Shown piece after piece: positions 1-64,000 of a stretch of 64,000 nt of DNA. The notes under the pieces were generated by a model. That model was not told where the DNA came from. It saw only the letters and a program-made list of their open reading frames with translations, and made no database searches. A program made the position numbers and the translations under genes. Source of the stretch: a virus (lineage: Duplodnaviria; Caudoviricetes); IMG/VR virus record IMGVR_UViG_3300028591_000073, positions 230,549 through 294,548 of that record; one strand, 5' to 3'. How positions within the stretch are numbered: the first letter of the stretch is position 1; every line of letters starts with the position of its first letter.

Positions 1-1164
1 TTAGACCGAATCATGGATCGAGAAGACACAAATATCGCCGAAGTATTAATGTCAAATGTGAAGAATGTATTTGTTTATTTAGAAACCAAATTAAGAACAG
101 CTTCTACGATTCATGAATTCCGTCAAGTAACAGACGCATATAATTGGTTATTCTTGGTTGATCCCATTCGTAACTGGAGTGATTCTACCTCTTATGATAC
201 AGATGAATTGTTGGTACAATCTTATGGAATTACATTGGCTGAATTAAATGTATTGAAGTATTTCTTCTATGGTGACGAAACCGATGCATCCAAAATCACA
301 TTTACATTTCAAGATACCATATACCAGATCCCAGTGTATGATATATTAAATCAGAATGTATTGTCATTGCCATATCCATTCGACAATCAAGAATTTGTGA
401 AAGTATGTAATCTTACAGTTTCTAAATGGAAGAATAGAACACTTGATAATGCTGAGATTACCAATGATACCATTCGTTTAAATTATCAAGATATTATCCA
501 AGATAAGATATTGTTAGATGTCTCTGGATCACAATATGGACCAACTTCATTTGAAGCACTATTGTATCGAGAGAATCCAAAGATTTATCGTGCATTACAA
601 CAAATGAAAGGTGATGGAGATCAGTTATTGATTCTGATGAGAAGTATCATTCGTGCATTGGAAATACAAACAAATTCTTCATTATCTGCATTGGAGTTTG
701 AAGCAACTGGTGAAAAAGAATACATTCGTATCTTAAAAGAAGTCATTACCTATTTCAAATCCTATATGGTAGAATTTACCAAAGAGGAATTCCAATATAT
801 CTTCGGTGGATTATTCGATCATGGTGGCAATCCCAACATGCTGGCATTGTTCGATGAAATCAATCATGTCACACTTAGAATCTTACCAAAAGATGCATTA
901 CACTTGTATGATGTTTCTTATGCAGATGCACGTGTCATTATCAAAGACGATGTATCCAAGTTCTTTTATGATGATGCGATCTTCCGAATTAAAACCACAT
1001 ACAAAAAATTGAAAGAGTTTGGATATCCGATATGGTTTGATAACGGATACTGGATTGACCAAACACCATTTGATGGATTAACTGATAATACAAAATTGAT
1101 TGCCGAATTTCTTTCAGATTCTTCGGGAACATACAAAATCATCATCAATCAAGAGCATTCGTGA
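1..1164 (+). CDS. Virion structural/baseplate-like protein, C-terminal part (frame open from the window edge)
   Basis: Frame 1 is open from nt 1 to TGA at 1164. The motif ILKEVITYFKSYMVEF resembles the FKSY motif of large phiKZ/AR9-like virion proteins (from recall). Confidence 0.45.
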   Translation, partial: LDRIMDREDTNIAEVLMSNVKNVFVYLETKLRTASTIHEFRQVTDAYNWLFLVDPIRNWSDSTSYDTDELLVQSYGITLAELNVLKYFFYGDETDASKITFTFQDTIYQIPVYDILNQNVLSLPYPFDNQEFVKVCNLTVSKWKNRTLDNAEITNDTIRLNYQDIIQDKILLDVSGSQYGPTSFEALLYRENPKIYRALQQMKGDGDQLLILMRSIIRALEIQTNSSLSALEFEATGEKEYIRILKEVITYFKSYMVEFTKEEFQYIFGGLFDHGGNPNMLALFDEINHVTLRILPKDALHLYDVSYADARVIIKDDVSKFFYDDAIFRIKTTYKKLKEFGYPIWFDNGYWIDQTPFDGLTDNTKLIAEFLSDSSGTYKIIINQEHS

Positions 1165-1255
1165 TGGCAATACAAGAAAAACAACTCCCGAATGGAAGGA
1201 GTTGCTTGCACAATATAATAGAGACGCGAATGGAACGTCTCATTACTTCACATCA

Positions 1256-1447
1256 TTAGTGCAATGGGATTGGTGTGAAGTTTTTAGACTCCGGATGAGT
1301 CCAATCAACAAACCAAACATTTCCGTATCCGGAATACTTTGGTTCGAGCGGACTTATCACAGAATTGGTAGCAGTTGATGTTGTCACATTTTTGAGTTCC
1401 TGCGACTTCTTTTCAACTGCTGCCTTTGCATAAGCAACCATGTCCAT
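1256..1447 (-). CDS. 63-aa early peptide, paralogue of 41856..42044
   Basis: SD AAGGAGGTGA precedes ATG 1447 (MDMVAYAK...). The C-terminus ISPLEPKYSGYGNVWFVDWTHPESKNFTPIPLH is conserved with 41856..42044. Confidence 0.8.
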   Translation of the reverse strand: MDMVAYAKAAVEKKSQELKNVTTSTATNSVISPLEPKYSGYGNVWFVDWTHPESKNFTPIPLH

Positions 1448-1511
1448 ATTATTCACCTCCTTTTCATATATTTTGATGAATGCAATCATGGACATCAAAC
1501 CTTTCAAATGT

Positions 1512-1570
1512 ATTTGATATATTTCTATATCAAATAAATCATATCTATATGAAAAGAAAGAATAATAGAA
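1512..1570 (-). promoter_or_regulatory. Putative phage early promoter with downstream hairpin (copy 1)
   Basis: Minus strand reads TTCTATTATTCTTTCTTTTCA-TATAGATATGATTTATTTGATATA-GAAA-TATATCAA, with the same spacing as the other copies. Confidence 0.7.
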
Positions 1571-1590
1571 CGGGGCCATATGGCCCCGTT
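1569..1590. terminator. CATATG-centred GC palindrome (probable intrinsic terminator)
   Basis: AACGGGGCCATATGGCCCCGTT lies just past the stop of the SbcC-like gene. Confidence 0.7.
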
Positions 1591-1598
1591 TATCTTTA

Positions 1599-4127
1599 TT
1601 ATTTTGAAATATCGATTGTGTGAACAATGTGTGAATATTGACCCGGTTGAATGCTGTGGGATATCATGAACATTTGTTCACAATTTAATGTGGACATCAT
1701 CTCGTTTAACATCAACACAAACATGTCACGAGTATTTGCATCGATATACGCATCTAACTCATCCACCAAAGCAACAAAGTGATTTGGAATCAGTGTGTGA
1801 GCCAATGCCAATGATAATGCCAATGATAATAATGTGGATTCTGATTGAGAGCCGGTTCTGATATCGTCAGACTTGTTTGTTCCACATCGGAATGGTAATG
1901 TGAATGTGGTTTCATCAATGATGGGTTTCAACAGTTCAATTTCACCATCATAAATGACATTCAACAATCGATTGGCAATCACCAATGCTTCATGGATTTT
2001 ATCACGAATGGCAATGACAGGTTTACCCTTAGTGGAGGAGGTGGCTTCTGCAATAATCTTATACCGTTCATCCATCAATAAATGATTCTCAATTTCATCA
2101 ACAGTTCTGGTATATTGTTTATCTGCGTTTTCCAAATTCTCCAATTGTTTTGCAACCATTTGTACTTGAGATTGGATTTGCAAATATTGTGTGTTAAGAT
2201 TCTCATATTCCAATTCTGCATTTGTCAATTGAGATTGTTGTTTGAACAATTTGTCATACCGAGATTGTACATCCTGAATGTCGATATTCTTAATAGAAGA
2301 TAATAGCATCTTCTTGTGGTCTATCTCAGATAACAATTGTTTGTATTCAGAAACTTGTTTATTACAATCTTCAATCTGTTGTTGTAATGATAGAATTTGA
2401 TTGTTTAATACATCCACGGGAATCTCATCTTTCATTTCAGAACTCATTAGATATTGAATATCTTTGATACGGGTTTCCACATCATGCAATTGTTTTACCA
2501 ATTGAAGATAATGCTCCTGTTGTACTGCAAGTTCTGTCCAATGTTTAATCTCTTCCACATCGATACCTGTTAAGCCATTCTTTAATCGAGTGATGATAGC
2601 TTCATAATGAAACAAAGCTTTTACTTCTGGAGCGATTTCAATCCGAATTAACCGACACATCGTTTGATAATTCTTTAATGCATGTTCGAAATTCTCCAAA
2701 TCATACTGGGTAAATTTACCGTCGTTAACAGACTCATATGAGCGGAAGTACTGCTGTAACTTATCAAACACATTCCGATACATGCAGTTTTCATATCGAC
2801 AATCTTCTTTGGAAACATAGTCTCCCTCAATCGTACTTAACATGTGACGAATTCTGGATATCGTACTTCTCTCCTTTTCAGAATCCATTAATACACTACC
2901 TTCCTGAATCAAGAATGCAGAGATGTCAATTCCTTGGAGAATCATATCACAAAACATTGTTAAATGTGTCCCGTTCAAACATAATGTGATTTCTTTGCAA
3001 GTATCATTCACACCATTTGCAATGTGTAACATCTGTGACAAAATAGCACTTGATGATTGAATTTGTACATCACTCAGTTCCAATCCTTTGATTTCAGATG
3101 TCAGCTTTTCTTGTAAATCCACCATGTTTTGATAATCATTCACAATTCGTTTACGGGATTGCTGTTCTGTTTCGATGTTGTGTTTTCTTTCATATACGAT
3201 ATCCAAATCTTTCATGAGTAACATGCTTTGACTATTGGCTTTGTTCATTGCTTCTGTAATTCGCAATTGTTCCTCCATCAAACTTTCATACAGATTGACA
3301 TCATACTGACCGATTTCTGTCACGACATTTTTGTATGTTACCAGCTTATTTTGCAAATCCATCAATTCCCCAGATAAGTTTTGTTGACGTAATGACGAAA
3401 TCATTCCAGTTAATCTATCTAATCTGGTTTTCATATCATTCATAGAATCCACCAATCCAGAATGTTGTGAACGTGTTTGTTCTAATGCAGTGCTCAATGT
3501 TTCATAAGAACCGTAATTAGATAACAGGAATTCTTTTGTTCTTGTTAATGAAGTAATCAGTTTGCTTGTATAACGATAATCTTCCGTGGCAAGTTTGTGT
3601 ATCTTGTCATAGATATCAATCCCCATTGCCTTGTTCATTAATGTCTTTCTTTGTGTGGAATTCATGTTGGCAAATGATGTTAATTGCGTTCCATTAATCA
3701 CAAACTGGAATGTGTATCGATTAATTCCAAACAACCTTTCAATCAAAGCATTGCATGTATTCACACCACCATTTGCATTTAATTCTTCTCCATCTTTCAT
3801 AATCGACGAAACAACAGTGTGTCCATTCTTGTTTGGATTGTACGTATGTGTGATGTTGTATACAGTACCATCCATTTCATATACAATGTTCTTGACTCCC
3901 ACTTCACCTTTGAGGATTTGTGGTGTGTCACTTCTTTCATCCCCAGTCAGATTGATGGAAGAGAAGGGATGCAGCTTCTGAATCAATACGGTTTTCCCGC
4001 AACGGTTTCTACCATATATCTGGATAATGGGTTTGTCAATTTTGTCAAAACAAAATTCAATTTCGTGTTTACCGGATGCGGCATACACATCTGCAAAGTT
4101 TACCAATTTAATATACATAATTTTCAT
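1599..4127 (-). CDS. sbcC: SbcC/Rad50/SMC-family ATPase
   Basis: Walker A GRNRCGKT, long coiled coil with central CxxxxC (CRYENC), signature-like GSQSE, Walker B LVDELD and H-loop ISH. SD GGAGG precedes ATG 4127. Confidence 0.85.
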   Translation of the reverse strand: MKIMYIKLVNFADVYAASGKHEIEFCFDKIDKPIIQIYGRNRCGKTVLIQKLHPFSSINLTGDERSDTPQILKGEVGVKNIVYEMDGTVYNITHTYNPNKNGHTVVSSIMKDGEELNANGGVNTCNALIERLFGINRYTFQFVINGTQLTSFANMNSTQRKTLMNKAMGIDIYDKIHKLATEDYRYTSKLITSLTRTKEFLLSNYGSYETLSTALEQTRSQHSGLVDSMNDMKTRLDRLTGMISSLRQQNLSGELMDLQNKLVTYKNVVTEIGQYDVNLYESLMEEQLRITEAMNKANSQSMLLMKDLDIVYERKHNIETEQQSRKRIVNDYQNMVDLQEKLTSEIKGLELSDVQIQSSSAILSQMLHIANGVNDTCKEITLCLNGTHLTMFCDMILQGIDISAFLIQEGSVLMDSEKERSTISRIRHMLSTIEGDYVSKEDCRYENCMYRNVFDKLQQYFRSYESVNDGKFTQYDLENFEHALKNYQTMCRLIRIEIAPEVKALFHYEAIITRLKNGLTGIDVEEIKHWTELAVQQEHYLQLVKQLHDVETRIKDIQYLMSSEMKDEIPVDVLNNQILSLQQQIEDCNKQVSEYKQLLSEIDHKKMLLSSIKNIDIQDVQSRYDKLFKQQSQLTNAELEYENLNTQYLQIQSQVQMVAKQLENLENADKQYTRTVDEIENHLLMDERYKIIAEATSSTKGKPVIAIRDKIHEALVIANRLLNVIYDGEIELLKPIIDETTFTLPFRCGTNKSDDIRTGSQSESTLLSLALSLALAHTLIPNHFVALVDELDAYIDANTRDMFVLMLNEMMSTLNCEQMFMISHSIQPGQYSHIVHTIDISK

Positions 4128-4289
4128 AATTTTTCCTCCTTGGCATATATATGATTTTTCTGAATACACTCTAACAATGTATATTCAATAAAAATATTTT
4201 TGGATATACATATATTTATCATGTAGACGACGGGTACTCATCCGTTGTTATATATTAAATAATCTATATCAGAAAGGAAAGATGCTATC

Positions 4290-5000
4290 ATGATGAATGA
4301 TAACAAAGCAGCAACACCCGAACAGAGACAGGAGCAGTATGCGATGCTGAGAGAGAATCAGCTTCGTCAGTGGTGTGCTCTTGGCAATCCCGTATTGGAG
4401 AAACAGATTCCTGAGATTGCGTCACAGCTTCTCTGGAAAGAATTCAAACTCCAGTATTACAGAGCGACTGACCTTATTATCGTATTCGGATTGGGATGGA
4501 GACATGTCATCGACTTTGTCGCATCCCAGAAAGTTCCGGAATTCTCAGTCGATGTGTGTGGGGTATCTGTCGAGTATACGACCGAATATTCTGAGACAGA
4601 AAAGAATTCTAATATCGTACCACAGTTGATTCATAAGCGGTTACCATTATTCCGTGACCGTCAGCATGTGGAGACAGTTGGTTCCTCCTACAAACAAGAA
4701 CTGAATAAGAAGTATGATGCATGGAGAACCGAGAATTTGACAGAGACAATTTCCAAACTGGAAAATGAGGTATTTGCAGAACTGCAGGAAACCTATGGTA
4801 TTGATGTTGTCGTGCCTCCGACTGTATTTGCAACGATGGCTGCGATGTATGTTGCAGGTGTACAGATTGCAATGGATACACATGAGCCGGTTAATATGTA
4901 CAACATCTTCACCATCCGTGTGGCAAATGGTGATATCATCACACTTCAGCCGTCTGCAAAAGTAAAACAGGATATGAAAGGAGATGCGAAGAAATTATGA
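4290..5000 (+). CDS. Hypothetical protein
   Basis: 236-aa ORF with SD AAAGGA; first gene of a + strand cluster. Confidence 0.75.
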   Translation: MMNDNKAATPEQRQEQYAMLRENQLRQWCALGNPVLEKQIPEIASQLLWKEFKLQYYRATDLIIVFGLGWRHVIDFVASQKVPEFSVDVCGVSVEYTTEYSETEKNSNIVPQLIHKRLPLFRDRQHVETVGSSYKQELNKKYDAWRTENLTETISKLENEVFAELQETYGIDVVVPPTVFATMAAMYVAGVQIAMDTHEPVNMYNIFTIRVANGDIITLQPSAKVKQDMKGDAKKL

Positions 5001-5278
5001 TTGAACAGACTGTAGATAACAAGAACAAGAACATCAGCGTATCGATTGAACTTGTGGTTCCAAAGCATCAGTTCAATACGATGGAATTCGCAGAGAAATT
5101 CCACAACCAGTTTGTCGGAAATCCCGATTATATCAAATCCAACATCGTAGTCCATGATGATGGAAATCAGCATACTGGTGCAGCAATCATTATCAATGAC
5201 CTCGAAGATTATGACAGAATGAAGAAGGAATTGATGAAGGCAATCCAGGATGTATTCCAGAAAATTGAAAATAAATAA
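4997..5278 (+). CDS. Hypothetical protein
   Basis: 93 aa, ATGA overlap with the previous gene, followed by a hairpin. Confidence 0.7.
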   Translation: MIEQTVDNKNKNISVSIELVVPKHQFNTMEFAEKFHNQFVGNPDYIKSNIVVHDDGNQHTGAAIIINDLEDYDRMKKELMKAIQDVFQKIENK

Positions 5279-5287
5279 TAAAGGTAT

Positions 5288-5305
5288 GTGGGGCTTCGGC
5301 CCCAC
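5288..5305 (+). terminator. UUCG-capped GC hairpin
   Basis: GTGGGGC-TTCG-GCCCCAC after the stop at 5278. Confidence 0.6.
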
Positions 5306-5410
5306 GACCGTTTTGTACGTGAAAGGAGTGATGTCATATGATTGTGATGTAATCTATTTCAATCGCATATCAACAATTTTAAGTAATTTAATTAAAAGGA
5401 GAAATTTATC

Positions 5411-6559
5411 ATGAGTAACGAAGTTATGAACAACACACAGGAAAACACATTTGCAGCAAGCCTTGGTAACCACATTTGCGTAGGCCTTGGTAATACCGGG
5501 ACCAACATTGTGACTGAGATTGCATCCAGACAGTCCTTGACGGATGTTGATTTGTATTCCGTCGATTCTGTTGTATCTGCAACAGCGATGAAGAACATCA
5601 ATCGCATCAAGACAATTCCGATTATTACAGATGCAAAACAGGGTTCTGGTCGTAACAGAGAACGTGGTGCTTGGATGTTTGAAGAGCATCTCGAGAATCA
5701 TGCATTTGACAAATTGTTTGAAAAGTGTATGAATGCCAAAACTCCCATTGTTGTTGTCACATCTGCAGCAGGTGGTACAGGTTCTGGTTCCACACCGGTG
5801 TTCTGTAAAGGACTTGCAAAATATGCAATGGAACATGAAATGGTACCTCCGCAGGTAATTCCGATTATCGTTTGCCCCAGCATGGAAGACCCGACAGCAT
5901 ATCATCTCAATAGCAATGACTTGTTTATGGAATTGGCAGAGGCAGATATCAAGACATATGCCGTATTCCGCAATGTTGCTGGTGATTCCAATTATGCACC
6001 CATCAACAAAGAGATTGTTGATTTAATCGAAATCATCTTTGGCAAGAAATATGGAATGACCAATCTCGACAGTATCGATGATTCTGACCTTGATACTATC
6101 CTCTGGACACCTGGTAGATTCGTGGCTGTATCTGCAAAGGCAAATGATATTACAAATCTGACACGTCAGATTACACGTAAGATGTTCACCGGTTTCCAGC
6201 CTTCATGGACAGATGAGGAAGCGAGACAGTACACCTTCATGTCCGCTTATAGTCTGAAATCCATGTTTGCAGGTGAAGACTTCAAACAGGTGTTTGATGA
6301 AGTCAGAAGCAGAATTCATTCTGTATTTGATGAATATCGTCATATCGAACAGGTGGACAACGGTGGTGAAGTAGAAGCCACTGTGATTATCGCAGGACTC
6401 CCCAGACCAGAACTCAAAATGATTCAGACCGAATTCAATGGTGCTGAAGGCATTGGTGATGGTATGAAGAGAGCAGCTCGTCCGAAGTTCTTGACACAGA
6501 GAAAGCCGGTTACGACAAAGAGTAAAGACGGTAAGACAACCGTTAATTGGAGCAAGTAA
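5411..6559 (+). CDS. phuZ: Tubulin/FtsZ-family GTPase (PhuZ/TubZ-like)
   Basis: GLGNTGTNI (T1), GSGRNRERG (T3), AAGGTGSG (tubulin signature), IDDSD (T7). Confidence 0.88.
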   Translation: MSNEVMNNTQENTFAASLGNHICVGLGNTGTNIVTEIASRQSLTDVDLYSVDSVVSATAMKNINRIKTIPIITDAKQGSGRNRERGAWMFEEHLENHAFDKLFEKCMNAKTPIVVVTSAAGGTGSGSTPVFCKGLAKYAMEHEMVPPQVIPIIVCPSMEDPTAYHLNSNDLFMELAEADIKTYAVFRNVAGDSNYAPINKEIVDLIEIIFGKKYGMTNLDSIDDSDLDTILWTPGRFVAVSAKANDITNLTRQITRKMFTGFQPSWTDEEARQYTFMSAYSLKSMFAGEDFKQVFDEVRSRIHSVFDEYRHIEQVDNGGEVEATVIIAGLPRPELKMIQTEFNGAEGIGDGMKRAARPKFLTQRKPVTTKSKDGKTTVNWSK

Positions 6560-6648
6560 TTCCGAATATAATTGTATGGTAGCATGGGTATATTTCCTAT
6601 GCTACCATCACTTATAGATACAAAATCAAAACAAGGAGGACATTCATT

Positions 6649-7695
6649 ATGTATATGAATTCACAGCCGTACGCAATGCCTCAAGCAAATATGCCCATGC
6701 CTGTACCGGCATATCAGCAGGCGTACAACACCACATCCCCAACCGAATTCTATCAGGTAAGAGATGATGATAAAGTCATTCTCTTAAGTCTCGATGAGTA
6801 TCTGGCAAGACAGGGTTATACACCGAACAATGTCAGACCGGAAGAATGGGTACACATCATCGATGCAGCTGGTGATGTATTCTATTCTGATATCGCACAG
6901 AGACTGACAAGAGTTGCAAGTTATATCAACTTTGCACCAGAAGATGATGATAAAGCGAGAGGTCTTATGCACAGTCTCGCACATCATGTTCGCAATCCTC
7001 GTTTCATTGCAATTATGATGAAGCAGCTGCATCAGGAGAACAATCCAGAAGCAAATGGATTCATTGGTGCAATTCTGATTACTGCGGCAGAAATGTATGT
7101 GCAGGAAATGAGAAAACTGGACGAGGCTGACAAGCCGGAAGTTGAGAAGACAAAGAAAGATAAGGAGAAAGCACCAGAACCTCCGAAGAAAACACATCTT
7201 GATGAGAATATTGTCGCATCTATGTATGATGCAGCATTACAGCTGCTGTCTGCAAAGTATGAATATGTCAAGAATCAAGTGATTGGTATTGGTAAAGGTG
7301 ATGCTTTAGCAATCGCTGCTTATCTGGCTATGAATAATGAACTCACCGTGAAAGACATCATCAAGACAGACTTACCGTTGACTGCTGACTTGTTTGAAAA
7401 TGATGCCAGAATTCATTCCAATCCTGGTAATGTGATTGCTGCATTGTTACACTTACAGAAAGCAGAATATGCAAAGCTGAGTGTAAACCAGACAAAGTTC
7501 TTGGATACTCTGACAAAATGGGTATATGCGAGACTGGATGCATTACCGCCAACAGCTTGTCTGAATTATCTCGTACAAGTATATCACACATCTGCACCGG
7601 CTGACGTTGTAAAGACGAATCTGATTCAGCTCAAGGATTGTGGACCACAGTATCCACAGCTGTATCAGGTTGTCAGAGCACTTAAATTGAACTAA
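6649..7695 (+). CDS. Hypothetical protein
   Basis: 348-aa ORF with SD AAGGAGG. Confidence 0.75.
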   Translation: MYMNSQPYAMPQANMPMPVPAYQQAYNTTSPTEFYQVRDDDKVILLSLDEYLARQGYTPNNVRPEEWVHIIDAAGDVFYSDIAQRLTRVASYINFAPEDDDKARGLMHSLAHHVRNPRFIAIMMKQLHQENNPEANGFIGAILITAAEMYVQEMRKLDEADKPEVEKTKKDKEKAPEPPKKTHLDENIVASMYDAALQLLSAKYEYVKNQVIGIGKGDALAIAAYLAMNNELTVKDIIKTDLPLTADLFENDARIHSNPGNVIAALLHLQKAEYAKLSVNQTKFLDTLTKWVYARLDALPPTACLNYLVQVYHTSAPADVVKTNLIQLKDCGPQYPQLYQVVRALKLN

Positions 7696-7714
7696 TTAAG
7701 AGGAGGAATTTATC

Positions 7715-8245
7715 ATGAGTATGTTTGGAAATAAAGTATCCCCCGAAGTTGATAGACTGATTAAGCCTATCATTATGGATATGACTCAGATTGATATCGC
7801 ACAGCAGCAGAATCCGATTATCACAACACAGAATGAACCTCAGGATATCAAACGTCGTAAGAGACGTTGTGTTCATATCACATTTAATGGTAATGACTTT
7901 GTCATTCGTGCAAAGACACTGGATGACGGTAGACTTATCTGCCCAGTGTGTGGTCAGGAAATTGGTCAGGACTTTGGAGAAGAAGCAGTGGAAGATTACT
8001 TCAGATGCTTAAAGAGAGTAAACCAGCTTCTGTTCTTTGGTATGTTGAAAGGTATGCTGGCTGGTCCCATTCAGGGTTGCATTGCACTGAAGGAATTGCT
8101 TCCGGATGCTGCGAAGCTCCACAAGGAACTCAATCAGTTTGTCAGCAAGGAAGATAAGTCCAATAACTCTCTCGAGAATATCGGCTCAGAATATGCAACA
8201 AGCAATCTGCACAAGAACCTTACAGGGTTCCATGGTGGTTATTAA
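7715..8245 (+). CDS. Hypothetical protein with CPVC (possible Zn finger)
   Basis: 176 aa, SD GAGGAGG, CxH...CPVC. Confidence 0.7.
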   Translation: MSMFGNKVSPEVDRLIKPIIMDMTQIDIAQQQNPIITTQNEPQDIKRRKRRCVHITFNGNDFVIRAKTLDDGRLICPVCGQEIGQDFGEEAVEDYFRCLKRVNQLLFFGMLKGMLAGPIQGCIALKELLPDAAKLHKELNQFVSKEDKSNNSLENIGSEYATSNLHKNLTGFHGGY

Positions 8246-8257
8246 TGATATGGACAA

Positions 8258-8282
8258 CGGGGGCTTCGGCCCCCGCTTTTCT
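8258..8282. terminator. Intrinsic terminator between convergent genes
   Basis: CGGGGGC-TTCG-GCCCCCG followed by CTTTTCT. Confidence 0.75.
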
Positions 8283-8285
8283 TGT

Positions 8286-9551
8286 TTAGTTTTTACACAA
8301 TTGCATGGTAGATTGTGCAACATATAAATCATCACCTTGATTGGTTAATACATGATTCACAAACCTTGCTCGATATAATCCACCAATATTTGCACCACGG
8401 ATTGTTGTATCAAACATCAGATTATATCTGGTATTAATGTGCATATCACCAATATCTGCACCAATGATTGACATATCTACTTTGGTTATTTTTTCTTTGA
8501 TTCTTGCCGCATTGGATGTTGCAATGAAAGGATTCATGTGTTTGTGTAAGACGTTTGGGATATTTTCATTACCATAAATCTCGTTTGTTTTATATTGATA
8601 TAACTCTTTTAATGAAGCAGATTGAATTTCGTTTGTATTTACATTTACAGCACCGATATTCTCAGCTTGCATCAAACGTTCAATATCGGATTCTGATAAG
8701 ATTGAAATATTGTTGAATAGGATCGTCATCCAATATTCATTATTGGAATATTTTTTTAATCCAGCCATATCAGAATCACTGAGGGAACTGAGTACGCGGA
8801 TTGGAACGATGTTTTGATATAAATTAGAATCCGTATTCGTCAGATATAATTGATCAATATCACCATAGATCTGTGCGCCTTTCTCATATAATCCATAATA
8901 AGTATCGAAATATGCGAGTGTTTGTAATAGATTTAGATTTGGAATCAATACTTGATCGAAGCATGCTTGTTGATTTAACGGGTCTTTATGATAACACATC
9001 ACATTTCCTCGTTGGAATAAATCATTAATAATAGACTCCAATCCCATATTTTTATAAACGGATTGTGTTTGTCTTCTCATATAGTAAACTAATGATTGAT
9101 GATACCCGTATAATTCAATTGGTACTTTTGGTGTTTGATTCAGATCTGATGTAATTTTAACACCATCGCGATATTGATCCATTGTGGATGTTGGCATATT
9201 CTTATTTTCAATATATACTTTCATGTTGAATTGGATATTGTGTGCTCCATTCACAATCGTTGGTTTTGTTTGGTCATCTTCCAATAAGTAGATATTCCCA
9301 TATAAGTTGCCAACCATTTCAATCTCATCAGGATATTCTGTGATATTTTGCAACAATTCCAAATCAGACTGTAATCGAATTCGAATAATGGGAAAAATGT
9401 GTGTATCATAATTATGCATAAAGGAAATCGATACAATTTCAGATTGGTTGATTTGATAATTAGTTCCATGTACGGATAATACAAGATTGACTGTATATAA
9501 TGTTTGATATGTTTTTTCCATTGAAATACCTCCTAAATTAACCCCCGACAT
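8286..9551 (-). CDS. Putative baseplate hub-like virion protein
   Basis: 421-aa ORF (probable start near 9521 after SD AGGAGG); general hub-like organisation in a structural neighbourhood. Function is inferred. Confidence 0.4.
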   Translation of the reverse strand: MSGVNLGGISMEKTYQTLYTVNLVLSVHGTNYQINQSEIVSISFMHNYDTHIFPIIRIRLQSDLELLQNITEYPDEIEMVGNLYGNIYLLEDDQTKPTIVNGAHNIQFNMKVYIENKNMPTSTMDQYRDGVKITSDLNQTPKVPIELYGYHQSLVYYMRRQTQSVYKNMGLESIINDLFQRGNVMCYHKDPLNQQACFDQVLIPNLNLLQTLAYFDTYYGLYEKGAQIYGDIDQLYLTNTDSNLYQNIVPIRVLSSLSDSDMAGLKKYSNNEYWMTILFNNISILSESDIERLMQAENIGAVNVNTNEIQSASLKELYQYKTNEIYGNENIPNVLHKHMNPFIATSNAARIKEKITKVDMSIIGADIGDMHINTRYNLMFDTTIRGANIGGLYRARFVNHVLTNQGDDLYVAQSTMQLCKN

Positions 9552-9559
9552 TTTTGTAA
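9547..9559 (+). promoter_or_regulatory. Putative late promoter (NAC[A/G]-N6-TAA)
   Basis: GACA-TTTTTG-TAA upstream of the virion/portal cluster. The same pattern occurs at 34253-34241(-), 41576-41564(-) and 60033-60045(+). Confidence 0.45.
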
Positions 9560-9602
9560 TCTATCGGCTGATATAGCCAAATTCAAATAAGGAGTTGTTA
9601 TT

Positions 9603-10544
9603 ATGATTCAATTTGTACAAGAAGCTGCGTTACCTAAATTGTCGCAGTCTTCATTATATGCGAAATATGATCAAACATCCAATATCACGCAAGCATTACG
9701 AGAAGAATTAGCAGGTGCTTCCGAGTTTGTGCAAACACCAGATGATTTAAAAGAACTTGTTGCTTTGATGAGATTGAATGGTGATGCAATTGTAAAAAAA
9801 GCAATTGATGCATGGGAACGTGGAGAAATCATTGTGATTTATAATCATGAGGAATCCAAAATTCCACCCGTACTTCCATACATTGTCATTGGTAAAGAAG
9901 GAAACCAAAAATGTTATATCTTTGCCAATCAAGTAGTGACACGTTTGAATTCCACGAACGAGTATATCAATTTAATGGCTACGTTGGAAGCAGGATATTT
10001 GGCATTACAGATTAACAAGAAACCAGATCAATTTATTTCTAATCGTAATGTCATGTTGATTCTGGCTGATATTTTCCAATTCATGGTCCTTTGTCCATTG
10101 GAATTGAGAATGTATATGAAAGGTGAAAACTTAACAAAAGCCATGATGTATGCAATTGCATTCTTTTATAAGATTATTGATGGAGAAGCAATGTCTTATG
10201 AATCCATCAACTTCAAACGTTTGTTAAAAGATACTGTTAATCCAGATCTTGCCAGACAAGTTGTATCCGAAGTACAAGCTTTGGATGGTCCAAACTTTAT
10301 GGAATTATTGGAATTGATCAAACGTATCAATCCCGTTAGATATGGGAATTTGGATGCGGTATATGTACAACACTTTGTGCAATGTTGTGGTGTTTATATC
10401 GTATTTGCATTGGAGAATCCGGCATATCTTTTCTTGTTAATATCATCTTCTTCATACAAAACAAAGCTGACCTCATTTAACATGAATAAATTGGTTGGTA
10501 CAATTTCAAGGAAATGTATCACACAACTTGTATCCATGGTATAA
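9603..10544 (+). CDS. Putative virion (head) protein
   Basis: 313 aa, SD AAGGAG, N-terminal FVQE-A processing-like motif, in the portal cluster. Confidence 0.45.
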   Translation: MIQFVQEAALPKLSQSSLYAKYDQTSNITQALREELAGASEFVQTPDDLKELVALMRLNGDAIVKKAIDAWERGEIIVIYNHEESKIPPVLPYIVIGKEGNQKCYIFANQVVTRLNSTNEYINLMATLEAGYLALQINKKPDQFISNRNVMLILADIFQFMVLCPLELRMYMKGENLTKAMMYAIAFFYKIIDGEAMSYESINFKRLLKDTVNPDLARQVVSEVQALDGPNFMELLELIKRINPVRYGNLDAVYVQHFVQCCGVYIVFALENPAYLFLLISSSSYKTKLTSFNMNKLVGTISRKCITQLVSMV

Positions 10545-10574
10545 CATATTTCATATTCGAAAGGAAGTGATAAT

Positions 10575-12887
10575 ATGTCAAAAATTATTGATGAATTTAC
10601 ACATTTGGCAGATGATGTGACTGGCGGTAAAATGTCAGATGCATTGGAAATTGCACATAGTGTTGGTGAAACTGCAGAGAGAGCCGTCGATCTTGCAAAA
10701 GATTCTTTCGTTGGACGATCTCTTAGTCTGTCTGTTGATACTGCCAGTAACGTTTTGGGAAAAGTTGCAAATAATGTCGTACAGTTAGCAGATACTGTCA
10801 CTGGAGGATTGGCTGGAGATGTGATTGATACTGCGATAGATACAGCAAATGACATTGTCACATATGTGTCCAATGCAGGTGAAATCATTGCAACAGCAGT
10901 GGATGAAAGTGTTGGTTCATTAATCCATTTGGCAGATGAAGCATATAATGATCAATTTGGAGCACCCATTCAGGAGTGGGTTCCTGAATATACAAAAGCT
11001 GTATTTGATATCTATAATCCACGATTATTGACCATGGATAGACCTGAGGAACCAGCACCAATCGCATACAATAATGTCACATTTTCACAATCTGACGTTA
11101 GTGTTGATTCTTCTAAATTGGATCCACATCTCTCTACATTTTCTGATGAAGCAGATTTCATGATTGAACAACAGAGTGTGGATACTCGTAATATCGTATC
11201 TTATTTGCAAGAAGGTCGTTTGCGAGAAACGGTACTGAGACCAACACCTGTTCCATCTGATTATGAATATAATAAGACATTGACTCCAAAAGATCATTAT
11301 CTAACAAAACATGATCCAACAACAGGATTGGAAGTTCGTGGAGAACATGGTGAAGCATTACCGAATACACCAACAATTGGAATTAAAAATCCAACTGCAT
11401 TTGAAAGAAATTATAAAACGAATGCAAAAACAAGAGAAGATCATCGGCATTATGACCCGATGACGCCGGGTGATAATACACATGCGTCATTCGGTTATCA
11501 ATCAACCAGTGGTCCCGTGAATGGTTATCGGCGTTTCCAAGGTTCTACCACACCAGCTTATACGGAAGCGGAACCTTTACGAAAACAAATCCAAACAGTG
11601 GAAGATGGGTTGTATAAGTATGAGAAGTCTTTTAATGAAGACGGAACTGCTCGTTCATTATCTCCAATCGATCCATTTATTCGATTGGAACAACCATGGA
11701 TTGCACAATACGCCAATGTGTTTTCTTATAATCGAACCAAAACACCAGTTGCAGATTTGGAATGGCGTAAAGGATTTCGACATATCTTTATTACACGTCC
11801 CGAGTGTTATATTCTAGCACGTGATGGTGCTTTGAGTGAGCAATGTAATAATGATGAAGTCTTTTATACCTCATGGACTCGTATTCCACATATCTTGTAT
11901 CTACTATCGCCGTCCTATGTCACTTGTGGAGACGCACACAAAGATTCTCCACGTTACAAGGATAATTTCAATTATTTATTGTCCAATCGTATCATGGGTA
12001 TGTCGGCATTAGGTACAGAAATTGATCAGATTCAATCTATGGTAAAAGCAACGAACCAAGCAACTGTCACTCCTGGTGGTGCGGTTTCCAATGATTATGG
12101 TAATTCATTATCATTAAATTTCCGAGATACAAAGAATCTGGAAGTATATGAATGCATGCGATTATGGATGCGATATATTCATAACATTTATCTTGGGAAT
12201 TTTGCTTCATCTTATAATGATTATGCAACTAATAACACATATAATTTCACATCTTATTCGGATGATAACGGATATATTATCGATTCTGGTAATGGTAAAA
12301 TTCCAATATTGAAACAACGTCATTTGCATCCATATGATCGTGCATTGGATTATTGTTGCACGATATTTGATATCGTCACAAATGAAACAGGTACAAAGAT
12401 TCTGTATTGGTGTAAATACATTGGTTGCTATCCGGTAAGTGCACAGCCATCTTTGAATACACAGAACATGAATGAAGCAATTTCTGGTGAACAAACATGT
12501 GCTACCAGATTCTATTATCAAGGTAAAGAAGAATTGACAAACCGTGCATTGATTGAATTTAACTTCAATGCTGGTGTTGTGGATGAAATGGGAAATCCGG
12601 GAAGTACCACGATTAAAGAATCTTTACCATGGTTATTACGTGAAAATTATGCAGTGTCATCAGGTGCACAACATCGCAGTACAGCATATATTGGAGCAGC
12701 TGGCATGTTTACTGGAAGACCTTATATTGTATTGGGTAAACAAGCTGACCATGTTACCAAGAAAGCAGCAGTATATTCACCATATCTGAGATTTATGCAA
12801 TTACAAGATATCGATGCTTCCAGAATGAATGCAGATATTACAAATGATACAACAACAACTGGAAGATTAGTTGCAGTTTATAATTAA
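10575..12887 (+). CDS. Virion structural protein, tail-tube-initiator/baseplate-like C-terminal domain
   Basis: HIFITRP, YLLSN, LSLNFRDT, LWMRYI and YWCKYIGCYP resemble phiKZ-like tube-fold baseplate proteins; repeated LADxVTGG at the N-terminus. Confidence 0.55.
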   Translation: MSKIIDEFTHLADDVTGGKMSDALEIAHSVGETAERAVDLAKDSFVGRSLSLSVDTASNVLGKVANNVVQLADTVTGGLAGDVIDTAIDTANDIVTYVSNAGEIIATAVDESVGSLIHLADEAYNDQFGAPIQEWVPEYTKAVFDIYNPRLLTMDRPEEPAPIAYNNVTFSQSDVSVDSSKLDPHLSTFSDEADFMIEQQSVDTRNIVSYLQEGRLRETVLRPTPVPSDYEYNKTLTPKDHYLTKHDPTTGLEVRGEHGEALPNTPTIGIKNPTAFERNYKTNAKTREDHRHYDPMTPGDNTHASFGYQSTSGPVNGYRRFQGSTTPAYTEAEPLRKQIQTVEDGLYKYEKSFNEDGTARSLSPIDPFIRLEQPWIAQYANVFSYNRTKTPVADLEWRKGFRHIFITRPECYILARDGALSEQCNNDEVFYTSWTRIPHILYLLSPSYVTCGDAHKDSPRYKDNFNYLLSNRIMGMSALGTEIDQIQSMVKATNQATVTPGGAVSNDYGNSLSLNFRDTKNLEVYECMRLWMRYIHNIYLGNFASSYNDYATNNTYNFTSYSDDNGYIIDSGNGKIPILKQRHLHPYDRALDYCCTIFDIVTNETGTKILYWCKYIGCYPVSAQPSLNTQNMNEAISGEQTCATRFYYQGKEELTNRALIEFNFNAGVVDEMGNPGSTTIKESLPWLLRENYAVSSGAQHRSTAYIGAAGMFTGRPYIVLGKQADHVTKKAAVYSPYLRFMQLQDIDASRMNADITNDTTTTGRLVAVYN

Positions 12888-12895
12888 CGAAAGGA

Positions 12896-15286
12896 GTGAT
12901 GAGAATGCCAGAAGTCAATCAAGATTTATTGATCGGATTGGTCAATGATGTATTGGGTAAAGATGAAATCGAAGCTCGTAAAGATGAAATCGAAGATACC
13001 ATTACTGGAATATTGAAATCTTATAATTTGTCAACAGATTTGTCATTTGTGGAAAAGATGGCAAAATTGAAGTTCCATACAAACAAGGGAGAAGAAGTTG
13101 ATATTGAAGAACTTCCGTCAGAATTGAAAGATGCTGCATTCTTACCGGTAAATACAATTGCGGATATTGCATTACGTCAAGATCTGGATATGATCATATC
13201 ACAACTGCCAGAATGGTATAACGCCATTCAAGTTACCAGAGATGCAGTATGTGAAGCAGATACCGTTGATGGTAAATTATCACGTGTGATTCAATTTGAT
13301 CGTGTGGCATTAAATGATCAACAGAAAGCTTCTAATATTGCAAAAATAGAAGAAGTAGAAGATCGAATGGAATTAAATCATATTATCAAAAATCATATTG
13401 TGTTTAACACATTGCTGTATGGGGAGTCCTATGTATACACAATTCCGTATGCAAAAGTATTCTCTGACTTATATCAATTCCGTTTAAATGATGAAAATAA
13501 ACGTAAATCATCATCCGTATCTAACATGTTTGAAATATCATCTACCATGAAAGGATATGGATATGGAGAACAAACCATTGAGGTTTCTTTGAGTGATACC
13601 ATCATCCAGGAATCCAACAAGTATAAAAATAAGAACAATACTGTCTTCACAGAACAAGAAATCATGGATATCAATCCTATGTATCATGGTCATACATTTC
13701 ATGAAGATGGAACAGAGGATAAGAAATCACAAAAGGAATATGATGAACAATATGAAGCACAATTAAAAGAAATTGCAGATAATATTTCTTATATTGAACA
13801 AGATATTGCATTACCTGTGATTGAACAATCTGCTCATGATTTAAAAGCGGTGTATGAAGCAAAATATCGTGAAACAAAGAATGACACCGATGTGAAAGCA
13901 TTCTTTGAAGAAGTGGTAGAAGATGGGATGAAATCAGAACCAACCACATTTGACAAACATTTTTCCCGTATCAAAGGATGTTACATTCGTATCTTACCAG
14001 CAACGAAATTGATTCCAATTCGTATTGATAGAACTGTGATCGGATATTACTATGTGTCTGACCAGACTCGTACGGAAAAGAGTGGTGAAAGACGTAATTC
14101 TGGATTGAGTGGTTATACATTAAGAACACCATCGATTGGCTATGATACATTCTCTCCGGACCAGATGTTCTGTGAGAAATTGGCAACTAAAATCATCAAT
14201 AACTTTGATTTGAAATTCATGCGTGATAATACGGCATTACATGAACAAATCGTTGCGATTCTGCAATCTCACAAATTTAATGAAGCGATGTTACGTTTCA
14301 TTTATATTCCAGCAGAACATGTTTCACAGTTTACCATTAACAAAGATGGTATGGGATGTGGACATTCCATGATGGAACCTGGATTGATTGCGGCAAGAAT
14401 GTACATGTTCTTGAAACTGTACACTGTGCTGTATCAGATTAACAATTCACAGATTCGTGTTTATAATTTGAGAATGAGTGGTATCGATAAGAATTATCGT
14501 CAATTAGTACAAGAAACCATTCGTAAGTTTGCCGCTCGTAGAATCACAGCCAATGATATTTTCAATTATCGTTCTTCCATGACAAAGGTAAGTGGTGGTT
14601 CAGAATTGATTATGCCAATGGGTGCATCGGGTGAAGCACCAATCCAAGTATCATCTATCGATGCTGCAGACTCACCCATTTCATCCGACTTAATGGAACA
14701 ATTGAAAGCAGAAGCTATTAACTCCACTCCAGTACCAGCTTTGTTATTGACAAATGGTGCTGTATCGGAGATTGAATTTGCAAAGGAAACAGAATTGGCA
14801 AATACCAAATTCAATTCTTTTGTCTCAGGTGTTAAGATTGAATTGAATCATGATACTACAAAATTCTATCGTAAGATACTGAAATGGGAAACTGATATTG
14901 AACCAGAGTTATTAAAAGATATGACATTCTCCTTCCATATGTCAACATCCAAAACATTGAATGTGACATCGGAAAAGATTTCCACATTTGATGCTGTATG
15001 GCAACTTGTCATGAAAACCTTTTTAACAAAGGAAGAAAGACAAGAAGGAGATGGAGAAGAAGGAGACACACCAGTTGCACGTGCTTTAAAGAAGAAAATG
15101 ATTCAAAAGTATCTTCCAGAAATTGATGTGGAAGACTTTGAGAATATGGCAAAAGAAGCACGTGATGAAGCAAACCAGAATAAATTAAACGAAGTGGATC
15201 CAAATAAGAATCTCTTGGATAGTTCTGTTCCCGATGCAGGAGATGCCGGCGGTGGAGTAGATGATATGAATGGAGGTATGTTCTAA
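12896..15286 (+). CDS. Portal protein (jumbo phage type)
   Basis: 796 aa; TLLYGESYVY, IPAEHV...GHSMMEP, IRVY, TPVPA and EFAKE...N follow the order seen in T4/phiKZ-type portals. Confidence 0.7.
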   Translation: MMRMPEVNQDLLIGLVNDVLGKDEIEARKDEIEDTITGILKSYNLSTDLSFVEKMAKLKFHTNKGEEVDIEELPSELKDAAFLPVNTIADIALRQDLDMIISQLPEWYNAIQVTRDAVCEADTVDGKLSRVIQFDRVALNDQQKASNIAKIEEVEDRMELNHIIKNHIVFNTLLYGESYVYTIPYAKVFSDLYQFRLNDENKRKSSSVSNMFEISSTMKGYGYGEQTIEVSLSDTIIQESNKYKNKNNTVFTEQEIMDINPMYHGHTFHEDGTEDKKSQKEYDEQYEAQLKEIADNISYIEQDIALPVIEQSAHDLKAVYEAKYRETKNDTDVKAFFEEVVEDGMKSEPTTFDKHFSRIKGCYIRILPATKLIPIRIDRTVIGYYYVSDQTRTEKSGERRNSGLSGYTLRTPSIGYDTFSPDQMFCEKLATKIINNFDLKFMRDNTALHEQIVAILQSHKFNEAMLRFIYIPAEHVSQFTINKDGMGCGHSMMEPGLIAARMYMFLKLYTVLYQINNSQIRVYNLRMSGIDKNYRQLVQETIRKFAARRITANDIFNYRSSMTKVSGGSELIMPMGASGEAPIQVSSIDAADSPISSDLMEQLKAEAINSTPVPALLLTNGAVSEIEFAKETELANTKFNSFVSGVKIELNHDTTKFYRKILKWETDIEPELLKDMTFSFHMSTSKTLNVTSEKISTFDAVWQLVMKTFLTKEERQEGDGEEGDTPVARALKKKMIQKYLPEIDVEDFENMAKEARDEANQNKLNEVDPNKNLLDSSVPDAGDAGGGVDDMNGGMF

Positions 15287-17037
15287 TGGCTAAGGATAAC
15301 ATGATTGTTGAAAAGACAGCAACTGGAGCAATTATCCATCAACCCACTCTGGAAGTGAAACGTAAAGCATTACAATACTTCTCCCTTCCAGATCCACAAC
15401 GTGAATATTTCATTTATTCTGGATCAGACATCAATCGTCGACCAATCTTTGGAAATGAACATGATGTATTATATATTTCATCTGGATTCTTAAAAATCAA
15501 AGATCCGGTAATTGATAAATTAAGATTACAAGCGACCAGAGTGGCATCACGTGATGGTGCTCCTATTCAAATTACAATGAATCGAAAACCTCGTTCTCAA
15601 TTACAAGTTGACTGTATCCAAATGATGGTAGAAACCGGATATTCCAAAATGACATGTGAAGTGAAGCCCGGTGTTGGCTTTCTGGCACCCGTATCGAGTA
15701 ATCGGTATGTTAAATTACCCTTTGAATTGCTGGGACGCTCTAATGCTCATTGTACTACAACATGATTCCGAACAGGAATGAGTGTGAATGTGACGAAAGT
15801 AAAAAGAAACAATGAGATGGTGTATGGTTAAATCCTAAACATTATTAAGAATGAGCAATCAGCAGCGAAGCTCCGAATAGGAGAACGTTCAACGACTATC
15901 TCGAAAGAGAGTAGGGAAACCGAAGCGGAGGGCATCCTATGTGAGGATGATGATATAGTCTGAAGCGGAAAGACATTCATGGCATTATCCGTTATCAGTC
16001 AGCTTGGAAAGAAACCATTGATTATTGCTCCCACGGCATTATTGAAGAATCAATGGATTGAGAATTTTACAGATTTGGGTGTTGATGTAAATGATATTGC
16101 AACACGTATTTATGATGGACCGAACAAGAAAGTATGTGTTGTCACCATATCAGCAATTGAAAATGAATTACGTAAAGATTGGCAAGGTCTCATGAATGTA
16201 TTGAAACAAGCGAACTATGGTATTCGTATTACAGACGAAGCACATCTACATTTGAAGGGTGTGTTGAAATTTGATGCTATTGCCAATATCAAACGTAATT
16301 ATTATCTGTCCGCAACACTTGGTAGATCAGATGAACAAGAGGATGATGTTCTCAATCGAGCATTATTAGATGCAGATCGATTCGTCGGTGATAAACGATA
16401 TGAGGAATATCAAGATGAATACATCAATGTGTATCTTCAAGATATTTACTACAATGCTTCTCGTGAAATATGTGAGGAACATTTTCGATATGGGAAAAAG
16501 GGACTAATCAGTGCAACATATTATCGTATGTTAATGGATTATCAACATGGCATTCCCTTTTATCGGAATGCATGTCATATGGTGAAAGTTGCAGAGAAAT
16601 TGAAAGTACAGGGTAAAGTATTATTGTTATTACCATTACTCGATGCAATTGATCGTATTAAAGAAGAAATGATGAAAGATCCATACTTCCGTCAATTTAA
16701 GATTGCATCTGTCGATGGTAGTATGAAATTATCCGAAAGACAACAAGCGTTTGATCAAGATATCATCTTAGCAACAACAATGAGTTGTGGCACGGGTGTG
16801 GATATTTCTAACTTAGGAGCGGTTGTTAACTTTGATCAAAAGTCTTCTTTGATTATCTTAGAGCAGATAGTTGGTCGTTTGCGTAATCGTGGATTCCAAA
16901 CATTCTATATTGATATTTGTGATCATGTAAAATATGCAAGGGCATTTGAAAACTGGGGAATGAAGCGTCGACAATACATGCCTTACTTTCCTGGCACCTC
17001 TCCGAAGATGCACATGCTACCAAAGATTATGTGTTAA
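15286..17037 (+). CDS. SF2 DEAH helicase (UvsW-like), intron-split: join(15286..15674,15966..17037), 486 aa
   Basis: Splicing restores Walker A KPGVGKT. Q-motif PRSQLQ, IIAPT, DEAH, LSATLGR, TGVDI and EQIVGRLR are present. Confidence 0.88.
15675..15965 (+). mobile_element. Group I self-splicing intron, 291 nt, no homing endonuclease
   Basis: P GAATTGCTGGGA (15724), Q AATCAGCAG (15857), R GTTCAACGACTAT (to 15899), S GATATAGTC (to 15960). P1 has U15674.G15685; P3 is 15718-24/15926-32; P8 is 15933-49; P10 pairs CTTTCTG with CGGAAAG; terminal G at 15965. Confidence 0.9.
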
Positions 17038-17042
17038 TGAAT

Positions 17043-17062
17043 GAGGGCCCATATGGGCCCTC
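17043..17062. terminator. CATATG-centred palindrome
   Basis: GAGGGCCCATATGGGCCCTC after the helicase stop. Confidence 0.7.
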
Positions 17063-17122
17063 TTCTATTATTTCAACTTTCTATCTATATATAATTAATA
17101 TGATATCAGAAATAAATCTGAT
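17063..17122 (+). promoter_or_regulatory. Putative early promoter plus hairpin (copy 2)
   Basis: TTCTATTATTTCAACTTTCTA-TCTATATATAATTAATATGA, then ATCAGA-AATAAA-TCTGAT. Confidence 0.7.
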
Positions 17123-17175
17123 TATTGGTAAGCTCACACCAAGTTGAGCATTATATTCTTGAAAGGAGAATATGT

Positions 17176-17742
17176 ATGTGTATGAATTTTGTAAAAATAT
17201 ATCAATTAAATGATTATCTCAATTATCAAATTTCGGGATATAAAATCCATACATCAGTTGGCACGCCGACTGTCAAGAACGGTTACACCGAAAAGGTTGT
17301 AACCACAACGCGTGTAGTTGAACACTGCACGTGTGAGAAATGCCCAAAACGGGCAACAGACCCCCTCACAGGTGAAACATACTGTTCCCATGATACCAAC
17401 GCAGGTTGGGACGAATGGGAAGAAACCTTTGTTCGTAGTGAAGACTACGAACACTTCTGTCCCAACGGCAATTACGCCGAATGGGAGGAAGAAGAAACAT
17501 ACGAAAAAATTGAGAGTGTCATTAATGACACAATCAATAAAAATTCAGTTGCAACATTTTCCATACATTATGGAAATTGTAGCAGAAATGAATTTTTGAT
17601 TCACATCAAATCTCAATTTGACGTGAATGGAGATGAAATATTCTCCGTAGAGAAGAACAGAAAAGAAATATTTACATCATCCTCTGATGAAGAAATCGTG
17701 GCATTTGTCACAAAGCTCATCAAAGATGATTGCAGAATCTAA
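17176..17742 (+). CDS. Hypothetical early protein with Cys/His cluster
   Basis: SD GAAAGGAG before ATG 17176; HCTCEKC...YCSH...HFC. Confidence 0.7.
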   Translation: MCMNFVKIYQLNDYLNYQISGYKIHTSVGTPTVKNGYTEKVVTTTRVVEHCTCEKCPKRATDPLTGETYCSHDTNAGWDEWEETFVRSEDYEHFCPNGNYAEWEEEETYEKIESVINDTINKNSVATFSIHYGNCSRNEFLIHIKSQFDVNGDEIFSVEKNRKEIFTSSSDEEIVAFVTKLIKDDCRI

Positions 17743-17802
17743 AAGAAACAACACACCCCGAATGGAAGGGTGTGTTTTTCTTGTATTTTTGATGTAAATT
17801 TT

Positions 17803-17862
17803 TTATGCTACTGAGATACTAGTGTGTAATCTATTCAAACTGGCTTTCACTTTCTTTGCCAT
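17803..17862 (-). CDS. 19-aa peptide MAKKVKASLNRLHTSISVA (not in ORF track)
   Basis: SD AGGAGG at 17879-17874, ATG 17862, TAA 17805-17803; flanked by hairpins. Confidence 0.5.
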   Translation of the reverse strand: MAKKVKASLNRLHTSISVA

Positions 17863-17950
17863 AAGAGATGAGTCCTCCTGACTAAATATATTGAGTACCA
17901 CGCGGGCATTGGTACTCTCGCTTTTTTGGATAGATATGGAACATTACAAT

Positions 17951-17972
17951 TGTGGGGCCATATGGCCCCACA
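17951..17972. terminator. CATATG-centred palindrome
   Basis: TGTGGGGCCATATGGCCCCACA. Confidence 0.65.
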
Positions 17973-17979
17973 TTATATT

Positions 17980-18037
17980 TTCTATTATTTTATTTTTTCA
18001 TATAGATATCATTAATATGATATAGAGAAATCTATAT
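17980..18037 (+). promoter_or_regulatory. Putative early promoter plus hairpin (copy 3)
   Basis: TTCTATTATTTTATTTTTTCA-TATAGATATCATTAATATGA, then ATATAGA-GAAA-TCTATAT. Confidence 0.72.
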
Positions 18038-18079
18038 TATGCATCCGGCAAGATGTCATCAGTAATCTTTTGAAAGGAG

Positions 18080-18358
18080 GTGAATGGTATGACACAAGAC
18101 TGGAATTGTCATCTCACCGTCATCGATAACGATGACCTCAGTGACATTGAGGTTACCATCGTTGCTGATGGTGAGAATGTTGATTCCGTACTGAAAGCAG
18201 CTGCGAAAGCAGTTGCTGATGTATGGGATTGTGCAGATTGCGATATTGTGGGAACACATATCGTACTGCACACCGGTAACCTGTGTGGTGATGTTGAGTA
18301 CAAACTCAACAGCATCACCCCCAGAACCGGTGGTCCTTGTGTGATTAAGTTCGCATAA
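18080..18358 (+). CDS. Small acidic early protein
   Basis: SD AAAGGAGGTGA (likely start ATG 18089); D/E-rich. Confidence 0.75.
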   Translation: MNGMTQDWNCHLTVIDNDDLSDIEVTIVADGENVDSVLKAAAKAVADVWDCADCDIVGTHIVLHTGNLCGDVEYKLNSITPRTGGPCVIKFA

Positions 18359-18365
18359 GGACCGG

Positions 18366-18397
18366 ACAGCCTGAGCATGCTGTATAAAAACTGCTCA
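18366..18397 (+). ncRNA. Predicted H-type pseudoknot (PK1)
   Basis: ACAGC-C-TGAGCA-T-GCTGT-ATAAAAAC-TGCTCA. Confidence 0.6.
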
Positions 18398-18480
18398 TTT
18401 CTTTTATAAAAAATCTGACATATCATGTCATAAGAACCCAATAGGTCGATATGTTCAGATTCTAAAAAGGAGGTAATCTT

Positions 18481-19014
18481 ATGACACATGAACAATATGA
18501 ATTTATTCAAGGACTTCAACAGGATATTCTGAAACGGGTTGCTTATGCAAACCCGGCATGCGTCCTCAGTCAGTCTGAACTTGCCATTCTGTATCACGGC
18601 GGCGAGTTCGATGAAATTCATCAAGCCGAAATCGGATTTTCCAATGATGATGAAACTGGAATAAAAACCATTATCATCAACAGATATGTGAATGACAAAC
18701 TGGTTTTTCACCAGTTCATTGTCATTGAGAATCCAAATCCAGATGAGGAAACACCATATGGCGTCACAACAGTGAACACCGATTTCAACGGTGATGCTGA
18801 CTGTGATATCATAGCTGTTCTGTACAGTCACATCCCAGGTATGTCCTGGCGAAGAGTGGAAGACAGAACTGTCACCTTGTGCGACAAACTGGACAATGTT
18901 ATTCGTCAGGCGCAACAGCCCAGCTTCGAGGAGTTTATCCACAGAATCATTGATGAGAGACTCGCGGAAGGTCCTGGGAATTGGGACGATGATGGCGAAG
19001 ACAAGGATGCATAA
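18481..19014 (+). CDS. Acidic early protein
   Basis: 177 aa, SD AAGGAGG, acidic C-terminus. Confidence 0.75.
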   Translation: MTHEQYEFIQGLQQDILKRVAYANPACVLSQSELAILYHGGEFDEIHQAEIGFSNDDETGIKTIIINRYVNDKLVFHQFIVIENPNPDEETPYGVTTVNTDFNGDADCDIIAVLYSHIPGMSWRRVEDRTVTLCDKLDNVIRQAQQPSFEEFIHRIIDERLAEGPGNWDDDGEDKDA

Positions 19015-19034
19015 TCTAATTCTGAGTCATCAAT

Positions 19035-19102
19035 ATGACCTGAGTAAGTCATTAAACTGCTCATCGTTATATAAGACCAGCTCATGTCTTAAGAAACCGA
19101 GC
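19035..19102 (+). ncRNA. Two tandem predicted H-type pseudoknots (PK3, PK4)
   Basis: ATGAC-C-TGAGTA-A-GTCAT-TAAAC-TGCTCA and TAAGAC-CA-GCTC-AT-GTCTTA-AGAAACC-GAGC. Confidence 0.6.
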
Positions 19103-19127
19103 GTACATTCCAAAGGAGGAACTATTT

Positions 19128-19670
19128 ATGGCAAAAATAATCAATGAAGACAACCTCAGTGCAGGTGTAACACAGTACGATGGCAACCGTGTTGATGTTA
19201 TGGCAGAAGTTGCCAAACAGCAGTATCGCACTGCTTCTGATGAATTGCATAAAGCAATTTATGCAATGGAGATGTTCAACATCTTCATGGAGCAGCAGAT
19301 GCATGCCGGCCTCGATGTATTTGATGGCGGAAGCCATTGTACATTAAAAGGTGGGTATGATGGTCCCTGGTACTTCGACCCCACCAGACCAGAGACAGTA
19401 CGTCTCTCCACACAGGGTGGTGAAGGACCGGATGTGACAATATCCGAACTCAAGTGCTTTTCCGCACACTGGGCTTACAAAACGAGCGGAGGGGAAGCAA
19501 TCATCTGGCTTACGGCATATCCAGATGAGGATTTCCCGGACCACATCATCTTCGAAATCGAAGAGGAATTCGAAGATGAATATGGTGAACCGAATCACTT
19601 CGGAACCAGTGACTCTGATATGTTCCATAACGGAACATTTGACCCGTCGAAGGTCTCCGGCATCATCTGA
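19128..19670 (+). CDS. Acidic early protein
   Basis: 180 aa, SD AAAGGAGG. Confidence 0.75.
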   Translation: MAKIINEDNLSAGVTQYDGNRVDVMAEVAKQQYRTASDELHKAIYAMEMFNIFMEQQMHAGLDVFDGGSHCTLKGGYDGPWYFDPTRPETVRLSTQGGEGPDVTISELKCFSAHWAYKTSGGEAIIWLTAYPDEDFPDHIIFEIEEEFEDEYGEPNHFGTSDSDMFHNGTFDPSKVSGII

Positions 19671-19690
19671 TAGACTTTCTCCGCTGAAAG

Positions 19691-19743
19691 GCGGAGGAGA
19701 TGAGTATATGAATTATCGTATATTGATCTCCTCCGCTTTTTTC
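19691..19743. terminator. Long-stem terminator between convergent units
   Basis: GCGGAGGAGAT...ATCTCCTCCGC followed by a T run. Confidence 0.7.
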
Positions 19744-19747
19744 TTGT

Positions 19748-21913
19748 TTAATAAAATTGATTGATGCTTTGGAAGAATGACATATCTGCAAAACTTAAAT
19801 GATCTTCTTCAGGTTGTTGTTGTGCTCGTAATCGAGCATTATATTGATCCATGCGATAGCCATATGGATCGACACCGCCAGGTTTTTCAATTCCCATACG
19901 TTTATCTTGCACATTCTTATCAACTAAATCACGTAACAATTGATTCTCATATGCATCTGGATTTTCATAATAGACAACATTATTGACGACATCTTCTTGG
20001 ACAGCTTTTTCATATTCTTGTGTAATCTGATATGCTTTCTCAAATGTTTGATACTCTTTATAGATACCGAATCTACTTAAATCATAGCCGTATGTCAACA
20101 CATATAAGACATGACAGTATGCCATCACAACGTCATCATGTTCACCCTTGTCTGCTTGAATCTTACCACCTAAGATTGTCAAGTTGGTAATATCTCGAAC
20201 TAAGAACTTGCAATAGATCATGTGTCGATAATCATGTACAAATCGTTTTAACAAAGCCATCATATCATTACGCACTTTTTGTGTCACGTTTGTACCAATA
20301 TATTTTTTGATCTGCGCTTTTTGTTTCATTCTAATTTCATTATCTACTGTCTTTACTAATGCATTCTTTGTCATATCTAATTGAGGATCGTGATAGAATC
20401 GATATTCCAATTCCGATTCCGCAACCCATTCAATCAATGCTTTACCAACAGAATTGGTTTCTGGACAAAAAATAGCTCTTGGTAACATTTTTGCCAATGT
20501 TGCAACAACTCGGATTAAATCCAAATTACATCCCAAATACGGGGAGCATACAATTCCTGCAATCTCCAAAGTATATGGATGAACAATCAACAATACCGTA
20601 TTATCACCACCCGTACCAGCTGCAACGTCGATTCCCACTAAGTATGGGACATCCACATCGAAGTATTGATATTCAGATTTGATATCTACTTTCTGTACAG
20701 TGTGATTGTAAACATACAAAACATATTTGTTTAATAACATGATTTCATGATCTGGATTTCGTACATTTGCAATGAGATAATCAATGTCTTCTTGTAAGAA
20801 AATACTCGTGTCAGAACCACGATATCTTTCTAACAAGATACCACGACGATACTCGGAAATATCATTTGCAATCATCGCTGCTTGGTATTGTTCCGCTACC
20901 CATGCTTCTGTTTTACGTAATTGCTTCCAATCATATTCAATATAAACTTTTGTGATTGGTGTTTTTGTACCATCGGTTTCTGTTAAATCCATTCCCGTAA
21001 ACATCTCTTTGATTTCCTGTTCGGATAAATCATACATCTTTTCGGAAAACCGTGGTGTTGCTTCAATAATCTTCATGGCTTCTCTACCAGTCGTTGTTTC
21101 CAAGTTGCCAGGTGTCGATGCGTACATCATACAACAACGAATACCCATCTTTCTTGCATTTTCACGGGCAGAGATCATAGCTGGTGCACCACCAGAAACA
21201 ACAGCTCCGACATATGGAAGATATTCCCATTCGTCTACAAACCCTCCAAACAATGTATATCCTCTCAGTTTGTCTCGCGCTTTGTCTTCTGAATCCGCAA
21301 CAGATACAATGGCGATACTGGTTCCATGTTCCTCGTATTTCAATGACTTTGTGCCAGGTGGATGCTTTCTACCATACCATGGATTGAGATATGGTGGTAA
21401 TGCTTCAATATAATCACGTAAGATACCAGCGTTATCAGTACAACGTGTTTCTGTCAAGTGTAAGTATGGAATGTCACAATTCTGATATTCGAATAAAAAC
21501 ATATAAGATACGATAGAGGTTACCCACGTTGTTTTTCGATTTTGTCGAGGAACACATACTTCGAAATCAATAGAATGGTCGAAGCACCATACCATGGCCG
21601 CAGCCATTCTGGATAAATCCGTTGGCATTTTACCAACACCACGAACGGGAATTTTTTGTACTTCTCGAAAAAAGAACCATGGATTTGCTTTACATTCCAA
21701 TGTGATCTTTCCGATTTCTTCTGGAGTGATGTCTTTTTTATACGGATCGATATCTTGCACACCCAATTGAGGATATACAACACGTAATGGAAAATACCAA
21801 TTCTTGACACCAACAGCTCTTAATTCTTGACACGTTTGCAAAAAAGAAGCATTCTTTGTGCCAAGGTCATAATAGCCATTGCCGATACGAATGACGTTAG
21901 ACATATTGATCAA
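19748..21913 (-). CDS. terL: Terminase large subunit
   Basis: PRQNRKTT (Walker A), FVDEWEY (Walker B), ASTPG, GIDVAAGTGGD (RNase H-like), PETNSVG and HDDVVMA. Confidence 0.9.
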   Translation of the reverse strand: MINMSNVIRIGNGYYDLGTKNASFLQTCQELRAVGVKNWYFPLRVVYPQLGVQDIDPYKKDITPEEIGKITLECKANPWFFFREVQKIPVRGVGKMPTDLSRMAAAMVWCFDHSIDFEVCVPRQNRKTTWVTSIVSYMFLFEYQNCDIPYLHLTETRCTDNAGILRDYIEALPPYLNPWYGRKHPPGTKSLKYEEHGTSIAIVSVADSEDKARDKLRGYTLFGGFVDEWEYLPYVGAVVSGGAPAMISARENARKMGIRCCMMYASTPGNLETTTGREAMKIIEATPRFSEKMYDLSEQEIKEMFTGMDLTETDGTKTPITKVYIEYDWKQLRKTEAWVAEQYQAAMIANDISEYRRGILLERYRGSDTSIFLQEDIDYLIANVRNPDHEIMLLNKYVLYVYNHTVQKVDIKSEYQYFDVDVPYLVGIDVAAGTGGDNTVLLIVHPYTLEIAGIVCSPYLGCNLDLIRVVATLAKMLPRAIFCPETNSVGKALIEWVAESELEYRFYHDPQLDMTKNALVKTVDNEIRMKQKAQIKKYIGTNVTQKVRNDMMALLKRFVHDYRHMIYCKFLVRDITNLTILGGKIQADKGEHDDVVMAYCHVLYVLTYGYDLSRFGIYKEYQTFEKAYQITQEYEKAVQEDVVNNVVYYENPDAYENQLLRDLVDKNVQDKRMGIEKPGGVDPYGYRMDQYNARLRAQQQPEEDHLSFADMSFFQSINQFY

Positions 21914-21928
21914 GTCCTTTCATAATGT

Positions 21929-21952
21929 TATCGGGGGCATATGCCCCCGATA
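21929..21952. terminator. CATATG-centred palindrome
   Basis: TATCGGGGGCATATGCCCCCGATA. Confidence 0.65.
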
Positions 21953-21983
21953 CATCACATGTTCAGTTAATTACTGATATATT

Positions 21984-24254
21984 TTAGCAATATATTTTGA
22001 TTTGGTTGAGTATGGGAATCAGTTCAATGAACTTTCGATAGACGTGGTCCACATAGTCCATAGGGTAATGTTCAAACAATTTGGTTCCAAGGATAAATTG
22101 GAAGAATTCGTTCAAATCGATTACTCCTCTGCGTTCTTCCTGATACTGAAGATAGTAGGAATTCAATATCAGTACATGACGTAAATCTGGAATGGAAATA
22201 TCCACTGGAATATTTGCCATCATGACAGAGAAGATTTCATCGAATCTTCCGGCTGTATTGTATGAGAACATTTCCGGAGCCATTTTAATACCCATGAACT
22301 TCAGGACATTCTTCAAGTTATCCAATTGTGGGAACTGATTATACTTGCTTGTGTCGATTGCCATGTCGTTTAAATGAGACATGAGAATGGAATTCTCTTC
22401 ATACTGAGAACCACGGAAGTATGTGGTAATCTTGGAGAATGCTTGAATACCAACACCTGCAAGGAAATTGTAAGTGTCATATTCACCAAACTTAATCGGA
22501 TTGTCAGAATAATGTCTCATAGATTTCTTACCAAACAGATGAGACTTTACAGGCTGGTCATACCATGTTGTCTTGGAAGTCGCAACTGCACTCATTGCTT
22601 TGGAAGGTTCCTGTTTCAATACCCAGGTATATTGATATCCGATTGCATACTCTCCAGGAAGTTCAATCCAGCGATGACGAAGCTTTGTATACAACTTGTG
22701 TTTCTTCATGATATCCGGCCATTTCTTATAACAAGTAACCAAAGCATCACGAACACAAACATCATTCAATGGCATAATCTGAATATAGATACCATTCTTG
22801 ATGATATCATTGTATACTTCCACTGGATGCTCGCGATACAAACGAATCAGTTCATCACCATTTGCCGGTTCAAACGTACCAACAAATTCAGCCACCAACA
22901 TCACAATGTCTTGGGGTTCCACACCCTTCGCATGGAGTTTCAATATATGCTCCCACATACGTTCTTGCATAAATGTCATTGTTGCTTCATATGTGGCAAA
23001 TGCAATGATTCTATTAGGCACAGCCAAACCATTTGCCAACATCTCAATGTGTTTCCCATCTTCCGTACGAGGCATGCATTCATCATCAACAATCTTTGTG
23101 ATAACAGATTTGTTACCAAAACGACCAACGACCTTTTGTCCAACATGAATCGGAACATGCTTTAATACTTTGAAACGAATCTGGGTGTCAACAATATATT
23201 CCTTTGTAATCCAAGCAGCATCTGCCAAATACTTTTCTGCTTTATGATACATATCAATCAGTGAGATATCATCCTGATACGGGTCGGTTACAATTGTGGA
23301 GATAAATGCATAGATTTCTTGATAGAAATCCTGACACTGTTTCAGATAATAATTCATCTGGTCATTCTCCAATTCGACATTGGAGAAGATATCAATATCG
23401 ACAATCTGTCCACGGGAATAATAGTTCTTATCGTTGATATGAGGTATCAGTGCTTCTGCGGAAGAAGACAGATAAGAGTTTTCACGAATCGAACAAATGA
23501 TATCGTTCTTGATAAACTCACCGATATTCGGGAATGGTTTGTACAGTTGTAAGGAACCATAGTTGTTGATAAGATAAGAGTCCTTCTTCAGATTTACGGT
23601 TACGATATCCACCATGTCATATTCCAATGCTTTTGCAGCACTCTTGGAAATGATGAGAGCATCCTCTGTTAACTCTGGCAATACGGTATATGCAATTCTC
23701 AGATTACGTCCAGAGCAATAATGTCCATTGATATATGAGGATGACTGTGAGATGGGTGTGCCTTTTGGTAAGGTATCACCAATGTCGTAATTACCAACGA
23801 CACGGTCATACGTGCGAAATCCATACTTCTCAATCAGATTCTCCGCAAGATTTACCTGTTCACATTTGTATTTCCCAGTGACCTTATCACGGAAAACATA
23901 CACAACAGGTGAGATTGGTTCGTTCTTGAATTTCACGAACTTGCGGACAAGTTCATAGTCATTCTTACAAACCACATTCCACGAAGAACGCATACCAAAA
24001 GGGTCTTCTGCACCAGTATACACCCTGGGGAATTCGGGATGTGTTGGTACAACGTATTGGGAAGTGTGGCGTGCAGCCATATTAGAACGAACAGTTGAGA
24101 TTTTGTCGGGGAATGTCATGGCGGAGATACCAACTGTCGACAGTTTGTTCAAACCGTCTACACGATTCTTGATATCCGACATGGTATTCATCATAATCTT
24201 CTTTTTCTTTTTCGGCTGTTCCATGGGTGTTGTTTCGGGCTTTTTCTTACTCAT
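21984..24254 (-). CDS. rpoB: Multisubunit RNA polymerase beta subunit, C-terminal half (probably non-virion RNAP)
   Basis: RSNM, GRNLRIAY, EDALIIS, GQKVVGRFGNKSVI, MPRTEDG, VPNR and KFGEYD. Confidence 0.9.
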   Translation of the reverse strand: MSKKKPETTPMEQPKKKKKIMMNTMSDIKNRVDGLNKLSTVGISAMTFPDKISTVRSNMAARHTSQYVVPTHPEFPRVYTGAEDPFGMRSSWNVVCKNDYELVRKFVKFKNEPISPVVYVFRDKVTGKYKCEQVNLAENLIEKYGFRTYDRVVGNYDIGDTLPKGTPISQSSSYINGHYCSGRNLRIAYTVLPELTEDALIISKSAAKALEYDMVDIVTVNLKKDSYLINNYGSLQLYKPFPNIGEFIKNDIICSIRENSYLSSSAEALIPHINDKNYYSRGQIVDIDIFSNVELENDQMNYYLKQCQDFYQEIYAFISTIVTDPYQDDISLIDMYHKAEKYLADAAWITKEYIVDTQIRFKVLKHVPIHVGQKVVGRFGNKSVITKIVDDECMPRTEDGKHIEMLANGLAVPNRIIAFATYEATMTFMQERMWEHILKLHAKGVEPQDIVMLVAEFVGTFEPANGDELIRLYREHPVEVYNDIIKNGIYIQIMPLNDVCVRDALVTCYKKWPDIMKKHKLYTKLRHRWIELPGEYAIGYQYTWVLKQEPSKAMSAVATSKTTWYDQPVKSHLFGKKSMRHYSDNPIKFGEYDTYNFLAGVGIQAFSKITTYFRGSQYEENSILMSHLNDMAIDTSKYNQFPQLDNLKNVLKFMGIKMAPEMFSYNTAGRFDEIFSVMMANIPVDISIPDLRHVLILNSYYLQYQEERRGVIDLNEFFQFILGTKLFEHYPMDYVDHVYRKFIELIPILNQIKIYC

Positions 24255-24279
24255 AAAACTTTCCTCCTGATAAATGAAT

Positions 24280-25137
24280 TTAATTAATTGGGATTTGTGA
24301 TATCACATCTCTGACGTAAGTTGCACATGGCGAACCTTCAAAGTTCCCCTCCATGATATCCGCCATAGAAAACGACAGGATGAGGTATACCGCGATAATG
24401 ATGTATATGTCAGAATTGAAAACTATATTGGTGCATAATTTACGTAACAATTCATCGACATTAATCACAATTGCTTTATTGTCCACACTTTCAGATGCAT
24501 AAAATGCACAAGTGTGTTCATAATCTGGACCAAAGAAATTATCTTCCATCCATTTTGCAATCTTCTTTTCATTGACACGTCGAGATGCCATGTATTCTTT
24601 CCACTGGTCCAGTGTAATATGTTCAACAGTATATTCGATGACTGGCTTCATGACACTGACTTCTTTCAAATGAATCATTTCAATCATATGCATGAATTTA
24701 AACACACACCAGTAGATCATGATGTCATCTACAACAATATCCAATTTCCCAGGATTCTTTTTCATTTCAATATGAACGGGATCCGTTGCCGGAATAGTAG
24801 CATACAAATCATCCAAGTTGATACGCTTTTTGATTCGCTCATATTCCGGTGTGTTATGACTTACCGTAACAATTTGTGGCACATGTCCATCTTGATTTTC
24901 CAGTTCTTCATCCATATTGTCATTAGGAATGAATAAATCAATTGGATGAGATGTTAGTTCGATATCATCCAAGATGTCTTTATAATATTCCACAAACCCA
25001 AATCGGTCAAGCAGTTTGTGTTTATTGTTTACGAGTTTAATCGTATTAAAGTAGATATTACAGGAATTCACAAGATACTGATGTTGTTTGTAAATGTTTG
25101 TCCACTGTCTATCTAACCCCATGGGTATAAGCATCAT
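24280..25137 (-). CDS. Hypothetical protein
   Basis: 285 aa, SD GAGGAGG. Confidence 0.7.
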   Translation of the reverse strand: MMLIPMGLDRQWTNIYKQHQYLVNSCNIYFNTIKLVNNKHKLLDRFGFVEYYKDILDDIELTSHPIDLFIPNDNMDEELENQDGHVPQIVTVSHNTPEYERIKKRINLDDLYATIPATDPVHIEMKKNPGKLDIVVDDIMIYWCVFKFMHMIEMIHLKEVSVMKPVIEYTVEHITLDQWKEYMASRRVNEKKIAKWMEDNFFGPDYEHTCAFYASESVDNKAIVINVDELLRKLCTNIVFNSDIYIIIAVYLILSFSMADIMEGNFEGSPCATYVRDVISQIPIN

Positions 25138-25342
25138 AATAATCTTCCTCCTCTATATAGATTATCTAAGAACCGTTGGATTCTTCTTTTCGTATATAAT
25201 AATCTTCACGTATCTCGGAATAATTCTCAACAACAAAAGTGATGCCACTTTGTTGAATTAACACCAATACGACAGTATCCAACGTAGTTTGTTGTGGGTA
25301 TGTTTCCATTTGGAATTCACCGTCCTTGGTTGGTTGATCGGG

Positions 25343-25651
25343 TTATGTCAATTCTTCAACAAGTTCTTCCAACGCGTCCGAACTCAACCCACCAATTGGA
25401 GCGGTGGGTTGTAATGCATTCGGAGCAGTTACTTGCTGTTGACTTAACCGCTTATTCTTTTCTTCAAGTTGCTTCAATCGAATATCTCGAAGGACATGCA
25501 AAAATCGAAGCGGCATTTTTGCAAGCACGTCAACGGAAATTATGTTCTTGAATAACTCTCCGTATTCAATGATTTCTAATCCAATTTGATTAAGTTTACT
25601 TCCATATCGCCCAACCTCCGAGATACGCGGAAAAGCAAGGTATTGGTGATG
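25343..25651 (-). CDS. Short ORF overlapping the upstream gene in the -1 frame (possible frameshift extension, tail-assembly chaperone-like)
   Basis: Frame is open from 25651 to 25343 (...IIEYGELFKNIISVDVLAKMPLRFLHVLRDIRLKQL...). No SD precedes GTG 25528. Confidence 0.45.
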   Translation of the reverse strand, partial: HHQYLAFPRISEVGRYGSKLNQIGLEIIEYGELFKNIISVDVLAKMPLRFLHVLRDIRLKQLEEKNKRLSQQQVTAPNALQPTAPIGGLSSDALEELVEELT

Positions 25652-27375
25652 TTATCAATCGGAATGTGATTAGCTTCATAACCACAATAAGGACACTTAA
25701 CACCTGAGATATAGAATTCTGCGGGTTCTGCCATTTCACGGGAATCCAATGCCAATTTCATAATCAGCATAGAATCCTGAAGAATGTTGATATTATCAAT
25801 CTGACGTTCGATATCATCCCAGTTTGTGAAACGATATTCACGATTCGGATTTGTCTTGTCGGGAACATTGATTGCAGAAATTCTCATGAGACAAGCCATC
25901 TTGTTGGAGAAGTTCAGCAATGTAGGATCACCTTGTAATGTTTCTTCATTGAAGTTGTTCATATCCGGATCATCCGGTCTCTTTTCCGTGTATTTCTGAA
26001 TCATCAATGGAAGTTTCTTTGTGATATATTCATATGCACTTGGTTCATTGATTTCCACAATTACACCAGAATTCGGAAGCTTGTAACGGGTTCTCTTTGT
26101 ATTGATTTCCGTAAACAATTTCAATGCTTGTTCGCCAGGTGCTGCATCATAAATCTGACGATAGTTCTTAGGAAGTCTCTCTTCATTCAGATGAATGATA
26201 TTTCTTGGAGAATATTTGAATGTATGACGGCGTTGGCATTTGGGGTTTCCACAAACGATGTCAAGAGGTTCTTCTTCATCAGCAGTTGCTGTTAATACAG
26301 CCCATTCCAGAAAGCTCATATCCGCAAACTTTGTTTTCTTCAGGAAGTCATCAAAGTCTGCAAATGGTCCAATGGAAACATTCTTGATGTGATGATAGAT
26401 GATAGACCATCTCTGCATCTGGAAATCTACTTTAGAATTGGAAGAAGGTGCAGCCAAATCAATTGTTTCAAACCAGTTCACAGGACGAACAACGCATCTG
26501 TATCCAGATAGAGGAAGTGTGACAGGAACATCACACAGACTGGATTCATATGGCTGAATGATATTCGCATCTGTGGGAGGATTCTCAATTACAGTCACAG
26601 CTCTCATATCTTCTTCTGTCACTTCACGAACATGTACATTGACAACATTGGTTCTGGTAAGTTCATGAGCAACTTCTTCTGGAATGTTGACAGTAACAGG
26701 CTGACCAGGTGCAACATTGATATTGATGGTAGCTGGTTTCTCATACTGAGGTGTTGGTCTTGTAACATTTGCAGCATCTGCCGCAGCATTCTGGTCGGTA
26801 TAAACACTGCCACTTTCTGGGTCGATATGCTGCCAGTTCCGAAGAATAATCTGTTCAAATTCAGATGTGATCTTATCACCGGTATTATAGTAAATACCCA
26901 TAAGATCACCTTCAACCTGCTGTAGTCTTTCAGGAATGATACCACCGTGCAGATGATATTTTGCCTTTACTTGTTCAATCATTCCTGTTACGACAGCAAG
27001 ATGATTTGCTTGATGCATAATTGCATCTTCTTGGAATGCAGGGTCCAGTGAACGCGGTGGCATTACTGTCTTCGGCTTGTCGTTTGCATGTCTGTCTTCC
27101 AAGATAGCTTGCTGTTCAGCTCTCTTTTGTGCTTCCAGATTTCTTCCTTCTTCTTCAATTTCTTTCTTAAAATCATTCAAACCATATTCATCATCGTCAT
27201 CATCCTCAATCGGGGGTGAGATTCTGGATACGGTGGGTTCTGGTACGTGAACCTGTGGAGTCATCATCGGTTCTTGTTGAGACTGTGTCGGTTCTTCTTC
27301 AGGTGCACCGAATGTGTCTCTGGCTTTGTTGATGATGTTTGCCAGTGGATCGATAAATCCAGTATTATCTGCCAT
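25576..27375 (-). CDS. Baseplate-hub/tail assembly chaperone-like protein (T4 gp26-like C-terminal region)
   Basis: VTLPLSGY, CGNPKC, LPNSG...EPS and CPYCG...LLF follow a long acidic N-terminus. Confidence 0.55.
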   Translation of the reverse strand: MADNTGFIDPLANIINKARDTFGAPEEEPTQSQQEPMMTPQVHVPEPTVSRISPPIEDDDDDEYGLNDFKKEIEEEGRNLEAQKRAEQQAILEDRHANDKPKTVMPPRSLDPAFQEDAIMHQANHLAVVTGMIEQVKAKYHLHGGIIPERLQQVEGDLMGIYYNTGDKITSEFEQIILRNWQHIDPESGSVYTDQNAAADAANVTRPTPQYEKPATININVAPGQPVTVNIPEEVAHELTRTNVVNVHVREVTEEDMRAVTVIENPPTDANIIQPYESSLCDVPVTLPLSGYRCVVRPVNWFETIDLAAPSSNSKVDFQMQRWSIIYHHIKNVSIGPFADFDDFLKKTKFADMSFLEWAVLTATADEEEPLDIVCGNPKCQRRHTFKYSPRNIIHLNEERLPKNYRQIYDAAPGEQALKLFTEINTKRTRYKLPNSGVIVEINEPSAYEYITKKLPLMIQKYTEKRPDDPDMNNFNEETLQGDPTLLNFSNKMACLMRISAINVPDKTNPNREYRFTNWDDIERQIDNINILQDSMLIMKLALDSREMAEPAEFYISGVKCPYCGYEANHIPIDNITNTLLFRVSRRLGDMEVNLIKLD

Positions 27376-27442
27376 AACTCAAAACGCTCCTTTATAAAGA
27401 ATTTTTAATATACATATCATTGATAAGATATTAAATGAAAGG

Positions 27443-28150
27443 GTGTGTTTACACATGCATGAAAAATTATTATGGACCAATGACAATATCCAATATTTGT
27501 TTCATGGAAACATCATGGAATATGATATGGTCGCTGCTTCGTTATCCGTTTCAAAAAGATTTCAGCTGTTGGATAACGATACAATTGAACAGCTGAATCT
27601 GTTACCTAAGAAAGAAAGAACAAAAAGAGTTGGACTCATCCAGAGAGATGATAAAATCTATTCTGACAAGCTATTACAAGGTATTATTGATGTTAGAAAA
27701 ACATTCTTAAGTAATAATGGTTTAGATGAAACCAATGTTTTATCATTGCATTCAGATGCATGTTTGTTTAACTCTAAAAAGAAAGTACAATCCATTGCAG
27801 ATGGAGTAGAATTTAAAAAGAAAGGACAATGGACAAGTTATTTACGTTTTAACAAGATTGAGATGTTTTATGGAGATGGAGATATCACATACAAGAATGT
27901 CAACAAAGAAATGTTGATGGAACACACAATGGGAATCAACCAATATCTCATCAAAGTATTCCAAATGATTGAAGACTATGATGATTCCATATTGCAATAT
28001 CTATCAAGGTTTCAAACACAGTATCTACAAGACAAACTTCCCCCATATTATTATCCATCCTTTGGTAGAGTCTCAGATTATAAAACTTACAATATGCAAT
28101 TATTTGCGTTTGTTGTAAACGTGGTATTACAAGAAATGAGGAGTTGGTGA
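27443..28150 (+). CDS. Small DNA polymerase palm-like protein
   Basis: IMEYDMVAAS (motif A-like) and LHSDACLF (motif C-like) in only 235 aa. Confidence 0.45.
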   Translation: MCLHMHEKLLWTNDNIQYLFHGNIMEYDMVAASLSVSKRFQLLDNDTIEQLNLLPKKERTKRVGLIQRDDKIYSDKLLQGIIDVRKTFLSNNGLDETNVLSLHSDACLFNSKKKVQSIADGVEFKKKGQWTSYLRFNKIEMFYGDGDITYKNVNKEMLMEHTMGINQYLIKVFQMIEDYDDSILQYLSRFQTQYLQDKLPPYYYPSFGRVSDYKTYNMQLFAFVVNVVLQEMRSW

Positions 28151-28836
28151 TTGACATGTATCGAATTCGTTTTGCGCCATATCTGTGTAATTATTACACG
28201 GCGAATCCAGAATTACAATGTTCACGTGTCTATTCGAATAATCTGGAAGAGATTCATATGTTTTTGAAACAACACAATTTTGATGAAAACCAGACTTTCA
28301 TTGAGAATGTTCCAACGGATGTTGCAGAAGAAGATGATTTAGAAGAACATACCTTGGAATTATATTTGATGCAAAGCAATGAAGATGGTAGTCTTCATCA
28401 GATTTATTCAACAAGAAGATTCATCGATTTGGCAGTTAATTATACAGCTCAACGGTTGAATGATACTTTGATACTGGGAGAATGTATATTCCGTCAAGAT
28501 ATTGAAGTGATTAAACTAATCACAGAAAGTTTGGAAAGTATTCCATGTACAGAGATTGCAGATTTCAATGCAACCAATGACCAATCTGTCGATGATTGTG
28601 AATGGATGATTGTATCGAAAAATGGAATGGATTTGTTAAGGGAAGAAGAGGCAAATGGTCCATCGAATGATGTGACAGACGCTACCAAAATATGGGAAAG
28701 TATCTCACGAGATATAATGCCGGATGCACCGTTACCGATTACAATAGAAGCATATGTAGAATCCTTCGTCCAGATTATCATGAAGAATTATTATGGAGAT
28801 TTGAACGATGGAGATTTCGAATGGATAATGGATTAA
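28144..28836 (+). CDS. Hypothetical acidic protein
   Basis: 230-aa ORF overlapping the previous stop. Confidence 0.7.
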   Translation: MVIDMYRIRFAPYLCNYYTANPELQCSRVYSNNLEEIHMFLKQHNFDENQTFIENVPTDVAEEDDLEEHTLELYLMQSNEDGSLHQIYSTRRFIDLAVNYTAQRLNDTLILGECIFRQDIEVIKLITESLESIPCTEIADFNATNDQSVDDCEWMIVSKNGMDLLREEEANGPSNDVTDATKIWESISRDIMPDAPLPITIEAYVESFVQIIMKNYYGDLNDGDFEWIMD

Positions 28837-28855
28837 TTAAGGAGGAGATGATAAA

Positions 28856-29251
28856 ATGGCAAAAGACAAACAATCACCGACAGAACTGGTGTTGTCACAC
28901 AAACCCAAAAACTTTAAATATCGATTTGTCATTAAAGATGATGCATTATTGAAATCCTTACAAGAGGAAGGTTTTAACTTTGATGAACTTGATACCATTC
29001 ATGATGATGAATTGGTTCATATTGCATTACAGACGGAATGTAAATTATATGAACGAACCATTATTGGAAAAGCAAAAGAACCAACGACGATTGAGAATGG
29101 TGTTATCGTATCCAAGAAAATGGTGACAAAGGCAGATAAAAAGTTACAACAATTCGGGATAGGATATTTCGACCATAATCAAATGCATTATGTTGTCATG
29201 CGTATGTATTATGAGAAATTTGACATCATAGAAATATTTGTATTAACATAA
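28856..29251 (+). CDS. Hypothetical protein
   Basis: 131 aa, SD AAGGAGG. Confidence 0.7.
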   Translation: MAKDKQSPTELVLSHKPKNFKYRFVIKDDALLKSLQEEGFNFDELDTIHDDELVHIALQTECKLYERTIIGKAKEPTTIENGVIVSKKMVTKADKKLQQFGIGYFDHNQMHYVVMRMYYEKFDIIEIFVLT

Positions 29252-29279
29252 TAGAGGGGCCATATGGCCCCTCTATTAT
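29248..29279. terminator. 32-bp perfect CATATG-centred palindrome between convergent genes
   Basis: ATAATAGAGGGGCCATATGGCCCCTCTATTAT. Confidence 0.75.
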
Positions 29280-29294
29280 ATATTAATTGATTTA

Positions 29295-30452
29295 TCAGAC
29301 GGAAGTCGGATTGTTAATTGCATTCATTCTTTCGGTATAACCATCAGAAATGTTTGTCCAAGTACCTTCTGTCTGATCGATTTGCTTACCACTGTAAATG
29401 TGCGTATGCTTATACGGTGTAACAGCAACATCTTTAAGACCTTCACGCTGATCGAAGTTACCTTGAGCACGGAATGCAGGATAGTTACCAGCAGCACTCT
29501 GAACAGCGTCAAGAGTAGGACGATTACCGTCATTGAACATTCTGGTGTCAATTTGCTGATTAGCAAGATCTTGTGCATTCTTGAAGAAGGCATCGCCAGC
29601 ACCAGGATTGAAGTTCAAGCTATTGCCGAAGATCGCAAACTGGTTTACATAACGAGCAGCAAGGTCATTGATATAGGTAGATTGTACAAACTGGCAGTTG
29701 TACTGCAGCTGGATTTGCTGAAGTGCCGACTGACCTGTATTTGTATGGTTAAAGATATCAGAACCAACCTGAGCAGCAGGGAGACAACCCAATGCAGCAA
29801 TTGCAGCTTCTACACGAGCACCAGATCTGTCAAGAGCGATGATCAAGAATTCTGCAACTTCCCATGCAGGAGATGGTTCCAAAGCTTCACCTGTGCCTTC
29901 ACCAGAACCGGTAGGACCGGTGGAGAATACAGGCTGTAGAACATTGTTATCATCTTGAGAACCTGCAACGAGACCATGGTATGTGGTCAAACCAGTAATC
30001 TGGTCGGCGATACCATTTACCCACATATTATGCACAGTTGCAATCGGACGACCAACCAGTTCTGGAACGGTGATTGTCAGAGATTGACCTTGTTGTGCAT
30101 TCTGTGTGGTAGCAATCGGAATTGTTCTACCAGCGAAACCACCTTGGATCTGAACAGTACCAAGCTGTTGATCCTGGATATTACACTGGATTCCCATGTT
30201 GTAATATTCAATGACTTTTTTGTATGTCCAGAATGGAGAGTCAGGACCATAGGAGTTAAAGGCATTAAAATACTTCATCAGGAAGTACGGACCACGATAC
30301 ATAACGCAAATAACACGGTTCGTGGTTTCCGGGTTCAAACTTCTTAGTGTATGGACGTCAGGGGTGAGACCACCCAGCATACCAGTATACTGGGTAAGAT
30401 CACCATTATATTCACGAATACCACTTTGAAGGGTAATTGCACTATTTGCCAT
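29295..30452 (-). CDS. Tail tube protein
   Basis: Directly downstream of the sheath gene; ITVPELVG...WVNGIAD...TGLTTYHG...D.SG is a tube-like pattern. Confidence 0.65.
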   Translation of the reverse strand: MANSAITLQSGIREYNGDLTQYTGMLGGLTPDVHTLRSLNPETTNRVICVMYRGPYFLMKYFNAFNSYGPDSPFWTYKKVIEYYNMGIQCNIQDQQLGTVQIQGGFAGRTIPIATTQNAQQGQSLTITVPELVGRPIATVHNMWVNGIADQITGLTTYHGLVAGSQDDNNVLQPVFSTGPTGSGEGTGEALEPSPAWEVAEFLIIALDRSGARVEAAIAALGCLPAAQVGSDIFNHTNTGQSALQQIQLQYNCQFVQSTYINDLAARYVNQFAIFGNSLNFNPGAGDAFFKNAQDLANQQIDTRMFNDGNRPTLDAVQSAAGNYPAFRAQGNFDQREGLKDVAVTPYKHTHIYSGKQIDQTEGTWTNISDGYTERMNAINNPTSV

Positions 30453-30470
30453 AGATGTTCACTCCTTTCA

Positions 30471-33400
30471 TTAAGATTCACGTCTGTTGACGTTCACGAT
30501 AATCGGAACACGGAGTAACAGACCACGGAATGTGACATTGACATAGCATACAACAATTTCTCCACCATCGGTATTGATATCCCGTTCAAATTGGATATCG
30601 AGAGACTGTACCATGTTGCCAGCCCAACCGGAGAAGATATTGTTAACTGTTTCTGTCATGGAAGAAAGAATACCATCATCGACATATTCCAGCAGCCATC
30701 TGTCAATCTTGTTCTGGAGCAGATATACGAGTCTGGACAGTGTTCTCATATTGCTTTCCTGAAGAAGATCGGATGTGCCGGTTTCTTCTCTGTAGAGAGT
30801 TCTCTGAGACTTACGTTTCAGACTTCTGCTTTCATCGAGTACCCAACTATTACCACCAGAAGTGTACAGAAGTTCTTCCAAGTCCCAATCTGTTGTATCG
30901 ATATCCGGGAAGAAGCTGGTGTATTCATCCGGTCCAATTGTTGTATAAGTATTGACGAATGGTTTGTTGATTGTATATCTCTGGATATGATCAAACATAT
31001 GGTCAACCAATCTCTTGGTGTAGGTATATGTCTGACCATTCAATGCGGAAGTATAACCACCGATATCCCATGATGCATTCGGATTGGTGAATCTGGAACG
31101 GAAGGATTCATTCATCTTCTTGATCATTTCGATATCGCAGAAACCAGAGTCGAGATGGAGAGATAGACCAGAGCCAGGACCGATTGGTCTCTTGCTTTCC
31201 GGAATACCCATGTAGCATCTCTGAATCATCAGATCATACATTGCTTGCTTTACATCGATATCGGTAGAAACAGTGGATGCAGCAATCATCTTGGAATTTG
31301 CAGCAAACTCTTCCTTTTCTTCATCAGTAAAGACAGTGGAAGCATAGACATAATCTTCAATTGTCGGTGCAGAGAATGGAAGTGCTTTGATACCAAGAAC
31401 AGTATTGAAGCCACCATCAAACAAGAACTTCGCAGGTACACGTGCAGGAGAAAGAATACGAGGATCTAATTCACCCTTGAATGCTTGTACCAGAAGATCA
31501 GAATATCTCAGTTTGAATTCGATCGAAGTGATCTCGCTCTTTTCATAATCATCAAAGAATCCAGTAGTACCACCAATAACTGCCATGCCACCCTGTTCAG
31601 ATTCTGGAGAAATACCATAATTTGCAATGTAATAATTTGCAGGAATCACAGCAGTTGTTTCCGAAAGTCTGAATGTGGAATTAGACATACTGGAGATTCT
31701 GTATCTCTTGATGTATGTGTCGATAGACGGAAGAACTCCGATCAGATTGATCAATGTTTTGTTTGTATAACTACTTCTATCATAGCCAGATGAAGTTACA
31801 GTATCACCAAGATAGATGTAATCATATTCTTCAGAATCCATATTGGTTGTAATATTGATTCTCGGAGGTAGTGCAGAACCACGATATTGGTTGTATGTTG
31901 TTACATCATAAAGAACAGGTGTTAGTTTATGAGATTCCTTATCTTCTTCGAAATATGCAATGATATCAACCAGGTTGTTGGAAGTGATGGAGATACCAAC
32001 TTTTCCAACATTAGACTGTGTATACTCACCAAGCTCCATTGGGTTCAGATTGATTGCTTCATCCAAATCATTGATTACAATCGTACCATATTTGAAATAT
32101 GCACCAGGAAGAGCTGCTTCGATTTCTTCATCAGTTGTCAGTGTAAATGCTGCTTTCACTTTAGATCTCAAAACAATGATATCATTAATTGCAGATTTAT
32201 TGTAATAAGATTCATAGTTCAAACATGCATAATAGTTATTCGGATATGCTACAATGCTTGTGATATGTGCACCTGTTGCATTTGCATCATAACCGGTAAT
32301 ACGATACAACTTAAATTTCTTAATATTAGAAAGCTTTTCAGTATAAGTAACTGCAATTGTTGTACCATAGCTGGTATTGCCTACGTCTCCAGTATAACCA
32401 GAAGCATTTCCGATTTGGTCATTCAGGAACTTGATCATTGTGGTTGTATCAGGAAGATCATCAATAACAGTTTCTGTATATTTGAATACCTTCTTGATTG
32501 TAGTGGATGGTGAAACGTTATCGATCGTATATTCGATTTCATTTGTCTCACTATTGGTAGTGTATTTGAAGTTATACAACTTCGGGATGTTCACAGACAT
32601 ACATGCGCCAGTGAACTGCTGAATGGAAGAAATAATACTGATAGAAGGCTGTGTGGTGTCTGCATTTACCAGATACATTTGACCAGGAACCACATTGTTG
32701 ATTTTCTTAATGGATTCTCTATCCTTCTGCCATACCTGTTCTCTTTTTGCAGTATCCGTAATTTGAGATCCTTCATCATTGTAGATATCTTCAACATTGA
32801 TTGTCTTGGTATATTCTGCGACAGTGTCTCCATTCAATTCTGCAAAAACAGAACCATCTGCTACATATGCAGTGTTTCTACCATTGCCTTTCTCCCAAAT
32901 GTTTCCAGTGTTGGAACCGCTCAGAACTTGATTTCTACCATACAGATCATTCCAATATGAATAAATCTTTTCATCAAAGATTGCACCAAGAATTTCATTA
33001 GAAGTAGTCTGATTGGATTCGGTATCAGTTCTGCGACCAGATTCACAGTCTTCAACAATAATGTTTGTTTTATCCAGTTGAGGAATGTCAGAATTGAGCA
33101 TGTCCACTGTATAGAACGGAATATCGAGATTATCAATCTCAATACCATTATTATTGTAAAGATATTTACCAAAGATGATATCGAACTTATTTACATTCAT
33201 ATCATTGTAAATGAATTCATAAGAAGCTTCACGATCAGTGTATTCCGGTGAGCGGTTTTCTTTGTTGTAGTTAAATACTTCTTGCCACTTTGCAAATACT
33301 TCTTTGATGGCTTGTTCATTCACATAAGGAATCATGATAGAAGAGCCTTCCAGTCTCTTATTCATCTGCACATTAACTGTGTCCATATTGGATGTAACAC

Positions 33401-34166
33401 CATATGCACTCAGTTTTGTTTCATAATTGATAAGAGAAGCTGTAAACTTTTCAATTTCCAATGCAGTAGAATATCTGTTATCCAAAGTACCAAAGTTGTA
33501 GATTGCATTAGCAAATTTTTTTCTCTGAGCATAACTTGGTTTATTGATATATACTGAGAAATTGTTATAAGCAGAACCTCTACCAGCAGACACATATGTC
33601 ATGAGAACAACTCTGTGCCAGTTTGCATCTGTTGCGGTTTCAACACCAGCTTCAACAGTATCACTTTTCAGTCTTGTGAAAGTAGCTTTTGCAAGACGTT
33701 CTGTATTCTTATATGCAGCAAGATTGATACCAGCAGATGCAAGATCAGTTTCTACTGCTTGTACAAGCTTGACTTCCAGTCTTCTTTCTTCTGTATCTAG
33801 GATTCTCCAAAACAGATACAGTACAACAACACCATATTGTGCATCAGGAGGTGTGATACGGAGCAGCTTGACAGGAACATTCTGCGAAATCAGACTGGTG
33901 GGATATTCCACGCTTTGTCCATATTTTTCGATATCGCTTGCAGTAAGTGTTTCTGCACCAAATGCTTTATTCAGTACATCAGAACGAGTAACTGTTACAA
34001 CACGATTATCTACACCCATCGGCATACCAGTCACAACGATGGTTGCCAGTAGAGATGGATCGTATGTTTCAGTAACGCCGAGAGTTCCAGTGTATGCTGA
34101 ATTATCTACAATATGAACAAGACTGTGAGGAAAAGAATATTTCAATCCAAATCTTGAATCAATCAT
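30471..34166 (-). CDS. Contractile tail sheath protein
   Basis: N-terminal HSLVHIVDNS...KAFG...KYGQ...LLRITPPDA and C-terminal LQESNMR...YVNVTFRGL...IIVNVN match sheath termini; large central insertion. Confidence 0.8.
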   Translation of the reverse strand: MIDSRFGLKYSFPHSLVHIVDNSAYTGTLGVTETYDPSLLATIVVTGMPMGVDNRVVTVTRSDVLNKAFGAETLTASDIEKYGQSVEYPTSLISQNVPVKLLRITPPDAQYGVVVLYLFWRILDTEERRLEVKLVQAVETDLASAGINLAAYKNTERLAKATFTRLKSDTVEAGVETATDANWHRVVLMTYVSAGRGSAYNNFSVYINKPSYAQRKKFANAIYNFGTLDNRYSTALEIEKFTASLINYETKLSAYGVTSNMDTVNVQMNKRLEGSSIMIPYVNEQAIKEVFAKWQEVFNYNKENRSPEYTDREASYEFIYNDMNVNKFDIIFGKYLYNNNGIEIDNLDIPFYTVDMLNSDIPQLDKTNIIVEDCESGRRTDTESNQTTSNEILGAIFDEKIYSYWNDLYGRNQVLSGSNTGNIWEKGNGRNTAYVADGSVFAELNGDTVAEYTKTINVEDIYNDEGSQITDTAKREQVWQKDRESIKKINNVVPGQMYLVNADTTQPSISIISSIQQFTGACMSVNIPKLYNFKYTTNSETNEIEYTIDNVSPSTTIKKVFKYTETVIDDLPDTTTMIKFLNDQIGNASGYTGDVGNTSYGTTIAVTYTEKLSNIKKFKLYRITGYDANATGAHITSIVAYPNNYYACLNYESYYNKSAINDIIVLRSKVKAAFTLTTDEEIEAALPGAYFKYGTIVINDLDEAINLNPMELGEYTQSNVGKVGISITSNNLVDIIAYFEEDKESHKLTPVLYDVTTYNQYRGSALPPRINITTNMDSEEYDYIYLGDTVTSSGYDRSSYTNKTLINLIGVLPSIDTYIKRYRISSMSNSTFRLSETTAVIPANYYIANYGISPESEQGGMAVIGGTTGFFDDYEKSEITSIEFKLRYSDLLVQAFKGELDPRILSPARVPAKFLFDGGFNTVLGIKALPFSAPTIEDYVYASTVFTDEEKEEFAANSKMIAASTVSTDIDVKQAMYDLMIQRCYMGIPESKRPIGPGSGLSLHLDSGFCDIEMIKKMNESFRSRFTNPNASWDIGGYTSALNGQTYTYTKRLVDHMFDHIQRYTINKPFVNTYTTIGPDEYTSFFPDIDTTDWDLEELLYTSGGNSWVLDESRSLKRKSQRTLYREETGTSDLLQESNMRTLSRLVYLLQNKIDRWLLEYVDDGILSSMTETVNNIFSGWAGNMVQSLDIQFERDINTDGGEIVVCYVNVTFRGLLLRVPIIVNVNRRES

Positions 34167-34273
34167 ATGCCTAATCTCCTTTACTATAAATTTGAATAGT
34201 TGTATCAGAATCTACGGAATCGGGTATAGAGCCTGAACAATTATAATTTTGTGTGTACTGTGCAACTACTTTG

Positions 34274-34295
34274 GAACGCCCCATATGGGGCGTTC
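34274..34295. terminator. CATATG-centred palindrome
   Basis: GAACGCCCCATATGGGGCGTTC between divergent units. Confidence 0.55.
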
Positions 34296-34302
34296 ACATA
34301 TT

Positions 34303-34368
34303 TTCTATTTTTTTAATTTTTGATATATATATAATTAATATGATAAAGAAGATAATAATCTTTATCAT
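34303..34368 (+). promoter_or_regulatory. Putative early promoter plus hairpin (copy 4)
   Basis: TTCTATT...TGA-TATATATATAATTAATATGA, then ATGATAAAGA...TCTTTATCAT. Confidence 0.7.
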
Positions 34369-34371
34369 ATC

Positions 34372-34560
34372 ATCAGTATTAACGACTACACTCATCATTA
34401 TGAGAAGCCAAATACGGCATAACGAGTCAGACTTAGAAGATGATCACTGATATAGATTAGAGTCTTTGATATCATATTAAACCCTTCAGGTTTGTCATAG
34501 CAAGGTTGAATGCATATATACCTTGGATCTTGTATAAAGATCGCACCTGAGTAAAGGGTA
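34372..34560 (+). ncRNA. Structured leader or candidate ncRNA
   Basis: Two predicted multibranch domains (see findings). Confidence 0.45.
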
Positions 34561-34577
34561 TCCTAAGGAGGATTACT

Positions 34578-34904
34578 ATGACTATCAGATTTACATTTAC
34601 CGGCAGAAGATTCGCGCTTAATGGTTACACATTTTATCTTTCTGCAGAGGTCCAGGAATACATCCTGAAAGCAGCCGGCGGAACCATTTCGGGATGCTGT
34701 TATGAAGCACTGGGACAACGCCTGCTCGACAAGGCGAACCCGTACCTCCATTGCAGCAGCTTCCCCCGTGACGAACTCCGCGGCCTCTGTAAGGCCGCAA
34801 CCGACCATCATCACTATCACCACATTATTGCGACAACCGCCAACTGTCGCAGAATCGGAAAAGCCGCAGCTGCAATCCTCAGCAGCTGCGCTACTGTCCG
34901 CTGA
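34578..34904 (+). CDS. GC-rich Cys/His-rich early protein
   Basis: 108 aa, SD AAGGAGG, HHHYHH, visibly higher GC than the flanks. Confidence 0.7.
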   Translation: MTIRFTFTGRRFALNGYTFYLSAEVQEYILKAAGGTISGCCYEALGQRLLDKANPYLHCSSFPRDELRGLCKAATDHHHYHHIIATTANCRRIGKAAAAILSSCATVR

Positions 34905-34958
34905 GAGTGATGGAAAATCATCCCGCATGCAATGCCGCCGGCATGCGGGATGATAACA

Positions 34959-34995
34959 AAAAGCAGATGGTATGCCGCCGGCCATCTGCTTTTTT
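34959..34995. terminator. Bidirectional terminator
   Basis: AAAAGCAGATGG...CCATCTGCTTTT. Confidence 0.75.
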
Positions 34996-35941
34996 ATTTT
35001 TTTCTCAACTCGTAAGTCCGATTTAAAGAATCTTTTGCATAACCAGCTTCACGATTGATTTCCGTAATGTCTGATACAGGATTCGGATAATCGTCCAATA
35101 ATTCTCCAGATTCAGAAAATGTTGCAAATTCCGTATCTTCATCAGAATCTCCAATCAACACAACTGTTGTTGGATTCTCCGTTTCATATTGTGTATACTT
35201 ATCCAGCTTTCCTAAACCAACTGCCCCATTCAGAATATCTTCTGCACGATCGATATCCGAAGCAATGGTTTGTGGATCATAAGAATCATTATAGTTAACG
35301 GGAACCCCAGCTGGTAATTTATCAAAGATATCATCCAATACAGAATGTCCGATATCAGAACCAGTTGTTGGTAATACTCCAGGATCACCACCTTGTGGAG
35401 TACCACCACGTGCAAGCTGTTGCTGTTGCTGTTTCAATCGTAATTCAGAAATGTTTTTCTTGATATTGATCATTTCTTTATTGATACCAGTAACAGCAGA
35501 TCTTGCGGCTGTTAATGCCTGCATTGCTTCAATGTCATTTTCATTTAATCCAAACTTATCTTTGTCTTTTAAACCTTCCATCAATTTCTTTTCGAATAGC
35601 TTTGTGATACGAACTTGATCAGCTGCTGATGTACGCAGTGCAGCCAACTCAGCCGTATAGATTTTGTTTGGATCAATCTTATTGTCGATAATTGTTGCGG
35701 GTGCTCGAGAAGACTCATCGAATGATGCAATAATCCCAGTAACACCTCCCCAGTTGTCATATGCATATGGGGAGATATACTGGGTTGCATTTGGATATAA
35801 TGTGGGCTCCATTCGGTAAGCATTAAATTCATTTGCAAATGATTGTGGATTTGTGTACATTTGTTGCTGTTGTTGTGATTCGATGTCTGGAATTAAATGT
35901 TCCATTTCACCGATTGCATCAAATAAACTCATAAGTGTCAA
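34994..35941 (-). CDS. Hypothetical protein with coiled coil
   Basis: 315-aa ORF, SD GAAAGGA. Confidence 0.7.
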   Translation of the reverse strand: MTLMSLFDAIGEMEHLIPDIESQQQQQMYTNPQSFANEFNAYRMEPTLYPNATQYISPYAYDNWGGVTGIIASFDESSRAPATIIDNKIDPNKIYTAELAALRTSAADQVRITKLFEKKLMEGLKDKDKFGLNENDIEAMQALTAARSAVTGINKEMINIKKNISELRLKQQQQQLARGGTPQGGDPGVLPTTGSDIGHSVLDDIFDKLPAGVPVNYNDSYDPQTIASDIDRAEDILNGAVGLGKLDKYTQYETENPTTVVLIGDSDEDTEFATFSESGELLDDYPNPVSDITEINREAGYAKDSLNRTYELRKK

Positions 35942-35975
35942 TTCCTTTCGTAATAAATTTGTATCGAGAGGTTGA

Positions 35976-36242
35976 CTAGTTTTCTTGATTCAAATAATCT
36001 TGAATACAATCCTTACATGATCTCCCAAACTCACATGGAATTGTTTTTTCTTCGATAATATCCAAGATACACTTTCCATCTTTATCTTTGATCTTATCAT
36101 TGATTTTTAATAACAAATCATACATGTTTGTGTTTATTAATTTTAAACGGTTTGTCATGTCATCGTTCCTCCTCACATTGTATTCATTTACCAATTGATC
36201 ATAGCTCTTAATGGAATCATCTTCCATCCAGAACTTCGCCAT
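35976..36242 (-). CDS. Small protein with C-terminal Cys cluster
   Basis: SD GAGGTG before MAKFW; C...CEFGRSCKDC. Confidence 0.65.
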   Translation of the reverse strand: MAKFWMEDDSIKSYDQLVNEYNVRRNDDMTNRLKLINTNMYDLLLKINDKIKDKDGKCILDIIEEKTIPCEFGRSCKDCIQDYLNQEN

Positions 36243-36268
36243 TGTTATCACCTTCTTTATCTAAGAGC

Positions 36269-39200
36269 TCAACCCGCATTTGTCATTGTTTTGGGAGGTG
36301 TCTGTGGTGGTTGATTCATTCCGCCATTTGTCATCGTAATATTACCTGCAGAATTTTGTTTGATATATTCAGATGTCATCGTTGCCATTTTATCAAGTTC
36401 TGCTTTTTGTTTGTTCACAATCATCACAGTGTTATTGATATACCATCTGATGGATCTCCACGGTTGTTCATTTTCACTAGGTGCCCCAACTAACATTGCC
36501 AACATATCATTTGCTCGCTTCTGGAATGTGATTAATTTTTGTTGTGTTTTATTCACATTATTTCGATTCTTTTTTGCTTCAGCAACTTCCATTTCCAAAC
36601 CTTTTAGAATTTGTGAAAATGCATTTTGCAATTGCTTGGATTGCTGGTCTAATTGTGACAAACGATTTGCCATATCATTAAACTCGGATATTTTCATCCA
36701 TTTTGGTGGCTGATCTTGCTGTAACGTTAATAGTTTAATGATATCTCGTTGCAAATCATTCAATGATCGTGTCCCATTCATTTGTGCAGACTCTGTAACG
36801 TTTGTTGGTATATTCGAAAATTTGGTTGCATAATTACTACCCATTTGTGTGATTCCATTCATATCGGTATGACAAACTTGCATTGCGTATTGTGTAAACA
36901 TATCATATGCTGAAATCACATTATTCAAGCATCCATCATATGGTACTAGCACTTTATAGATTATGATGTCATATGTGGTTGGATCATCGGGTTTCTGTAC
37001 AAGTTTGAATTTAATATTCTTAAACTTGTTTTTGATCTTCACAGGAAGTTGTGATTTGTAAATCAGCTTCTTTGTGTTATTTGGATCAAAATTTGGATTT
37101 GTTGTTTGTGTGATAATCGGTTGCTCATTCTTTTGATTCATATTCTTGATTTCATCAATCACTCGATTGGCTTGTGTGATTGTTTCACTGTTGATATTTT
37201 GTGATAACGATTCTGTTGAGTTCACAATCTGTTGAAGTACGTTTTTCATGTTTTCATCAGAATTTGTCATCACATCTTGTTTCGCTAATTCGATGATCTC
37301 GGAAAATCTTGTTAAGGTTGCAATAGAACTTGCGAAGTTAGAATTATCAACGATTTGTTTCACTTCTTCTTTTAGTTGATTGATTTGATCTTCATATGCC
37401 TTTTTCTGATCTTCGGAAACCTGATTCATTTGACTTGTGAGCTTATCAATTAATTCTTGTTTTGATGAAGCATTTTGTTGAACAGTCTCTGTCAGTTGTT
37501 TTACCTGGTCATTCAATTGTGTGATCTGATTCACAAGATCTTCTGTTTTTGCTTGTCCATTTTGGATTGCACTTATGATATTCGTCAACATCTGCTGCTG
37601 GGTTACATTGAATTGACCCATCTTATTATTCAATTCTTGCTGTCCTTGCTGTAAACCATTTAATTGTTGCTTCATTGCACCCATGCTTTCACGTTGGTCA
37701 TTTGCGATGGTTTCCAGCCTCTGACCTTGTTGTGTTTGGGATTGTTGCAAGCCGTTCAATTGATTCTGTATGTTTGCTTCAGCACCAGCTCGATATCCCA
37801 TGTGGTCATCCAAGGATTGTTGTAAGTTATTCACGTTGGTGTTCACATTATTAATCTTGCCATTGATTCTGGTTTCCGTGTTTTTAATATTTGTTGCCAA
37901 AGCATCAGCAGTATTTATTGTATTATCATTAATTTCATTTGTTGTATTTTTTAAATCTTCAGCAAACTTCTGTTCCAGTTCTGCTTTTGCATCATTTAAT
38001 GCAGTTAATGTTTCTTGCTTTGCTTTATCAATTTGAGAAGAAAGGGCTCCATCGTTTGCATTTAATGTATGAACTGCATTTTCAATATTATCATTTGTGG
38101 ATCTTTCTACATCGCGGATTTGACCACTAATTGATTTACGAGCATCCTTTATATCTTTTCTAACACCAGCCATACTGGAGCTCAACTGTTGAAATTTTGT
38201 TTTTACATTTGACAATATCTGATTTTGTTTTGTGTTAACTTTGGTGAGATCTTTGTCAACATTATCAACCTTCGTTTCAACACTGTCCACTTTCGATTCA
38301 ACACCATCAACCTTTGTTTCAATGTCAGACAACTTTGTTTCTGCATCTGTTACTTTTGTTTGAATATCACTTAATTGACTTATAAGTGCGGCAACTGTGG
38401 GATCAGATGGATCCAATCCAGAAGGAGTTGGGGTTGGAGTTGGACTTCCAGGTGTGGGTGTAGGGGATGCACTAGGAGGCGGTGCTGCACCAGGTAAACC
38501 TGTATAATTAATATTGTAAGTATGGGTATCTCCCTTTGATCCACCACTACTTCCTGTGTTCGCATATACCCCATTACCTAAGATTCTGTCAAGAAATCTG
38601 CCAACAGGGTGGAATCCATTTGCTGGAGTAGGACCAATGAAACTGCTGTTGATATTATTTCTTTTAGCATTCGCTTGAGTTCGAGCCAACTTTGCTTCTG
38701 CTGCTCTCTGTTTTGCTTCTGCAACTTGTGCATTTGTATTTGCACGATTAATTCTACCTTGACCGAACAAATTATTTTGCAATTCACGTAATGGCTCTAA
38801 TAAATTTGGATTTTTTTGTGCGGCTGATTTCTTCAATGCAGAAAATTCTTGTTGCTTTTTCAGAATCTCAGTACGCTTATCCAAACTTTGAATATATAAA
38901 TCCAATCCCTCAGGATCATGTTTCATATACCAGTTAACAGTAGCTGTTGGTGATAATGCAGCCAATGCGGGAAGCTTTTGTGGAACTTTACCATTTGTCA
39001 TTTCCTTAACACTGGACAAATCCGATCTAAGTTCATTCAATTGTTGTGATAAAGCTTGTTGATCTTCTTCAGAAAGATTGCCAGAACTCAATTGTTGTTC
39101 AAGTTGACTGAACTGCTGTTCCACTTGAGACAACTTGGATTGCATTTCCTGACTGGTCTTTTGTGCATTACCACCACCAGATTGATTGGGATTATTTGGC

Positions 39201-40015
39201 TGATTCGCATCATTCCCAGCTTGTGCATCTCCATTATTATCCGAACCAATACCAAATGTTTGTTTCAAGGAATTCAATAATCCACCAACAGTACTTTTCT
39301 TTTTTGCAACATCTGCATCTAATTGATCTGTGCTTTCACGTAAAGATTCTACGTCTAATGGGGTGGAACGATTGAACTCACCACTGTTGTTTTGATCATT
39401 TGGAGTTGGTAGTTGGTTTGGATTTTGTTGTTCATTGGGAGATGTTTGTGAACCATCTGCATTTGCATTCTCATCTTGTGTGAATATTTGTGCAATATCA
39501 TTTTCCGTTATTTCTGCATTTGCTTCTGGATCATTTGCATTCTCCGTTGGAAATTGTTGTGGGGTTTCTTCCGTAGCTTCTTGTTGTTCATCCTCAGGTG
39601 TGGGATCTTGCGTTTCCACATTCTTTCCTCTTGTGAACAAACCTTTGATCCAACCAATGATCTTTCCAAAGAAACCGAAGATCGCACCAAAGATTCGTTT
39701 GATGACACCGATGATTTTATCCAATAATGATGGATTCTGTTGTGGTTGTGCATCACCTGTCTGTGGCTGCTGTTCACCACTTGTGGGTGCAGGTGGTTCT
39801 GATGTTGGTGTAGAGGATGATGGTTGTTCAGATTGTGATGGTTGCTGATTTTCATTTCCAGCTGTTTCTGGTGGTGTGGTATCCCCTTCCAACACATATT
39901 GCTCCATGATTACCTCTTTTACGAGATAATTGGATAATTGATACAGCACTTCGAGTTCATATTCTTCTTGCTGTTCCTGAATTAGTTCATCAAATGTATA
40001 TCTCATGAATATCAT
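36269..40015 (-). CDS. Large coiled-coil putative internal head/ejection protein
   Basis: Acidic propeptide-like N-terminus ending YVLE-G, amphipathic KIIGVIKRIFGAIFGFFGKIIGWIKGLF, Pro/Thr linker and heptad repeats. Confidence 0.55.
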   Translation of the reverse strand: MIFMRYTFDELIQEQQEEYELEVLYQLSNYLVKEVIMEQYVLEGDTTPPETAGNENQQPSQSEQPSSSTPTSEPPAPTSGEQQPQTGDAQPQQNPSLLDKIIGVIKRIFGAIFGFFGKIIGWIKGLFTRGKNVETQDPTPEDEQQEATEETPQQFPTENANDPEANAEITENDIAQIFTQDENANADGSQTSPNEQQNPNQLPTPNDQNNSGEFNRSTPLDVESLRESTDQLDADVAKKKSTVGGLLNSLKQTFGIGSDNNGDAQAGNDANQPNNPNQSGGGNAQKTSQEMQSKLSQVEQQFSQLEQQLSSGNLSEEDQQALSQQLNELRSDLSSVKEMTNGKVPQKLPALAALSPTATVNWYMKHDPEGLDLYIQSLDKRTEILKKQQEFSALKKSAAQKNPNLLEPLRELQNNLFGQGRINRANTNAQVAEAKQRAAEAKLARTQANAKRNNINSSFIGPTPANGFHPVGRFLDRILGNGVYANTGSSGGSKGDTHTYNINYTGLPGAAPPPSASPTPTPGSPTPTPTPSGLDPSDPTVAALISQLSDIQTKVTDAETKLSDIETKVDGVESKVDSVETKVDNVDKDLTKVNTKQNQILSNVKTKFQQLSSSMAGVRKDIKDARKSISGQIRDVERSTNDNIENAVHTLNANDGALSSQIDKAKQETLTALNDAKAELEQKFAEDLKNTTNEINDNTINTADALATNIKNTETRINGKINNVNTNVNNLQQSLDDHMGYRAGAEANIQNQLNGLQQSQTQQGQRLETIANDQRESMGAMKQQLNGLQQGQQELNNKMGQFNVTQQQMLTNIISAIQNGQAKTEDLVNQITQLNDQVKQLTETVQQNASSKQELIDKLTSQMNQVSEDQKKAYEDQINQLKEEVKQIVDNSNFASSIATLTRFSEIIELAKQDVMTNSDENMKNVLQQIVNSTESLSQNINSETITQANRVIDEIKNMNQKNEQPIITQTTNPNFDPNNTKKLIYKSQLPVKIKNKFKNIKFKLVQKPDDPTTYDIIIYKVLVPYDGCLNNVISAYDMFTQYAMQVCHTDMNGITQMGSNYATKFSNIPTNVTESAQMNGTRSLNDLQRDIIKLLTLQQDQPPKWMKISEFNDMANRLSQLDQQSKQLQNAFSQILKGLEMEVAEAKKNRNNVNKTQQKLITFQKRANDMLAMLVGAPSENEQPWRSIRWYINNTVMIVNKQKAELDKMATMTSEYIKQNSAGNITMTNGGMNQPPQTPPKTMTNAG

Positions 40016-40019
40016 CTCC

Positions 40020-41534
40020 TTATTCTTCCATTTTCGTCAATCCATACAAACCATTCAAACATTCAATGGTACATGGAAACATGGTTCGACATTCCATTCG
40101 GATATTATATAATTTAGATCGCATCAGTTTGTCCGCTTGTGCCGTTGCTTCATCCGACCAGATACCCGTGCTCTTAACCGTATCCCCATCATAGTCACCA
40201 CCAATTGCTTTTAAACGTGCATTGGATGGTGTTAAGGTATCTGCAAATAATGTTGACACTTTCATGTGATCCAAATTGGGATCCACAACGGGATATGATG
40301 TGTAAGTATCTCCTTGCCACTGCATCACAGTTGTCGTTGTCGTTGATAATAATACCGGATATGTGAAGAAAGCACCATAGTGGTCACCCATCGGATATCG
40401 ACAACAATACACCATCTTTCCAGCATCAATGACACCTCTCCGGCAACATATAAAAATTGCATCCGTCAATGTCAATGGACGACTGACATGTTGATTGTTC
40501 TTCACATCAAATCCTTCGAATATGATGGGTTTGGTATTTTCTGCATCCAAATACATGATACGGAAACGTGCACCGGGGTTCTTCTCATAGATCTTTATGA
40601 GTGTATCGATGGTTTGGTCATCATAGATATTTGCCAATACTTCAGAATCAATTTCATCCGGATTCGGATGTATCTGAGAAATATGAGAAAAAGAAAAGAA
40701 TTGTTTCATTTGGAATTTGATGAATGGGTTAAACATGGATACAATCGTATGCATGGGATATCCAGTATGATAGATACCAATCTCCGGATTGTCCGTGTTG
40801 TAATGTGGTGCGGAAATAACATTTCTTGCGGCAAATGATGTCGTTTTGGACATCATATGTTGTTGAAAGAATCCCGTCTTAGAGGATACCAAGTTATTGA
40901 TGTATTCATAAATTTGAATTACAAAGTTTTGGAATTTGCAATAAACTTGGTAAACATCCTTTGTGGTGGTATGTGATGTGACACTCTTTAAACCGATAAT
41001 GCCCATATAGATTGTATTTAATTCACTCTTTACCGGACGACCATTTCTTTCACCGACTGGTCTCATCGCAGGTGGTGCTACCAATACTTTATCATTGAAT
41101 AATAATTTCTTTGGTATCTTAGTTAAGATATCGATATTATCCTGAGAACGTGTATTCAATGTTTCTCGTATATTGATTCTATCCCAGATATTATACAAGT
41201 CAACCAATCCACAATATGGTCCTTCTTCATCTGCTTTTAAGATGCCATCTTCCGTTAAAGAACAACGTGTTTCTGCATATGCCATTTTCTTGATGATACC
41301 ACCACTTCTCATAATGATGGTTTTTGCAACATTGGGATTGAAAATATGAATGGGAAGTTTAATATATCCACATCTGTATTCTCGTTCACTATTGGTTTGA
41401 CCAAAGATTTCTTCTGAAAACAATCCTTGTGGATGGAATGTATTCTCAGTAATATAGATACGAGAGGATGTGACTTCTTTCAAATCATTGATCTTGATAG
41501 CTTGATCAATGTCGTATAATCCTTGAATCTTCAT
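40020..41534 (-). CDS. rpoC: RNA polymerase beta' subunit, N-terminal (catalytic) half, probably virion RNAP
   Basis: GLFSEEIFG, PPAMRP, ARNVISA, RYP and catalytic GGDYDGD. Confidence 0.9.
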   Translation of the reverse strand: MKIQGLYDIDQAIKINDLKEVTSSRIYITENTFHPQGLFSEEIFGQTNSEREYRCGYIKLPIHIFNPNVAKTIIMRSGGIIKKMAYAETRCSLTEDGILKADEEGPYCGLVDLYNIWDRINIRETLNTRSQDNIDILTKIPKKLLFNDKVLVAPPAMRPVGERNGRPVKSELNTIYMGIIGLKSVTSHTTTKDVYQVYCKFQNFVIQIYEYINNLVSSKTGFFQQHMMSKTTSFAARNVISAPHYNTDNPEIGIYHTGYPMHTIVSMFNPFIKFQMKQFFSFSHISQIHPNPDEIDSEVLANIYDDQTIDTLIKIYEKNPGARFRIMYLDAENTKPIIFEGFDVKNNQHVSRPLTLTDAIFICCRRGVIDAGKMVYCCRYPMGDHYGAFFTYPVLLSTTTTTVMQWQGDTYTSYPVVDPNLDHMKVSTLFADTLTPSNARLKAIGGDYDGDTVKSTGIWSDEATAQADKLMRSKLYNIRMECRTMFPCTIECLNGLYGLTKMEE

Positions 41535-41593
41535 TCATAATAATCTCCTTTCAAATAATAAAGTTACGAAAACGTTTGAAACATAAAAAGAGT

Positions 41594-41615
41594 GATGGGG
41601 CCATATGGCCCCATC
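41594..41615. terminator. CATATG-centred palindrome
   Basis: GATGGGGCCATATGGCCCCATC. Confidence 0.65.
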
Positions 41616-41770
41616 CAAAATGAAAAAATATAAAGGATTGTTTTTGCACATGTGAACACATTCACATGTGCCGAACTTTGTTAAATCAAATTAATTTAGT
41701 TCAGTTAAGGAAAGTATGCATGAATTGTCAATTGGACAACACATCATGAACTCTAATTACATGTATGGTT

Positions 41771-41827
41771 TTCTATTATTTTAATTTTTCATATGTATAT
41801 TATTTATATGATATAGAAATATATCAA
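41771..41827 (+). promoter_or_regulatory. Putative early promoter plus hairpin (copy 5)
   Basis: TTCTATTATTTTAATTTTTCA-TATGTATATTATTTATATGATATA-GAAA-TATATCAA. Confidence 0.72.
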
Positions 41828-41855
41828 TCATATTATATGAAAGGAGTTGTTCATA

Positions 41856-42044
41856 ATGAACAATCAAAATTCCATTATCAATAAAAAAGCGGCCGGTAAC
41901 ACTCAAAAACCGACCGCCAAAACACCCGACTCACGGATTGCTCCGTTGAGTCCACTATATTCCGGATACAGTAATGTCTGGTTTGTTGACTGGACGCATC
42001 CGGATGCTGCCCGCTTTATACCACTTCCAAACAAAATAAAGTGA
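41856..42044 (+). CDS. 62-aa early peptide, paralogue of 1256..1447
   Basis: SD AAAGGAG; core IAPLSPLYSGYSNVWFVDWTHPDAARFIPLP. Confidence 0.8.
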   Translation: MNNQNSIINKKAAGNTQKPTAKTPDSRIAPLSPLYSGYSNVWFVDWTHPDAARFIPLPNKIK

Positions 42045-42073
42045 GCTATTATATAGTAAGGAGGTGTGTAATA

Positions 42074-42421
42074 ATGTTTATTGATAATGAATTCATGCGT
42101 GAGCATTCTAATGATGCTTATGCCAGAATGCAAGAGGTACTTCGCGCACTGGCATATTATGTCCAGCGTGACTACTTCATTTATGACCCTGAAGCAATTG
42201 GCCGGGAGCTTCAGGTAATGCTTGCTTACCGGTACTCACCGTCATATTCCGAGATCACACTCGGAATACAAGATAATGATATCTTTGTCCTATTGGCCTC
42301 GGCATGGAGGCTGATGGGAATCCCGGATTCCGAATTAGTATCCGAGTGGAATCCGGGAATGTATGTTAAATTAGCCAAGTGGGTTTACGACTGGGCCCAC
42401 TTGACATTCTTCCGCTTCTAG
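42074..42421 (+). CDS. Hypothetical early protein
   Basis: SD AAGGAGGTG before MFIDNE. Confidence 0.7.
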   Translation: MFIDNEFMREHSNDAYARMQEVLRALAYYVQRDYFIYDPEAIGRELQVMLAYRYSPSYSEITLGIQDNDIFVLLASAWRLMGIPDSELVSEWNPGMYVKLAKWVYDWAHLTFFRF

Positions 42422-42434
42422 AGGAGGTGATCTT

Positions 42435-42872
42435 ATGCGGAATCAAAAAGATGATGTGGAACGGCTGATTGCCATCCACATTGTCTCCGCACAGATTGCC
42501 TCTGATGCGGGGAAAGGAATTTATGAGTTAGCGCCGTCGACTCATAAATTCCGCGCGCCACGTCATTTCAAATACACCGTCAAGACGTGGCATATCATGA
42601 CGGCAATCAACCTCATCAGAAATCATCAGACAGGTTTCAATTATTACTTGTCCGATATTGAAGATGACCAGAATGGTTTCGATTCCATTATCGCTTATTT
42701 CGATTTCAAGATCGATAACAAGCGATACCAGGTATCGTTCCATACTCCGTATTCTCAGATTCCACCTGAGATGATGGAGATGTCTGGGTCTGGAAGGAAA
42801 ACCAGATGGAGAAAAAATCACGAATCCTCCAGAGAATCGTGTGAAATGCTGATCCGGCATTTCAATCTTTAA
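42435..42872 (+). CDS. Hypothetical early protein (QVSFHTP motif)
   Basis: 145 aa, SD GAGGAGGTG. Confidence 0.7.
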   Translation: MRNQKDDVERLIAIHIVSAQIASDAGKGIYELAPSTHKFRAPRHFKYTVKTWHIMTAINLIRNHQTGFNYYLSDIEDDQNGFDSIIAYFDFKIDNKRYQVSFHTPYSQIPPEMMEMSGSGRKTRWRKNHESSRESCEMLIRHFNL

Positions 42873-42879
42873 GGAGGAT

Positions 42880-43215
42880 TGACCGAGCTGTATGTCGTTA
42901 AAAGAATAGCGTGTCTCGTGAAAAAGGATCTGATCATAATATCATTATCACATTTCGATGTGAATGAAATCTAGAAATGATCGAGATCAAAATAACGAGG
43001 ATCATCCCATGGGACTCACATTCCTGTGAGGGTTCCGGCGTCGACCTGAGAAGGGGTTGGTAGTGAAGAACATATTGAAAGTCATGTAAAAGGCGGCATG
43101 CGTCCTACACAACATCTGTTGGTAGGTTGTGATGAGTAGGTATTAGTATTTGCAAGCCGTGATTGCTTGCCTGATGTGACAGGGGTTGGTAACGCAGGGC
43201 CTGCACTGTGTATAA
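42880..43215 (+). ncRNA. Candidate structured ncRNA region beginning with pseudoknot PK5
   Basis: No ORF of 60 aa or more; nested stems with a UUCG loop and several other hairpins. Confidence 0.5.
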
Positions 43216-43310
43216 GAAAGGAGGTGGTTCCAATGGACTACTGATTTCATTCGAATATCCGAAAACTAACTGTCGTGAGACAGGTGTAAATTTACGAAGG
43301 AGGTGATACT

Positions 43311-43433
43311 ATGATGGACTTCGTAATTCAGGAGGCGTTGTCTCTGGGCTGGGACCCTGAGACAATGGACTTAGATGAATTCCTCGAACAGATGGAGAGT
43401 GGTGAGCTCTTCGTTGATGACGAGGAATTCTAA
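43311..43433 (+). CDS. 40-aa highly acidic protein (not in ORF track)
   Basis: SD AAGGAGGTGA; MMDFVIQEALSLGWDPETMDLDEFLEQMESGELFVDDEEF; followed by the hairpin at 43444-43463. Confidence 0.75.
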   Translation: MMDFVIQEALSLGWDPETMDLDEFLEQMESGELFVDDEEF

Positions 43434-43514
43434 ATTTAAACCCACCCCGGCACATGCCGGGGTTCTTTATTGGATCTGATCAAGATATTTATAGACTGCA
43501 GGAGGTAATGTATA

Positions 43515-43946
43515 ATGAAAACGATGAAATACTGGGGACTGTTCATCGGTCCTACAGAAATGGAAAAGCTCGGTATTTTCACCGAAACAGAACTGCATAT
43601 CACAATGCAGTACTTCGGTTTGACTGGTGGGTCGATTCCTGAACCTTTTGCGGAAGGTCAGGAATTCGAAATTACTGTCGACGGTGATGGCACATACATC
43701 GTTGATGGTGTTGTCATGAACACGGGATTACGTGTGCAGCTCCCGGATGTTCTGCGGTCAGTATTTGCATATACCGTACCCCACATCACAACATTCTTCA
43801 ATGAGGATGCTGGAGCAAAGGCAGTTGATACTGCCAAATGCACGTGGTATGACAGACTGCATATGACGACTCTGAAAGGAGTCGTTAAGGGCTTCTACGT
43901 AGAAGCCCTTGATGAAGACGAAGAATCGCAACACACTGATGAATGA
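43515..43946 (+). CDS. 2H phosphoesterase superfamily protein
   Basis: Two HxT motifs, LHITMQYFG and PHITTFF, in 143 aa. Confidence 0.7.
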   Translation: MKTMKYWGLFIGPTEMEKLGIFTETELHITMQYFGLTGGSIPEPFAEGQEFEITVDGDGTYIVDGVVMNTGLRVQLPDVLRSVFAYTVPHITTFFNEDAGAKAVDTAKCTWYDRLHMTTLKGVVKGFYVEALDEDEESQHTDE

Positions 43947-43964
43947 TTTAAGGAGGAATTTACA

Positions 43965-44420
43965 ATGTTAGAAAAACTCGCAATCAGAAAATTTGTGAAA
44001 GAAAACCCGACAATTAATTTCAGCAACAAAGAAGTTACTGATATTGAAGAAAAGTTCGCAAAATCTTTAAAGCTTTTGAGAACTCTCGGCTTAGTTAAGG
44101 TCTATGACTTGACAAAGGATGGAGACCTGCTTTTCAGCTATAAATCAGCAGCGGAGCCAGGCCCGGTCGCAGTCCAATGTAGAGCATTTTTCGAAGCATT
44201 GGACGAAGATGAAGATGTTGATGTTGACAATTATGACAATATTCACAATATAATTATAGAGGTGCGGACATCCCGCAGTAAACGGGAAGATTATCACGCA
44301 TCACTTTCGATTCCGTTAGAATTCGGGGGTACTTCCGTCTTCGATTATGAGGCGGATTACATCGGATTTGTATGTGATATCTTTGTCGCATTCAGATACG
44401 GATTCGGCTACTTGAAATAA
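43965..44420 (+). CDS. Hypothetical protein
   Basis: 151 aa, SD AAGGAGG. Confidence 0.7.
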   Translation: MLEKLAIRKFVKENPTINFSNKEVTDIEEKFAKSLKLLRTLGLVKVYDLTKDGDLLFSYKSAAEPGPVAVQCRAFFEALDEDEDVDVDNYDNIHNIIIEVRTSRSKREDYHASLSIPLEFGGTSVFDYEADYIGFVCDIFVAFRYGFGYLK

Positions 44421-44534
44421 GGATATCATGATGAATGATAATGGACGGGCTTATCCCGTCCATGTATCGTAAGAAAACACATCTTCCCCCGGGACATCCC
44501 GGGGGGGACACATTAAGAAAGTGAGGAAACGTAT

Positions 44535-45281
44535 ATGAAAAAATTCACATCAGAAGACGCATTGAAAAATGCGATTACAAATCTCGAGACCATCTTCAAT
44601 GACAAGAAAAGCGAGTACGAAGATACCGCCATTCTCTTCAATCAGGTCATCGATAAGTTCTCAGAACGATTCAATGTCACCGATGTACGCACATTTATTG
44701 GTGATATCGGTCAAATCAACCTTGCGGATATCGCAATTGATTTCGTGTATAATAAACGGAATTACCGATATTATCACGAGATTAATGTCACTGATGACAA
44801 ATGGCTCAGTCGAATGTTTCGTTCTGAGATTATCGATGTCTCGACAGGTCACGATATATCACATCTTAAGAACTTTTCAAACGATGACACCGATATTCCT
44901 TGGGAAGATTGGACTCACATTCATCTCATATTTGAGATGATGCGTTGGGAAACTCTTGATGACTACGATGAGATGAAAAATCTCCCGTACAAGAAATTCA
45001 TAAAGAATTATGTTATTTCGTATAGCGTTGAATGTTATCTCTGGGATGCTTATATTGTTGAGACAGATACCTTCAAATCCAAGATTGGCGTTCGAAAGAT
45101 TGCCGAACTTATCAGGATGAATCATCCAATCATGGGCCTTGTCCGGCAATATCCCGAGTTCAAGGAGGAATTCTGCAAACTCGTTGAATGTGCCAGAGAA
45201 CTCGGCATGCATGAGGACCAGCTCATCATATCCGAATTCACAACAACCATTCCGGACCCGGCCAATAAATGGGAACTGTAA
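44535..45281 (+). CDS. KWEL-family paralogue 1
   Basis: Ends ARELGMHEDQLIISEFTTTIPDPANKWEL. Confidence 0.8.
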   Translation: MKKFTSEDALKNAITNLETIFNDKKSEYEDTAILFNQVIDKFSERFNVTDVRTFIGDIGQINLADIAIDFVYNKRNYRYYHEINVTDDKWLSRMFRSEIIDVSTGHDISHLKNFSNDDTDIPWEDWTHIHLIFEMMRWETLDDYDEMKNLPYKKFIKNYVISYSVECYLWDAYIVETDTFKSKIGVRKIAELIRMNHPIMGLVRQYPEFKEEFCKLVECARELGMHEDQLIISEFTTTIPDPANKWEL

Positions 45282-45293
45282 TCAATATTAATT

Positions 45294-45309
45294 CCGGGCA
45301 TATGCCCGG
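45294..45309. terminator. CATATG-centred palindrome
   Basis: CCGGGCATATGCCCGG. Confidence 0.55.
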
Positions 45310-45393
45310 GATCCTTTTGGTTTGGAATCATACCATTCTGGAGTTGTTTTTGACGGATTCATGACTGATTCAATTTCTAAGGAGAAAATTATT

Positions 45394-46368
45394 ATGAATA
45401 AAGAAATCATGAAAAAATTATCTAGTCGATATGACGATATCGATGAAGAAATAAAGGAATTCATCAAAAAGAAAAACCATGAACGCGAACATGCAAAGGA
45501 AGTTGCGGAAGCGTGTCAAAAAGCTTACGATGAATTTATTGAAGCTTTGAAAGGGGTAATTGGTGATAATAGTGAGTACAAGGAAGATGAAGAGTGTTCT
45601 GATAAATTTATCATCAAGGATTCTATGACAGGAAATCCGGTATATGAGTATCGGATTTCGGTGTTAACATTCTTCCGGAGTGATAGTGATAGATGGGTAG
45701 ATGATGACGATTACCCATACCCATATTATGATGCATCTAAGATGCGAATTTATCTCCATTTCGCCCCACCCATTTCTGAATATTACGGAGAGACGATATT
45801 TGAATACAAGAGGTCTTCTAAAGGTGAAATGATATTCCAATCATTCGATTTGGAATCAAATATCACTTTTGCGTATCCTTTTAGGATCAGAGTCGGTGAT
45901 GAATGTCATGCTGTCTTCAATAATATTCGAAAATCCGACAAATTCAACTGGGAACACTTAGCCCAGTACCAGTGTCAAATGTTGAAACTAGAACTTGCAT
46001 TGGATGATTATGATGAGTTGTGTCGTTTTCGAATCATCTGTGATGGCAATACCATCCCTAAAGAATTCATAGATGTATTTGATACGTTGACAGCTCTGTC
46101 AAATAGGGATGAACACAGTTACATTGATATTGAAAATACGGTGAAAGGAGGAAATACCCCAATGATGGTCAAGCTACGAATCAGAGAGTGTGCCGAACTG
46201 ATAAAGTCGGCACTTCCATTCATGAACAATTTCCACACGCCATATTTCAAACAGAGACTATTGTGGATGGCTGAGGATGCCTGCAAACTTGGCTTGCATG
46301 AGGACCAGCTCATCATTACCGAGTTTGTCAGCACCATTCCTAACCCATCCGATAAATGGGAATTGTAA
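45394..46368 (+). CDS. KWEL-family paralogue 2
   Basis: SD AAGGAG before ATG 45394; ends ACKLGLHEDQLIITEFVSTIPNPSDKWEL. Confidence 0.8.
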   Translation: MNKEIMKKLSSRYDDIDEEIKEFIKKKNHEREHAKEVAEACQKAYDEFIEALKGVIGDNSEYKEDEECSDKFIIKDSMTGNPVYEYRISVLTFFRSDSDRWVDDDDYPYPYYDASKMRIYLHFAPPISEYYGETIFEYKRSSKGEMIFQSFDLESNITFAYPFRIRVGDECHAVFNNIRKSDKFNWEHLAQYQCQMLKLELALDDYDELCRFRIICDGNTIPKEFIDVFDTLTALSNRDEHSYIDIENTVKGGNTPMMVKLRIRECAELIKSALPFMNNFHTPYFKQRLLWMAEDACKLGLHEDQLIITEFVSTIPNPSDKWEL

Positions 46369-46442
46369 TCATCCATCATCCGTATAAGAATAGAGCTCTC
46401 CCTTCGGGGAGAGCCACACACATTAAGAAAGGATTTTTTATT

Positions 46443-47201
46443 ATGAATTATTTATCATGTGGAGATTGGCTCGAGTATAACGAAGTCGAAAAGATTAAGA
46501 AGTACTTCGACATCAAGGACGTTAAATATATCGGTTGTAACAATAAAGGAATCGTCGTTGATTTCTCATACAATAACCGCATGTACAGTTATCAACAACT
46601 GACGGATATGTTTGATGAGGATCGAATCTCCAATATGCGGGTGTTTGGTTTATGGAAAGCAAAATTCGGTATGCCGAAATCTATTGATATCGAGATCCGT
46701 GATCTTGAAACATCGATTGATATTACTGAAGAGCCACATCTTTTTGTTGCAGCAAACTCCCCGGTATCCAAAGAAATATTAAAGGATTGGAGATATATCA
46801 ATCTAATATTCATTCTAATCAGAATGGGTATTGATGATACAGATGGATGCAAATATCTTGAATCATTATCATACCAGGATTTCAAAAATGATTCCAAGGT
46901 GAAATCAGTCATTAATCTGGGGATATTGCGGTCATGTGAACTGTATATTGAAACTATCAATGATAATTATCCAGTAATGGATTTCCAAAAAGACTGGGTA
47001 TCGGATGGAATATACGTGGCATATTATCTCATCAAAATGAACCATCCGCTCATGGAAATGATTAAGAAGTATCCAGAATATAAACCGAGATTCTGCAAGG
47101 TCGTGGAAGTAGCACGACAACTCGGACTCCATGAAGAACAGCTTATCATATCTGAATTTACAGCTCTCATTCAGGACTCACCTGATAAATGGGAGTTGTA
47201 A
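46443..47201 (+). CDS. KWEL-family paralogue 3
   Basis: SD AAAGGA before ATG 46443; ends ARQLGLHEEQLIISEFTALIQDSPDKWEL. Confidence 0.8.
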   Translation: MNYLSCGDWLEYNEVEKIKKYFDIKDVKYIGCNNKGIVVDFSYNNRMYSYQQLTDMFDEDRISNMRVFGLWKAKFGMPKSIDIEIRDLETSIDITEEPHLFVAANSPVSKEILKDWRYINLIFILIRMGIDDTDGCKYLESLSYQDFKNDSKVKSVINLGILRSCELYIETINDNYPVMDFQKDWVSDGIYVAYYLIKMNHPLMEMIKKYPEYKPRFCKVVEVARQLGLHEEQLIISEFTALIQDSPDKWEL

Positions 47202-47229
47202 TAAATTATATCCAAGGAGGTTATTCAAT

Positions 47230-47922
47230 ATGAATAGACCAATCACAGAATTATTCTTGTTGATGTCTCTTGATGGAAAGATTTCCACAGGAGATTCGGA
47301 CAAATGGGATGTCGATAAAGACATCCCTCGCATTCCAGGTGACCCTGCCACAGGACTTCATCAGTATTATGAAGAAGAACAAGAAACGGCACTATGGTCT
47401 CTGAATTCCGGTAGAGTATTGGCAAAAGTTGGGGCAAACAATCCTAAACCGAAGCCAAACAAAATTCCAGTGACATTTGCTGTCATTGACAACCACCATC
47501 TGAAAGAGACAGCGGTTCGTCATTTCTCCCAGAAAGGAAAAGCATTAGTCATTATTACTTCGAATCCGGATCACCCCGGATATCGTTTACAGAATGAACT
47601 CAAGAATGTCAAGATGTTATCTTACTCAGGTACACTTAATCCAGAATGGATGTTTGCTCAATTCAAGAAATTAGGATGCAAAGAAATCACTATCCAGACT
47701 GGTGGTACACTCAATGAATTATTCCTCAGACATCATCTCATTGACAAAGTAAACATTATCATGTTCCCATGTTTAGTTGGTGGAAAGAATACTTCCACAC
47801 TCATTGATGGTTCCGGCATACACAATTTATCCGACATCGGCATATTAAAACTGACACAGTGTAAACCCCTCGAGAATTCCTATGTTCAGTTGCAGTATGA
47901 TGTCGTGAATGCGAAAAAGTAA
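47230..47922 (+). CDS. RibD C-terminal / dihydrofolate reductase-family protein
   Basis: MSLDGKIS, IQTGGTLN, LIDKVNIIMFPCLVGG; SD AAGGAGG. Confidence 0.85.
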   Translation: MNRPITELFLLMSLDGKISTGDSDKWDVDKDIPRIPGDPATGLHQYYEEEQETALWSLNSGRVLAKVGANNPKPKPNKIPVTFAVIDNHHLKETAVRHFSQKGKALVIITSNPDHPGYRLQNELKNVKMLSYSGTLNPEWMFAQFKKLGCKEITIQTGGTLNELFLRHHLIDKVNIIMFPCLVGGKNTSTLIDGSGIHNLSDIGILKLTQCKPLENSYVQLQYDVVNAKK

Positions 47923-47934
47923 TAATGTTAACAA

Positions 47935-47952
47935 CCCGGGCATATGCCCGGG
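47935..47952. terminator. CATATG-centred palindrome
   Basis: CCCGGGCATATGCCCGGG followed by a T-rich tract. Confidence 0.65.
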
Positions 47953-48057
47953 AATGTTTTTCTTGTATTCCACACATAGAAAACCGATCCTTCGTATATA
48001 TATTATTAATATGAATAAAATTCATATATACTCTGTTACACGAAGGGAGTTGATGAT

Positions 48058-48756
48058 ATGACGGAGTTAAATATGAAAATCAACCACATTCTGGATGAGA
48101 CAGTTCAAAATGGTGGCATAATTATCATTGGTACGGATTGGCATTTGTATCAATATGACAAACAAACGGGAGAGATTTCAATCAATCCCAATGCCAAAGC
48201 CAATATTAAATTGGCAACATATCTCTTGTCCGAAAGAGATACATTCCTGTTCCTCGGTGATATCGCTGACTCTGAATATGAAGGAACAGAAGCAGAAACC
48301 AATATCAGAAATATCTTCAAACAGTTTAACTGTAAACACAAGATTCTGGTGTTGGGGAACAACGATAGAATCGGAAATGATGATCTACCGGAAGAACGTA
48401 GATCAGGTTTCTATGAGACTATTTTCGATTCAGTAACCACATGTTTCGTATGGAATCATATCTTATTCAGTCATTGCTCTATGGCCGGCAATGATGAAAA
48501 GCTGAACATCCATGGCCACATGCATCGGGCTGGAACAGCCATTCGAGATGTTGCATACTATAATGCATTTGATAATCAGGTGAATGCATGTGCTCTCGGA
48601 CGCACAACCACGCTTGATGAAGTATTAAAGTTATCCACGTATTGGAAGACCATGACAGATGTTATCCACGGGAAATCAGAAAAGCCTGGATTCACGACAT
48701 GGCTAATCAACCAGTCGTGGAAGGAATATGAAAAGATTAAGAAAAACGCCGGATGA
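48058..48756 (+). CDS. Calcineurin-like metallophosphoesterase
   Basis: TDWH, LGD, LGNND, SH and IHGHMH motifs. Confidence 0.85.
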   Translation: MTELNMKINHILDETVQNGGIIIIGTDWHLYQYDKQTGEISINPNAKANIKLATYLLSERDTFLFLGDIADSEYEGTEAETNIRNIFKQFNCKHKILVLGNNDRIGNDDLPEERRSGFYETIFDSVTTCFVWNHILFSHCSMAGNDEKLNIHGHMHRAGTAIRDVAYYNAFDNQVNACALGRTTTLDEVLKLSTYWKTMTDVIHGKSEKPGFTTWLINQSWKEYEKIKKNAG

Positions 48757-49128
48757 CCCGGCGTTTCTTTCTTTTCTTTTTTTCTTCTAGAGTAAAGGGT
48801 TTTCCGTCGCGAGAAATGTAACCATATATCTTATCTATTTATCAAATAATCTATATAGTACATTATTTTTATATTATTATTAATTCCTTATTGTATACAA
48901 TGTATATTATATTGGGATAATAACTCCTCCGTCGTTATTATCCCGTCAATAGTATGTATATTCTAACTTTTATTATTATTATCAACATATACAGAATAAT
49001 TCCTAAATAGACATAACTATTATATTATGAAATTACAATTACAATTTCATACTTACGATATGTATATGATTAAATTGACCAATAGAGAATGACTGTTGGT
49101 TACTTAAATAAGAAAGGAAGATTCATTT

Positions 49129-51489
49129 ATGGCAACGAAGAATCAGTTCAAGGATGATAAGTATAAGATTATCCATAATGATATCCAAAAGATACGTGAA
49201 CGTAGTTCGATGTATATTTCATCATTAGGAGAAGCTGGTATCTTTCATCTATGCAAGGAGCTCGTCGATAATGCTTCCGATGAAGCATTGAAAGAGAATT
49301 CACCTTGTGATGCATTTACGGTTGAATTGACAAATAAATCCATCCGTGTTTATGACAATGGAAGGGGTATTCCGACAGACCTTATGCAAGAAGTATTTGA
49401 GACTCTGAATGCCGGTTCTAATATGGAAAGAGATGGTGGTAGTACGAGGGGCATCAACGGTGCGGGAACTGCGTGTTTATTGGCACTGTCATCATATCTT
49501 CGGATTGTTTCCACCAGACCCATCGAGAAGAAAAGATTGACTCTGGAATATCATGATGCAGAACTTGTTGAAAGAACTCTTGAAGATTATACGGGGTCGG
49601 AACATGGATTGGATGTCACATTTAAACCTTCAAAGAAATTGATGGGTGATGATAAAATACCGGTTCATCTTGTAACGGCATGGTTGGATGAAATGCAATA
49701 CACCCTTCATCCAAAAATTAAAGTCACATATGTCGTGAATGGAAAAGTTACAACAATCCATCACAAGTGGTTGAGAGAATTCTTTGATACAGACATTCCG
49801 AAAGATGCGAGATTAAGCAATATTCTTTCATCATCATTCGAAGGGACAACAATTGAAACAACAAATGGTTTGAATCATAAGAGATTCTTTAGATGCGAAT
49901 ACGCAATCGTGTATTCTGACCCTTCTAAGTACAAAGGAGATGACATTCGTCAATCATGGATGAACATGATTAACACGATTGAGCATGGTGTCCATGTCGA
50001 TGGTATTCTCAAGGCATTCATCAATTATATGACAGAGGAATGTGTGAAGCGTAATAAGAAACTATCTGGAGAAGATTTGAAACGAGATGTGCTTGCACAT
50101 TTGCATATTGTTGTAAAAGCAGAATGCGATTTGGCACATGTCTTTTCCTCTCAAGTAAAACACAAATGTTTTCCGAAATTTCTTGAGGAGGATATTAAGA
50201 AAGCTTGTTATGAGAAATTGAAGTCTGAGAATAATCCAGCGGTTGCAAGTATGGTTGAGGTTATCTTGGGAAACCACCGAGCTAGGGTGGCCGGTGAACA
50301 AGCACGTGATATATCAAAAGCCACACGTGTCAAGAAGAAATGGCAACAGACTGAGAAGTATATTCCACCCACATCTGCCAAAACAGAACATCCCAAAGAG
50401 CTTTATCTTGTCGAGGGAGACTCTGCTGCTGGTGGTGTGAATGGCGGACGTTTTCCCTTCCAAGGCATTCTCATGTTCCGTGGTAAGAATCTCAACCCAT
50501 ATGAGGGAGACCCACTCAAAACCATCAACTCTGAATCATGGAAGAATCTGATTCCAATTCTGGAATGTGGTGTTGGTCCAACCTTTGATATTAAGAAACT
50601 GAAGTTTGATAAAATCATTATTGCAACAGATGCAGATATTGATGGATATCACATCCGTGTGGAACACATGACATTCTTCCTCAGGTTCTTACCGGGAGTC
50701 ATCAGAGCTGGAAAGCTGTATATTGCAGAACCACCGTTGTATCAGTTGACTCGTGGGAAGTCAATTTCGTATGTTGCGACACAGACCGAATACATTCAAT
50801 CTTGTATTCAGTCAATTGGTGATTTGCAGATTCGTTTTATGCAGCAACCAAACAATCACACATCCATCAAAGACTTTGTGACAGAAGCATTTAATTATGC
50901 AGATACGTTACGTGAAATCTCCATCAAACGTAGTGTCAATCGATATCTATTGGAGCATATTGCATATGGTTTAGCCCAGTATAAAACTGCGAATGGTTTC
51001 ATTAAGAATGTGGACAAATGGTTGAAGTCCATCGCTCCGATATATAAAGAAATTGGATTCGACCATGATACCAATCAGGTGACTGCAGTAATTGATTATA
51101 TTGACCAATATGTATTGATTGATGATGAACTTGTAAATGATTTGTCCGATATTATTAGAATTCAGGATAAATATGGTTTAATTGTCAAATATGAATCTCT
51201 CAAGAAGAATCTTTCAAGACAATCTGAATTGAGTCACTTCTTTGAAGAGATTGAAGATATGTATCCAAGAATCACTGGCCGTTATAAAGGCTTGGGTTCC
51301 TCAGACCCCGAAGTATTACGAGAAGTTGTCATGGACCCTCGTACTCGCAGACTTATGCGTGTTACCATTGAAGATGCACTCGCATATGAAAAGATGGGTG
51401 CTCTCGTAGGTAAGTCCAAAGACAATGTTCTTGCAAGAAAAGAGATACTGATGAACTTCAAGTGGACACAAGCGGATATTGATTCTTAA
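49129..51489 (+). CDS. gyrB: Type IIA topoisomerase subunit B (GyrB/ParE-like)
   Basis: ELVDNASDE, DNGRGIP, EGDSA, TDADIDGYHI, PPLY and RYKGLG. Confidence 0.92.
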   Translation: MATKNQFKDDKYKIIHNDIQKIRERSSMYISSLGEAGIFHLCKELVDNASDEALKENSPCDAFTVELTNKSIRVYDNGRGIPTDLMQEVFETLNAGSNMERDGGSTRGINGAGTACLLALSSYLRIVSTRPIEKKRLTLEYHDAELVERTLEDYTGSEHGLDVTFKPSKKLMGDDKIPVHLVTAWLDEMQYTLHPKIKVTYVVNGKVTTIHHKWLREFFDTDIPKDARLSNILSSSFEGTTIETTNGLNHKRFFRCEYAIVYSDPSKYKGDDIRQSWMNMINTIEHGVHVDGILKAFINYMTEECVKRNKKLSGEDLKRDVLAHLHIVVKAECDLAHVFSSQVKHKCFPKFLEEDIKKACYEKLKSENNPAVASMVEVILGNHRARVAGEQARDISKATRVKKKWQQTEKYIPPTSAKTEHPKELYLVEGDSAAGGVNGGRFPFQGILMFRGKNLNPYEGDPLKTINSESWKNLIPILECGVGPTFDIKKLKFDKIIIATDADIDGYHIRVEHMTFFLRFLPGVIRAGKLYIAEPPLYQLTRGKSISYVATQTEYIQSCIQSIGDLQIRFMQQPNNHTSIKDFVTEAFNYADTLREISIKRSVNRYLLEHIAYGLAQYKTANGFIKNVDKWLKSIAPIYKEIGFDHDTNQVTAVIDYIDQYVLIDDELVNDLSDIIRIQDKYGLIVKYESLKKNLSRQSELSHFFEEIEDMYPRITGRYKGLGSSDPEVLREVVMDPRTRRLMRVTIEDALAYEKMGALVGKSKDNVLARKEILMNFKWTQADIDS

Positions 51490-51513
51490 ATAAAGAAAGA
51501 GAGGAAATATGTT

Positions 51514-53529
51514 ATGAACTTTAACACGAAAACTGATGTAAACGAATCTCGTTTTCCAGACATCCGCAAGTATCAGGAGATTACTTCTCCTGATACCATT
51601 TATGAGCTCTTGGGAGACATGATTATTCTTGACAGATATCACACCTATGAACAGTATGACGAGCTGTATGAACGTGTGGTAGATGTCGCTGTATTGTGTT
51701 GGGAAAACCATATCAGACCCGATGATATGGAATCCGATGTACTCCAACACACTCCCATCAAGTTTAAGGTGAATATCGATGACACCTTGACGTATGCCAT
51801 CCCATTAAATCGATTCATGATTTCTATGGCATTTATCCGTACGATTTTACCATATCTGAATCGGGTAAATCTGGATGACTTCATTCTGCACAAATTTATG
51901 TCACAAAAGGACAGAGAACAAATCCAGAATAAGATTGTAGAAACACTCCTTGGAATGGGTCATACCATTCAGGAAGTGCAAGAGGTTATGGCAAAAATGG
52001 CACTTGACTTAAAAGAACAGACACTGGTATTTGGTCAAGCCAATATGCAAATCTTCTCTGCAGAAAATTTGTTCTTGGACCATTATATGGAATCCGAAAT
52101 CGTATTTGAAATTAATAATACGGAATATGGTCCAGAGATGCAAACAGCAGATATCGTTGAAGAGAATAAGCGTCGTTATAAGATTCTGGAACAAGAAATG
52201 ACGAAACGTGGCAATCCCTTCTTCTTGGATGCTAAGTATGCAAATATTGTAAAGCCAAAGCAGATGGAAGAATTGTATATCAACTTCTCCCAGATTCCGG
52301 ATGGTAAAGATATCGTACCAGTTATCATGAATGGCAATGGCTTCAAAGCAGGTTATCATGACTTAGAAGTCTTTTATGGTGGTGCGATTGCTGCAAAGGT
52401 ACCAGACTTAATGAATGATAGATGGATGGGTGATGCAGGTTACTTCAACAGAAACCTGATGATTCTCACATACGGCACTATCTCCAAGACAGTGTACGAT
52501 TGTGGTTCTCGTAATTTGATTCCGATTACGATTGATGAATCTGCCGACAGAATGATGAATGGTCGATACTATCAGCGTACCAAGAATGATGGCATTCTTC
52601 GAGTATATCACAAGGGTGACAAATCCTTATTTGGTAAGAAGCTGTGGTTCCGTTCTCCTTGTACTTGTAATTTGAATGAGGATTGTTGTCATGTTTGTTA
52701 TGGTACAATCGCATTACAAGTTGGAGAATTAGAAGGTGGATTCATTTATACGACAGAACTGATGACTTCTCGTGTATCCCAGAATATCTTATCTGCAAAG
52801 CATCTATTGAAGACAGATGCAGAGAAGATTGACTTCTCTGAAAACTTTGACAAATGGTTTACACTGAATTCGTCAACGGTATATCCAAAAGATGAAAAGA
52901 AGTTTGATATCTATCTCAAAGAAGATTATCATGATACGTCTTCTGAGAGTCTGTCATTGTATTGTGGAAAAGATATGGAAGAAGTTGTCATCAGTCATTA
53001 CTCCGATATTGCAATTCCGGATGATGTCGTATCCAAAGCAAAGAAAGTGGAAATCGATGATGTGGTATATTATAAGATTTCCTCATTTAAGATTATCGAG
53101 AACGGTGGAGAGCTTTGTAATATCACTCCAATCAATATTTCCATCATCGCAAAATATATGGACATTATGAAATTCTTCACATCCAATGCCTCCAAGCTCG
53201 AACATGTGGAAGATGCAGTTGTTGTGCTCATGAGATTGTTGGACCATTTGATTCCCGTTCTTAGTGTTCATGGAGAAATCATCATCGGACATTTACTCAG
53301 AGATGTCAATGATAAAGTCAAACGTCCAAACTGGTTGAATCCAGATGAACCATATCAGATTCTCCCATTGAAGACAGCATTGGGTTCTGCAGAATCTGCG
53401 ACAACATCATTGGCATTTGAAAGAGCCGGCAATCAGTTACTCTCTAGCATCTTTGATATTAGAAATGAAGTAAATCGTGTTGGTGTTCGTGCATTCTCCG
53501 ATTACCAGTTTGGGGAAGCATTACTGTAA
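51514..53529 (+). CDS. rpoC: RNA polymerase beta' subunit, C-terminal half (probably non-virion RNAP)
   Basis: Bridge helix-like GDAGYFNRNL, DCGS, RSPCTC...CCHVCYG Zn site and trigger-loop QNILSAKH. Confidence 0.85.
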   Translation: MNFNTKTDVNESRFPDIRKYQEITSPDTIYELLGDMIILDRYHTYEQYDELYERVVDVAVLCWENHIRPDDMESDVLQHTPIKFKVNIDDTLTYAIPLNRFMISMAFIRTILPYLNRVNLDDFILHKFMSQKDREQIQNKIVETLLGMGHTIQEVQEVMAKMALDLKEQTLVFGQANMQIFSAENLFLDHYMESEIVFEINNTEYGPEMQTADIVEENKRRYKILEQEMTKRGNPFFLDAKYANIVKPKQMEELYINFSQIPDGKDIVPVIMNGNGFKAGYHDLEVFYGGAIAAKVPDLMNDRWMGDAGYFNRNLMILTYGTISKTVYDCGSRNLIPITIDESADRMMNGRYYQRTKNDGILRVYHKGDKSLFGKKLWFRSPCTCNLNEDCCHVCYGTIALQVGELEGGFIYTTELMTSRVSQNILSAKHLLKTDAEKIDFSENFDKWFTLNSSTVYPKDEKKFDIYLKEDYHDTSSESLSLYCGKDMEEVVISHYSDIAIPDDVVSKAKKVEIDDVVYYKISSFKIIENGGELCNITPINISIIAKYMDIMKFFTSNASKLEHVEDAVVVLMRLLDHLIPVLSVHGEIIIGHLLRDVNDKVKRPNWLNPDEPYQILPLKTALGSAESATTSLAFERAGNQLLSSIFDIRNEVNRVGVRAFSDYQFGEALL

Positions 53530-53544
53530 TAAGGAGGTGTTAAT

Positions 53545-54576
53545 ATGTCATATTCAATCGGTCCGATAGCGGGCATGTATTTCAAGGCGAAATATCGTGT
53601 CATTTCAGCCGTACTTGGGGAAGATTTCTCTTCCCCAAACGGCCTTGATATCTATATTGATTTAAACACGCTTGTGACGGTATTATCCAACGCATCGAAG
53701 TTTATGAATTCTTTACCATTCTCGGATGATGCAGAAAAAGATATCGTCTCATGTGTCCTTGGTGTGGTGAAACACTGGAAAGACTTCTCTCGAAAGTATG
53801 ACGGTACACGAATCTTCTTATTATGGAATGAATTTGAAATGAGGCCTTTACCAGAACAAGAGGTCATTAGTGTATATCTCCATTCTTATCAAACGAGATA
53901 TGCACAAGATAGATTCAAACAGTTCGTATATTATTGGACAGAAGCCATGAAGAAAGTCGAAGTTGTATTGAAGTATGTTCCAAATTCTTATCTGATTAAG
54001 ACAAACTTCGTTGATTCTTTTATCGTACCTGCACTTCTCAGTGAAGACAGAACGAAATTGATTGTTTCCGGAAATCAGCTATTCACATCCTATACCTTTC
54101 AACCAAATACAAAGGTGATGTATTCTCGATTCTCTCGTCATGGAAATTCCCAGTTATCCGACCCATTGATGATTTGTCAATCCATTTCCAAGATAGACTT
54201 GGATGTGATGGACATCTTCTGTCAGAATGAGGTATTCTATAATCTGTTACAAGCCATCATCGGTGATATGGAAAGAGGTATTATGGGAATGACATCTTTT
54301 GGCATTACCAATTTTGCCAATGACTTATTACGTGCGGTCGAACAGCATAAGATTACCAAAGACCCAAAGTCAATTGAAAGCGTTCTCCCATGTATCAATG
54401 AAAACTATCATGACTATTTAAAGCAAGCATATCCGTTGATTCATGTCAAATCCCATCAAGCATTGATTCCTCCAAGTACAGTTGAAAAGACAAAAGGATT
54501 ATTGATTGATTTGTTGGATATTGATGGATTGGCAAAAATCTCAGTAGACGGGATGAACTTGTTAGAACTCTTATAA
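53545..54576 (+). CDS. Possible PIN/5'-3' exonuclease-like protein
   Basis: N-terminal IYIDLNT and later IIGD...GI.G resemble the 5' nuclease fold; weak match. Confidence 0.35.
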   Translation: MSYSIGPIAGMYFKAKYRVISAVLGEDFSSPNGLDIYIDLNTLVTVLSNASKFMNSLPFSDDAEKDIVSCVLGVVKHWKDFSRKYDGTRIFLLWNEFEMRPLPEQEVISVYLHSYQTRYAQDRFKQFVYYWTEAMKKVEVVLKYVPNSYLIKTNFVDSFIVPALLSEDRTKLIVSGNQLFTSYTFQPNTKVMYSRFSRHGNSQLSDPLMICQSISKIDLDVMDIFCQNEVFYNLLQAIIGDMERGIMGMTSFGITNFANDLLRAVEQHKITKDPKSIESVLPCINENYHDYLKQAYPLIHVKSHQALIPPSTVEKTKGLLIDLLDIDGLAKISVDGMNLLELL

Positions 54577-54594
54577 AGAAAGAAGTGATAAGAT

Positions 54595-55380
54595 ATGGAG
54601 ATTGTATCAATCACAAAAGCATCTGGTTTGATAAATGAAGAACCATATGTGACATTATTGGAGAAAGGGATTCGTTCAGAATCCCTTTACTCCATACCAG
54701 CAATCAAAGTGTTAATTAAACCAGATAAATGGATTGATTGTTTCTATCGATTATTCTGGGAAAACAATTATCTCCACATGCCCCATGTGGATCAATCCAT
54801 TTTCGTTAATGAAAAATTGATGAACGATAAGAAAGATTTTAATGCATTTCGAATGACGGTAACATTGGCTGAGGTATTCGATTATCTTTATGATGCATGC
54901 CCACCGTTATATCGAAGACATCTCCCAGATTCGACGAAAAAGCTTGATGATATCATGGTTTTACTGGAAACATTCTTAATGGAGAAATCACCACAACAAG
55001 AAATGTACCAATCCATTTTCCAGAAGATTACAAAGTATGGATATTTTGAAAAACCAAATGTCATTGACTTTGCATATATGGATGCTATCAGAAAATACAA
55101 TCCTACGGGATTGGTGACGCAAATTATCTATGCCACAAAGCCGATTCAGAGTTTCACGGATGAGCATAGTATTGCATCCGGCATATTCTTGTTGGGGATG
55201 AATAACAATACCGATGTCAAGTATCTGATTGAGTTAATGGAAAAACACCAACAAAACTGGTTGGATGTGTGCGATATCGCCAAGGATTCCAACAAAGGAA
55301 TGTTTATCATGACCAAGTATATTGGTTCCATGCTGAATTCCAATATTAAGAAATCTTATTCACCATTTGTTGAGATGTAA
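54595..55380 (+). CDS. Hypothetical protein
   Basis: 261-aa ORF followed by the hairpin ATTACCCGGGA-TGA-TCCCGGGTAAT. Confidence 0.7.
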   Translation: MEIVSITKASGLINEEPYVTLLEKGIRSESLYSIPAIKVLIKPDKWIDCFYRLFWENNYLHMPHVDQSIFVNEKLMNDKKDFNAFRMTVTLAEVFDYLYDACPPLYRRHLPDSTKKLDDIMVLLETFLMEKSPQQEMYQSIFQKITKYGYFEKPNVIDFAYMDAIRKYNPTGLVTQIIYATKPIQSFTDEHSIASGIFLLGMNNNTDVKYLIELMEKHQQNWLDVCDIAKDSNKGMFIMTKYIGSMLNSNIKKSYSPFVEM

Positions 55381-55440
55381 TAGCGTTAATGGATTACCCG
55401 GGATGATCCCGGGTAATTCAATATAGTATACGACTTTAGT

Positions 55441-55492
55441 GTCTATTATTTTCTAAATATTCATGTATATGATTAAATTGACCGGAGGTCAA
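55441..55492 (+). promoter_or_regulatory. Putative early promoter plus hairpin (copy 6)
   Basis: GTCTATTATTTTCTAAATATT-CATGTATATGATTAAATTGA, then ATTGACC-GGA-GGTCAAT. Confidence 0.65.
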
Positions 55493-55535
55493 TCCAGATA
55501 TAATATTATTATATAAGAAAAGGAGTTATGTAAAG

Positions 55536-56798
55536 ATGAACAAGAATGAGAACAAGTATGAGGGTATGAAAAAGATGTTACTGACTGGAGTAGTTAGTGC
55601 AGTCGCTTCTCAAGCATGCAAACCGTTAATTGAGAATGGATTGGGCATTCTCAAATCCAAACTGTTTTACACCGTTTCCATCAGTGATGCGATGTACGAT
55701 ATAGCAGCTGCATTAGATAAGATGATGAAGAACTATCCTGAGTCGGTAGAATTTCGTTCGGGTGAATCTCATCTTGTTAACGAACCCGTCAAATTCGAAC
55801 CACTCGGATGGGGATTCGCCGATAATTATGTAGACTTTATCGTATATAAAGGAACACCCATTCTTATCAAGATTAACAAGTTTTCCGAACAAGAAAGAGG
55901 ACATCGTTCTCCCAATGGTGCATATCTTATTACATTTAACAACAAATGCAACAAACAGATATTGCGAAAATTCATTGAAGAAATGTATCGGGTTGCACGA
56001 AACAAGTATGTTGAAGAATTCACCAATCGTGATTATAATGTCAAGACTGTCACAATCGCTGATAATCAATCTGAATCCAATTGGGTAAATCATAAACTTC
56101 GCACATTTGACGATGTCTTTATTCCAGCTACCCAAAAGAAATTCTTAATAGAATCTATTGATGCATATGTCAATAATCGAGATTTCTATATTAAGAACAA
56201 TATCCCCAATCACTTTGGTGTGTTATTATATGGCAGACCGGCTGGGGGTAAGACGTCCATTGCACAAGCCATCGCGGACCACATTGGTGCGGAACTTACT
56301 GTGGTAAATGGTGATGCGATTTCCGAAATCAAAGAGGTAATTGAACATAATATGGGAACAAATTCCATGGACGACAGAATCTATCGTGTATTGTTGTTCG
56401 AGGATATCGATTCTGGATTGTTCAATCTTACCAGAGAGAAAACAGATAATGAGAATGACGATAAGAAGAAAAAGAATGTTGGTATGGCAACAATTCTGAA
56501 TGCATTAGATGGTATCGGGGCACCGACGAATGTCATCTATGTATTTACTACAAATCATGTGGAAGCATTAGACCCCGCATTTATTCGTCCGGGCAGATGT
56601 GATATTCACTTGGAAATCAAAGGAGTTATAAAAGAAACATTGTGTGAATTCTTAACATGTCACTATCCTGATTCTTTTCATCCATCTCAATTGGATGAGG
56701 ATTATGAAGTGAAGGATGGTTTAACATTTGCCGAACTTCAAACACATGTCATGAAAGGTGATAGTGTTGAAGATATTATTTCATTTGCAAGAAAGTGA
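55536..56798 (+). CDS. BCS1-like AAA+ ATPase
   Basis: LLYGRPAGGKTS, LFEDID, ILNALDG and TTNHVEALDPAFIRPGRCD. Confidence 0.88.
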   Translation: MNKNENKYEGMKKMLLTGVVSAVASQACKPLIENGLGILKSKLFYTVSISDAMYDIAAALDKMMKNYPESVEFRSGESHLVNEPVKFEPLGWGFADNYVDFIVYKGTPILIKINKFSEQERGHRSPNGAYLITFNNKCNKQILRKFIEEMYRVARNKYVEEFTNRDYNVKTVTIADNQSESNWVNHKLRTFDDVFIPATQKKFLIESIDAYVNNRDFYIKNNIPNHFGVLLYGRPAGGKTSIAQAIADHIGAELTVVNGDAISEIKEVIEHNMGTNSMDDRIYRVLLFEDIDSGLFNLTREKTDNENDDKKKKNVGMATILNALDGIGAPTNVIYVFTTNHVEALDPAFIRPGRCDIHLEIKGVIKETLCEFLTCHYPDSFHPSQLDEDYEVKDGLTFAELQTHVMKGDSVEDIISFARK

Positions 56799-56807
56799 GG
56801 ACTTATT

Positions 56808-57389
56808 ATGAAACTGAATCCAAAGGAAGCCCATATTGACAATATCGGGTTCAAGAACTCAATCAAGAAAGCGTTAAAGAAAGCTGGCTTGAGAACAGCA
56901 TGGGATGTGGCTGAGTATCACAACAAGCATAACATCACATCCATCTCTGGTATTGGCGACAGGCACTTAATGCATATTGCCAAAACCCTTCATCAGGACA
57001 CTGGTATGGAAATGCCAGATGTAGACAAATTGAATGGTGATTGGGAATGGGCAGACATTCCCAGAATCATTAAAATCTTCATCTCTCAACCGATGAGTGG
57101 TAGAACAGATGAAGAAGTATTGGACGAACGCCAAGAAGCCATTAAACATATCTACGATTGTTTCAAGAAAAAGAAGAATACCATTCTTGTATTTCTCGAC
57201 CAGTATTTCGTGGATGATGCTCCCGCAGATGCAAATGCGATGTGGTATCTTGGTCATTCCATCAGTATGATGTCAAAAGCGGATTACATCTATTTTACGG
57301 GTGTTTGGACAGAAGCTCGCGGTTGTCTTATCGAAGCAGAGATTGCCAAGATGTATAAGATGAAGGTTCTGAATGAGATTATCGTATAA
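56808..57389 (+). CDS. RNAP alpha-CTD-like HhH domain fused to a DUF4406/nucleoside deoxyribosyltransferase-like domain
   Basis: IDNIGF...ALKKAGLRTAWDV...ISGIG, then KIFISQPMSG...ADYIYF..W..ARGCLIE. Confidence 0.65.
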   Translation: MKLNPKEAHIDNIGFKNSIKKALKKAGLRTAWDVAEYHNKHNITSISGIGDRHLMHIAKTLHQDTGMEMPDVDKLNGDWEWADIPRIIKIFISQPMSGRTDEEVLDERQEAIKHIYDCFKKKKNTILVFLDQYFVDDAPADANAMWYLGHSISMMSKADYIYFTGVWTEARGCLIEAEIAKMYKMKVLNEIIV

Positions 57390-57405
57390 ACACATACATT
57401 AGTGA

Positions 57406-57425
57406 GCCGGCCCATATGGGCCGGC
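57406..57425. terminator. CATATG-centred palindrome
   Basis: GCCGGCCCATATGGGCCGGC between convergent genes. Confidence 0.65.
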
Positions 57426-57529
57426 ATCTAATGCATTTGTTAGTTTGAAGAAAGGTATGCAAAAGCGTCATGCCCGAGTGGAATAAGGGCACGACAGGAT
57501 GATGGATAAACTTTTGCATTACAAACATG

Positions 57530-59560
57530 TTATGCACGAATAATTTTATCAAATGGAGTGTCTTCTGGTTCAATCCCATTTAATGTATTTGCCAAGTTAA
57601 CATTGATACCTTTGGAGATATCTTCGAATAACATCGCTTGTAATGCACCAGCCTTTTGTACGGCTTCACGATAAGAAAGTTTCGTATAGCTCAATGGATC
57701 CACGTTTGGATTTTTTCCATATGTGAGTGCAAATGATTCATTTCCATCACGACACAATCTACGAGCTAACAATTCATAGATGATACTTGGTCCTTCCAAG
57801 TCCATTTTATTTAATTCCAGATTACGGAATTCCATATCAGTGTATAGATGATATGGTATTAGTGGTAATTTAGAATGGAAGTAAATCAAATTCAAATAGT
57901 CACATACATTTTCAATGTTTTGTGCAAATGCCAATGAACAAACATTAGATCCACTTTCATAATCGATAATGTAATTATCCATATCTTCTTGGATATCTTG
58001 ATACAGTATCAAGTCAATCATGGTTGGTACGGACATTAATGTGGATAAGATTTCATTTCCATGATCATCATAAAACTTAGCTGGCATAACACCGATACAG
58101 TGCATGCTACGAGCTTCGATATAGTATGCAGTCACTTCGTCCGTATATTTCGGGACAAACAATCTTAATCGTTTTTTTGTACGAAGATGACCATCTTCTG
58201 TTACATCAACAAAGTCTGGAGCATTCAAGAATGCACGCTTTGGATCCATGAATCCAGCATTTTGAGACAAGTCATGTTTTGATTTCAGTTTTCTATCAAG
58301 AATGGTTTTTGTGATAATAGAGGTTAAACAACCGATGTTCACAACATCACCGCCACCCATACGATAGAACAGTGTGCCAGCACATTTTGCACAGATTGTT
58401 TTATTACAGCAACATTGTGGAGAATATAGTTGTACCGTTTTTCCAACATAATCTCCCAAGTCATGTAATGTTAATTCTTTAATCTTATTTCCTTCTTTAA
58501 TATTACGGAACACAATGTATTGTTTGTTTCTATCCGTTACAAAGAATGGAATGGTTGCATTTGTTCCACAATCAGAGTTTGGATCTGGATTGATGTGTTC
58601 TGATTGTGTTAAGGCGATTAATTGTTTTGACATATATCCTGCTTCTGCGGTACCTACTGCAGAAGGATATGCGGCAGCAACAACGGAGTTTGCAAATGGT
58701 GTGATGTCATGGGGTTTGATTCCTTCCATCAGTGATGATTTCACGACATGATATTTTTTGGTCGCTTCATCAAATACTGCACCTCTCATAACGTTGATCG
58801 TCTTATAGTTGTTATCCAAGTTGGCATCACCACTTCGATAGAAGTCATAACCAGAATCTGCTTTCAGGTTTTCACGAACAATATCGACAAGTTCTTTTTC
58901 AATGGCATTGTTTACCATAATCTGTGTAACGGGATTATCAGATTCCAATTCTGTTTTGTGTGCATCGAACAATTCTAATTTACGTTTATTGACATTCTCC
59001 ATTGGTAATAACAAAGCTGGTGTGATAGATACCGCAAGGAATCCGGAACACCAGAATCCCAATCTATCACGAGCATCCACATATTCAACCAAGGTATCAC
59101 AATCAATCTTATCTTCCAACACGAGGTTGTTGACTTCCGTATTTAAACTACTCAATCCCTTACTATCGATCTCTTTATTCCAATATCCAATCATTTCGAT
59201 GATTCCCCATTGTTCCAACAAGTATCGATTCAATACCAATCTCCCAAGAGTGGTTTCTGTTGGTTCCTTCACGTATCGATAGATATCAGGTGTTAATAAA
59301 ATCTTTGCAGTTGGTTTGAATAATGGATCTGTGAATGTGTTTGTTTTACGATCATGATGTCCTGCGAATAAGTTTTCCAAGAATGTTTTATTAATCTCCT
59401 TTGGTTCTACTGATAGAATTCTGTCTAATGCTACTTTTACATTTTGAGATTGTGGTGGAGGTGTTTCTCCACTTTCCATGTATAATTGATCTAACATGGA
59501 TTCTACAACTAAAGTATCATCTAGCATAATATCATCTCCCTTAAGTATGAAAATTATCAA
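57530..59560 (-). CDS. rpoC: RNA polymerase beta' subunit, C-terminal half (probably virion RNAP)
   Basis: TTLGRLVLN, GTAEAGYMSKQL, DCGT, YSPQCC...ICAKCAG and LKSKHD. Probable start near 59527. Confidence 0.85.
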   Translation of the reverse strand: MIIFILKGDDIMLDDTLVVESMLDQLYMESGETPPPQSQNVKVALDRILSVEPKEINKTFLENLFAGHHDRKTNTFTDPLFKPTAKILLTPDIYRYVKEPTETTLGRLVLNRYLLEQWGIIEMIGYWNKEIDSKGLSSLNTEVNNLVLEDKIDCDTLVEYVDARDRLGFWCSGFLAVSITPALLLPMENVNKRKLELFDAHKTELESDNPVTQIMVNNAIEKELVDIVRENLKADSGYDFYRSGDANLDNNYKTINVMRGAVFDEATKKYHVVKSSLMEGIKPHDITPFANSVVAAAYPSAVGTAEAGYMSKQLIALTQSEHINPDPNSDCGTNATIPFFVTDRNKQYIVFRNIKEGNKIKELTLHDLGDYVGKTVQLYSPQCCCNKTICAKCAGTLFYRMGGGDVVNIGCLTSIITKTILDRKLKSKHDLSQNAGFMDPKRAFLNAPDFVDVTEDGHLRTKKRLRLFVPKYTDEVTAYYIEARSMHCIGVMPAKFYDDHGNEILSTLMSVPTMIDLILYQDIQEDMDNYIIDYESGSNVCSLAFAQNIENVCDYLNLIYFHSKLPLIPYHLYTDMEFRNLELNKMDLEGPSIIYELLARRLCRDGNESFALTYGKNPNVDPLSYTKLSYREAVQKAGALQAMLFEDISKGINVNLANTLNGIEPEDTPFDKIIRA

Positions 59561-59569
59561 TCGGTCTTA

Positions 59570-60010
59570 TTGAACTTTATAACAAACTTTATATATGGAG
59601 GAATGTATATGGATTACAAATCATTTACAACACAGCTGTCTGTCAATCTAATGAATCGACGAAATTTGAATGTGGAAATCAATATTAAAGAATTAACAAA
59701 TCAAGTCGTACAACAATCCATCATAGATGCAGATAGATTTGTGCAATTATTCTTAGAAGCAGAAATGGAACGTTGTGAATATTTAATCAATCCAACATCA
59801 TATCCAATCACAAAATTGGATGAAGCATATAGCGCTGCACAAGATTACTTGCTTCAGTTCGGTGTCAACATGCTGGATTACATCAAGATGGTAACAGGTG
59901 ATGATTGGAGACCTTGTGCATGTGCTGCTGTGGAAGATGCCATGATTGTATCAAGAATGATTCGAGATACATTAATTCAGGAACAAAATTACAGAACGCA
60001 AAGTAAGTAA
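59570..60010 (+). CDS. Hypothetical protein
   Basis: 146-aa ORF; the true start is probably after the GGAGG near 59597. Confidence 0.65.
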   Translation: MNFITNFIYGGMYMDYKSFTTQLSVNLMNRRNLNVEINIKELTNQVVQQSIIDADRFVQLFLEAEMERCEYLINPTSYPITKLDEAYSAAQDYLLQFGVNMLDYIKMVTGDDWRPCACAAVEDAMIVSRMIRDTLIQEQNYRTQSK

Positions 60011-60072
60011 TAACACGGGGGCTAATGCCCCCGACATTCGATTAACTTTATTATTTCAAGAAGGTGATAATA

Positions 60073-60849
60073 ATGGCGAATAAGACGATTAATGACGTGC
60101 GGATTAATGTAAAATTTGATGAATATGATAATCATATTGATAATCTGGTATCCAAAGAAAGTTTACAAATTTCTCTCGGTAAAATACAGAAATGGAAGAC
60201 TGATTTCCATCCAGTTGTATGGACTGGCGATGCTGATACCGTGAACAATCATACAGTATTAACCGATGTACCAGCAGATGCAGTATTCACGGATACGACA
60301 TATGTTGCTGGAAACGATATCAGTATTGATTATGTAAACACTTCACCTGATTTAACATTATTCACATGGTCACAAGGCAGTATTTCAGATACGACCGGAT
60401 ATGAAGATGACACTGTTGAGAATGTGATACGTTTAGATGGATTTCTTCCAATCCCAAATGAAACACCAATCAATGTATCATTGACATATCAACAAACAAT
60501 TCCTTTGTATTGGAAGATGTTTTTCTATGATGACAATCAAACTATGCTTGGTCATACGGAATGGATGACGAATGAAGACGGTGTTAATCCCGTTGCAAAT
60601 GCCAGTTATTTCAGACTCATCGCTTATCAAGGAACATCAGATTCACTTGATTCAAGATTGTTAACGTATGGGGAAATCTCACCAGAAGTAGATGTTGACA
60701 AATATGTAATTTCCAATACTTATGAGTTACCAATTGCATCAGCCGATACACTCGGAGGTGTGAAAGTTGGGGAAGATCTTGTGATTGACGAAAATGGGGT
60801 ATTAAATATCGCAGACATTCATCGACTAATATTAAATGTAACCGAATAA
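60073..60849 (+). CDS. Tail fibre-associated protein 1
   Basis: MANKT N-terminus, VPADAVFTDT and LPIASADTLGGVKVG. Confidence 0.7.
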   Translation: MANKTINDVRINVKFDEYDNHIDNLVSKESLQISLGKIQKWKTDFHPVVWTGDADTVNNHTVLTDVPADAVFTDTTYVAGNDISIDYVNTSPDLTLFTWSQGSISDTTGYEDDTVENVIRLDGFLPIPNETPINVSLTYQQTIPLYWKMFFYDDNQTMLGHTEWMTNEDGVNPVANASYFRLIAYQGTSDSLDSRLLTYGEISPEVDVDKYVISNTYELPIASADTLGGVKVGEDLVIDENGVLNIADIHRLILNVTE

Positions 60850-60873
60850 ATGAATTGAAAGGATGATTAACAT

Positions 60874-61914
60874 ATGGCAAATAAGACATTTAATCAAGTA
60901 AAATTAAATATTAAATTTTCATCAAGTGTTACGAACACCGTAGATGATGGAAATGCAACAGGATGGTCAAACACCAATGCGAAACATGCTGCAAACTTAA
61001 ATGATTCTGCAACAAATGGAGAAGACATTGCAGTATCCCTAGCTAAGATCAAAAACTGGTATGACAACTGGCATCCAGTTGTGTGGAGTGGTGATGCTTC
61101 TACGGTAAATGGACATACGGTCAACGTAAATGTTCCAACAAATGCCGTATTTACAGATACAACTTATACCTTTACAAATGGGACATCTACTTCTGGTGTT
61201 GGTACATTTACAGTGAAACCAAGTAATGGTAATGCACAAACTGTTAGTATTTACTTGGGTGCAAGTGGTGGTGCTGGAAGTATTGTCACACTGGATTCAA
61301 ATGGATTGATTCCTTCTTCACAACTTCCATCTTATGTGGATGATGCTATCGAAGGATATTATGATGCTACGACAAATAAGTTTTATACAACTTCTGAAAA
61401 GACAACAGAAATTACTGGAGAGACTGGTAAGATTTATATAGACCTAGGAACAAATGATATCTATCGTTGGAGTGGGTCGGCATGGGTGAATCTTACGAAA
61501 GCTTCACCAACACTCGTTGGCGTTGCCGACGTTGTTGCTAGCACAAATGGTAAATTAACAGTATCTTACAATGATGGATCGGCATCTACTACTGTGACAG
61601 CATATACACACCCAACGACTGCTGGTAACAAACATATTCCAACTGGTGGTACAGTTGGTCAATTGCTTGTGAATAGTGCGAGTGGCACAGCAGTTTGGAC
61701 ATCCTTATCTAATATCACGATTCCAGTTGATAGTATCGCAGATTATACAGGTCCAACCGCATCTGCATCTGCTGTACATGGTTTGGTTCCGGCTGATACC
61801 ACATTGACAACAACGACTGCGACAACACATTACTTGCGTGGAGATGGGACATGGAGTTCCGAACCAGTCATTCCTGATGATATTCTGACACTAAACGTGA
61901 TTGCACAATCTTAA
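60874..61914 (+). CDS. Tail fibre protein 2
   Basis: MANKT N-terminus, LDSNGLIPSSQLPSYVDD, GETGKIYID, YRWSGS and YLRGDGTW. Confidence 0.75.
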   Translation: MANKTFNQVKLNIKFSSSVTNTVDDGNATGWSNTNAKHAANLNDSATNGEDIAVSLAKIKNWYDNWHPVVWSGDASTVNGHTVNVNVPTNAVFTDTTYTFTNGTSTSGVGTFTVKPSNGNAQTVSIYLGASGGAGSIVTLDSNGLIPSSQLPSYVDDAIEGYYDATTNKFYTTSEKTTEITGETGKIYIDLGTNDIYRWSGSAWVNLTKASPTLVGVADVVASTNGKLTVSYNDGSASTTVTAYTHPTTAGNKHIPTGGTVGQLLVNSASGTAVWTSLSNITIPVDSIADYTGPTASASAVHGLVPADTTLTTTTATTHYLRGDGTWSSEPVIPDDILTLNVIAQS

Positions 61915-61988
61915 TATATTATAATGCAACCGCCCCTATAATGGGGCGGTCTCATTTTGTTTATTATGATTTATAAGGAGGAATACGT

Positions 61989-64000
61989 ATGGCGAATAAA
62001 ACATTTAATGATGTGAAGTTAAATATGACATTGAAAGTTCAATCTACTCGAGCAAACCTATCTTCATCAAAAGAGGATATGGCTGTGCAAATGGGTAAAA
62101 TCCAAAAATGGTATACAGATTTCACACCACTTGTATTTTCTAAAAAGAAAGTGGATGGTATCACATTTGATCAAGATATCATTCATTATGCAACATGTAG
62201 TACAGCAGCATCTACCACATCCAAGACAGTGAATTGTACCGGATTCAACTTGGTAACAGGCGCATGGGTTCTTATTCGGTTCACGGTAACAAATACTGGT
62301 GCTGTTGGTAATTTGACATTGAATGTGAATAATACCGGAGCTAAGAGTATTAAATATAGAAATGCAAATTTATCATCCGCTGGCGTATTAGCAGCAAATC
62401 GAACATACATGTTCGTGTATGATGGAACCTATTACCAGTTGATTGGTGATTTAGACACAAATACGGATCATATTACAACGGCAACAACTAGTGGAAGTGG
62501 CAATGCGGTAACAGCAATCACGGCAGACGAGAATGGTGCATTGACTGTCACGAAAGGATCAACGTTCTCTTTATCAACACATACACATGATTATCTTCCG
62601 TTGAGTGGTGGAACATTAACAGGACCGTTAGTGATTAAAGGTACTGCAGCAAGTAAGCCACTCATAACCAGAGGAATTTATGGATCTGATGGAAATGGTA
62701 ATACCGGAGATTTATATGTTCAATTTACAGAGTCTGGATCCATTGGTAAAACCTACTTTGGTGGTTCCACATATTACATTTCTGAAAATGGATCTACCTA
62801 TAATGGAAGTGCCGCAAAAGTAAACGGACATACGGTTGAGAAAAATGTTCCAAGCGATGCTGTATTCACCGATACGAAGGTGACGCAGACAAATACGACG
62901 GGAGCTGCAACTTATCGTGTATTATTATCCGGAAATGCAAATGATACGACAGAAACCACAACTGCAAGAAAGAGTGCCAATTTACAATTTAATCCCAGTA
63001 CCGGTGTATTGACACAAAGTGGAACAATCTTTGGTGGAATCATTGTTACTCGTTCAGGAAGCGTAAATGGCGCATCTATTGCATTTAAAAATACAAATGG
63101 TATTTTGGGTTATATTGGATTCACAGGTGATACAGATTCAAATTTAAAAAGATGGCTTGGCAGTAATACAAACATAAGTTACGTAATCCATGATACTGGT
63201 AACACATCATATACAGCAACAGTCACTTCATCTACATCTGGACAATATACAATTGGTACATTGAAACTCGGTGGAAGTAATGTTACTATTTATGGGAAAG
63301 ATACGGTTTATACACATCCATCTGGATTTACCGCAAAGACAACTGCCGGCTTTTATAAGTATACTGTCGACACAAACGGCCATGTTTCAGCGGGAGCAGC
63401 TTTAACTAAATCTGATATTACTTCATTAGGTATCGCATCTTCTGATCATACACATGATTATATTCCGTTATCAGGTTCGGATAATATTTCCGGTAGGTTA
63501 GCATTTAATAACACCGGTATTGGTATCTATGGATTGGATAAACAGTCTCATTTAGCTCCATTGATTATTCACAACGCTGCCAATCTATGGATTGGGCAGT
63601 ATAATACTGATAATGGAAATACCGCACACTATGGTGGAACTTATATTTCAACAGGTATTGATGTAACGGATGCTTCCAATCCTGTTCCATTTGATACGAT
63701 CAACATCGTATTACCAAATGGGGACAACCAAGGTTCTTATGCAACATATCATGCATTGCATTCCGGCAATACATCGATATCTCGTTCATTAACAAGTGGA
63801 ACCAAAATTGCAACAATTACGATTGATGGTAATGCAACAGATATCTATTGTCAAACAAACTCGAATACAACATATACATTATCTGGAGCATATGGCTCTA
63901 ATAATAATACTTGGGTGACGACATTAACTCCATCTTCAGGAACTGCAACTACGTCAACAATACCAACGGCAACAACGGGTGCCTATGGAATAACAAAACT
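61989..64000 (+). CDS. Tail fibre protein 3 (runs off the window end)
   Basis: SD AAGGAGG, ATG 61989 MANKTFNDVKLN; Thr/Gly-rich with HTHDY repeats and YLPLSGGTLTG. It is absent from the ORF track, consistent with no stop before 64000. Confidence 0.8.
   Translation, partial: MANKTFNDVKLNMTLKVQSTRANLSSSKEDMAVQMGKIQKWYTDFTPLVFSKKKVDGITFDQDIIHYATCSTAASTTSKTVNCTGFNLVTGAWVLIRFTVTNTGAVGNLTLNVNNTGAKSIKYRNANLSSAGVLAANRTYMFVYDGTYYQLIGDLDTNTDHITTATTSGSGNAVTAITADENGALTVTKGSTFSLSTHTHDYLPLSGGTLTGPLVIKGTAASKPLITRGIYGSDGNGNTGDLYVQFTESGSIGKTYFGGSTYYISENGSTYNGSAAKVNGHTVEKNVPSDAVFTDTKVTQTNTTGAATYRVLLSGNANDTTETTTARKSANLQFNPSTGVLTQSGTIFGGIIVTRSGSVNGASIAFKNTNGILGYIGFTGDTDSNLKRWLGSNTNISYVIHDTGNTSYTATVTSSTSGQYTIGTLKLGGSNVTIYGKDTVYTHPSGFTAKTTAGFYKYTVDTNGHVSAGAALTKSDITSLGIASSDHTHDYIPLSGSDNISGRLAFNNTGIGIYGLDKQSHLAPLIIHNAANLWIGQYNTDNGNTAHYGGTYISTGIDVTDASNPVPFDTINIVLPNGDNQGSYATYHALHSGNTSISRSLTSGTKIATITIDGNATDIYCQTNSNTTYTLSGAYGSNNNTWVTTLTPSSGTATTSTIPTATTGAYGITK

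Follow-up and report, generated by a model that had tools for sequence, protein, structure and literature searches.

The early promoters of phage AR9 have been mapped experimentally and consist of a 13-nt AT-rich core, six further bases and a G at +1 (Lavysh et al. 2017, PMC5312081). In T4-type phages, small non-essential ORFans are flanked by PeSL modules composed of a terminator hairpin and early promoter repeats, and these modules serve as the sites at which recombination replaces one gene by another (Arbiol et al. 2010, PMC2839356). In archaeal viruses, anti-defence functions are over-represented among genes that come first after a strong early promoter (PMC11065993), and in phiKZ the mRNAs made earliest code for factors that bind ribosomes (PMC10914614). 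Small early ORFans are numerous in jumbo phages and are presumed to serve host takeover or anti-defence, but almost none has been characterised; a 2026 review (PMC13282480) lists Tad1 alone. Here we describe two copies, A and B, of a gene family that is selected, duplicated, accessory and short enough for synthesis, and that we regard as a well-supported candidate for a host-takeover or anti-defence factor. The protein family is undescribed, but objects of this kind, small early ORFans within promoter/terminator cassettes that undergo shuffling, are already known.

The window, the 64,000-nt stretch that we analysed, comprises the final 64 kb of a complete virus record of 294,548 nt (294.5 kb; GC content, 37.6%). 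Because the genome encodes split multisubunit RNA polymerase (RNAP) subunits, an SbcC-like protein and a tubulin, its gene content identifies it as an AR9/phiKZ-like jumbo phage; the closest cultured matches of the RNAP subunits, at 26-30% identity, are in jumbo phages of Bacillus, Listeria and Staphylococcus. Strong AGGAGG sites suggest a Bacillota host, and a host search with one phage gene found nothing. A tblastn search for chimallin with phiKZ gp54 gave no match in the genome, an insensitive test that likewise missed the gp55 RNAP. The source samples of related phages include STEW19, which we take to be a cattle-rumen set.

An earlier, sequence-only reading of the window had pointed to two small ORFs about 40 kb apart on opposite strands, and both are present as described (Table 1). 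Searches by tblastn and profile found exactly two copies in the complete genome, the next match having an E value of 0.05. A and B, separated by 40.4 kb, match each other at E=4e-14 with 49% identity across 51 aa. A is monocistronic and follows the sbcC-like gene near the tubulin gene, and B is the first gene of an operon and lies divergent to an RNAP subunit gene 300 nt away. Start codon, Shine-Dalgarno (SD) site, frame and stop codon of the ORFs are kept at all loci compared. Gene callers often lengthen A to 77-111 aa; we favour the 63-aa start because of its strong SD site and its alignment with relatives. The upstream ATG of A lies 14 codons before this start, at the same distance from +1 as the start of B, and its frame and ATG are kept in L012, L013, L050, L051 and the divergent L017, so that a dual start giving 77- and 63-aa products is possible. 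Strong protein constraint on the 14-codon extension is unlikely given one E-to-F change in L050.

Table 1. Features of copies A and B and their surroundings, in window coordinates
Feature	Position	Strand	Remarks
Intrinsic terminator of A	1172..1204	-	Right crossover point of the swap
Extra 3′-UTR hairpin of A	1221..1241	-	Same 9-nt loop as the terminator
Copy A ORF, 63 aa	1256..1447	-	Predicted helix 3-20, Thr/Ser linker, conserved core 31-61 (window 1265-1357)
Strong SD site of A	1454..1462	-	From sequence; kept in L012, L013, L017
Possible second in-frame start of A	1487..1505	-	ATG 1489, weaker SD 1500-1505; putative 77-aa isoform
Predicted 5′-terminal RNA hairpin of A	1516..1531	-	6-bp stem, GAAA loop; begins at predicted +1 G (1531)
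AR9-type early (virion RNAP) promoter core of A	1538..1550	-	6 nt before predicted +1; PWM 57.7
Palindromic terminator hairpin of upstream sbcC-like gene	1570..1589	.	z -4.9; left crossover point of the swap
AR9-type early promoter core of B	41791..41803	+	PWM 57.7; conserved in L001-L011, L015, L016
Predicted 5′-terminal RNA hairpin of B	41810..41825	+	Begins at predicted +1 G (41810)
SD site of B	41839..41846	+	Ahead of the copy B ORF
Copy B ORF, 62 aa, pI 10	41856..42044	+	Fast-evolving N-tail, conserved core 28-58 (window 41937-42029)
115-aa gene, second in early operon	42074..42421	+	Always 3′ of copy B; no family match

We searched 5.8 billion proteins, looked up clusters and ran an exhaustive HMMER search over 1.84 billion representatives. 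This yielded about 20 distinct homologues, all from close metagenomic relatives: nine B-type proteins at 69-90% identity, 11 A-type cluster entries at 94-100% (an 11-member cluster at 90%) and two divergent members. P0021 occupies the B site, divergent to the RNAP gene and ahead of a homologue of the 115-aa gene, and P0022 the A site following sbcC; their contigs share 76-77% identity with this genome, and 11 of the first 13 residues of P0022 are identical to A. Both copies are therefore also present in phages ∼76% identical, and the paralogues are old. L017 carries an A orthologue at 58% identity, and A types group together in the protein tree (support, 0.92). The YSGYxNVWFVDWTHP segment that had been called invariant is so between the two window copies only: in the family, Y39 can be F or I, V can be I, and T can be A, R or N. 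Residues I31, P33, P36, Y38, S39, G40, N43, F46, D48, W49, H51, F57 and P59 do not vary. No longer protein with the motif turned up among the 5.8 billion or the 1.84 billion proteins, which argues against a pseudogene remnant of a larger protein. Two long matches from the 1.84-billion search (P0023 and P0024) were rejected as sums of weak repeats. Pfam, PHROGs, NCBIfam, PADLOC, PDB sequences and GenBank phages and plasmids gave no significant match, and the family, which the first reading had not recognised, is undescribed.

We also examined selection on the two paralogues. For the core, dN/dS was 0.10-0.28 in comparisons between B alleles and 0-0.18 in those between A alleles, whereas the B N-tail was near neutral (0.76-0.93) and the A N-part constrained (0.09-0.51). 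Over the 15-codon inner core, A and B differ at pS 0.35 versus pN 0.04 (Fisher p=0.015), and in all six deep pairs pS was well above pN (Fisher p, 0.002-0.09); overlapping reading frames are closed. The synonymous codon differences quoted earlier between A and B are correct, and the proposed conservation at the protein level is borne out by purifying selection on the core together with synonymous change at invariant residues. The ∼30-residue core under purifying selection (dN/dS mostly 0-0.3) indicates a real protein. The N-halves had been described as unrelated and of low complexity; the second label is too simple for A, whose N-half is a conserved predicted helix. The data give no support to pure dosage amplification, as once proposed: A and B are paralogues of long standing whose N-termini are under different constraint, and one is monocistronic while the other heads an operon.

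In the same genome pairs, dS was 0.09-0.10 for the RNAP gene and 0.43-0.66 for the B core, and by these distances the B alleles are older or more exchanged than the neighbouring RNAP gene. Such an excess of divergence over an adjacent gene is what a conflict locus subject to exchange should show. The divergent B- and A-type cores of L016 and L017 share N-I-W and P-I-Y-S-G, changes present in neither window copy. These shared changes hint at gene conversion or co-adaptation. Quartet sites for concerted evolution of the A and B cores numbered 4-5 by lineage versus 2-4 by paralogue, on contigs from different samples.

The family is accessory and clade-restricted. A related genome (G002; RNAP, 84% and SbcC, 72% identical) spans both syntenic sites and has neither A nor B, nor the B early operon, and in more distant phages other early genes occupy the site after sbcC. 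In two distant relatives (L026 and L028, 6660-8789), the genes after sbcC are tandem and, judged by eye, resemble BspA-type leucine-rich repeats. A 38-aa ORF with a strong SD site and the same promoter subtype lies at the A-syntenic site after sbcC in another (L024:6690-6806); it has a 7-residue look-alike of the core and was rejected as a homologue because its score was at shuffle level (996/5000). Within the window, an acidic 180-aa protein of the early island (19128-19670) has a weak look-alike of the core, G-Y...W-Y-F-D-P-T-R-P (E value, 0.19), and no Pfam match.

Both genes carry the AR9-type arrangement of core, 6 nt and G at the predicted +1, with top scores on a PWM derived from this genome (shuffled-genome maximum, 0.4), and this match to the mapped AR9 consensus (PMC5312081) supports the early timing proposed before. 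About 23 such promoters were found in the genome, and most are followed by a stem-loop that opens with the predicted +1 G; the stem-loops differ in sequence but still pair (for example, those of A and B and one at about 18019). As the hairpin begins at the predicted +1, it would form the 5′ end of the mRNA, which it probably protects. The quoted 19-mer has seven exact sites in the genome, or nine allowing one mismatch, and hence marks the promoter class and not A and B. Of the near-identical promoter with a shared hairpin, what stands is that both are first genes behind it; the hairpin is not specific to the peptide. Judged by its distribution, it is general to early transcripts and indicates the early class of A and B, nothing further. 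About 90 nt upstream of position 1012 in L012, the A 5′ hairpin appears as its reverse complement with an inverted loop, which is explained either by an error of assembly or by the sequence between the palindrome arms having been inverted locally. No late-promoter consensus could be derived, and a candidate antisense late-promoter site behind the genes is not conserved in B alleles.

The surroundings of A differ among relatives. A follows sbcC in the window, L012, L051 and the divergent L017, and in L013, L014 and L050 the whole A unit is located at the site equivalent to G000 211134-211790, which in this genome holds an early 174-aa gene. Two stretches common to both sites contain the swap junctions, an upstream hairpin of 20 bp and a terminator of 33 bp; the 33-bp sequence occurs at just one further place in the genome (G000 211768). 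With its promoter, gene and terminator, copy A forms a self-contained cassette that is moved or copied by recombination between short shared hairpins. The replaced 174-aa gene (L052:334-855; G000 211233-211757) encodes an HExxH motif and weakly matches Peptidase_M78/IrrE (E value, 0.008). The tandem 3′ hairpins of A (window 1182-1241) have a common 9-nt loop, also found in three other terminators of the genome, and L012 has an identical C-to-T change in each of the two loops.

AlphaFold modelled the A-type protein with a helix (residues 3-20), a beta-hairpin (38-47) and a short helix (52-56) at pLDDT 61, with the highest confidence at the WFVDW-HP segment. The isolated core reached pLDDT 58, no confident fold alone, consistent with the linear-motif character proposed for it. 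The alignment contains just 15 sequences, and this shallow depth, rather than disorder, may be why pLDDT is low. Fold searches of this model in PDB, VIA-wide, BFVD and Atlas gave no match, which means little because the model is of low confidence, and a homo-tetramer prediction of the core gave no answer (score, 0.02). The proteins contain no Cys, signal peptide, TM stretch or catalytic motif. Their net charge of 0 (A) to +5 (B) and pI of 6.7-10 rule out an acidic DNA-mimic inhibitor such as Ocr, Ugi or p56.

Taken together, we give about even chances to the reading that A and B are accessory, immediate-early inhibitors of a host protein that fold on binding. On infection, the virion-packed multisubunit RNA polymerase would transcribe both from the AR9-type early promoters, and each mRNA would carry a protective 5′ hairpin and a strong SD site, so that the protein would be made at once and in quantity. 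The functional unit would be the ∼30-residue Pro/aromatic C-terminal core (I-x-P-x-x-P-x-Y-S-G ... N-V-W-F-V-D-W-x-H-P ... F-x-P), probably unstructured alone and folding to a beta-hairpin and short helix on a cytoplasmic host protein, which would be blocked or redirected stoichiometrically. We infer a host partner, either a defence protein or part of the Bacillota gene-expression machinery, from absence in a close relative, allele turnover and precedent; this absence, in G002, suggests that the phage's own core machinery does not need the family. The paralogues would present the same core on different N-terminal tails, a conserved helix in A and a drifting basic tail in B. About 20 further unknown genes share the early position, which by itself indicates no specific function. 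More doubtful is a stronger version, in which this ∼30-residue fold-on-binding motif represents a new minimal inhibitor class directed at a conserved Bacillota defence or gene-expression complex, with sub-functionalised paralogues and concertedly evolving cores in a shuffled cassette.

We consider it unlikely that the peptide is instead made early as a cofactor for machinery of the phage itself (assembly of the non-virion RNAP, replication or PhuZ) and binds through its core. The RNAP neighbour of B, the sbcC/tubulin neighbourhood of A and the constant core with variable tails would suit such a role, but a phage as close as G002 does without both copies at both sites, A is able to occupy an unrelated site, and variation among B alleles far exceeds that of RNAP. 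It is quite unlikely that the family is a small nucleic-acid binder, a mini beta-sheet like the integrase Arm-type or AP2 domains, regulating early promoters or RNA. B is basic, Trp and Tyr are exposed, and in ESM Atlas feature space the family has Arm-DNA-bind_4 and Integrase_DNA clusters as neighbours at 0.78-0.79; however, Atlas scores below 0.9 with 56-63 shared features are at chance level by calibration, PF14657 has no match on the genome even at E 10, A is net neutral, the conserved residues are aromatic or Pro rather than basic, and the protein is too short for a third strand and helix. An inner-membrane-surface peptide, anchored by its Trp/Phe/Tyr cluster and blocking a receptor or transporter in superinfection exclusion, would agree with early timing and with the mildly amphipathic A-type N-helix (moment, 0.3-0.4), but appears improbable for a sequence with no TM or signal stretch (maximum hydrophobicity of a 15-mer, 0.28-0.41; GRAVY, -0.4 to -0.65).

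Very improbable is a lone, self-assembling beta-propeller blade (NHL/YWTD-like) or WW-like mini-domain. The core does have the P-x8-G-x-hydrophobic4-D blade register and a 19-aa match to propeller-like proteins of Fimbriiglobus, but the cores score only -1.7 to 1.4 bits against a small 7-segment blade profile, a level equalled by 4-136 of 500 shuffles and by 123 of 5436 genome windows, the hhalign probability is 1.5%, the blade Gly is Ser in most B alleles, and no fold match was found. The Fimbriiglobus matches were rejected as homologues, being a blade resemblance that is not significant against the 7-sequence profile. A leader/core precursor of a RiPP or a class IIa-like bacteriocin is hardly credible, although a variable N-part precedes a conserved C-part, the G-x7-D spacing is like that of lasso cores, and Y-G-N-V/V-D-W is similar to pediocin boxes. 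Class IIa bacteriocins are marked by a YGNGV box, a disulfide and a GG leader. The complete genome lacks radical SAM (PF04055), Asn-synthase/lasso cyclase (PF00733) and Bacteriocin_II (PF01721) matches, whereas the controls matched; host enzymes could supply such modifications, but the peptide has no Cys, GG leader or -2 Thr, its Gly is Ser in B, and no modifying enzyme or exporter lies adjacent, so the processed peptide once suggested finds no footing here. Conservation at the RNA or DNA level, or descent from a larger gene, has next to no chance and is already largely refuted: a stretch of the core folds into a small hairpin in A, but synonymous changes disrupt it in B, L016 and L017, dN/dS is below 1, no longer relative exists in either protein set, and Rfam gave no match at gathering level.

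If the stronger version, a new minimal inhibitor class, is true, the family would rank with the first anti-defence families known in AR9-like jumbo phages; as it stands it is one among many unknown early genes, a good candidate and not a demonstrated new system. Like the early host-takeover proteins typified by phiKZ014, A and B are small, predicted to be encoded by the earliest transcripts and free of recognisable domains (PMC10914614), but they share no sequence or structure similarity with it, are confined to a narrow clade and are duplicated. With the early-promoter-linked Acr and anti-TA genes (PMC11065993) they share the first position behind a strong conserved motif, accessory occurrence and variable alleles; that work concerned archaeal viruses, however, and A and B gave no match to a described anti-defence family in the searches above. 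Their promoter is of the AR9/PBS1 type, with the same 13-nt AT-rich core, 6-nt spacer and +1 G in a phage with split multisubunit RNAP genes, but here most early transcripts begin with a stem-loop at +1, as judged from predicted start sites. As in PeSLs, A is flanked by repeated terminator and early promoter modules and the replacement breakpoints lie inside them. In contrast to PeSLs, the A promoter is AR9-type and would be read by the phage's own RNAP, not by sigma-70 (a scan for the host sigma-70 promoter of strict PeSLs gave at best 9/12 matches near the A promoter), and a whole transcription unit replaced another via both the upstream and the downstream terminator. Copy A provides a clean, base-resolved case in which a phage that encodes its own RNA polymerase has exchanged a whole cassette through terminator hairpins.

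Follow-up and report, generated by a model that had tools for sequence, protein, structure and literature searches.

We describe a group I intron that interrupts the Walker A motif of a jumbo-phage helicase gene and that, as judged from sequence and with a probability of roughly 0.78, is active, endonuclease-free and spliced by the normal two-step guanosine pathway without a P9 domain. Comparison among orthologues establishes, at the sequence level, its splice sites, an intact and covarying P1–P8 core and the lack of both P9 and P9.0. The stretch analysed (hereafter the window) is 64 kb long and forms the end of a virus record of 294,548 bp. The window carries genes for beta subunits of a multisubunit RNA polymerase, for a terminase and PhiKZ-type virion proteins, and for PhuZ tubulin (a PhuZ-like gene lies at positions 5411–6559). 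The split gene encodes an SF2 helicase, and its nearest cultured relatives (21–27% identity) come from AR9/PBS1, RisingSun and jumbo phages of Staphylococcus. Based on these encoded proteins and on the nearest cultured relatives of the helicase, we assign the source virus to the PhiKZ/AR9-like jumbo phages. A phmmer comparison for chimallin, using Goslar gp189 as the one query and of low sensitivity, returned no matches. Sample names of relatives, where given, point to the ruminant gut.

Splice sites and structure of the intron

Both splice sites can be set without any RNA model, because intronless homologues and the reconstructed reading frame agree. Homologues L003 and L004 run uninterrupted across the same Walker A motif, intronless proteins P0131, P0154 and P0164 are 486 aa long, and exon 1 (389 nt) joined to exon 2 (1072 nt) yields 486 codons plus a stop. 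[quoted passage not shown] Alternative 5′ or 3′ sites would cost a Walker A glycine or leave no final G, and conflict with the intronless alleles.

The base pairs thought to define these sites also stood up to comparison. P1 (15670–74 with 15685–89, including U15674·G15685) is kept in all 17 orthologues compared, with one compensatory change. P10 has the proposed seven pairs in the window, one of them a U·G, and its first four pairs recur in 17 of 17 orthologues, covarying with synonymous exon positions. Where the exon changes synonymously, at P1 and at positions +1 and +4, the guide sequence changes with it, also in the P9-less orthologue L040; since such guide–exon covariation is otherwise hard to explain, it argues that these exact splice sites are in use.

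Table 1 Layout of the split helicase gene and its intron (window positions)
Feature	Position	Strand	Details and evidence
Helicase exon 1, 389 nt	15286..15674	+	Stops within the Walker A Val codon; last 5 nt form P1; junction by intronless homologues
Group I intron, 291 nt, ORF-less, IA2-like, without P9 and P9.0	15675..15965	+	Rfam, orthologues, covariation
Internal guide: P10 strand 15678–84 (with 15966–72) and P1 strand 15685–89 (with 15670–74)	15678..15689	+	
P2, 8 bp, with GNRA loop L2 (candidate P8 contact)	15690..15709	+	Compensatory change in 6/8 pairs
5′ strands of P3, 15718–24 (with 15926–32), and P4, 15728–33 (with 15859–64)	15718..15733	+	
P5 (15738–40 with 15853–55) and long four-helix extension, P5a-d-like	15738..15855	+	
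P6/P6a	15865..15888	+	Covariation
P7 5′ strand; guanosine-binding pair G15894–C15960	15892..15898	+	G-C fixed in 17/17; four other pairs compensatory
P7.1 (15899–910) and P7.2 (15914–21), IA2-type insertions	15899..15921	+	Rfam, covariation
P8	15933..15949	+	Rfam, covariation
J8/7 and P7 3′ strand (15956–61)	15950..15961	+	Rfam, covariation
3-nt linker where the P9 domain would be, then terminal G15965	15962..15965	+	
Helicase exon 2, ResIII/DEAD and Helicase_C domains	15966..17037	+	Spliced product 486 aa
Terminator-like hairpin ending the helicase unit	17043..17062	+	Consensus match only

All of P2, P3, an extended P5, P7 insertions and P8, listed in the earlier note, are present according to Rfam and orthologue covariation (Table 1), and the catalytic features of a group I intron are there: a U·G pair at the 5′ site, the P3–P7–P8 and P4–P6 core, a G-binding pair, a terminal G, P10 and a restored frame. 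The distance from P7 to the 3′ end is indeed short, but it is 3 nt (15962–64) and not the 5 nt first given, since A15892–U15961 adds a P7 pair (A-U in 6 orthologues, U-A in 11). With a linker of 3 nt, neither a P9 nor a 2-bp P9.0 can form in the window intron. The covariance-model check suggested earlier bears this out: Rfam model RF00028 matches 15685–15982 (70.1 bits, E 9e-16, gathering score 50), and its P9 columns are occupied solely by bases from exon 2. Introns of this type mislead boundary calls, with the Rfam match overrunning the 3′ boundary by 17 nt and the helicase annotated as two broken ORFs.

With P7.1 and P7.2 inserted after P7 and ahead of the P3 3′ strand, the intron shows a feature of subgroup IA2. 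Introns of this subgroup, such as those of T4 and Twort, carry a P9 with a GNRA loop that docks on P5, together with P9.1/P9.2. By sequence the helicase intron is thus IA2-like and not canonical IA2, as the docking GNRA P9 and P9.1/P9.2 are both missing.

Conservation of P9-less orthologues

Protein and DNA searches recovered 18 full introns and one partial intron, all at the identical site; none of the 18 contains an ORF, extending to the whole set the earlier observation that there is no homing endonuclease. Eight of the introns, the window included, lack P9, with linkers of 3 nt (window, L060, L037, L038), 5 nt (L040), 11 nt (L059, L063) and 13 nt (L007). The linkers differ in sequence from one intron to another, and the assemblies come from both JGI and ENA. 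Two pattern scans of viral sequences for short tails yielded solely L007, and a scan of genome contigs returned mostly chance matches plus one known locus. The minimal P9-less subclass postulated in the earlier note is therefore real and conserved, with eight orthologous members and covarying helices.

Across the 17 aligned introns, 94.3% of cells are paired (34–42% in a slid-partner control) and compensatory change is seen at 39 of the 85 pairs; covariation extends over P3, P5, P6, P7 and P8 and includes four of the six P7 pairs. Six P9-less members, 85–98% identical to one another, account for 8 compensatory, 7 one-sided and 4 broken pairs. Compared with the window, exon 2 shows dN of 0.01–0.19 and dS of 0.3–2.8, and the introns are 80–98% identical to that of the window; both exons are open and under purifying selection, with synonymous sites nearing saturation (the exon 1 comparison for L038 was out of register and was excluded).

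These data bear on whether the intron is decayed, or its P9 lost to an assembly deletion, with the helicase dead or dispensable. The patchy occurrence of the intron among near-identical alleles would fit such a reading, which we nonetheless consider extremely unlikely: P9 is absent from eight independent assemblies with differing tails, which argues against an assembly deletion, and compensatory changes that build up after P9 loss, like the purifying selection on both open exons, argue against decay. The ORF of 159 aa predicted for unspliced RNA does exist; the suggestion that it gates helicase expression finds no support, as the product varies from 138 to 166 aa in relatives and its end is not conserved.

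Reduced P9 elements at the helicase site

Eleven orthologues at the helicase site end in a 15–19-nt tail that forms a mini-P9 hairpin of 3–4 bp. Six P9-less introns form a single clade (97/98) within the family, and L040 is placed apart. Two separate losses within the family, L040 versus the six, are suggested by the tree; an AU test does not reject a single clade (p 0.115). Using outgroups that root the helicase intron family only moderately well, we infer that P9 went from full to mini to none, such that it would have been shed in steps from a 7-bp GNRA hairpin through a 3–4-bp mini hairpin to a bare linker.

In the mini-P9 orthologues (L039, L041, L052, L061 and others), both the tail and the 5′ end of the intron are complementary to positions +8 to +14 of exon 2. 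The tail–exon complementarity amounts to 5–7 Watson–Crick pairs (shuffle p <0.03 in 10 of 11, these being related sequences), with one compensatory change in L041/L052, and may represent a candidate switch, the 3′ site being masked until P10 has formed. The P9-less group has lost this complementarity.

This last point bears on a proposal, raised in the earlier note, that exon sequence stands in for P9, considered here as pairing of the tail, over the 3′ splice site, with exon positions +8 to +14. Such pairing looks true in the mini-P9 orthologues, and both cmscan and the MFE fold show a hairpin of this kind in the window. In all P9-less members, however, complementarity is at chance level (matches of 2–5 bp in shifting registers, p 0.06–1.0), the hairpin in the window would require U15961, which is a P7 base, and the relevant synonymous exon positions are free to vary in the P9-less group. 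We regard an exon-borne substitute as very unlikely in these introns.

Proposed splicing without P9

Under the preferred reading of autonomous two-step splicing, P1 with its U·G pair would define the first step. In the second, the terminal G would reach the P7 pocket through the 3-nt tether, which would loop back past the end of P7, and P10 would align exon 2 as the sole base-paired guide to the 3′ site. The base following P7 pairs, in canonical introns, with the base preceding the terminal G; in A-form geometry, the span across a base pair is ~18 angstroms, which three nucleotides bridge. Since a direct link must bridge about one base pair (~18 angstroms), 3 nt would be close to the steric minimum for connecting P7 to the terminal G. 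The shortest linker among the 10 P9-less introns seen is 3 nt, and it is exactly 3 nt in four divergent orthologues.

Folding without the L9–P5 contact would probably be borne by ancestral parts, namely the P5 extension, a contact between the L2 GNRA loop and P8, and P7.1/P7.2. The P5 extension, L2 loop and P7.1/P7.2 are older than the P9 loss, and from their distribution we read them as permissive redundancy. The idea that the P5 extension specifically compensates for P9 did not survive comparison, as a similar extension occurs in relatives with a full GNRA P9 (L012, L031); it is permissive at most. Phage contig L012 packs five group I introns into 2.9 kb (969–3800), one of which combines the same P5 extension with a GNRA P9. 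P10 is not longer where P9 is missing (4–10 contiguous pairs in P9-less versus 4–7 in mini-P9 introns), and among P10 length, exon pairing and the P5 extension we identified no cis feature that replaces the L9–P5 contact. The P5 receptor is changed in 2 of 6 P9-less and 1 of 11 mini-P9 introns, numbers too small to call relaxation.

Deletion studies of the Tetrahymena intron reportedly found P9 dispensable for core chemistry and important for efficient splicing. As cited in a study on engineered circularisation ribozymes (PMC11417360), removing P9.0 or P10 singly does not block the second step and removing both does. In the same system, an unstructured loop replacing P9.0 brought circularisation to <4% (PMC11417360), which counts against efficient P9-less splicing, as does the description of P9 as essential in PMC3873408 and in a 2025 database paper (PMC11835236) against P9-less splicing as such.

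Rarity and further P9-less introns

To place the helicase intron in context, we used 111 distinct matches to a J8/7–P7 motif in IMG/VR, a motif-limited sample drawn from the matches listed. Some 100 of these 111 listed matches have a 6–11-bp stem directly after P7, mostly GNRA-capped. Ten doubtful matches were inspected, of which three were not introns, three had an endonuclease-type ORF, three had a P9 stem and one (L191) was truly P9-less. By sequence, P9 thus appears to be absent from about 1 in 100 phage introns among the matches listed, and to have been lost at least three times overall.

L191 interrupts the Walker A motif of terL in another PhiKZ-like phage; its linker is 7 nt long and its P10 consists of 7 perfect base pairs. 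Empty alleles back the junction, and the sister introns L303 and L308 retain P9. [quoted passage not shown] The other case, an RNA polymerase intron of a Goslar-like phage (L346), has two bases where cultured Goslar has P9, and a 6-nt linker. At this locus (minus strand, about 8360–8850), tandem group I introns flank a micro-exon in the NADFDGD motif, and the second of them lacks P9. Like the helicase intron, L346 and L191 are endonuclease-free, have P9-bearing sisters at the same site and carry long peripheral insertions in P5 or P7; they differ in belonging to other genes and lineages, in their longer linkers and in that no mini-P9 intermediate was seen. We found no paper on the P9-less L191 or L346 introns. 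In the open-access literature, the search for natural group I introns without P9 gave one precedent, the trans-spliced Prasinoderma intron discussed below.

All three P9-less lineages found (helicase, terL and RNA polymerase) belong to PhiKZ-like jumbo phages, which raises the question of whether splicing in vivo needs help, with the L9–P5 contact replaced by an RNA-binding protein of host or phage, or by a separate RNA acting in trans. If a helper were shared among PhiKZ-like phages or their hosts and did the job of P9, P9 losses would be confined to these phages for that reason, and the helper would control the splicing of presumed-essential genes and explain why P9 was dropped from helicase, terminase and RNA polymerase introns. 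Such help would agree with the failure to find cis compensation in P10 length or exon pairing; group I introns are known to splice with the assistance of proteins (PMC3984707), and for the Prasinoderma intron, which also lacks P9, accessory factors or a third piece still missing have been put forward (PMC3873408). Against it, the core and peripheral helices of the helicase intron are unusually complete, a scan of the whole 294-kb record found no other group I introns or fragments, and the clustering consists of three cases, two of which came from searches begun at such phages. On balance we hold a need for help in vivo to be unlikely, and a shared PhiKZ-type helper likewise improbable.

Persistence, mobility and a neighbouring intein

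Empty alleles of the helicase gene are sisters of intron-bearing ones at 95–99% identity, and the phylogeny of the L050 intron departs from that of its host gene (grouping of L040 with L050 was rejected, p 0.0002). Because the intron has no endonuclease of its own, these empty sister alleles and the incongruence of L050 suggest repeated intron loss or transfer driven in trans. In L049, a free-standing HNH-NUMOD4 endonuclease gene (1166–2182) lies immediately downstream of an intron-bearing helicase and, by analogy, is a candidate driver of collaborative homing, for which there is precedent (PMC3984707).

The same helicase carries, in ~100 clusters (L002, L005, L006; P0143, P0149, P0165–P0274), a LAGLIDADG intein of ~358 aa after the Walker A lysine. 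The intein site lies 7 nt downstream of the intron site within the same Walker A motif, and intein, intron and empty alleles coexist among helicase genes >95% identical. No allele with both intron and intein was seen, and of 9 introns recovered through the 5′ end alone, none had the intein; an apparent double allele, P0071, is an intein allele interrupted by an assembly gap. By tblastn, neither the intein nor the L049 HNH endonuclease has a relative in the genome studied here. The intron is probably a near-neutral passenger and may be favoured for breaking the target of the LAGLIDADG intein; the 9 intein-free introns are suggestive of such blocking.

In L045 (2131–2480; also L046, L047 and L088), P8 of the orthologous intron contains an insert of ~340 nt that looks like an antisense unit, with an AT-rich motif (possibly an early promoter; six sites in the genome of the window), a structured body and a terminator-like end. 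The insert has no Rfam match, and its layout makes it a possible non-coding RNA gene within the intron.

Relation to known systems and significance

The helicase intron resembles the IA2 introns of phages T4 (td, nrdB, sunY) and Twort of Staphylococcus in its P7.1/P7.2, its U·G 5′ site, its terminal G and its insertion in a conserved motif. Its closest sequences come from Bacillus phage LY2 (portal intron, ON366411; core ~74% identical across 74% of the query), Enterocloster phage CB457P1 and Alicyclobacillus phage KKP_3916. The five nearest records have a 7-bp P9 with a GAAA loop and more 3′ structure, and four of them an ORF, whereas the helicase intron has 3 nt and no ORF.

The mitochondrial rnl intron Pa.rnl.1 of Prasinoderma coloniale is also a natural group I intron modelled without P9, a lack that its authors called very unusual (PMC3873408). 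It belongs to subgroup IB and is trans-spliced from pieces, with a third piece possible; the helicase intron, by contrast, is continuous in cis, has a 3-nt linker and belongs to a family with many orthologues in which P9 is reduced by degrees. In gut Jug jumbo phages (PMC12880540), essential genes likewise harbour inteins and group I introns free of ORFs. There the introns average ~206 nt, RNA reads show splicing for 37 of 76, and the phages have ~18 introns each, against one in the genome with the helicase intron. Engineered cis-circularisation ribozymes (PMC11417360) similarly consist of little beyond P1–P8, P10 and a terminal G; they are artificial and retain P9.0 or homology arms, and their yield and accuracy fall when the loop there is unpaired.

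Overall, the sequence comparisons give good support to viewing the helicase intron as a structural variant of a known ribozyme class for which natural controls are available. Its four-nucleotide ribozyme 3′ end may offer a useful start for circular-RNA and trans-splicing design. P9, P9.0 and the L9–P5 contact are standard group I parts, and databases call P9 essential; here nature appears to have deleted P9 stepwise at the helicase site, with linkers shrinking from 13 to 3 nt, and elsewhere at least two more times. The series makes it testable what P9 contributes and whether P10 and the G pocket suffice for choosing the 3′ splice site, and would thereby provide a natural test of the minimum RNA needed to find it.

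Follow-up and report, generated by a model that had tools for sequence, protein, structure and literature searches.

A widespread 27-nt coremin-like pseudoknot in the intergenic spacers of phages, a candidate roadblock to RNase J

Introduction

Exoribonuclease-resistant RNAs (xrRNAs) are known from eukaryotic viruses. One type, the coremin motif or xrRNA-C, is carried by BNYVV, cucumoviruses and others (Dilweg 2019, PMC6546385; 2023, PMC10520033). Its resistance to Xrn1 strictly requires a second hairpin and, as tested, a G at loop position 2, and mutagenesis explained its invariant spacer bases by tertiary contacts. Forms of coremin with a Watson-Crick second stem are also resistant (PMC10321173). 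By comparison, BWYV does not stop Xrn1, nor do ordinary frameshift pseudoknots of similar size. On the bacterial side, an xrRNA from a flavivirus halts RNase J1 in vitro, in a study stating that xrRNAs never meet this enzyme in nature (PMC5760640). Small pseudoknots also serve as type III antitoxins, which consist of 2.8-5.5 near-identical, toxin-specific 34-36-nt repeats; in CptI, L1 is a single base and L2 is rich in A, and a pseudo-ToxI is employed by phage TE (PMC5086642).

Results

The elements of the window

The window, a stretch of 64,000 nt, lies in the 294.5-kb genome of an AR9/PBS1-like jumbo phage whose host can only be inferred. Two of its transcription units are headed by a repeated AT-rich promoter motif (Table 1), which has 27 genome matches at five or fewer mismatches, one of them probably another match read in reverse, and resembles the AR9 early consensus in PMC5312081.

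Table 1. Features of the two transcription units discussed in the text.
Feature	Position	Strand	Description
AT-rich repeated promoter motif	18004..18025	+	Heads PK1-PK4 transcription unit; putative virion-RNAP early promoter
89-aa ORF	18089..18358	+	First gene of PK1-PK4 unit; no PHROG match
PK1	18366..18397	+	Coremin-like pseudoknot; family loop, longer A-rich spacer, then U-rich tract
PK2 region	18414..18458	+	Long hairpin more likely; conserved asymmetric internal loop; just 5' of ribosome-binding site
Shine-Dalgarno	18467..18473	+	Of 177-aa ORF
177-aa ORF	18481..19014	+	No assigned function
PK3	19035..19063	+	Canonical member of widespread 27-nt coremin-like family
PK4	19072..19102	+	Probable clade-specific pseudoknot
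Shine-Dalgarno	19113..19119	+	Of 180-aa ORF
180-aa ORF	19128..19670	+	Last gene of PK1-PK4 unit; no assigned function
Hairpin and U-tract	about 19671-19747		3' of 180-aa ORF
Same promoter motif	41795..41816	+	Heads PK5 unit
145-aa ORF	42435..42872	+	5' of PK5; no assigned function
PK5	42880..42910	+	10-nt-loop variant; head of conserved non-coding stretch

An earlier note had described five H-type pseudoknots here, some in tandem pairs and three of them just past stop codons. Every stem was located in the sequence; PK1/PK2 and PK3/PK4 stand side by side in consecutive spacers, and the first stem (S1) of PK1, PK3, and PK5 begins 7, 20, and 7 nt after a TAA, respectively. The generic layout itself was rejected as evidence, as a loose scan of the window gave 34 matches on the plus strand and 36 on the minus strand, the level of chance. 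A tighter descriptor, written after the elements had been seen, found PK1, PK3, PK4, and PK5 in the window spacers, where 300 dinucleotide shuffles gave a mean of 0.05 and at most 1. Genome-wide it found 10 matches, where shuffles gave 0.16 and at most 2.

Four of the five proposed pseudoknots stood up to this analysis and PK2 did not. At minimum energy it is predicted to form a long hairpin (-13.3 kcal/mol), and variants in three relatives (L291, L366, and L368) lose the S1 pairing while the outer and middle helices of the hairpin are kept by compensatory changes, so PK2 is more likely a hairpin than a pseudoknot and belongs outside the family. PK4 occurs in four identical genome copies, and PK3, PK4, and the ribosome-binding site (RBS) together form a leader cassette that is reused in relatives; S1 of PK4 shows a compensatory change in L089, L361, and L366-L369, and its S2 is invariant, hence uninformative. 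PK5 is identical in one relative (G023), where the surrounding 400-nt region is 87% alike; no covariation was seen for PK5, and its S2 is invariant. We regard PK4 and PK5 as probable clade-specific pseudoknots, their sequence support being weaker than that of PK3.

A covarying family carried by phages and RNA viruses

PK3 belongs to a 27-nt pseudoknot family that we found in phages, prophages, and RNA viruses, at about 280 non-identical loci, and PK1 is likely to be a longer-loop variant of the same family; a PK1 homolog lies at C1:215918, and PK1 is retained in one relative (L367). Across the family alignment 94.2% of cells are paired, as against 25-51% when the alignment is slid, and eight of nine pairs show double changes (209 double-change cells observed vs 49 in shuffles). 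Mutual information reaches 1.2 bits, where shuffled maxima are 0.1-0.3. Covariation extends to all four pairs of S1 and, with S2 left free in the search, double changes occur at four of its five pairs. As both stems covary in searches that leave one stem unspecified, this constitutes independent proof of the pseudoknot fold.

The fold is kept at the RNA level and on the sense strand (208 sense copies vs four antisense); its copies occupy intergenic positions or the 5' leaders of early-type units, and most lie just past a stop codon. Within the jumbo phage the family is larger than first noted, with about 16 genome copies, 14 of which lie within 1.1 kb downstream of an early-type promoter motif, compared with 32 of 118 spacers. 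These copies and the covarying family bear out the proposal of a repeated RNA device. The device is not confined to the early operons of this phage: the PK3 type is phage-wide.

A 26-nt core is common to bacterial phages and eukaryotic-type RNA viruses, and in the latter the exact core sits 3' of RdRP and S-domain coat genes. Copies also lie directly 5' of tRNAs, and in Arthrobacter phage Amigo the knot stands between a stop codon and a tRNA with a 2-nt gap. Many copies precede scaffold genes, 13 follow terminator-like hairpins, and others lie 44-127 nt behind a promoter, with no gene upstream; the neighboring genes share no function. The unpaired bases are near-invariant. Copies within 20 nt of a stop codon number 111, with a modal stop-to-S1 distance of 5 nt. 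TAA is dominant among these stops (68, as against 22 TGA and 21 TAG) and all three frames occur, which makes programmed readthrough unlikely.

Searching Rfam 15 with the window and 36 carrier loci gave no match at gathering score and nothing relevant at E values up to 10. A literal sequence search of the literature did not find the element. Nor did the literature searched on coremin or xrRNA together with phage or RNase J describe it in phages; one 2026 preprint (10.64898/2026.09.22.753630), which mined prokaryotic non-coding elements with a genome language model and mentions pseudoknots 12 times, may describe it.

Comparison with known pseudoknots

The PK3 form (S1 of 4-5 bp, loop of 8 nt, UUAAAC spacer, S2 of 5-6 bp) resembles xrRNA-C in several respects: (i) a first hairpin of about 4 bp closed by C-G, (ii) a loop that opens with a pyrimidine and ends in A followed by A, G, or U, (iii) an S2 formed between loop and spacer, and (iv) a UUAAAC-U(A/G)C spacer (UUAAAC-UAC in coremin), of which UUAAAC was built into our search patterns. 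Both are repeated and lie just past stop codons or between genes. PK1, PK4, and PK5, with longer, A-rich spacers, match the coremin spacer only in part. In contrast to xrRNA-C, the phage form carries a pyrimidine at position 2 of its 8-nt loop, has a full 5-bp Watson-Crick S2, usually lacks an adjacent second hairpin, is often followed by a U-tract, and is carried by DNA phages, where Xrn1 is absent.

Two of these differences bear on classification. The coremin loop rule, Y-G-(N)n-A-D (or G first in xrRNA-WCC), agrees with the family at the first, penultimate, and last bases and fails at position 2, which is U or C in 314 of the 318 8-nt loops, a position that the search patterns had fixed; PK4 has A there. 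No stable hairpin adjoins the 3' side of the window copies. A second hairpin of -8 kcal/mol or better follows 25% of the family vs 15% at a control position, and one of -6 follows 56% of RNA-virus-like copies vs 31%. Both an 8-nt loop and a 7-nt loop equal to that of PK3 minus one U are Xrn1-resistant (PMC10520033); in the BNYVV context, an insertion analogous to the phage loop's abolished resistance. One contig (L096) holds both the PK3-type form and a canonical coremin hexaloop. Because the tested loop rule fails and the second hairpin is mostly missing, we classify the family core, on sequence grounds, as a variant of coremin and not as a member.

[quoted passage not shown] Luteoviral frameshift pseudoknots (BWYV, PLRV) are of like size, with an A-rich loop believed to occupy the minor groove of S1, but the phage form is found past stop codons and without an overlapping frame.

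Hosts of the element

Matches among cultured phages fall in Bacillota, Actinomycetota, Alphaproteobacteria, and cyanobacteria. Enterobacterial and Pseudomonas phages make up a large share of INPHARED, as enterobacterial plasmids do of PLSDB. The 16 PLSDB plasmid matches are all from Bacillota, with none from enterobacterial plasmids; the 5,426 E. coli genomes searched held no element, and the 65 GTDB loci with the element include no Gammaproteobacteria. A single Acinetobacter phage match (18 nt inside a CDS, E 0.9) was treated as chance. RNase J scored above cut-off in 14 of 21 carrier genomes, and the element was also found in Bacteroidota genomes without RNase J and in crAss-like phages. Carriers are mostly hosts with RNase J, a co-occurrence that is weak evidence, since RNase J is common.

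Discussion

Of the functions that the earlier note had offered, the blocking of an exonuclease fits best through the likeness to coremin, while the coremin loop rule and second hairpin do not carry over. We judge the chances about even that PK3, PK1, and probably PK4 and PK5 are self-folding, coremin-like roadblocks to the host 5'-to-3' exoribonuclease RNase J, which would probably shield downstream phage mRNA from host decay. Early polycistronic mRNAs would undergo cleavage within AU-rich spacers or trimming at the 5' end; degradation by RNase J would run as far as the knot and stop there, leaving a stable RNA that starts at the knot and bears the next RBS and gene, or, in other phages, a tRNA or ncRNA. 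The tandem PK3 and PK4 cassette would double the block and may replace the second hairpin of coremin. In this way the phage would control how stable individual early cistrons are and would need no protein of its own to do so. The copies directly 5' of tRNAs speak for a roadblock, and the occurrence of the element in crAss-like phages and in Bacteroidota genomes lacking RNase J speaks against it. We count the copies shortly behind promoters in favor of a roadblock, since they have no upstream gene to protect.

Those same copies, together with the ones behind terminator-like hairpins, have no upstream mRNA in need of a 3'-end device, and the scaffold genes downstream of many copies must be read through. 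Such a device, either a terminator or pause with a U-tract or a toehold-free processed end (e.g., left by RNase P at a downstream tRNA) blocking 3'-to-5' exonucleases, would fit the position just past stops, the knot of Amigo, and the U-tract of PK1, and would also serve hosts without RNase J. At least six U are present in the next 10 nt in 25% of 251 non-RNA-virus copies, vs 3-7% elsewhere and 5% in RNA-virus-like copies, in counts uncorrected for relatedness. Overall we consider this function unlikely.

The modal distance of 5 nt would place the knot against the mRNA entry channel of a terminating ribosome, where it could act as an insulator that blocks post-termination scanning and re-initiation or slows termination, uncoupling downstream translation. 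Coremin stalls scanning ribosomes and promotes frameshifting, and PK4 and PK2 lie about 10-15 nt 5' of an RBS. However, copies in 5' leaders, like those ahead of tRNAs or long non-coding stretches, have no need of an insulator, and the mode may simply be the nearest position at which the ribosome leaves the knot folded; we think an insulator quite improbable. A site bound by a conserved host factor or by a ligand (an RNA polymerase antitermination element, a protein site, or a small aptamer) seems, if anything, slightly more doubtful. The near-invariant unpaired bases, the identical PK4 copies, and the enrichment in early-type units would suit it, but the sharing of one core by phages of bacteria and RNA viruses of eukaryotic type points to constraint of the fold itself, coremin mutagenesis attributes invariant spacer bases to tertiary contacts, and there is neither a riboswitch match in Rfam nor a common function among neighboring genes.

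Least probable by far is the idea that early transcripts release decoys of a type III antitoxin (pseudo-ToxI or CptI): ToxI, antiQ, and CptI are likewise small H-type pseudoknots, that of CptI combines a very short L1 with a second loop rich in A, and tandem pairs are present in early units, but the pairs here are unlike each other, neither spacer has a tandem array of near-identical 34-57-nt repeats, the elements are embedded in mRNA spacers, and a near-invariant sequence over many phyla and RNA viruses misfits toxin-specific co-evolution. No type III toxin family was found by Pfam scan among 37 downstream and 53 upstream genes (90), and a ToxN search of the jumbo phage genome, run with no positive control, was empty.

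Taking the roadblock reading further, we tentatively postulate that bacteria have a natural xrRNA in the 27-nt knot, one self-folding element that eukaryotic RNA viruses would use against Xrn1 and hundreds of phages against RNase J. It would work without a second hairpin and would serve the jumbo phage as a movable leader cassette setting early-cistron stability. Short synthetic RNAs would make a test of the roadblock inexpensive, and the covarying Watson-Crick S2 provides a concrete model of how coremin folds; the literature searched gives no solved structure for it. If the roadblock is real, a 27-nt phage element would extend xrRNA biology to bacteria, provide a very small mRNA stabilizer for Bacillota, and give phages a protein-free means of tuning mRNA and tRNA stability.

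Five elements and the phage that carries them

The virus record (C1) has 294,548 bases and is estimated to be complete; the window is its final 64 kb. The split RNA polymerase subunits encoded there find their best matches, at 25-29% identity, in Bacillus phages AR9/PBS1 and Staphylococcus jumbo phages; from these matches and the strong Shine-Dalgarno sites, we infer a Bacillota host.

The stems of all five H-type pseudoknots proposed in the earlier note (PK1 to PK5) are present in the sequence as first written. A generic pseudoknot layout by itself means little, because a loose scan of the window was equally busy on both strands (34 plus-strand versus 36 minus-strand matches). A tighter descriptor, written post hoc with the elements already known, recovered PK1, PK3, PK4 and PK5 in window spacers (4 versus 0.05 in shuffled sequence) and yielded 10 matches across the genome versus 0.16 in shuffles. 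The RNA elements are real, and four of them are read as pseudoknots, PK4 and PK5 with weaker support; PK2 is more likely a hairpin.

An AT-rich motif with 27 matches genome-wide, similar to the AR9 early promoter consensus (PMC5312081), is a putative early promoter. About 16 PK-related elements, including four identical copies of PK4, occur in the genome; 14 of them lie no more than 1.1 kb downstream of this motif, whereas just 32 of 118 spacers have a copy of it within 2 kb. The genome also holds a group I intron, a family of terminator-like hairpins and pseudoknots of other sequence types.

Coordinates of elements and neighboring features (window coordinates unless marked C1)
Feature	Position	Strand	Remarks
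PK1	18366-18397	+	
PK2	18414-18458	+	read as UCAU(A/G)AG leader hairpin
PK3	19035-19063	+	
PK4	19072-19102	+	
PK5	42880-42910	+	
Non-coding stretch 3' of PK5	42990-43290	+	several GC-rich blocks, one common to spacer C1 215470-215632; kept in relative G023; no Rfam match
Split RNA polymerase beta-type subunit, phiKZ/AR9 kind	21987-24254	-	
Split RNA polymerase beta-type subunit, phiKZ/AR9 kind	51514-53526	+	
Split RNA polymerase beta-type subunit, phiKZ/AR9 kind	57533-59560	-	
Group I intron (Rfam RF00028)	15685-15982	+	70 bits; flanked by 159-aa ORF and helicase-like 352-aa ORF
GC-rich terminator-like hairpin	17951-17972		CATATG or CTTCGG core; genome-wide family, in many spacers
Other UCAU(A/G)AG leader hairpins	C1 124157; C1 ~142165-142215		
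Pseudoknots of other sequence types	C1 215081-215147; 215475; 215918; 216041		early-type units, outside the window
Pseudoknot of other sequence type	C1 177292-177315	-	early-type unit
Spacer UUAAAA, then G replacing C-U	C1 4745		

PK3 belongs to a widespread family

Searching with a 26-nt pattern based on PK3 gave 86 viral loci and 22 genome loci. In the covariation check, each PK3-type stem was supported separately, by the search that left it unspecified: with S2 (the second stem) free, its five pairs were 80-96% paired among 79 distinct sequences, and with S1 free, four pairs were 80-100% paired among 70. In the joint alignment 94.2% of cells were paired, with double changes at 8 of 9 pairs; sliding the partners along it reduced pairing to 25-51%. 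The conserved structure is that of an RNA, since its stems tolerate G-U pairs and a same-strand gene lies upstream of 208 of the 212 copies. The start falls within 20 nt after a stop codon in 111 copies (modal distance, 5 nt). The genes around the family's copies are unrelated to one another: minor head, scaffold and integrase genes, tRNAs, and RNA-virus RdRP or S-domain coat genes.

At eight loci (L293, in Arthrobacter phage Amigo, and L035, L110, L118, L150, L155, L157 and L302) the knot lies a few bases 5' of a tRNA or tRNA-like sequence. One cultured cyanophage, Cylindrospermopsis virus RM-2018a (L292; MH636380.1), has six PK3-query matches, the inspected one 8 nt past a stop among small genes, and would be a good test system. 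A spacer form with UUAAAA and then G in place of C-U (loci L360 and L361, and once in C1) suggests a further subtype, of which PK5 is possibly a member.

The other elements

PK1 combines the PK3-family loop and a lengthened spacer; one relative retains it. PK4 was found in this phage clade only; in relatives its S1 is swapped with compensation while S2 is invariant, and a cassette of PK3, PK4 and ribosome-binding site (RBS) recurs ahead of different genes. PK5 is identical in one relative, G023, where the surrounding region is 87% alike, which shows conservation, not pairing.

PK2 had been described as a weaker knot competing with a long hairpin. The hairpin is its best fold, and in three relatives (L291, L366 and L368) the S1 bases are unpaired while compensatory changes retain the outer and middle hairpin helices; we therefore read PK2 as a probable hairpin with a conserved internal loop close to the RBS. 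Long leader hairpins with an asymmetric loop conserved around UCAU(A/G)AG, possibly small three-way junctions, also occur elsewhere in C1 and in these relatives and L369, in every case just 5' of an RBS in early-type units.

Likeness to coremin

RNA-virus matches of the PK3 family prompted comparison with coremin, an Xrn1-resistant RNA (xrRNA) motif of plant viruses. Coremin comprises a 4-bp hairpin and a conserved spacer, stalls Xrn1 and scanning ribosomes, and can function with loops of 4, 6, 7 or 8 nt, among them a 7-nt loop that has one base fewer than the PK3 loop (PMC10520033); a Watson-Crick pseudoknot form is known (PMC10321173). Both the PK3-type form, with its 8-nt loop, and a canonical coremin hexaloop occur on one RNA-virus-like contig (L096). 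However, coremin has G at loop position 2, where the PK3 family has a pyrimidine, and requires a second hairpin, which no window copy has beside it and which shows just a modest enrichment in the family. As these two defining features fail, we class the family not as a coremin member but as a variant whose mode of action may be like that of coremin. The elements match no Rfam family, the comparison proposed in the earlier note, and no prior description in phages was found there or in the literature open to searching. The PK3 family in phages is real, a variant of the known coremin kind whose phage occurrence is apparently undescribed.

Hosts and RNase J

BLAST of cultured phages with five queries returned phages of Staphylococcus, Lactobacillus, Bacillus, Anoxybacillus, Moorella, Arthrobacter, Mycobacterium, Rhizobium, Paracoccus, Lentibacter and cyanobacteria. 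All 16 plasmid matches were from Bacillota, none of 65 GTDB loci was gammaproteobacterial, and 5,426 E. coli genomes contained no match. Of 21 carrier genomes, many being incomplete, 14 gave an RNase J score above the cut-off; a control search of E. coli found no RNase J, and none was found in the phage's own genome. Three Bacteroidota carrier genomes without RNase J, and the presence of the element in crAss-like phages, count against a match with host RNase J.

Possible function

What is established is the fold of the knots, their orientation and position, their spread, and the skew among their hosts. As to what they do, the earlier proposal of a type III antitoxin (ToxI) decoy is unlikely, there being neither a tandem repeat array nor a toxin family among the 90 neighboring genes scanned. 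The main rival is a role at RNA 3' ends, which the U-tracts following 25% of non-RNA-virus copies (PK1 included) and the Bacteroidota carriers lacking RNase J favor; we consider it improbable. A ribosome insulator or a factor-binding site is a little less probable still. Protection of downstream sequence is favored because some copies lie 44-127 nt downstream of a promoter, others behind terminator-like hairpins and others directly 5' of tRNAs. Blocks of the xrRNA type are mechanical, since a flaviviral xrRNA halts bacterial RNase J1 in vitro (PMC5760640). The most likely reading, to which we give even chances, is that the knots halt 5'-to-3' decay: the mRNA would be cut upstream of the knot, RNase J would stall there, and the resulting stable RNA, beginning at the knot, would retain the next gene, to the benefit of the phage.
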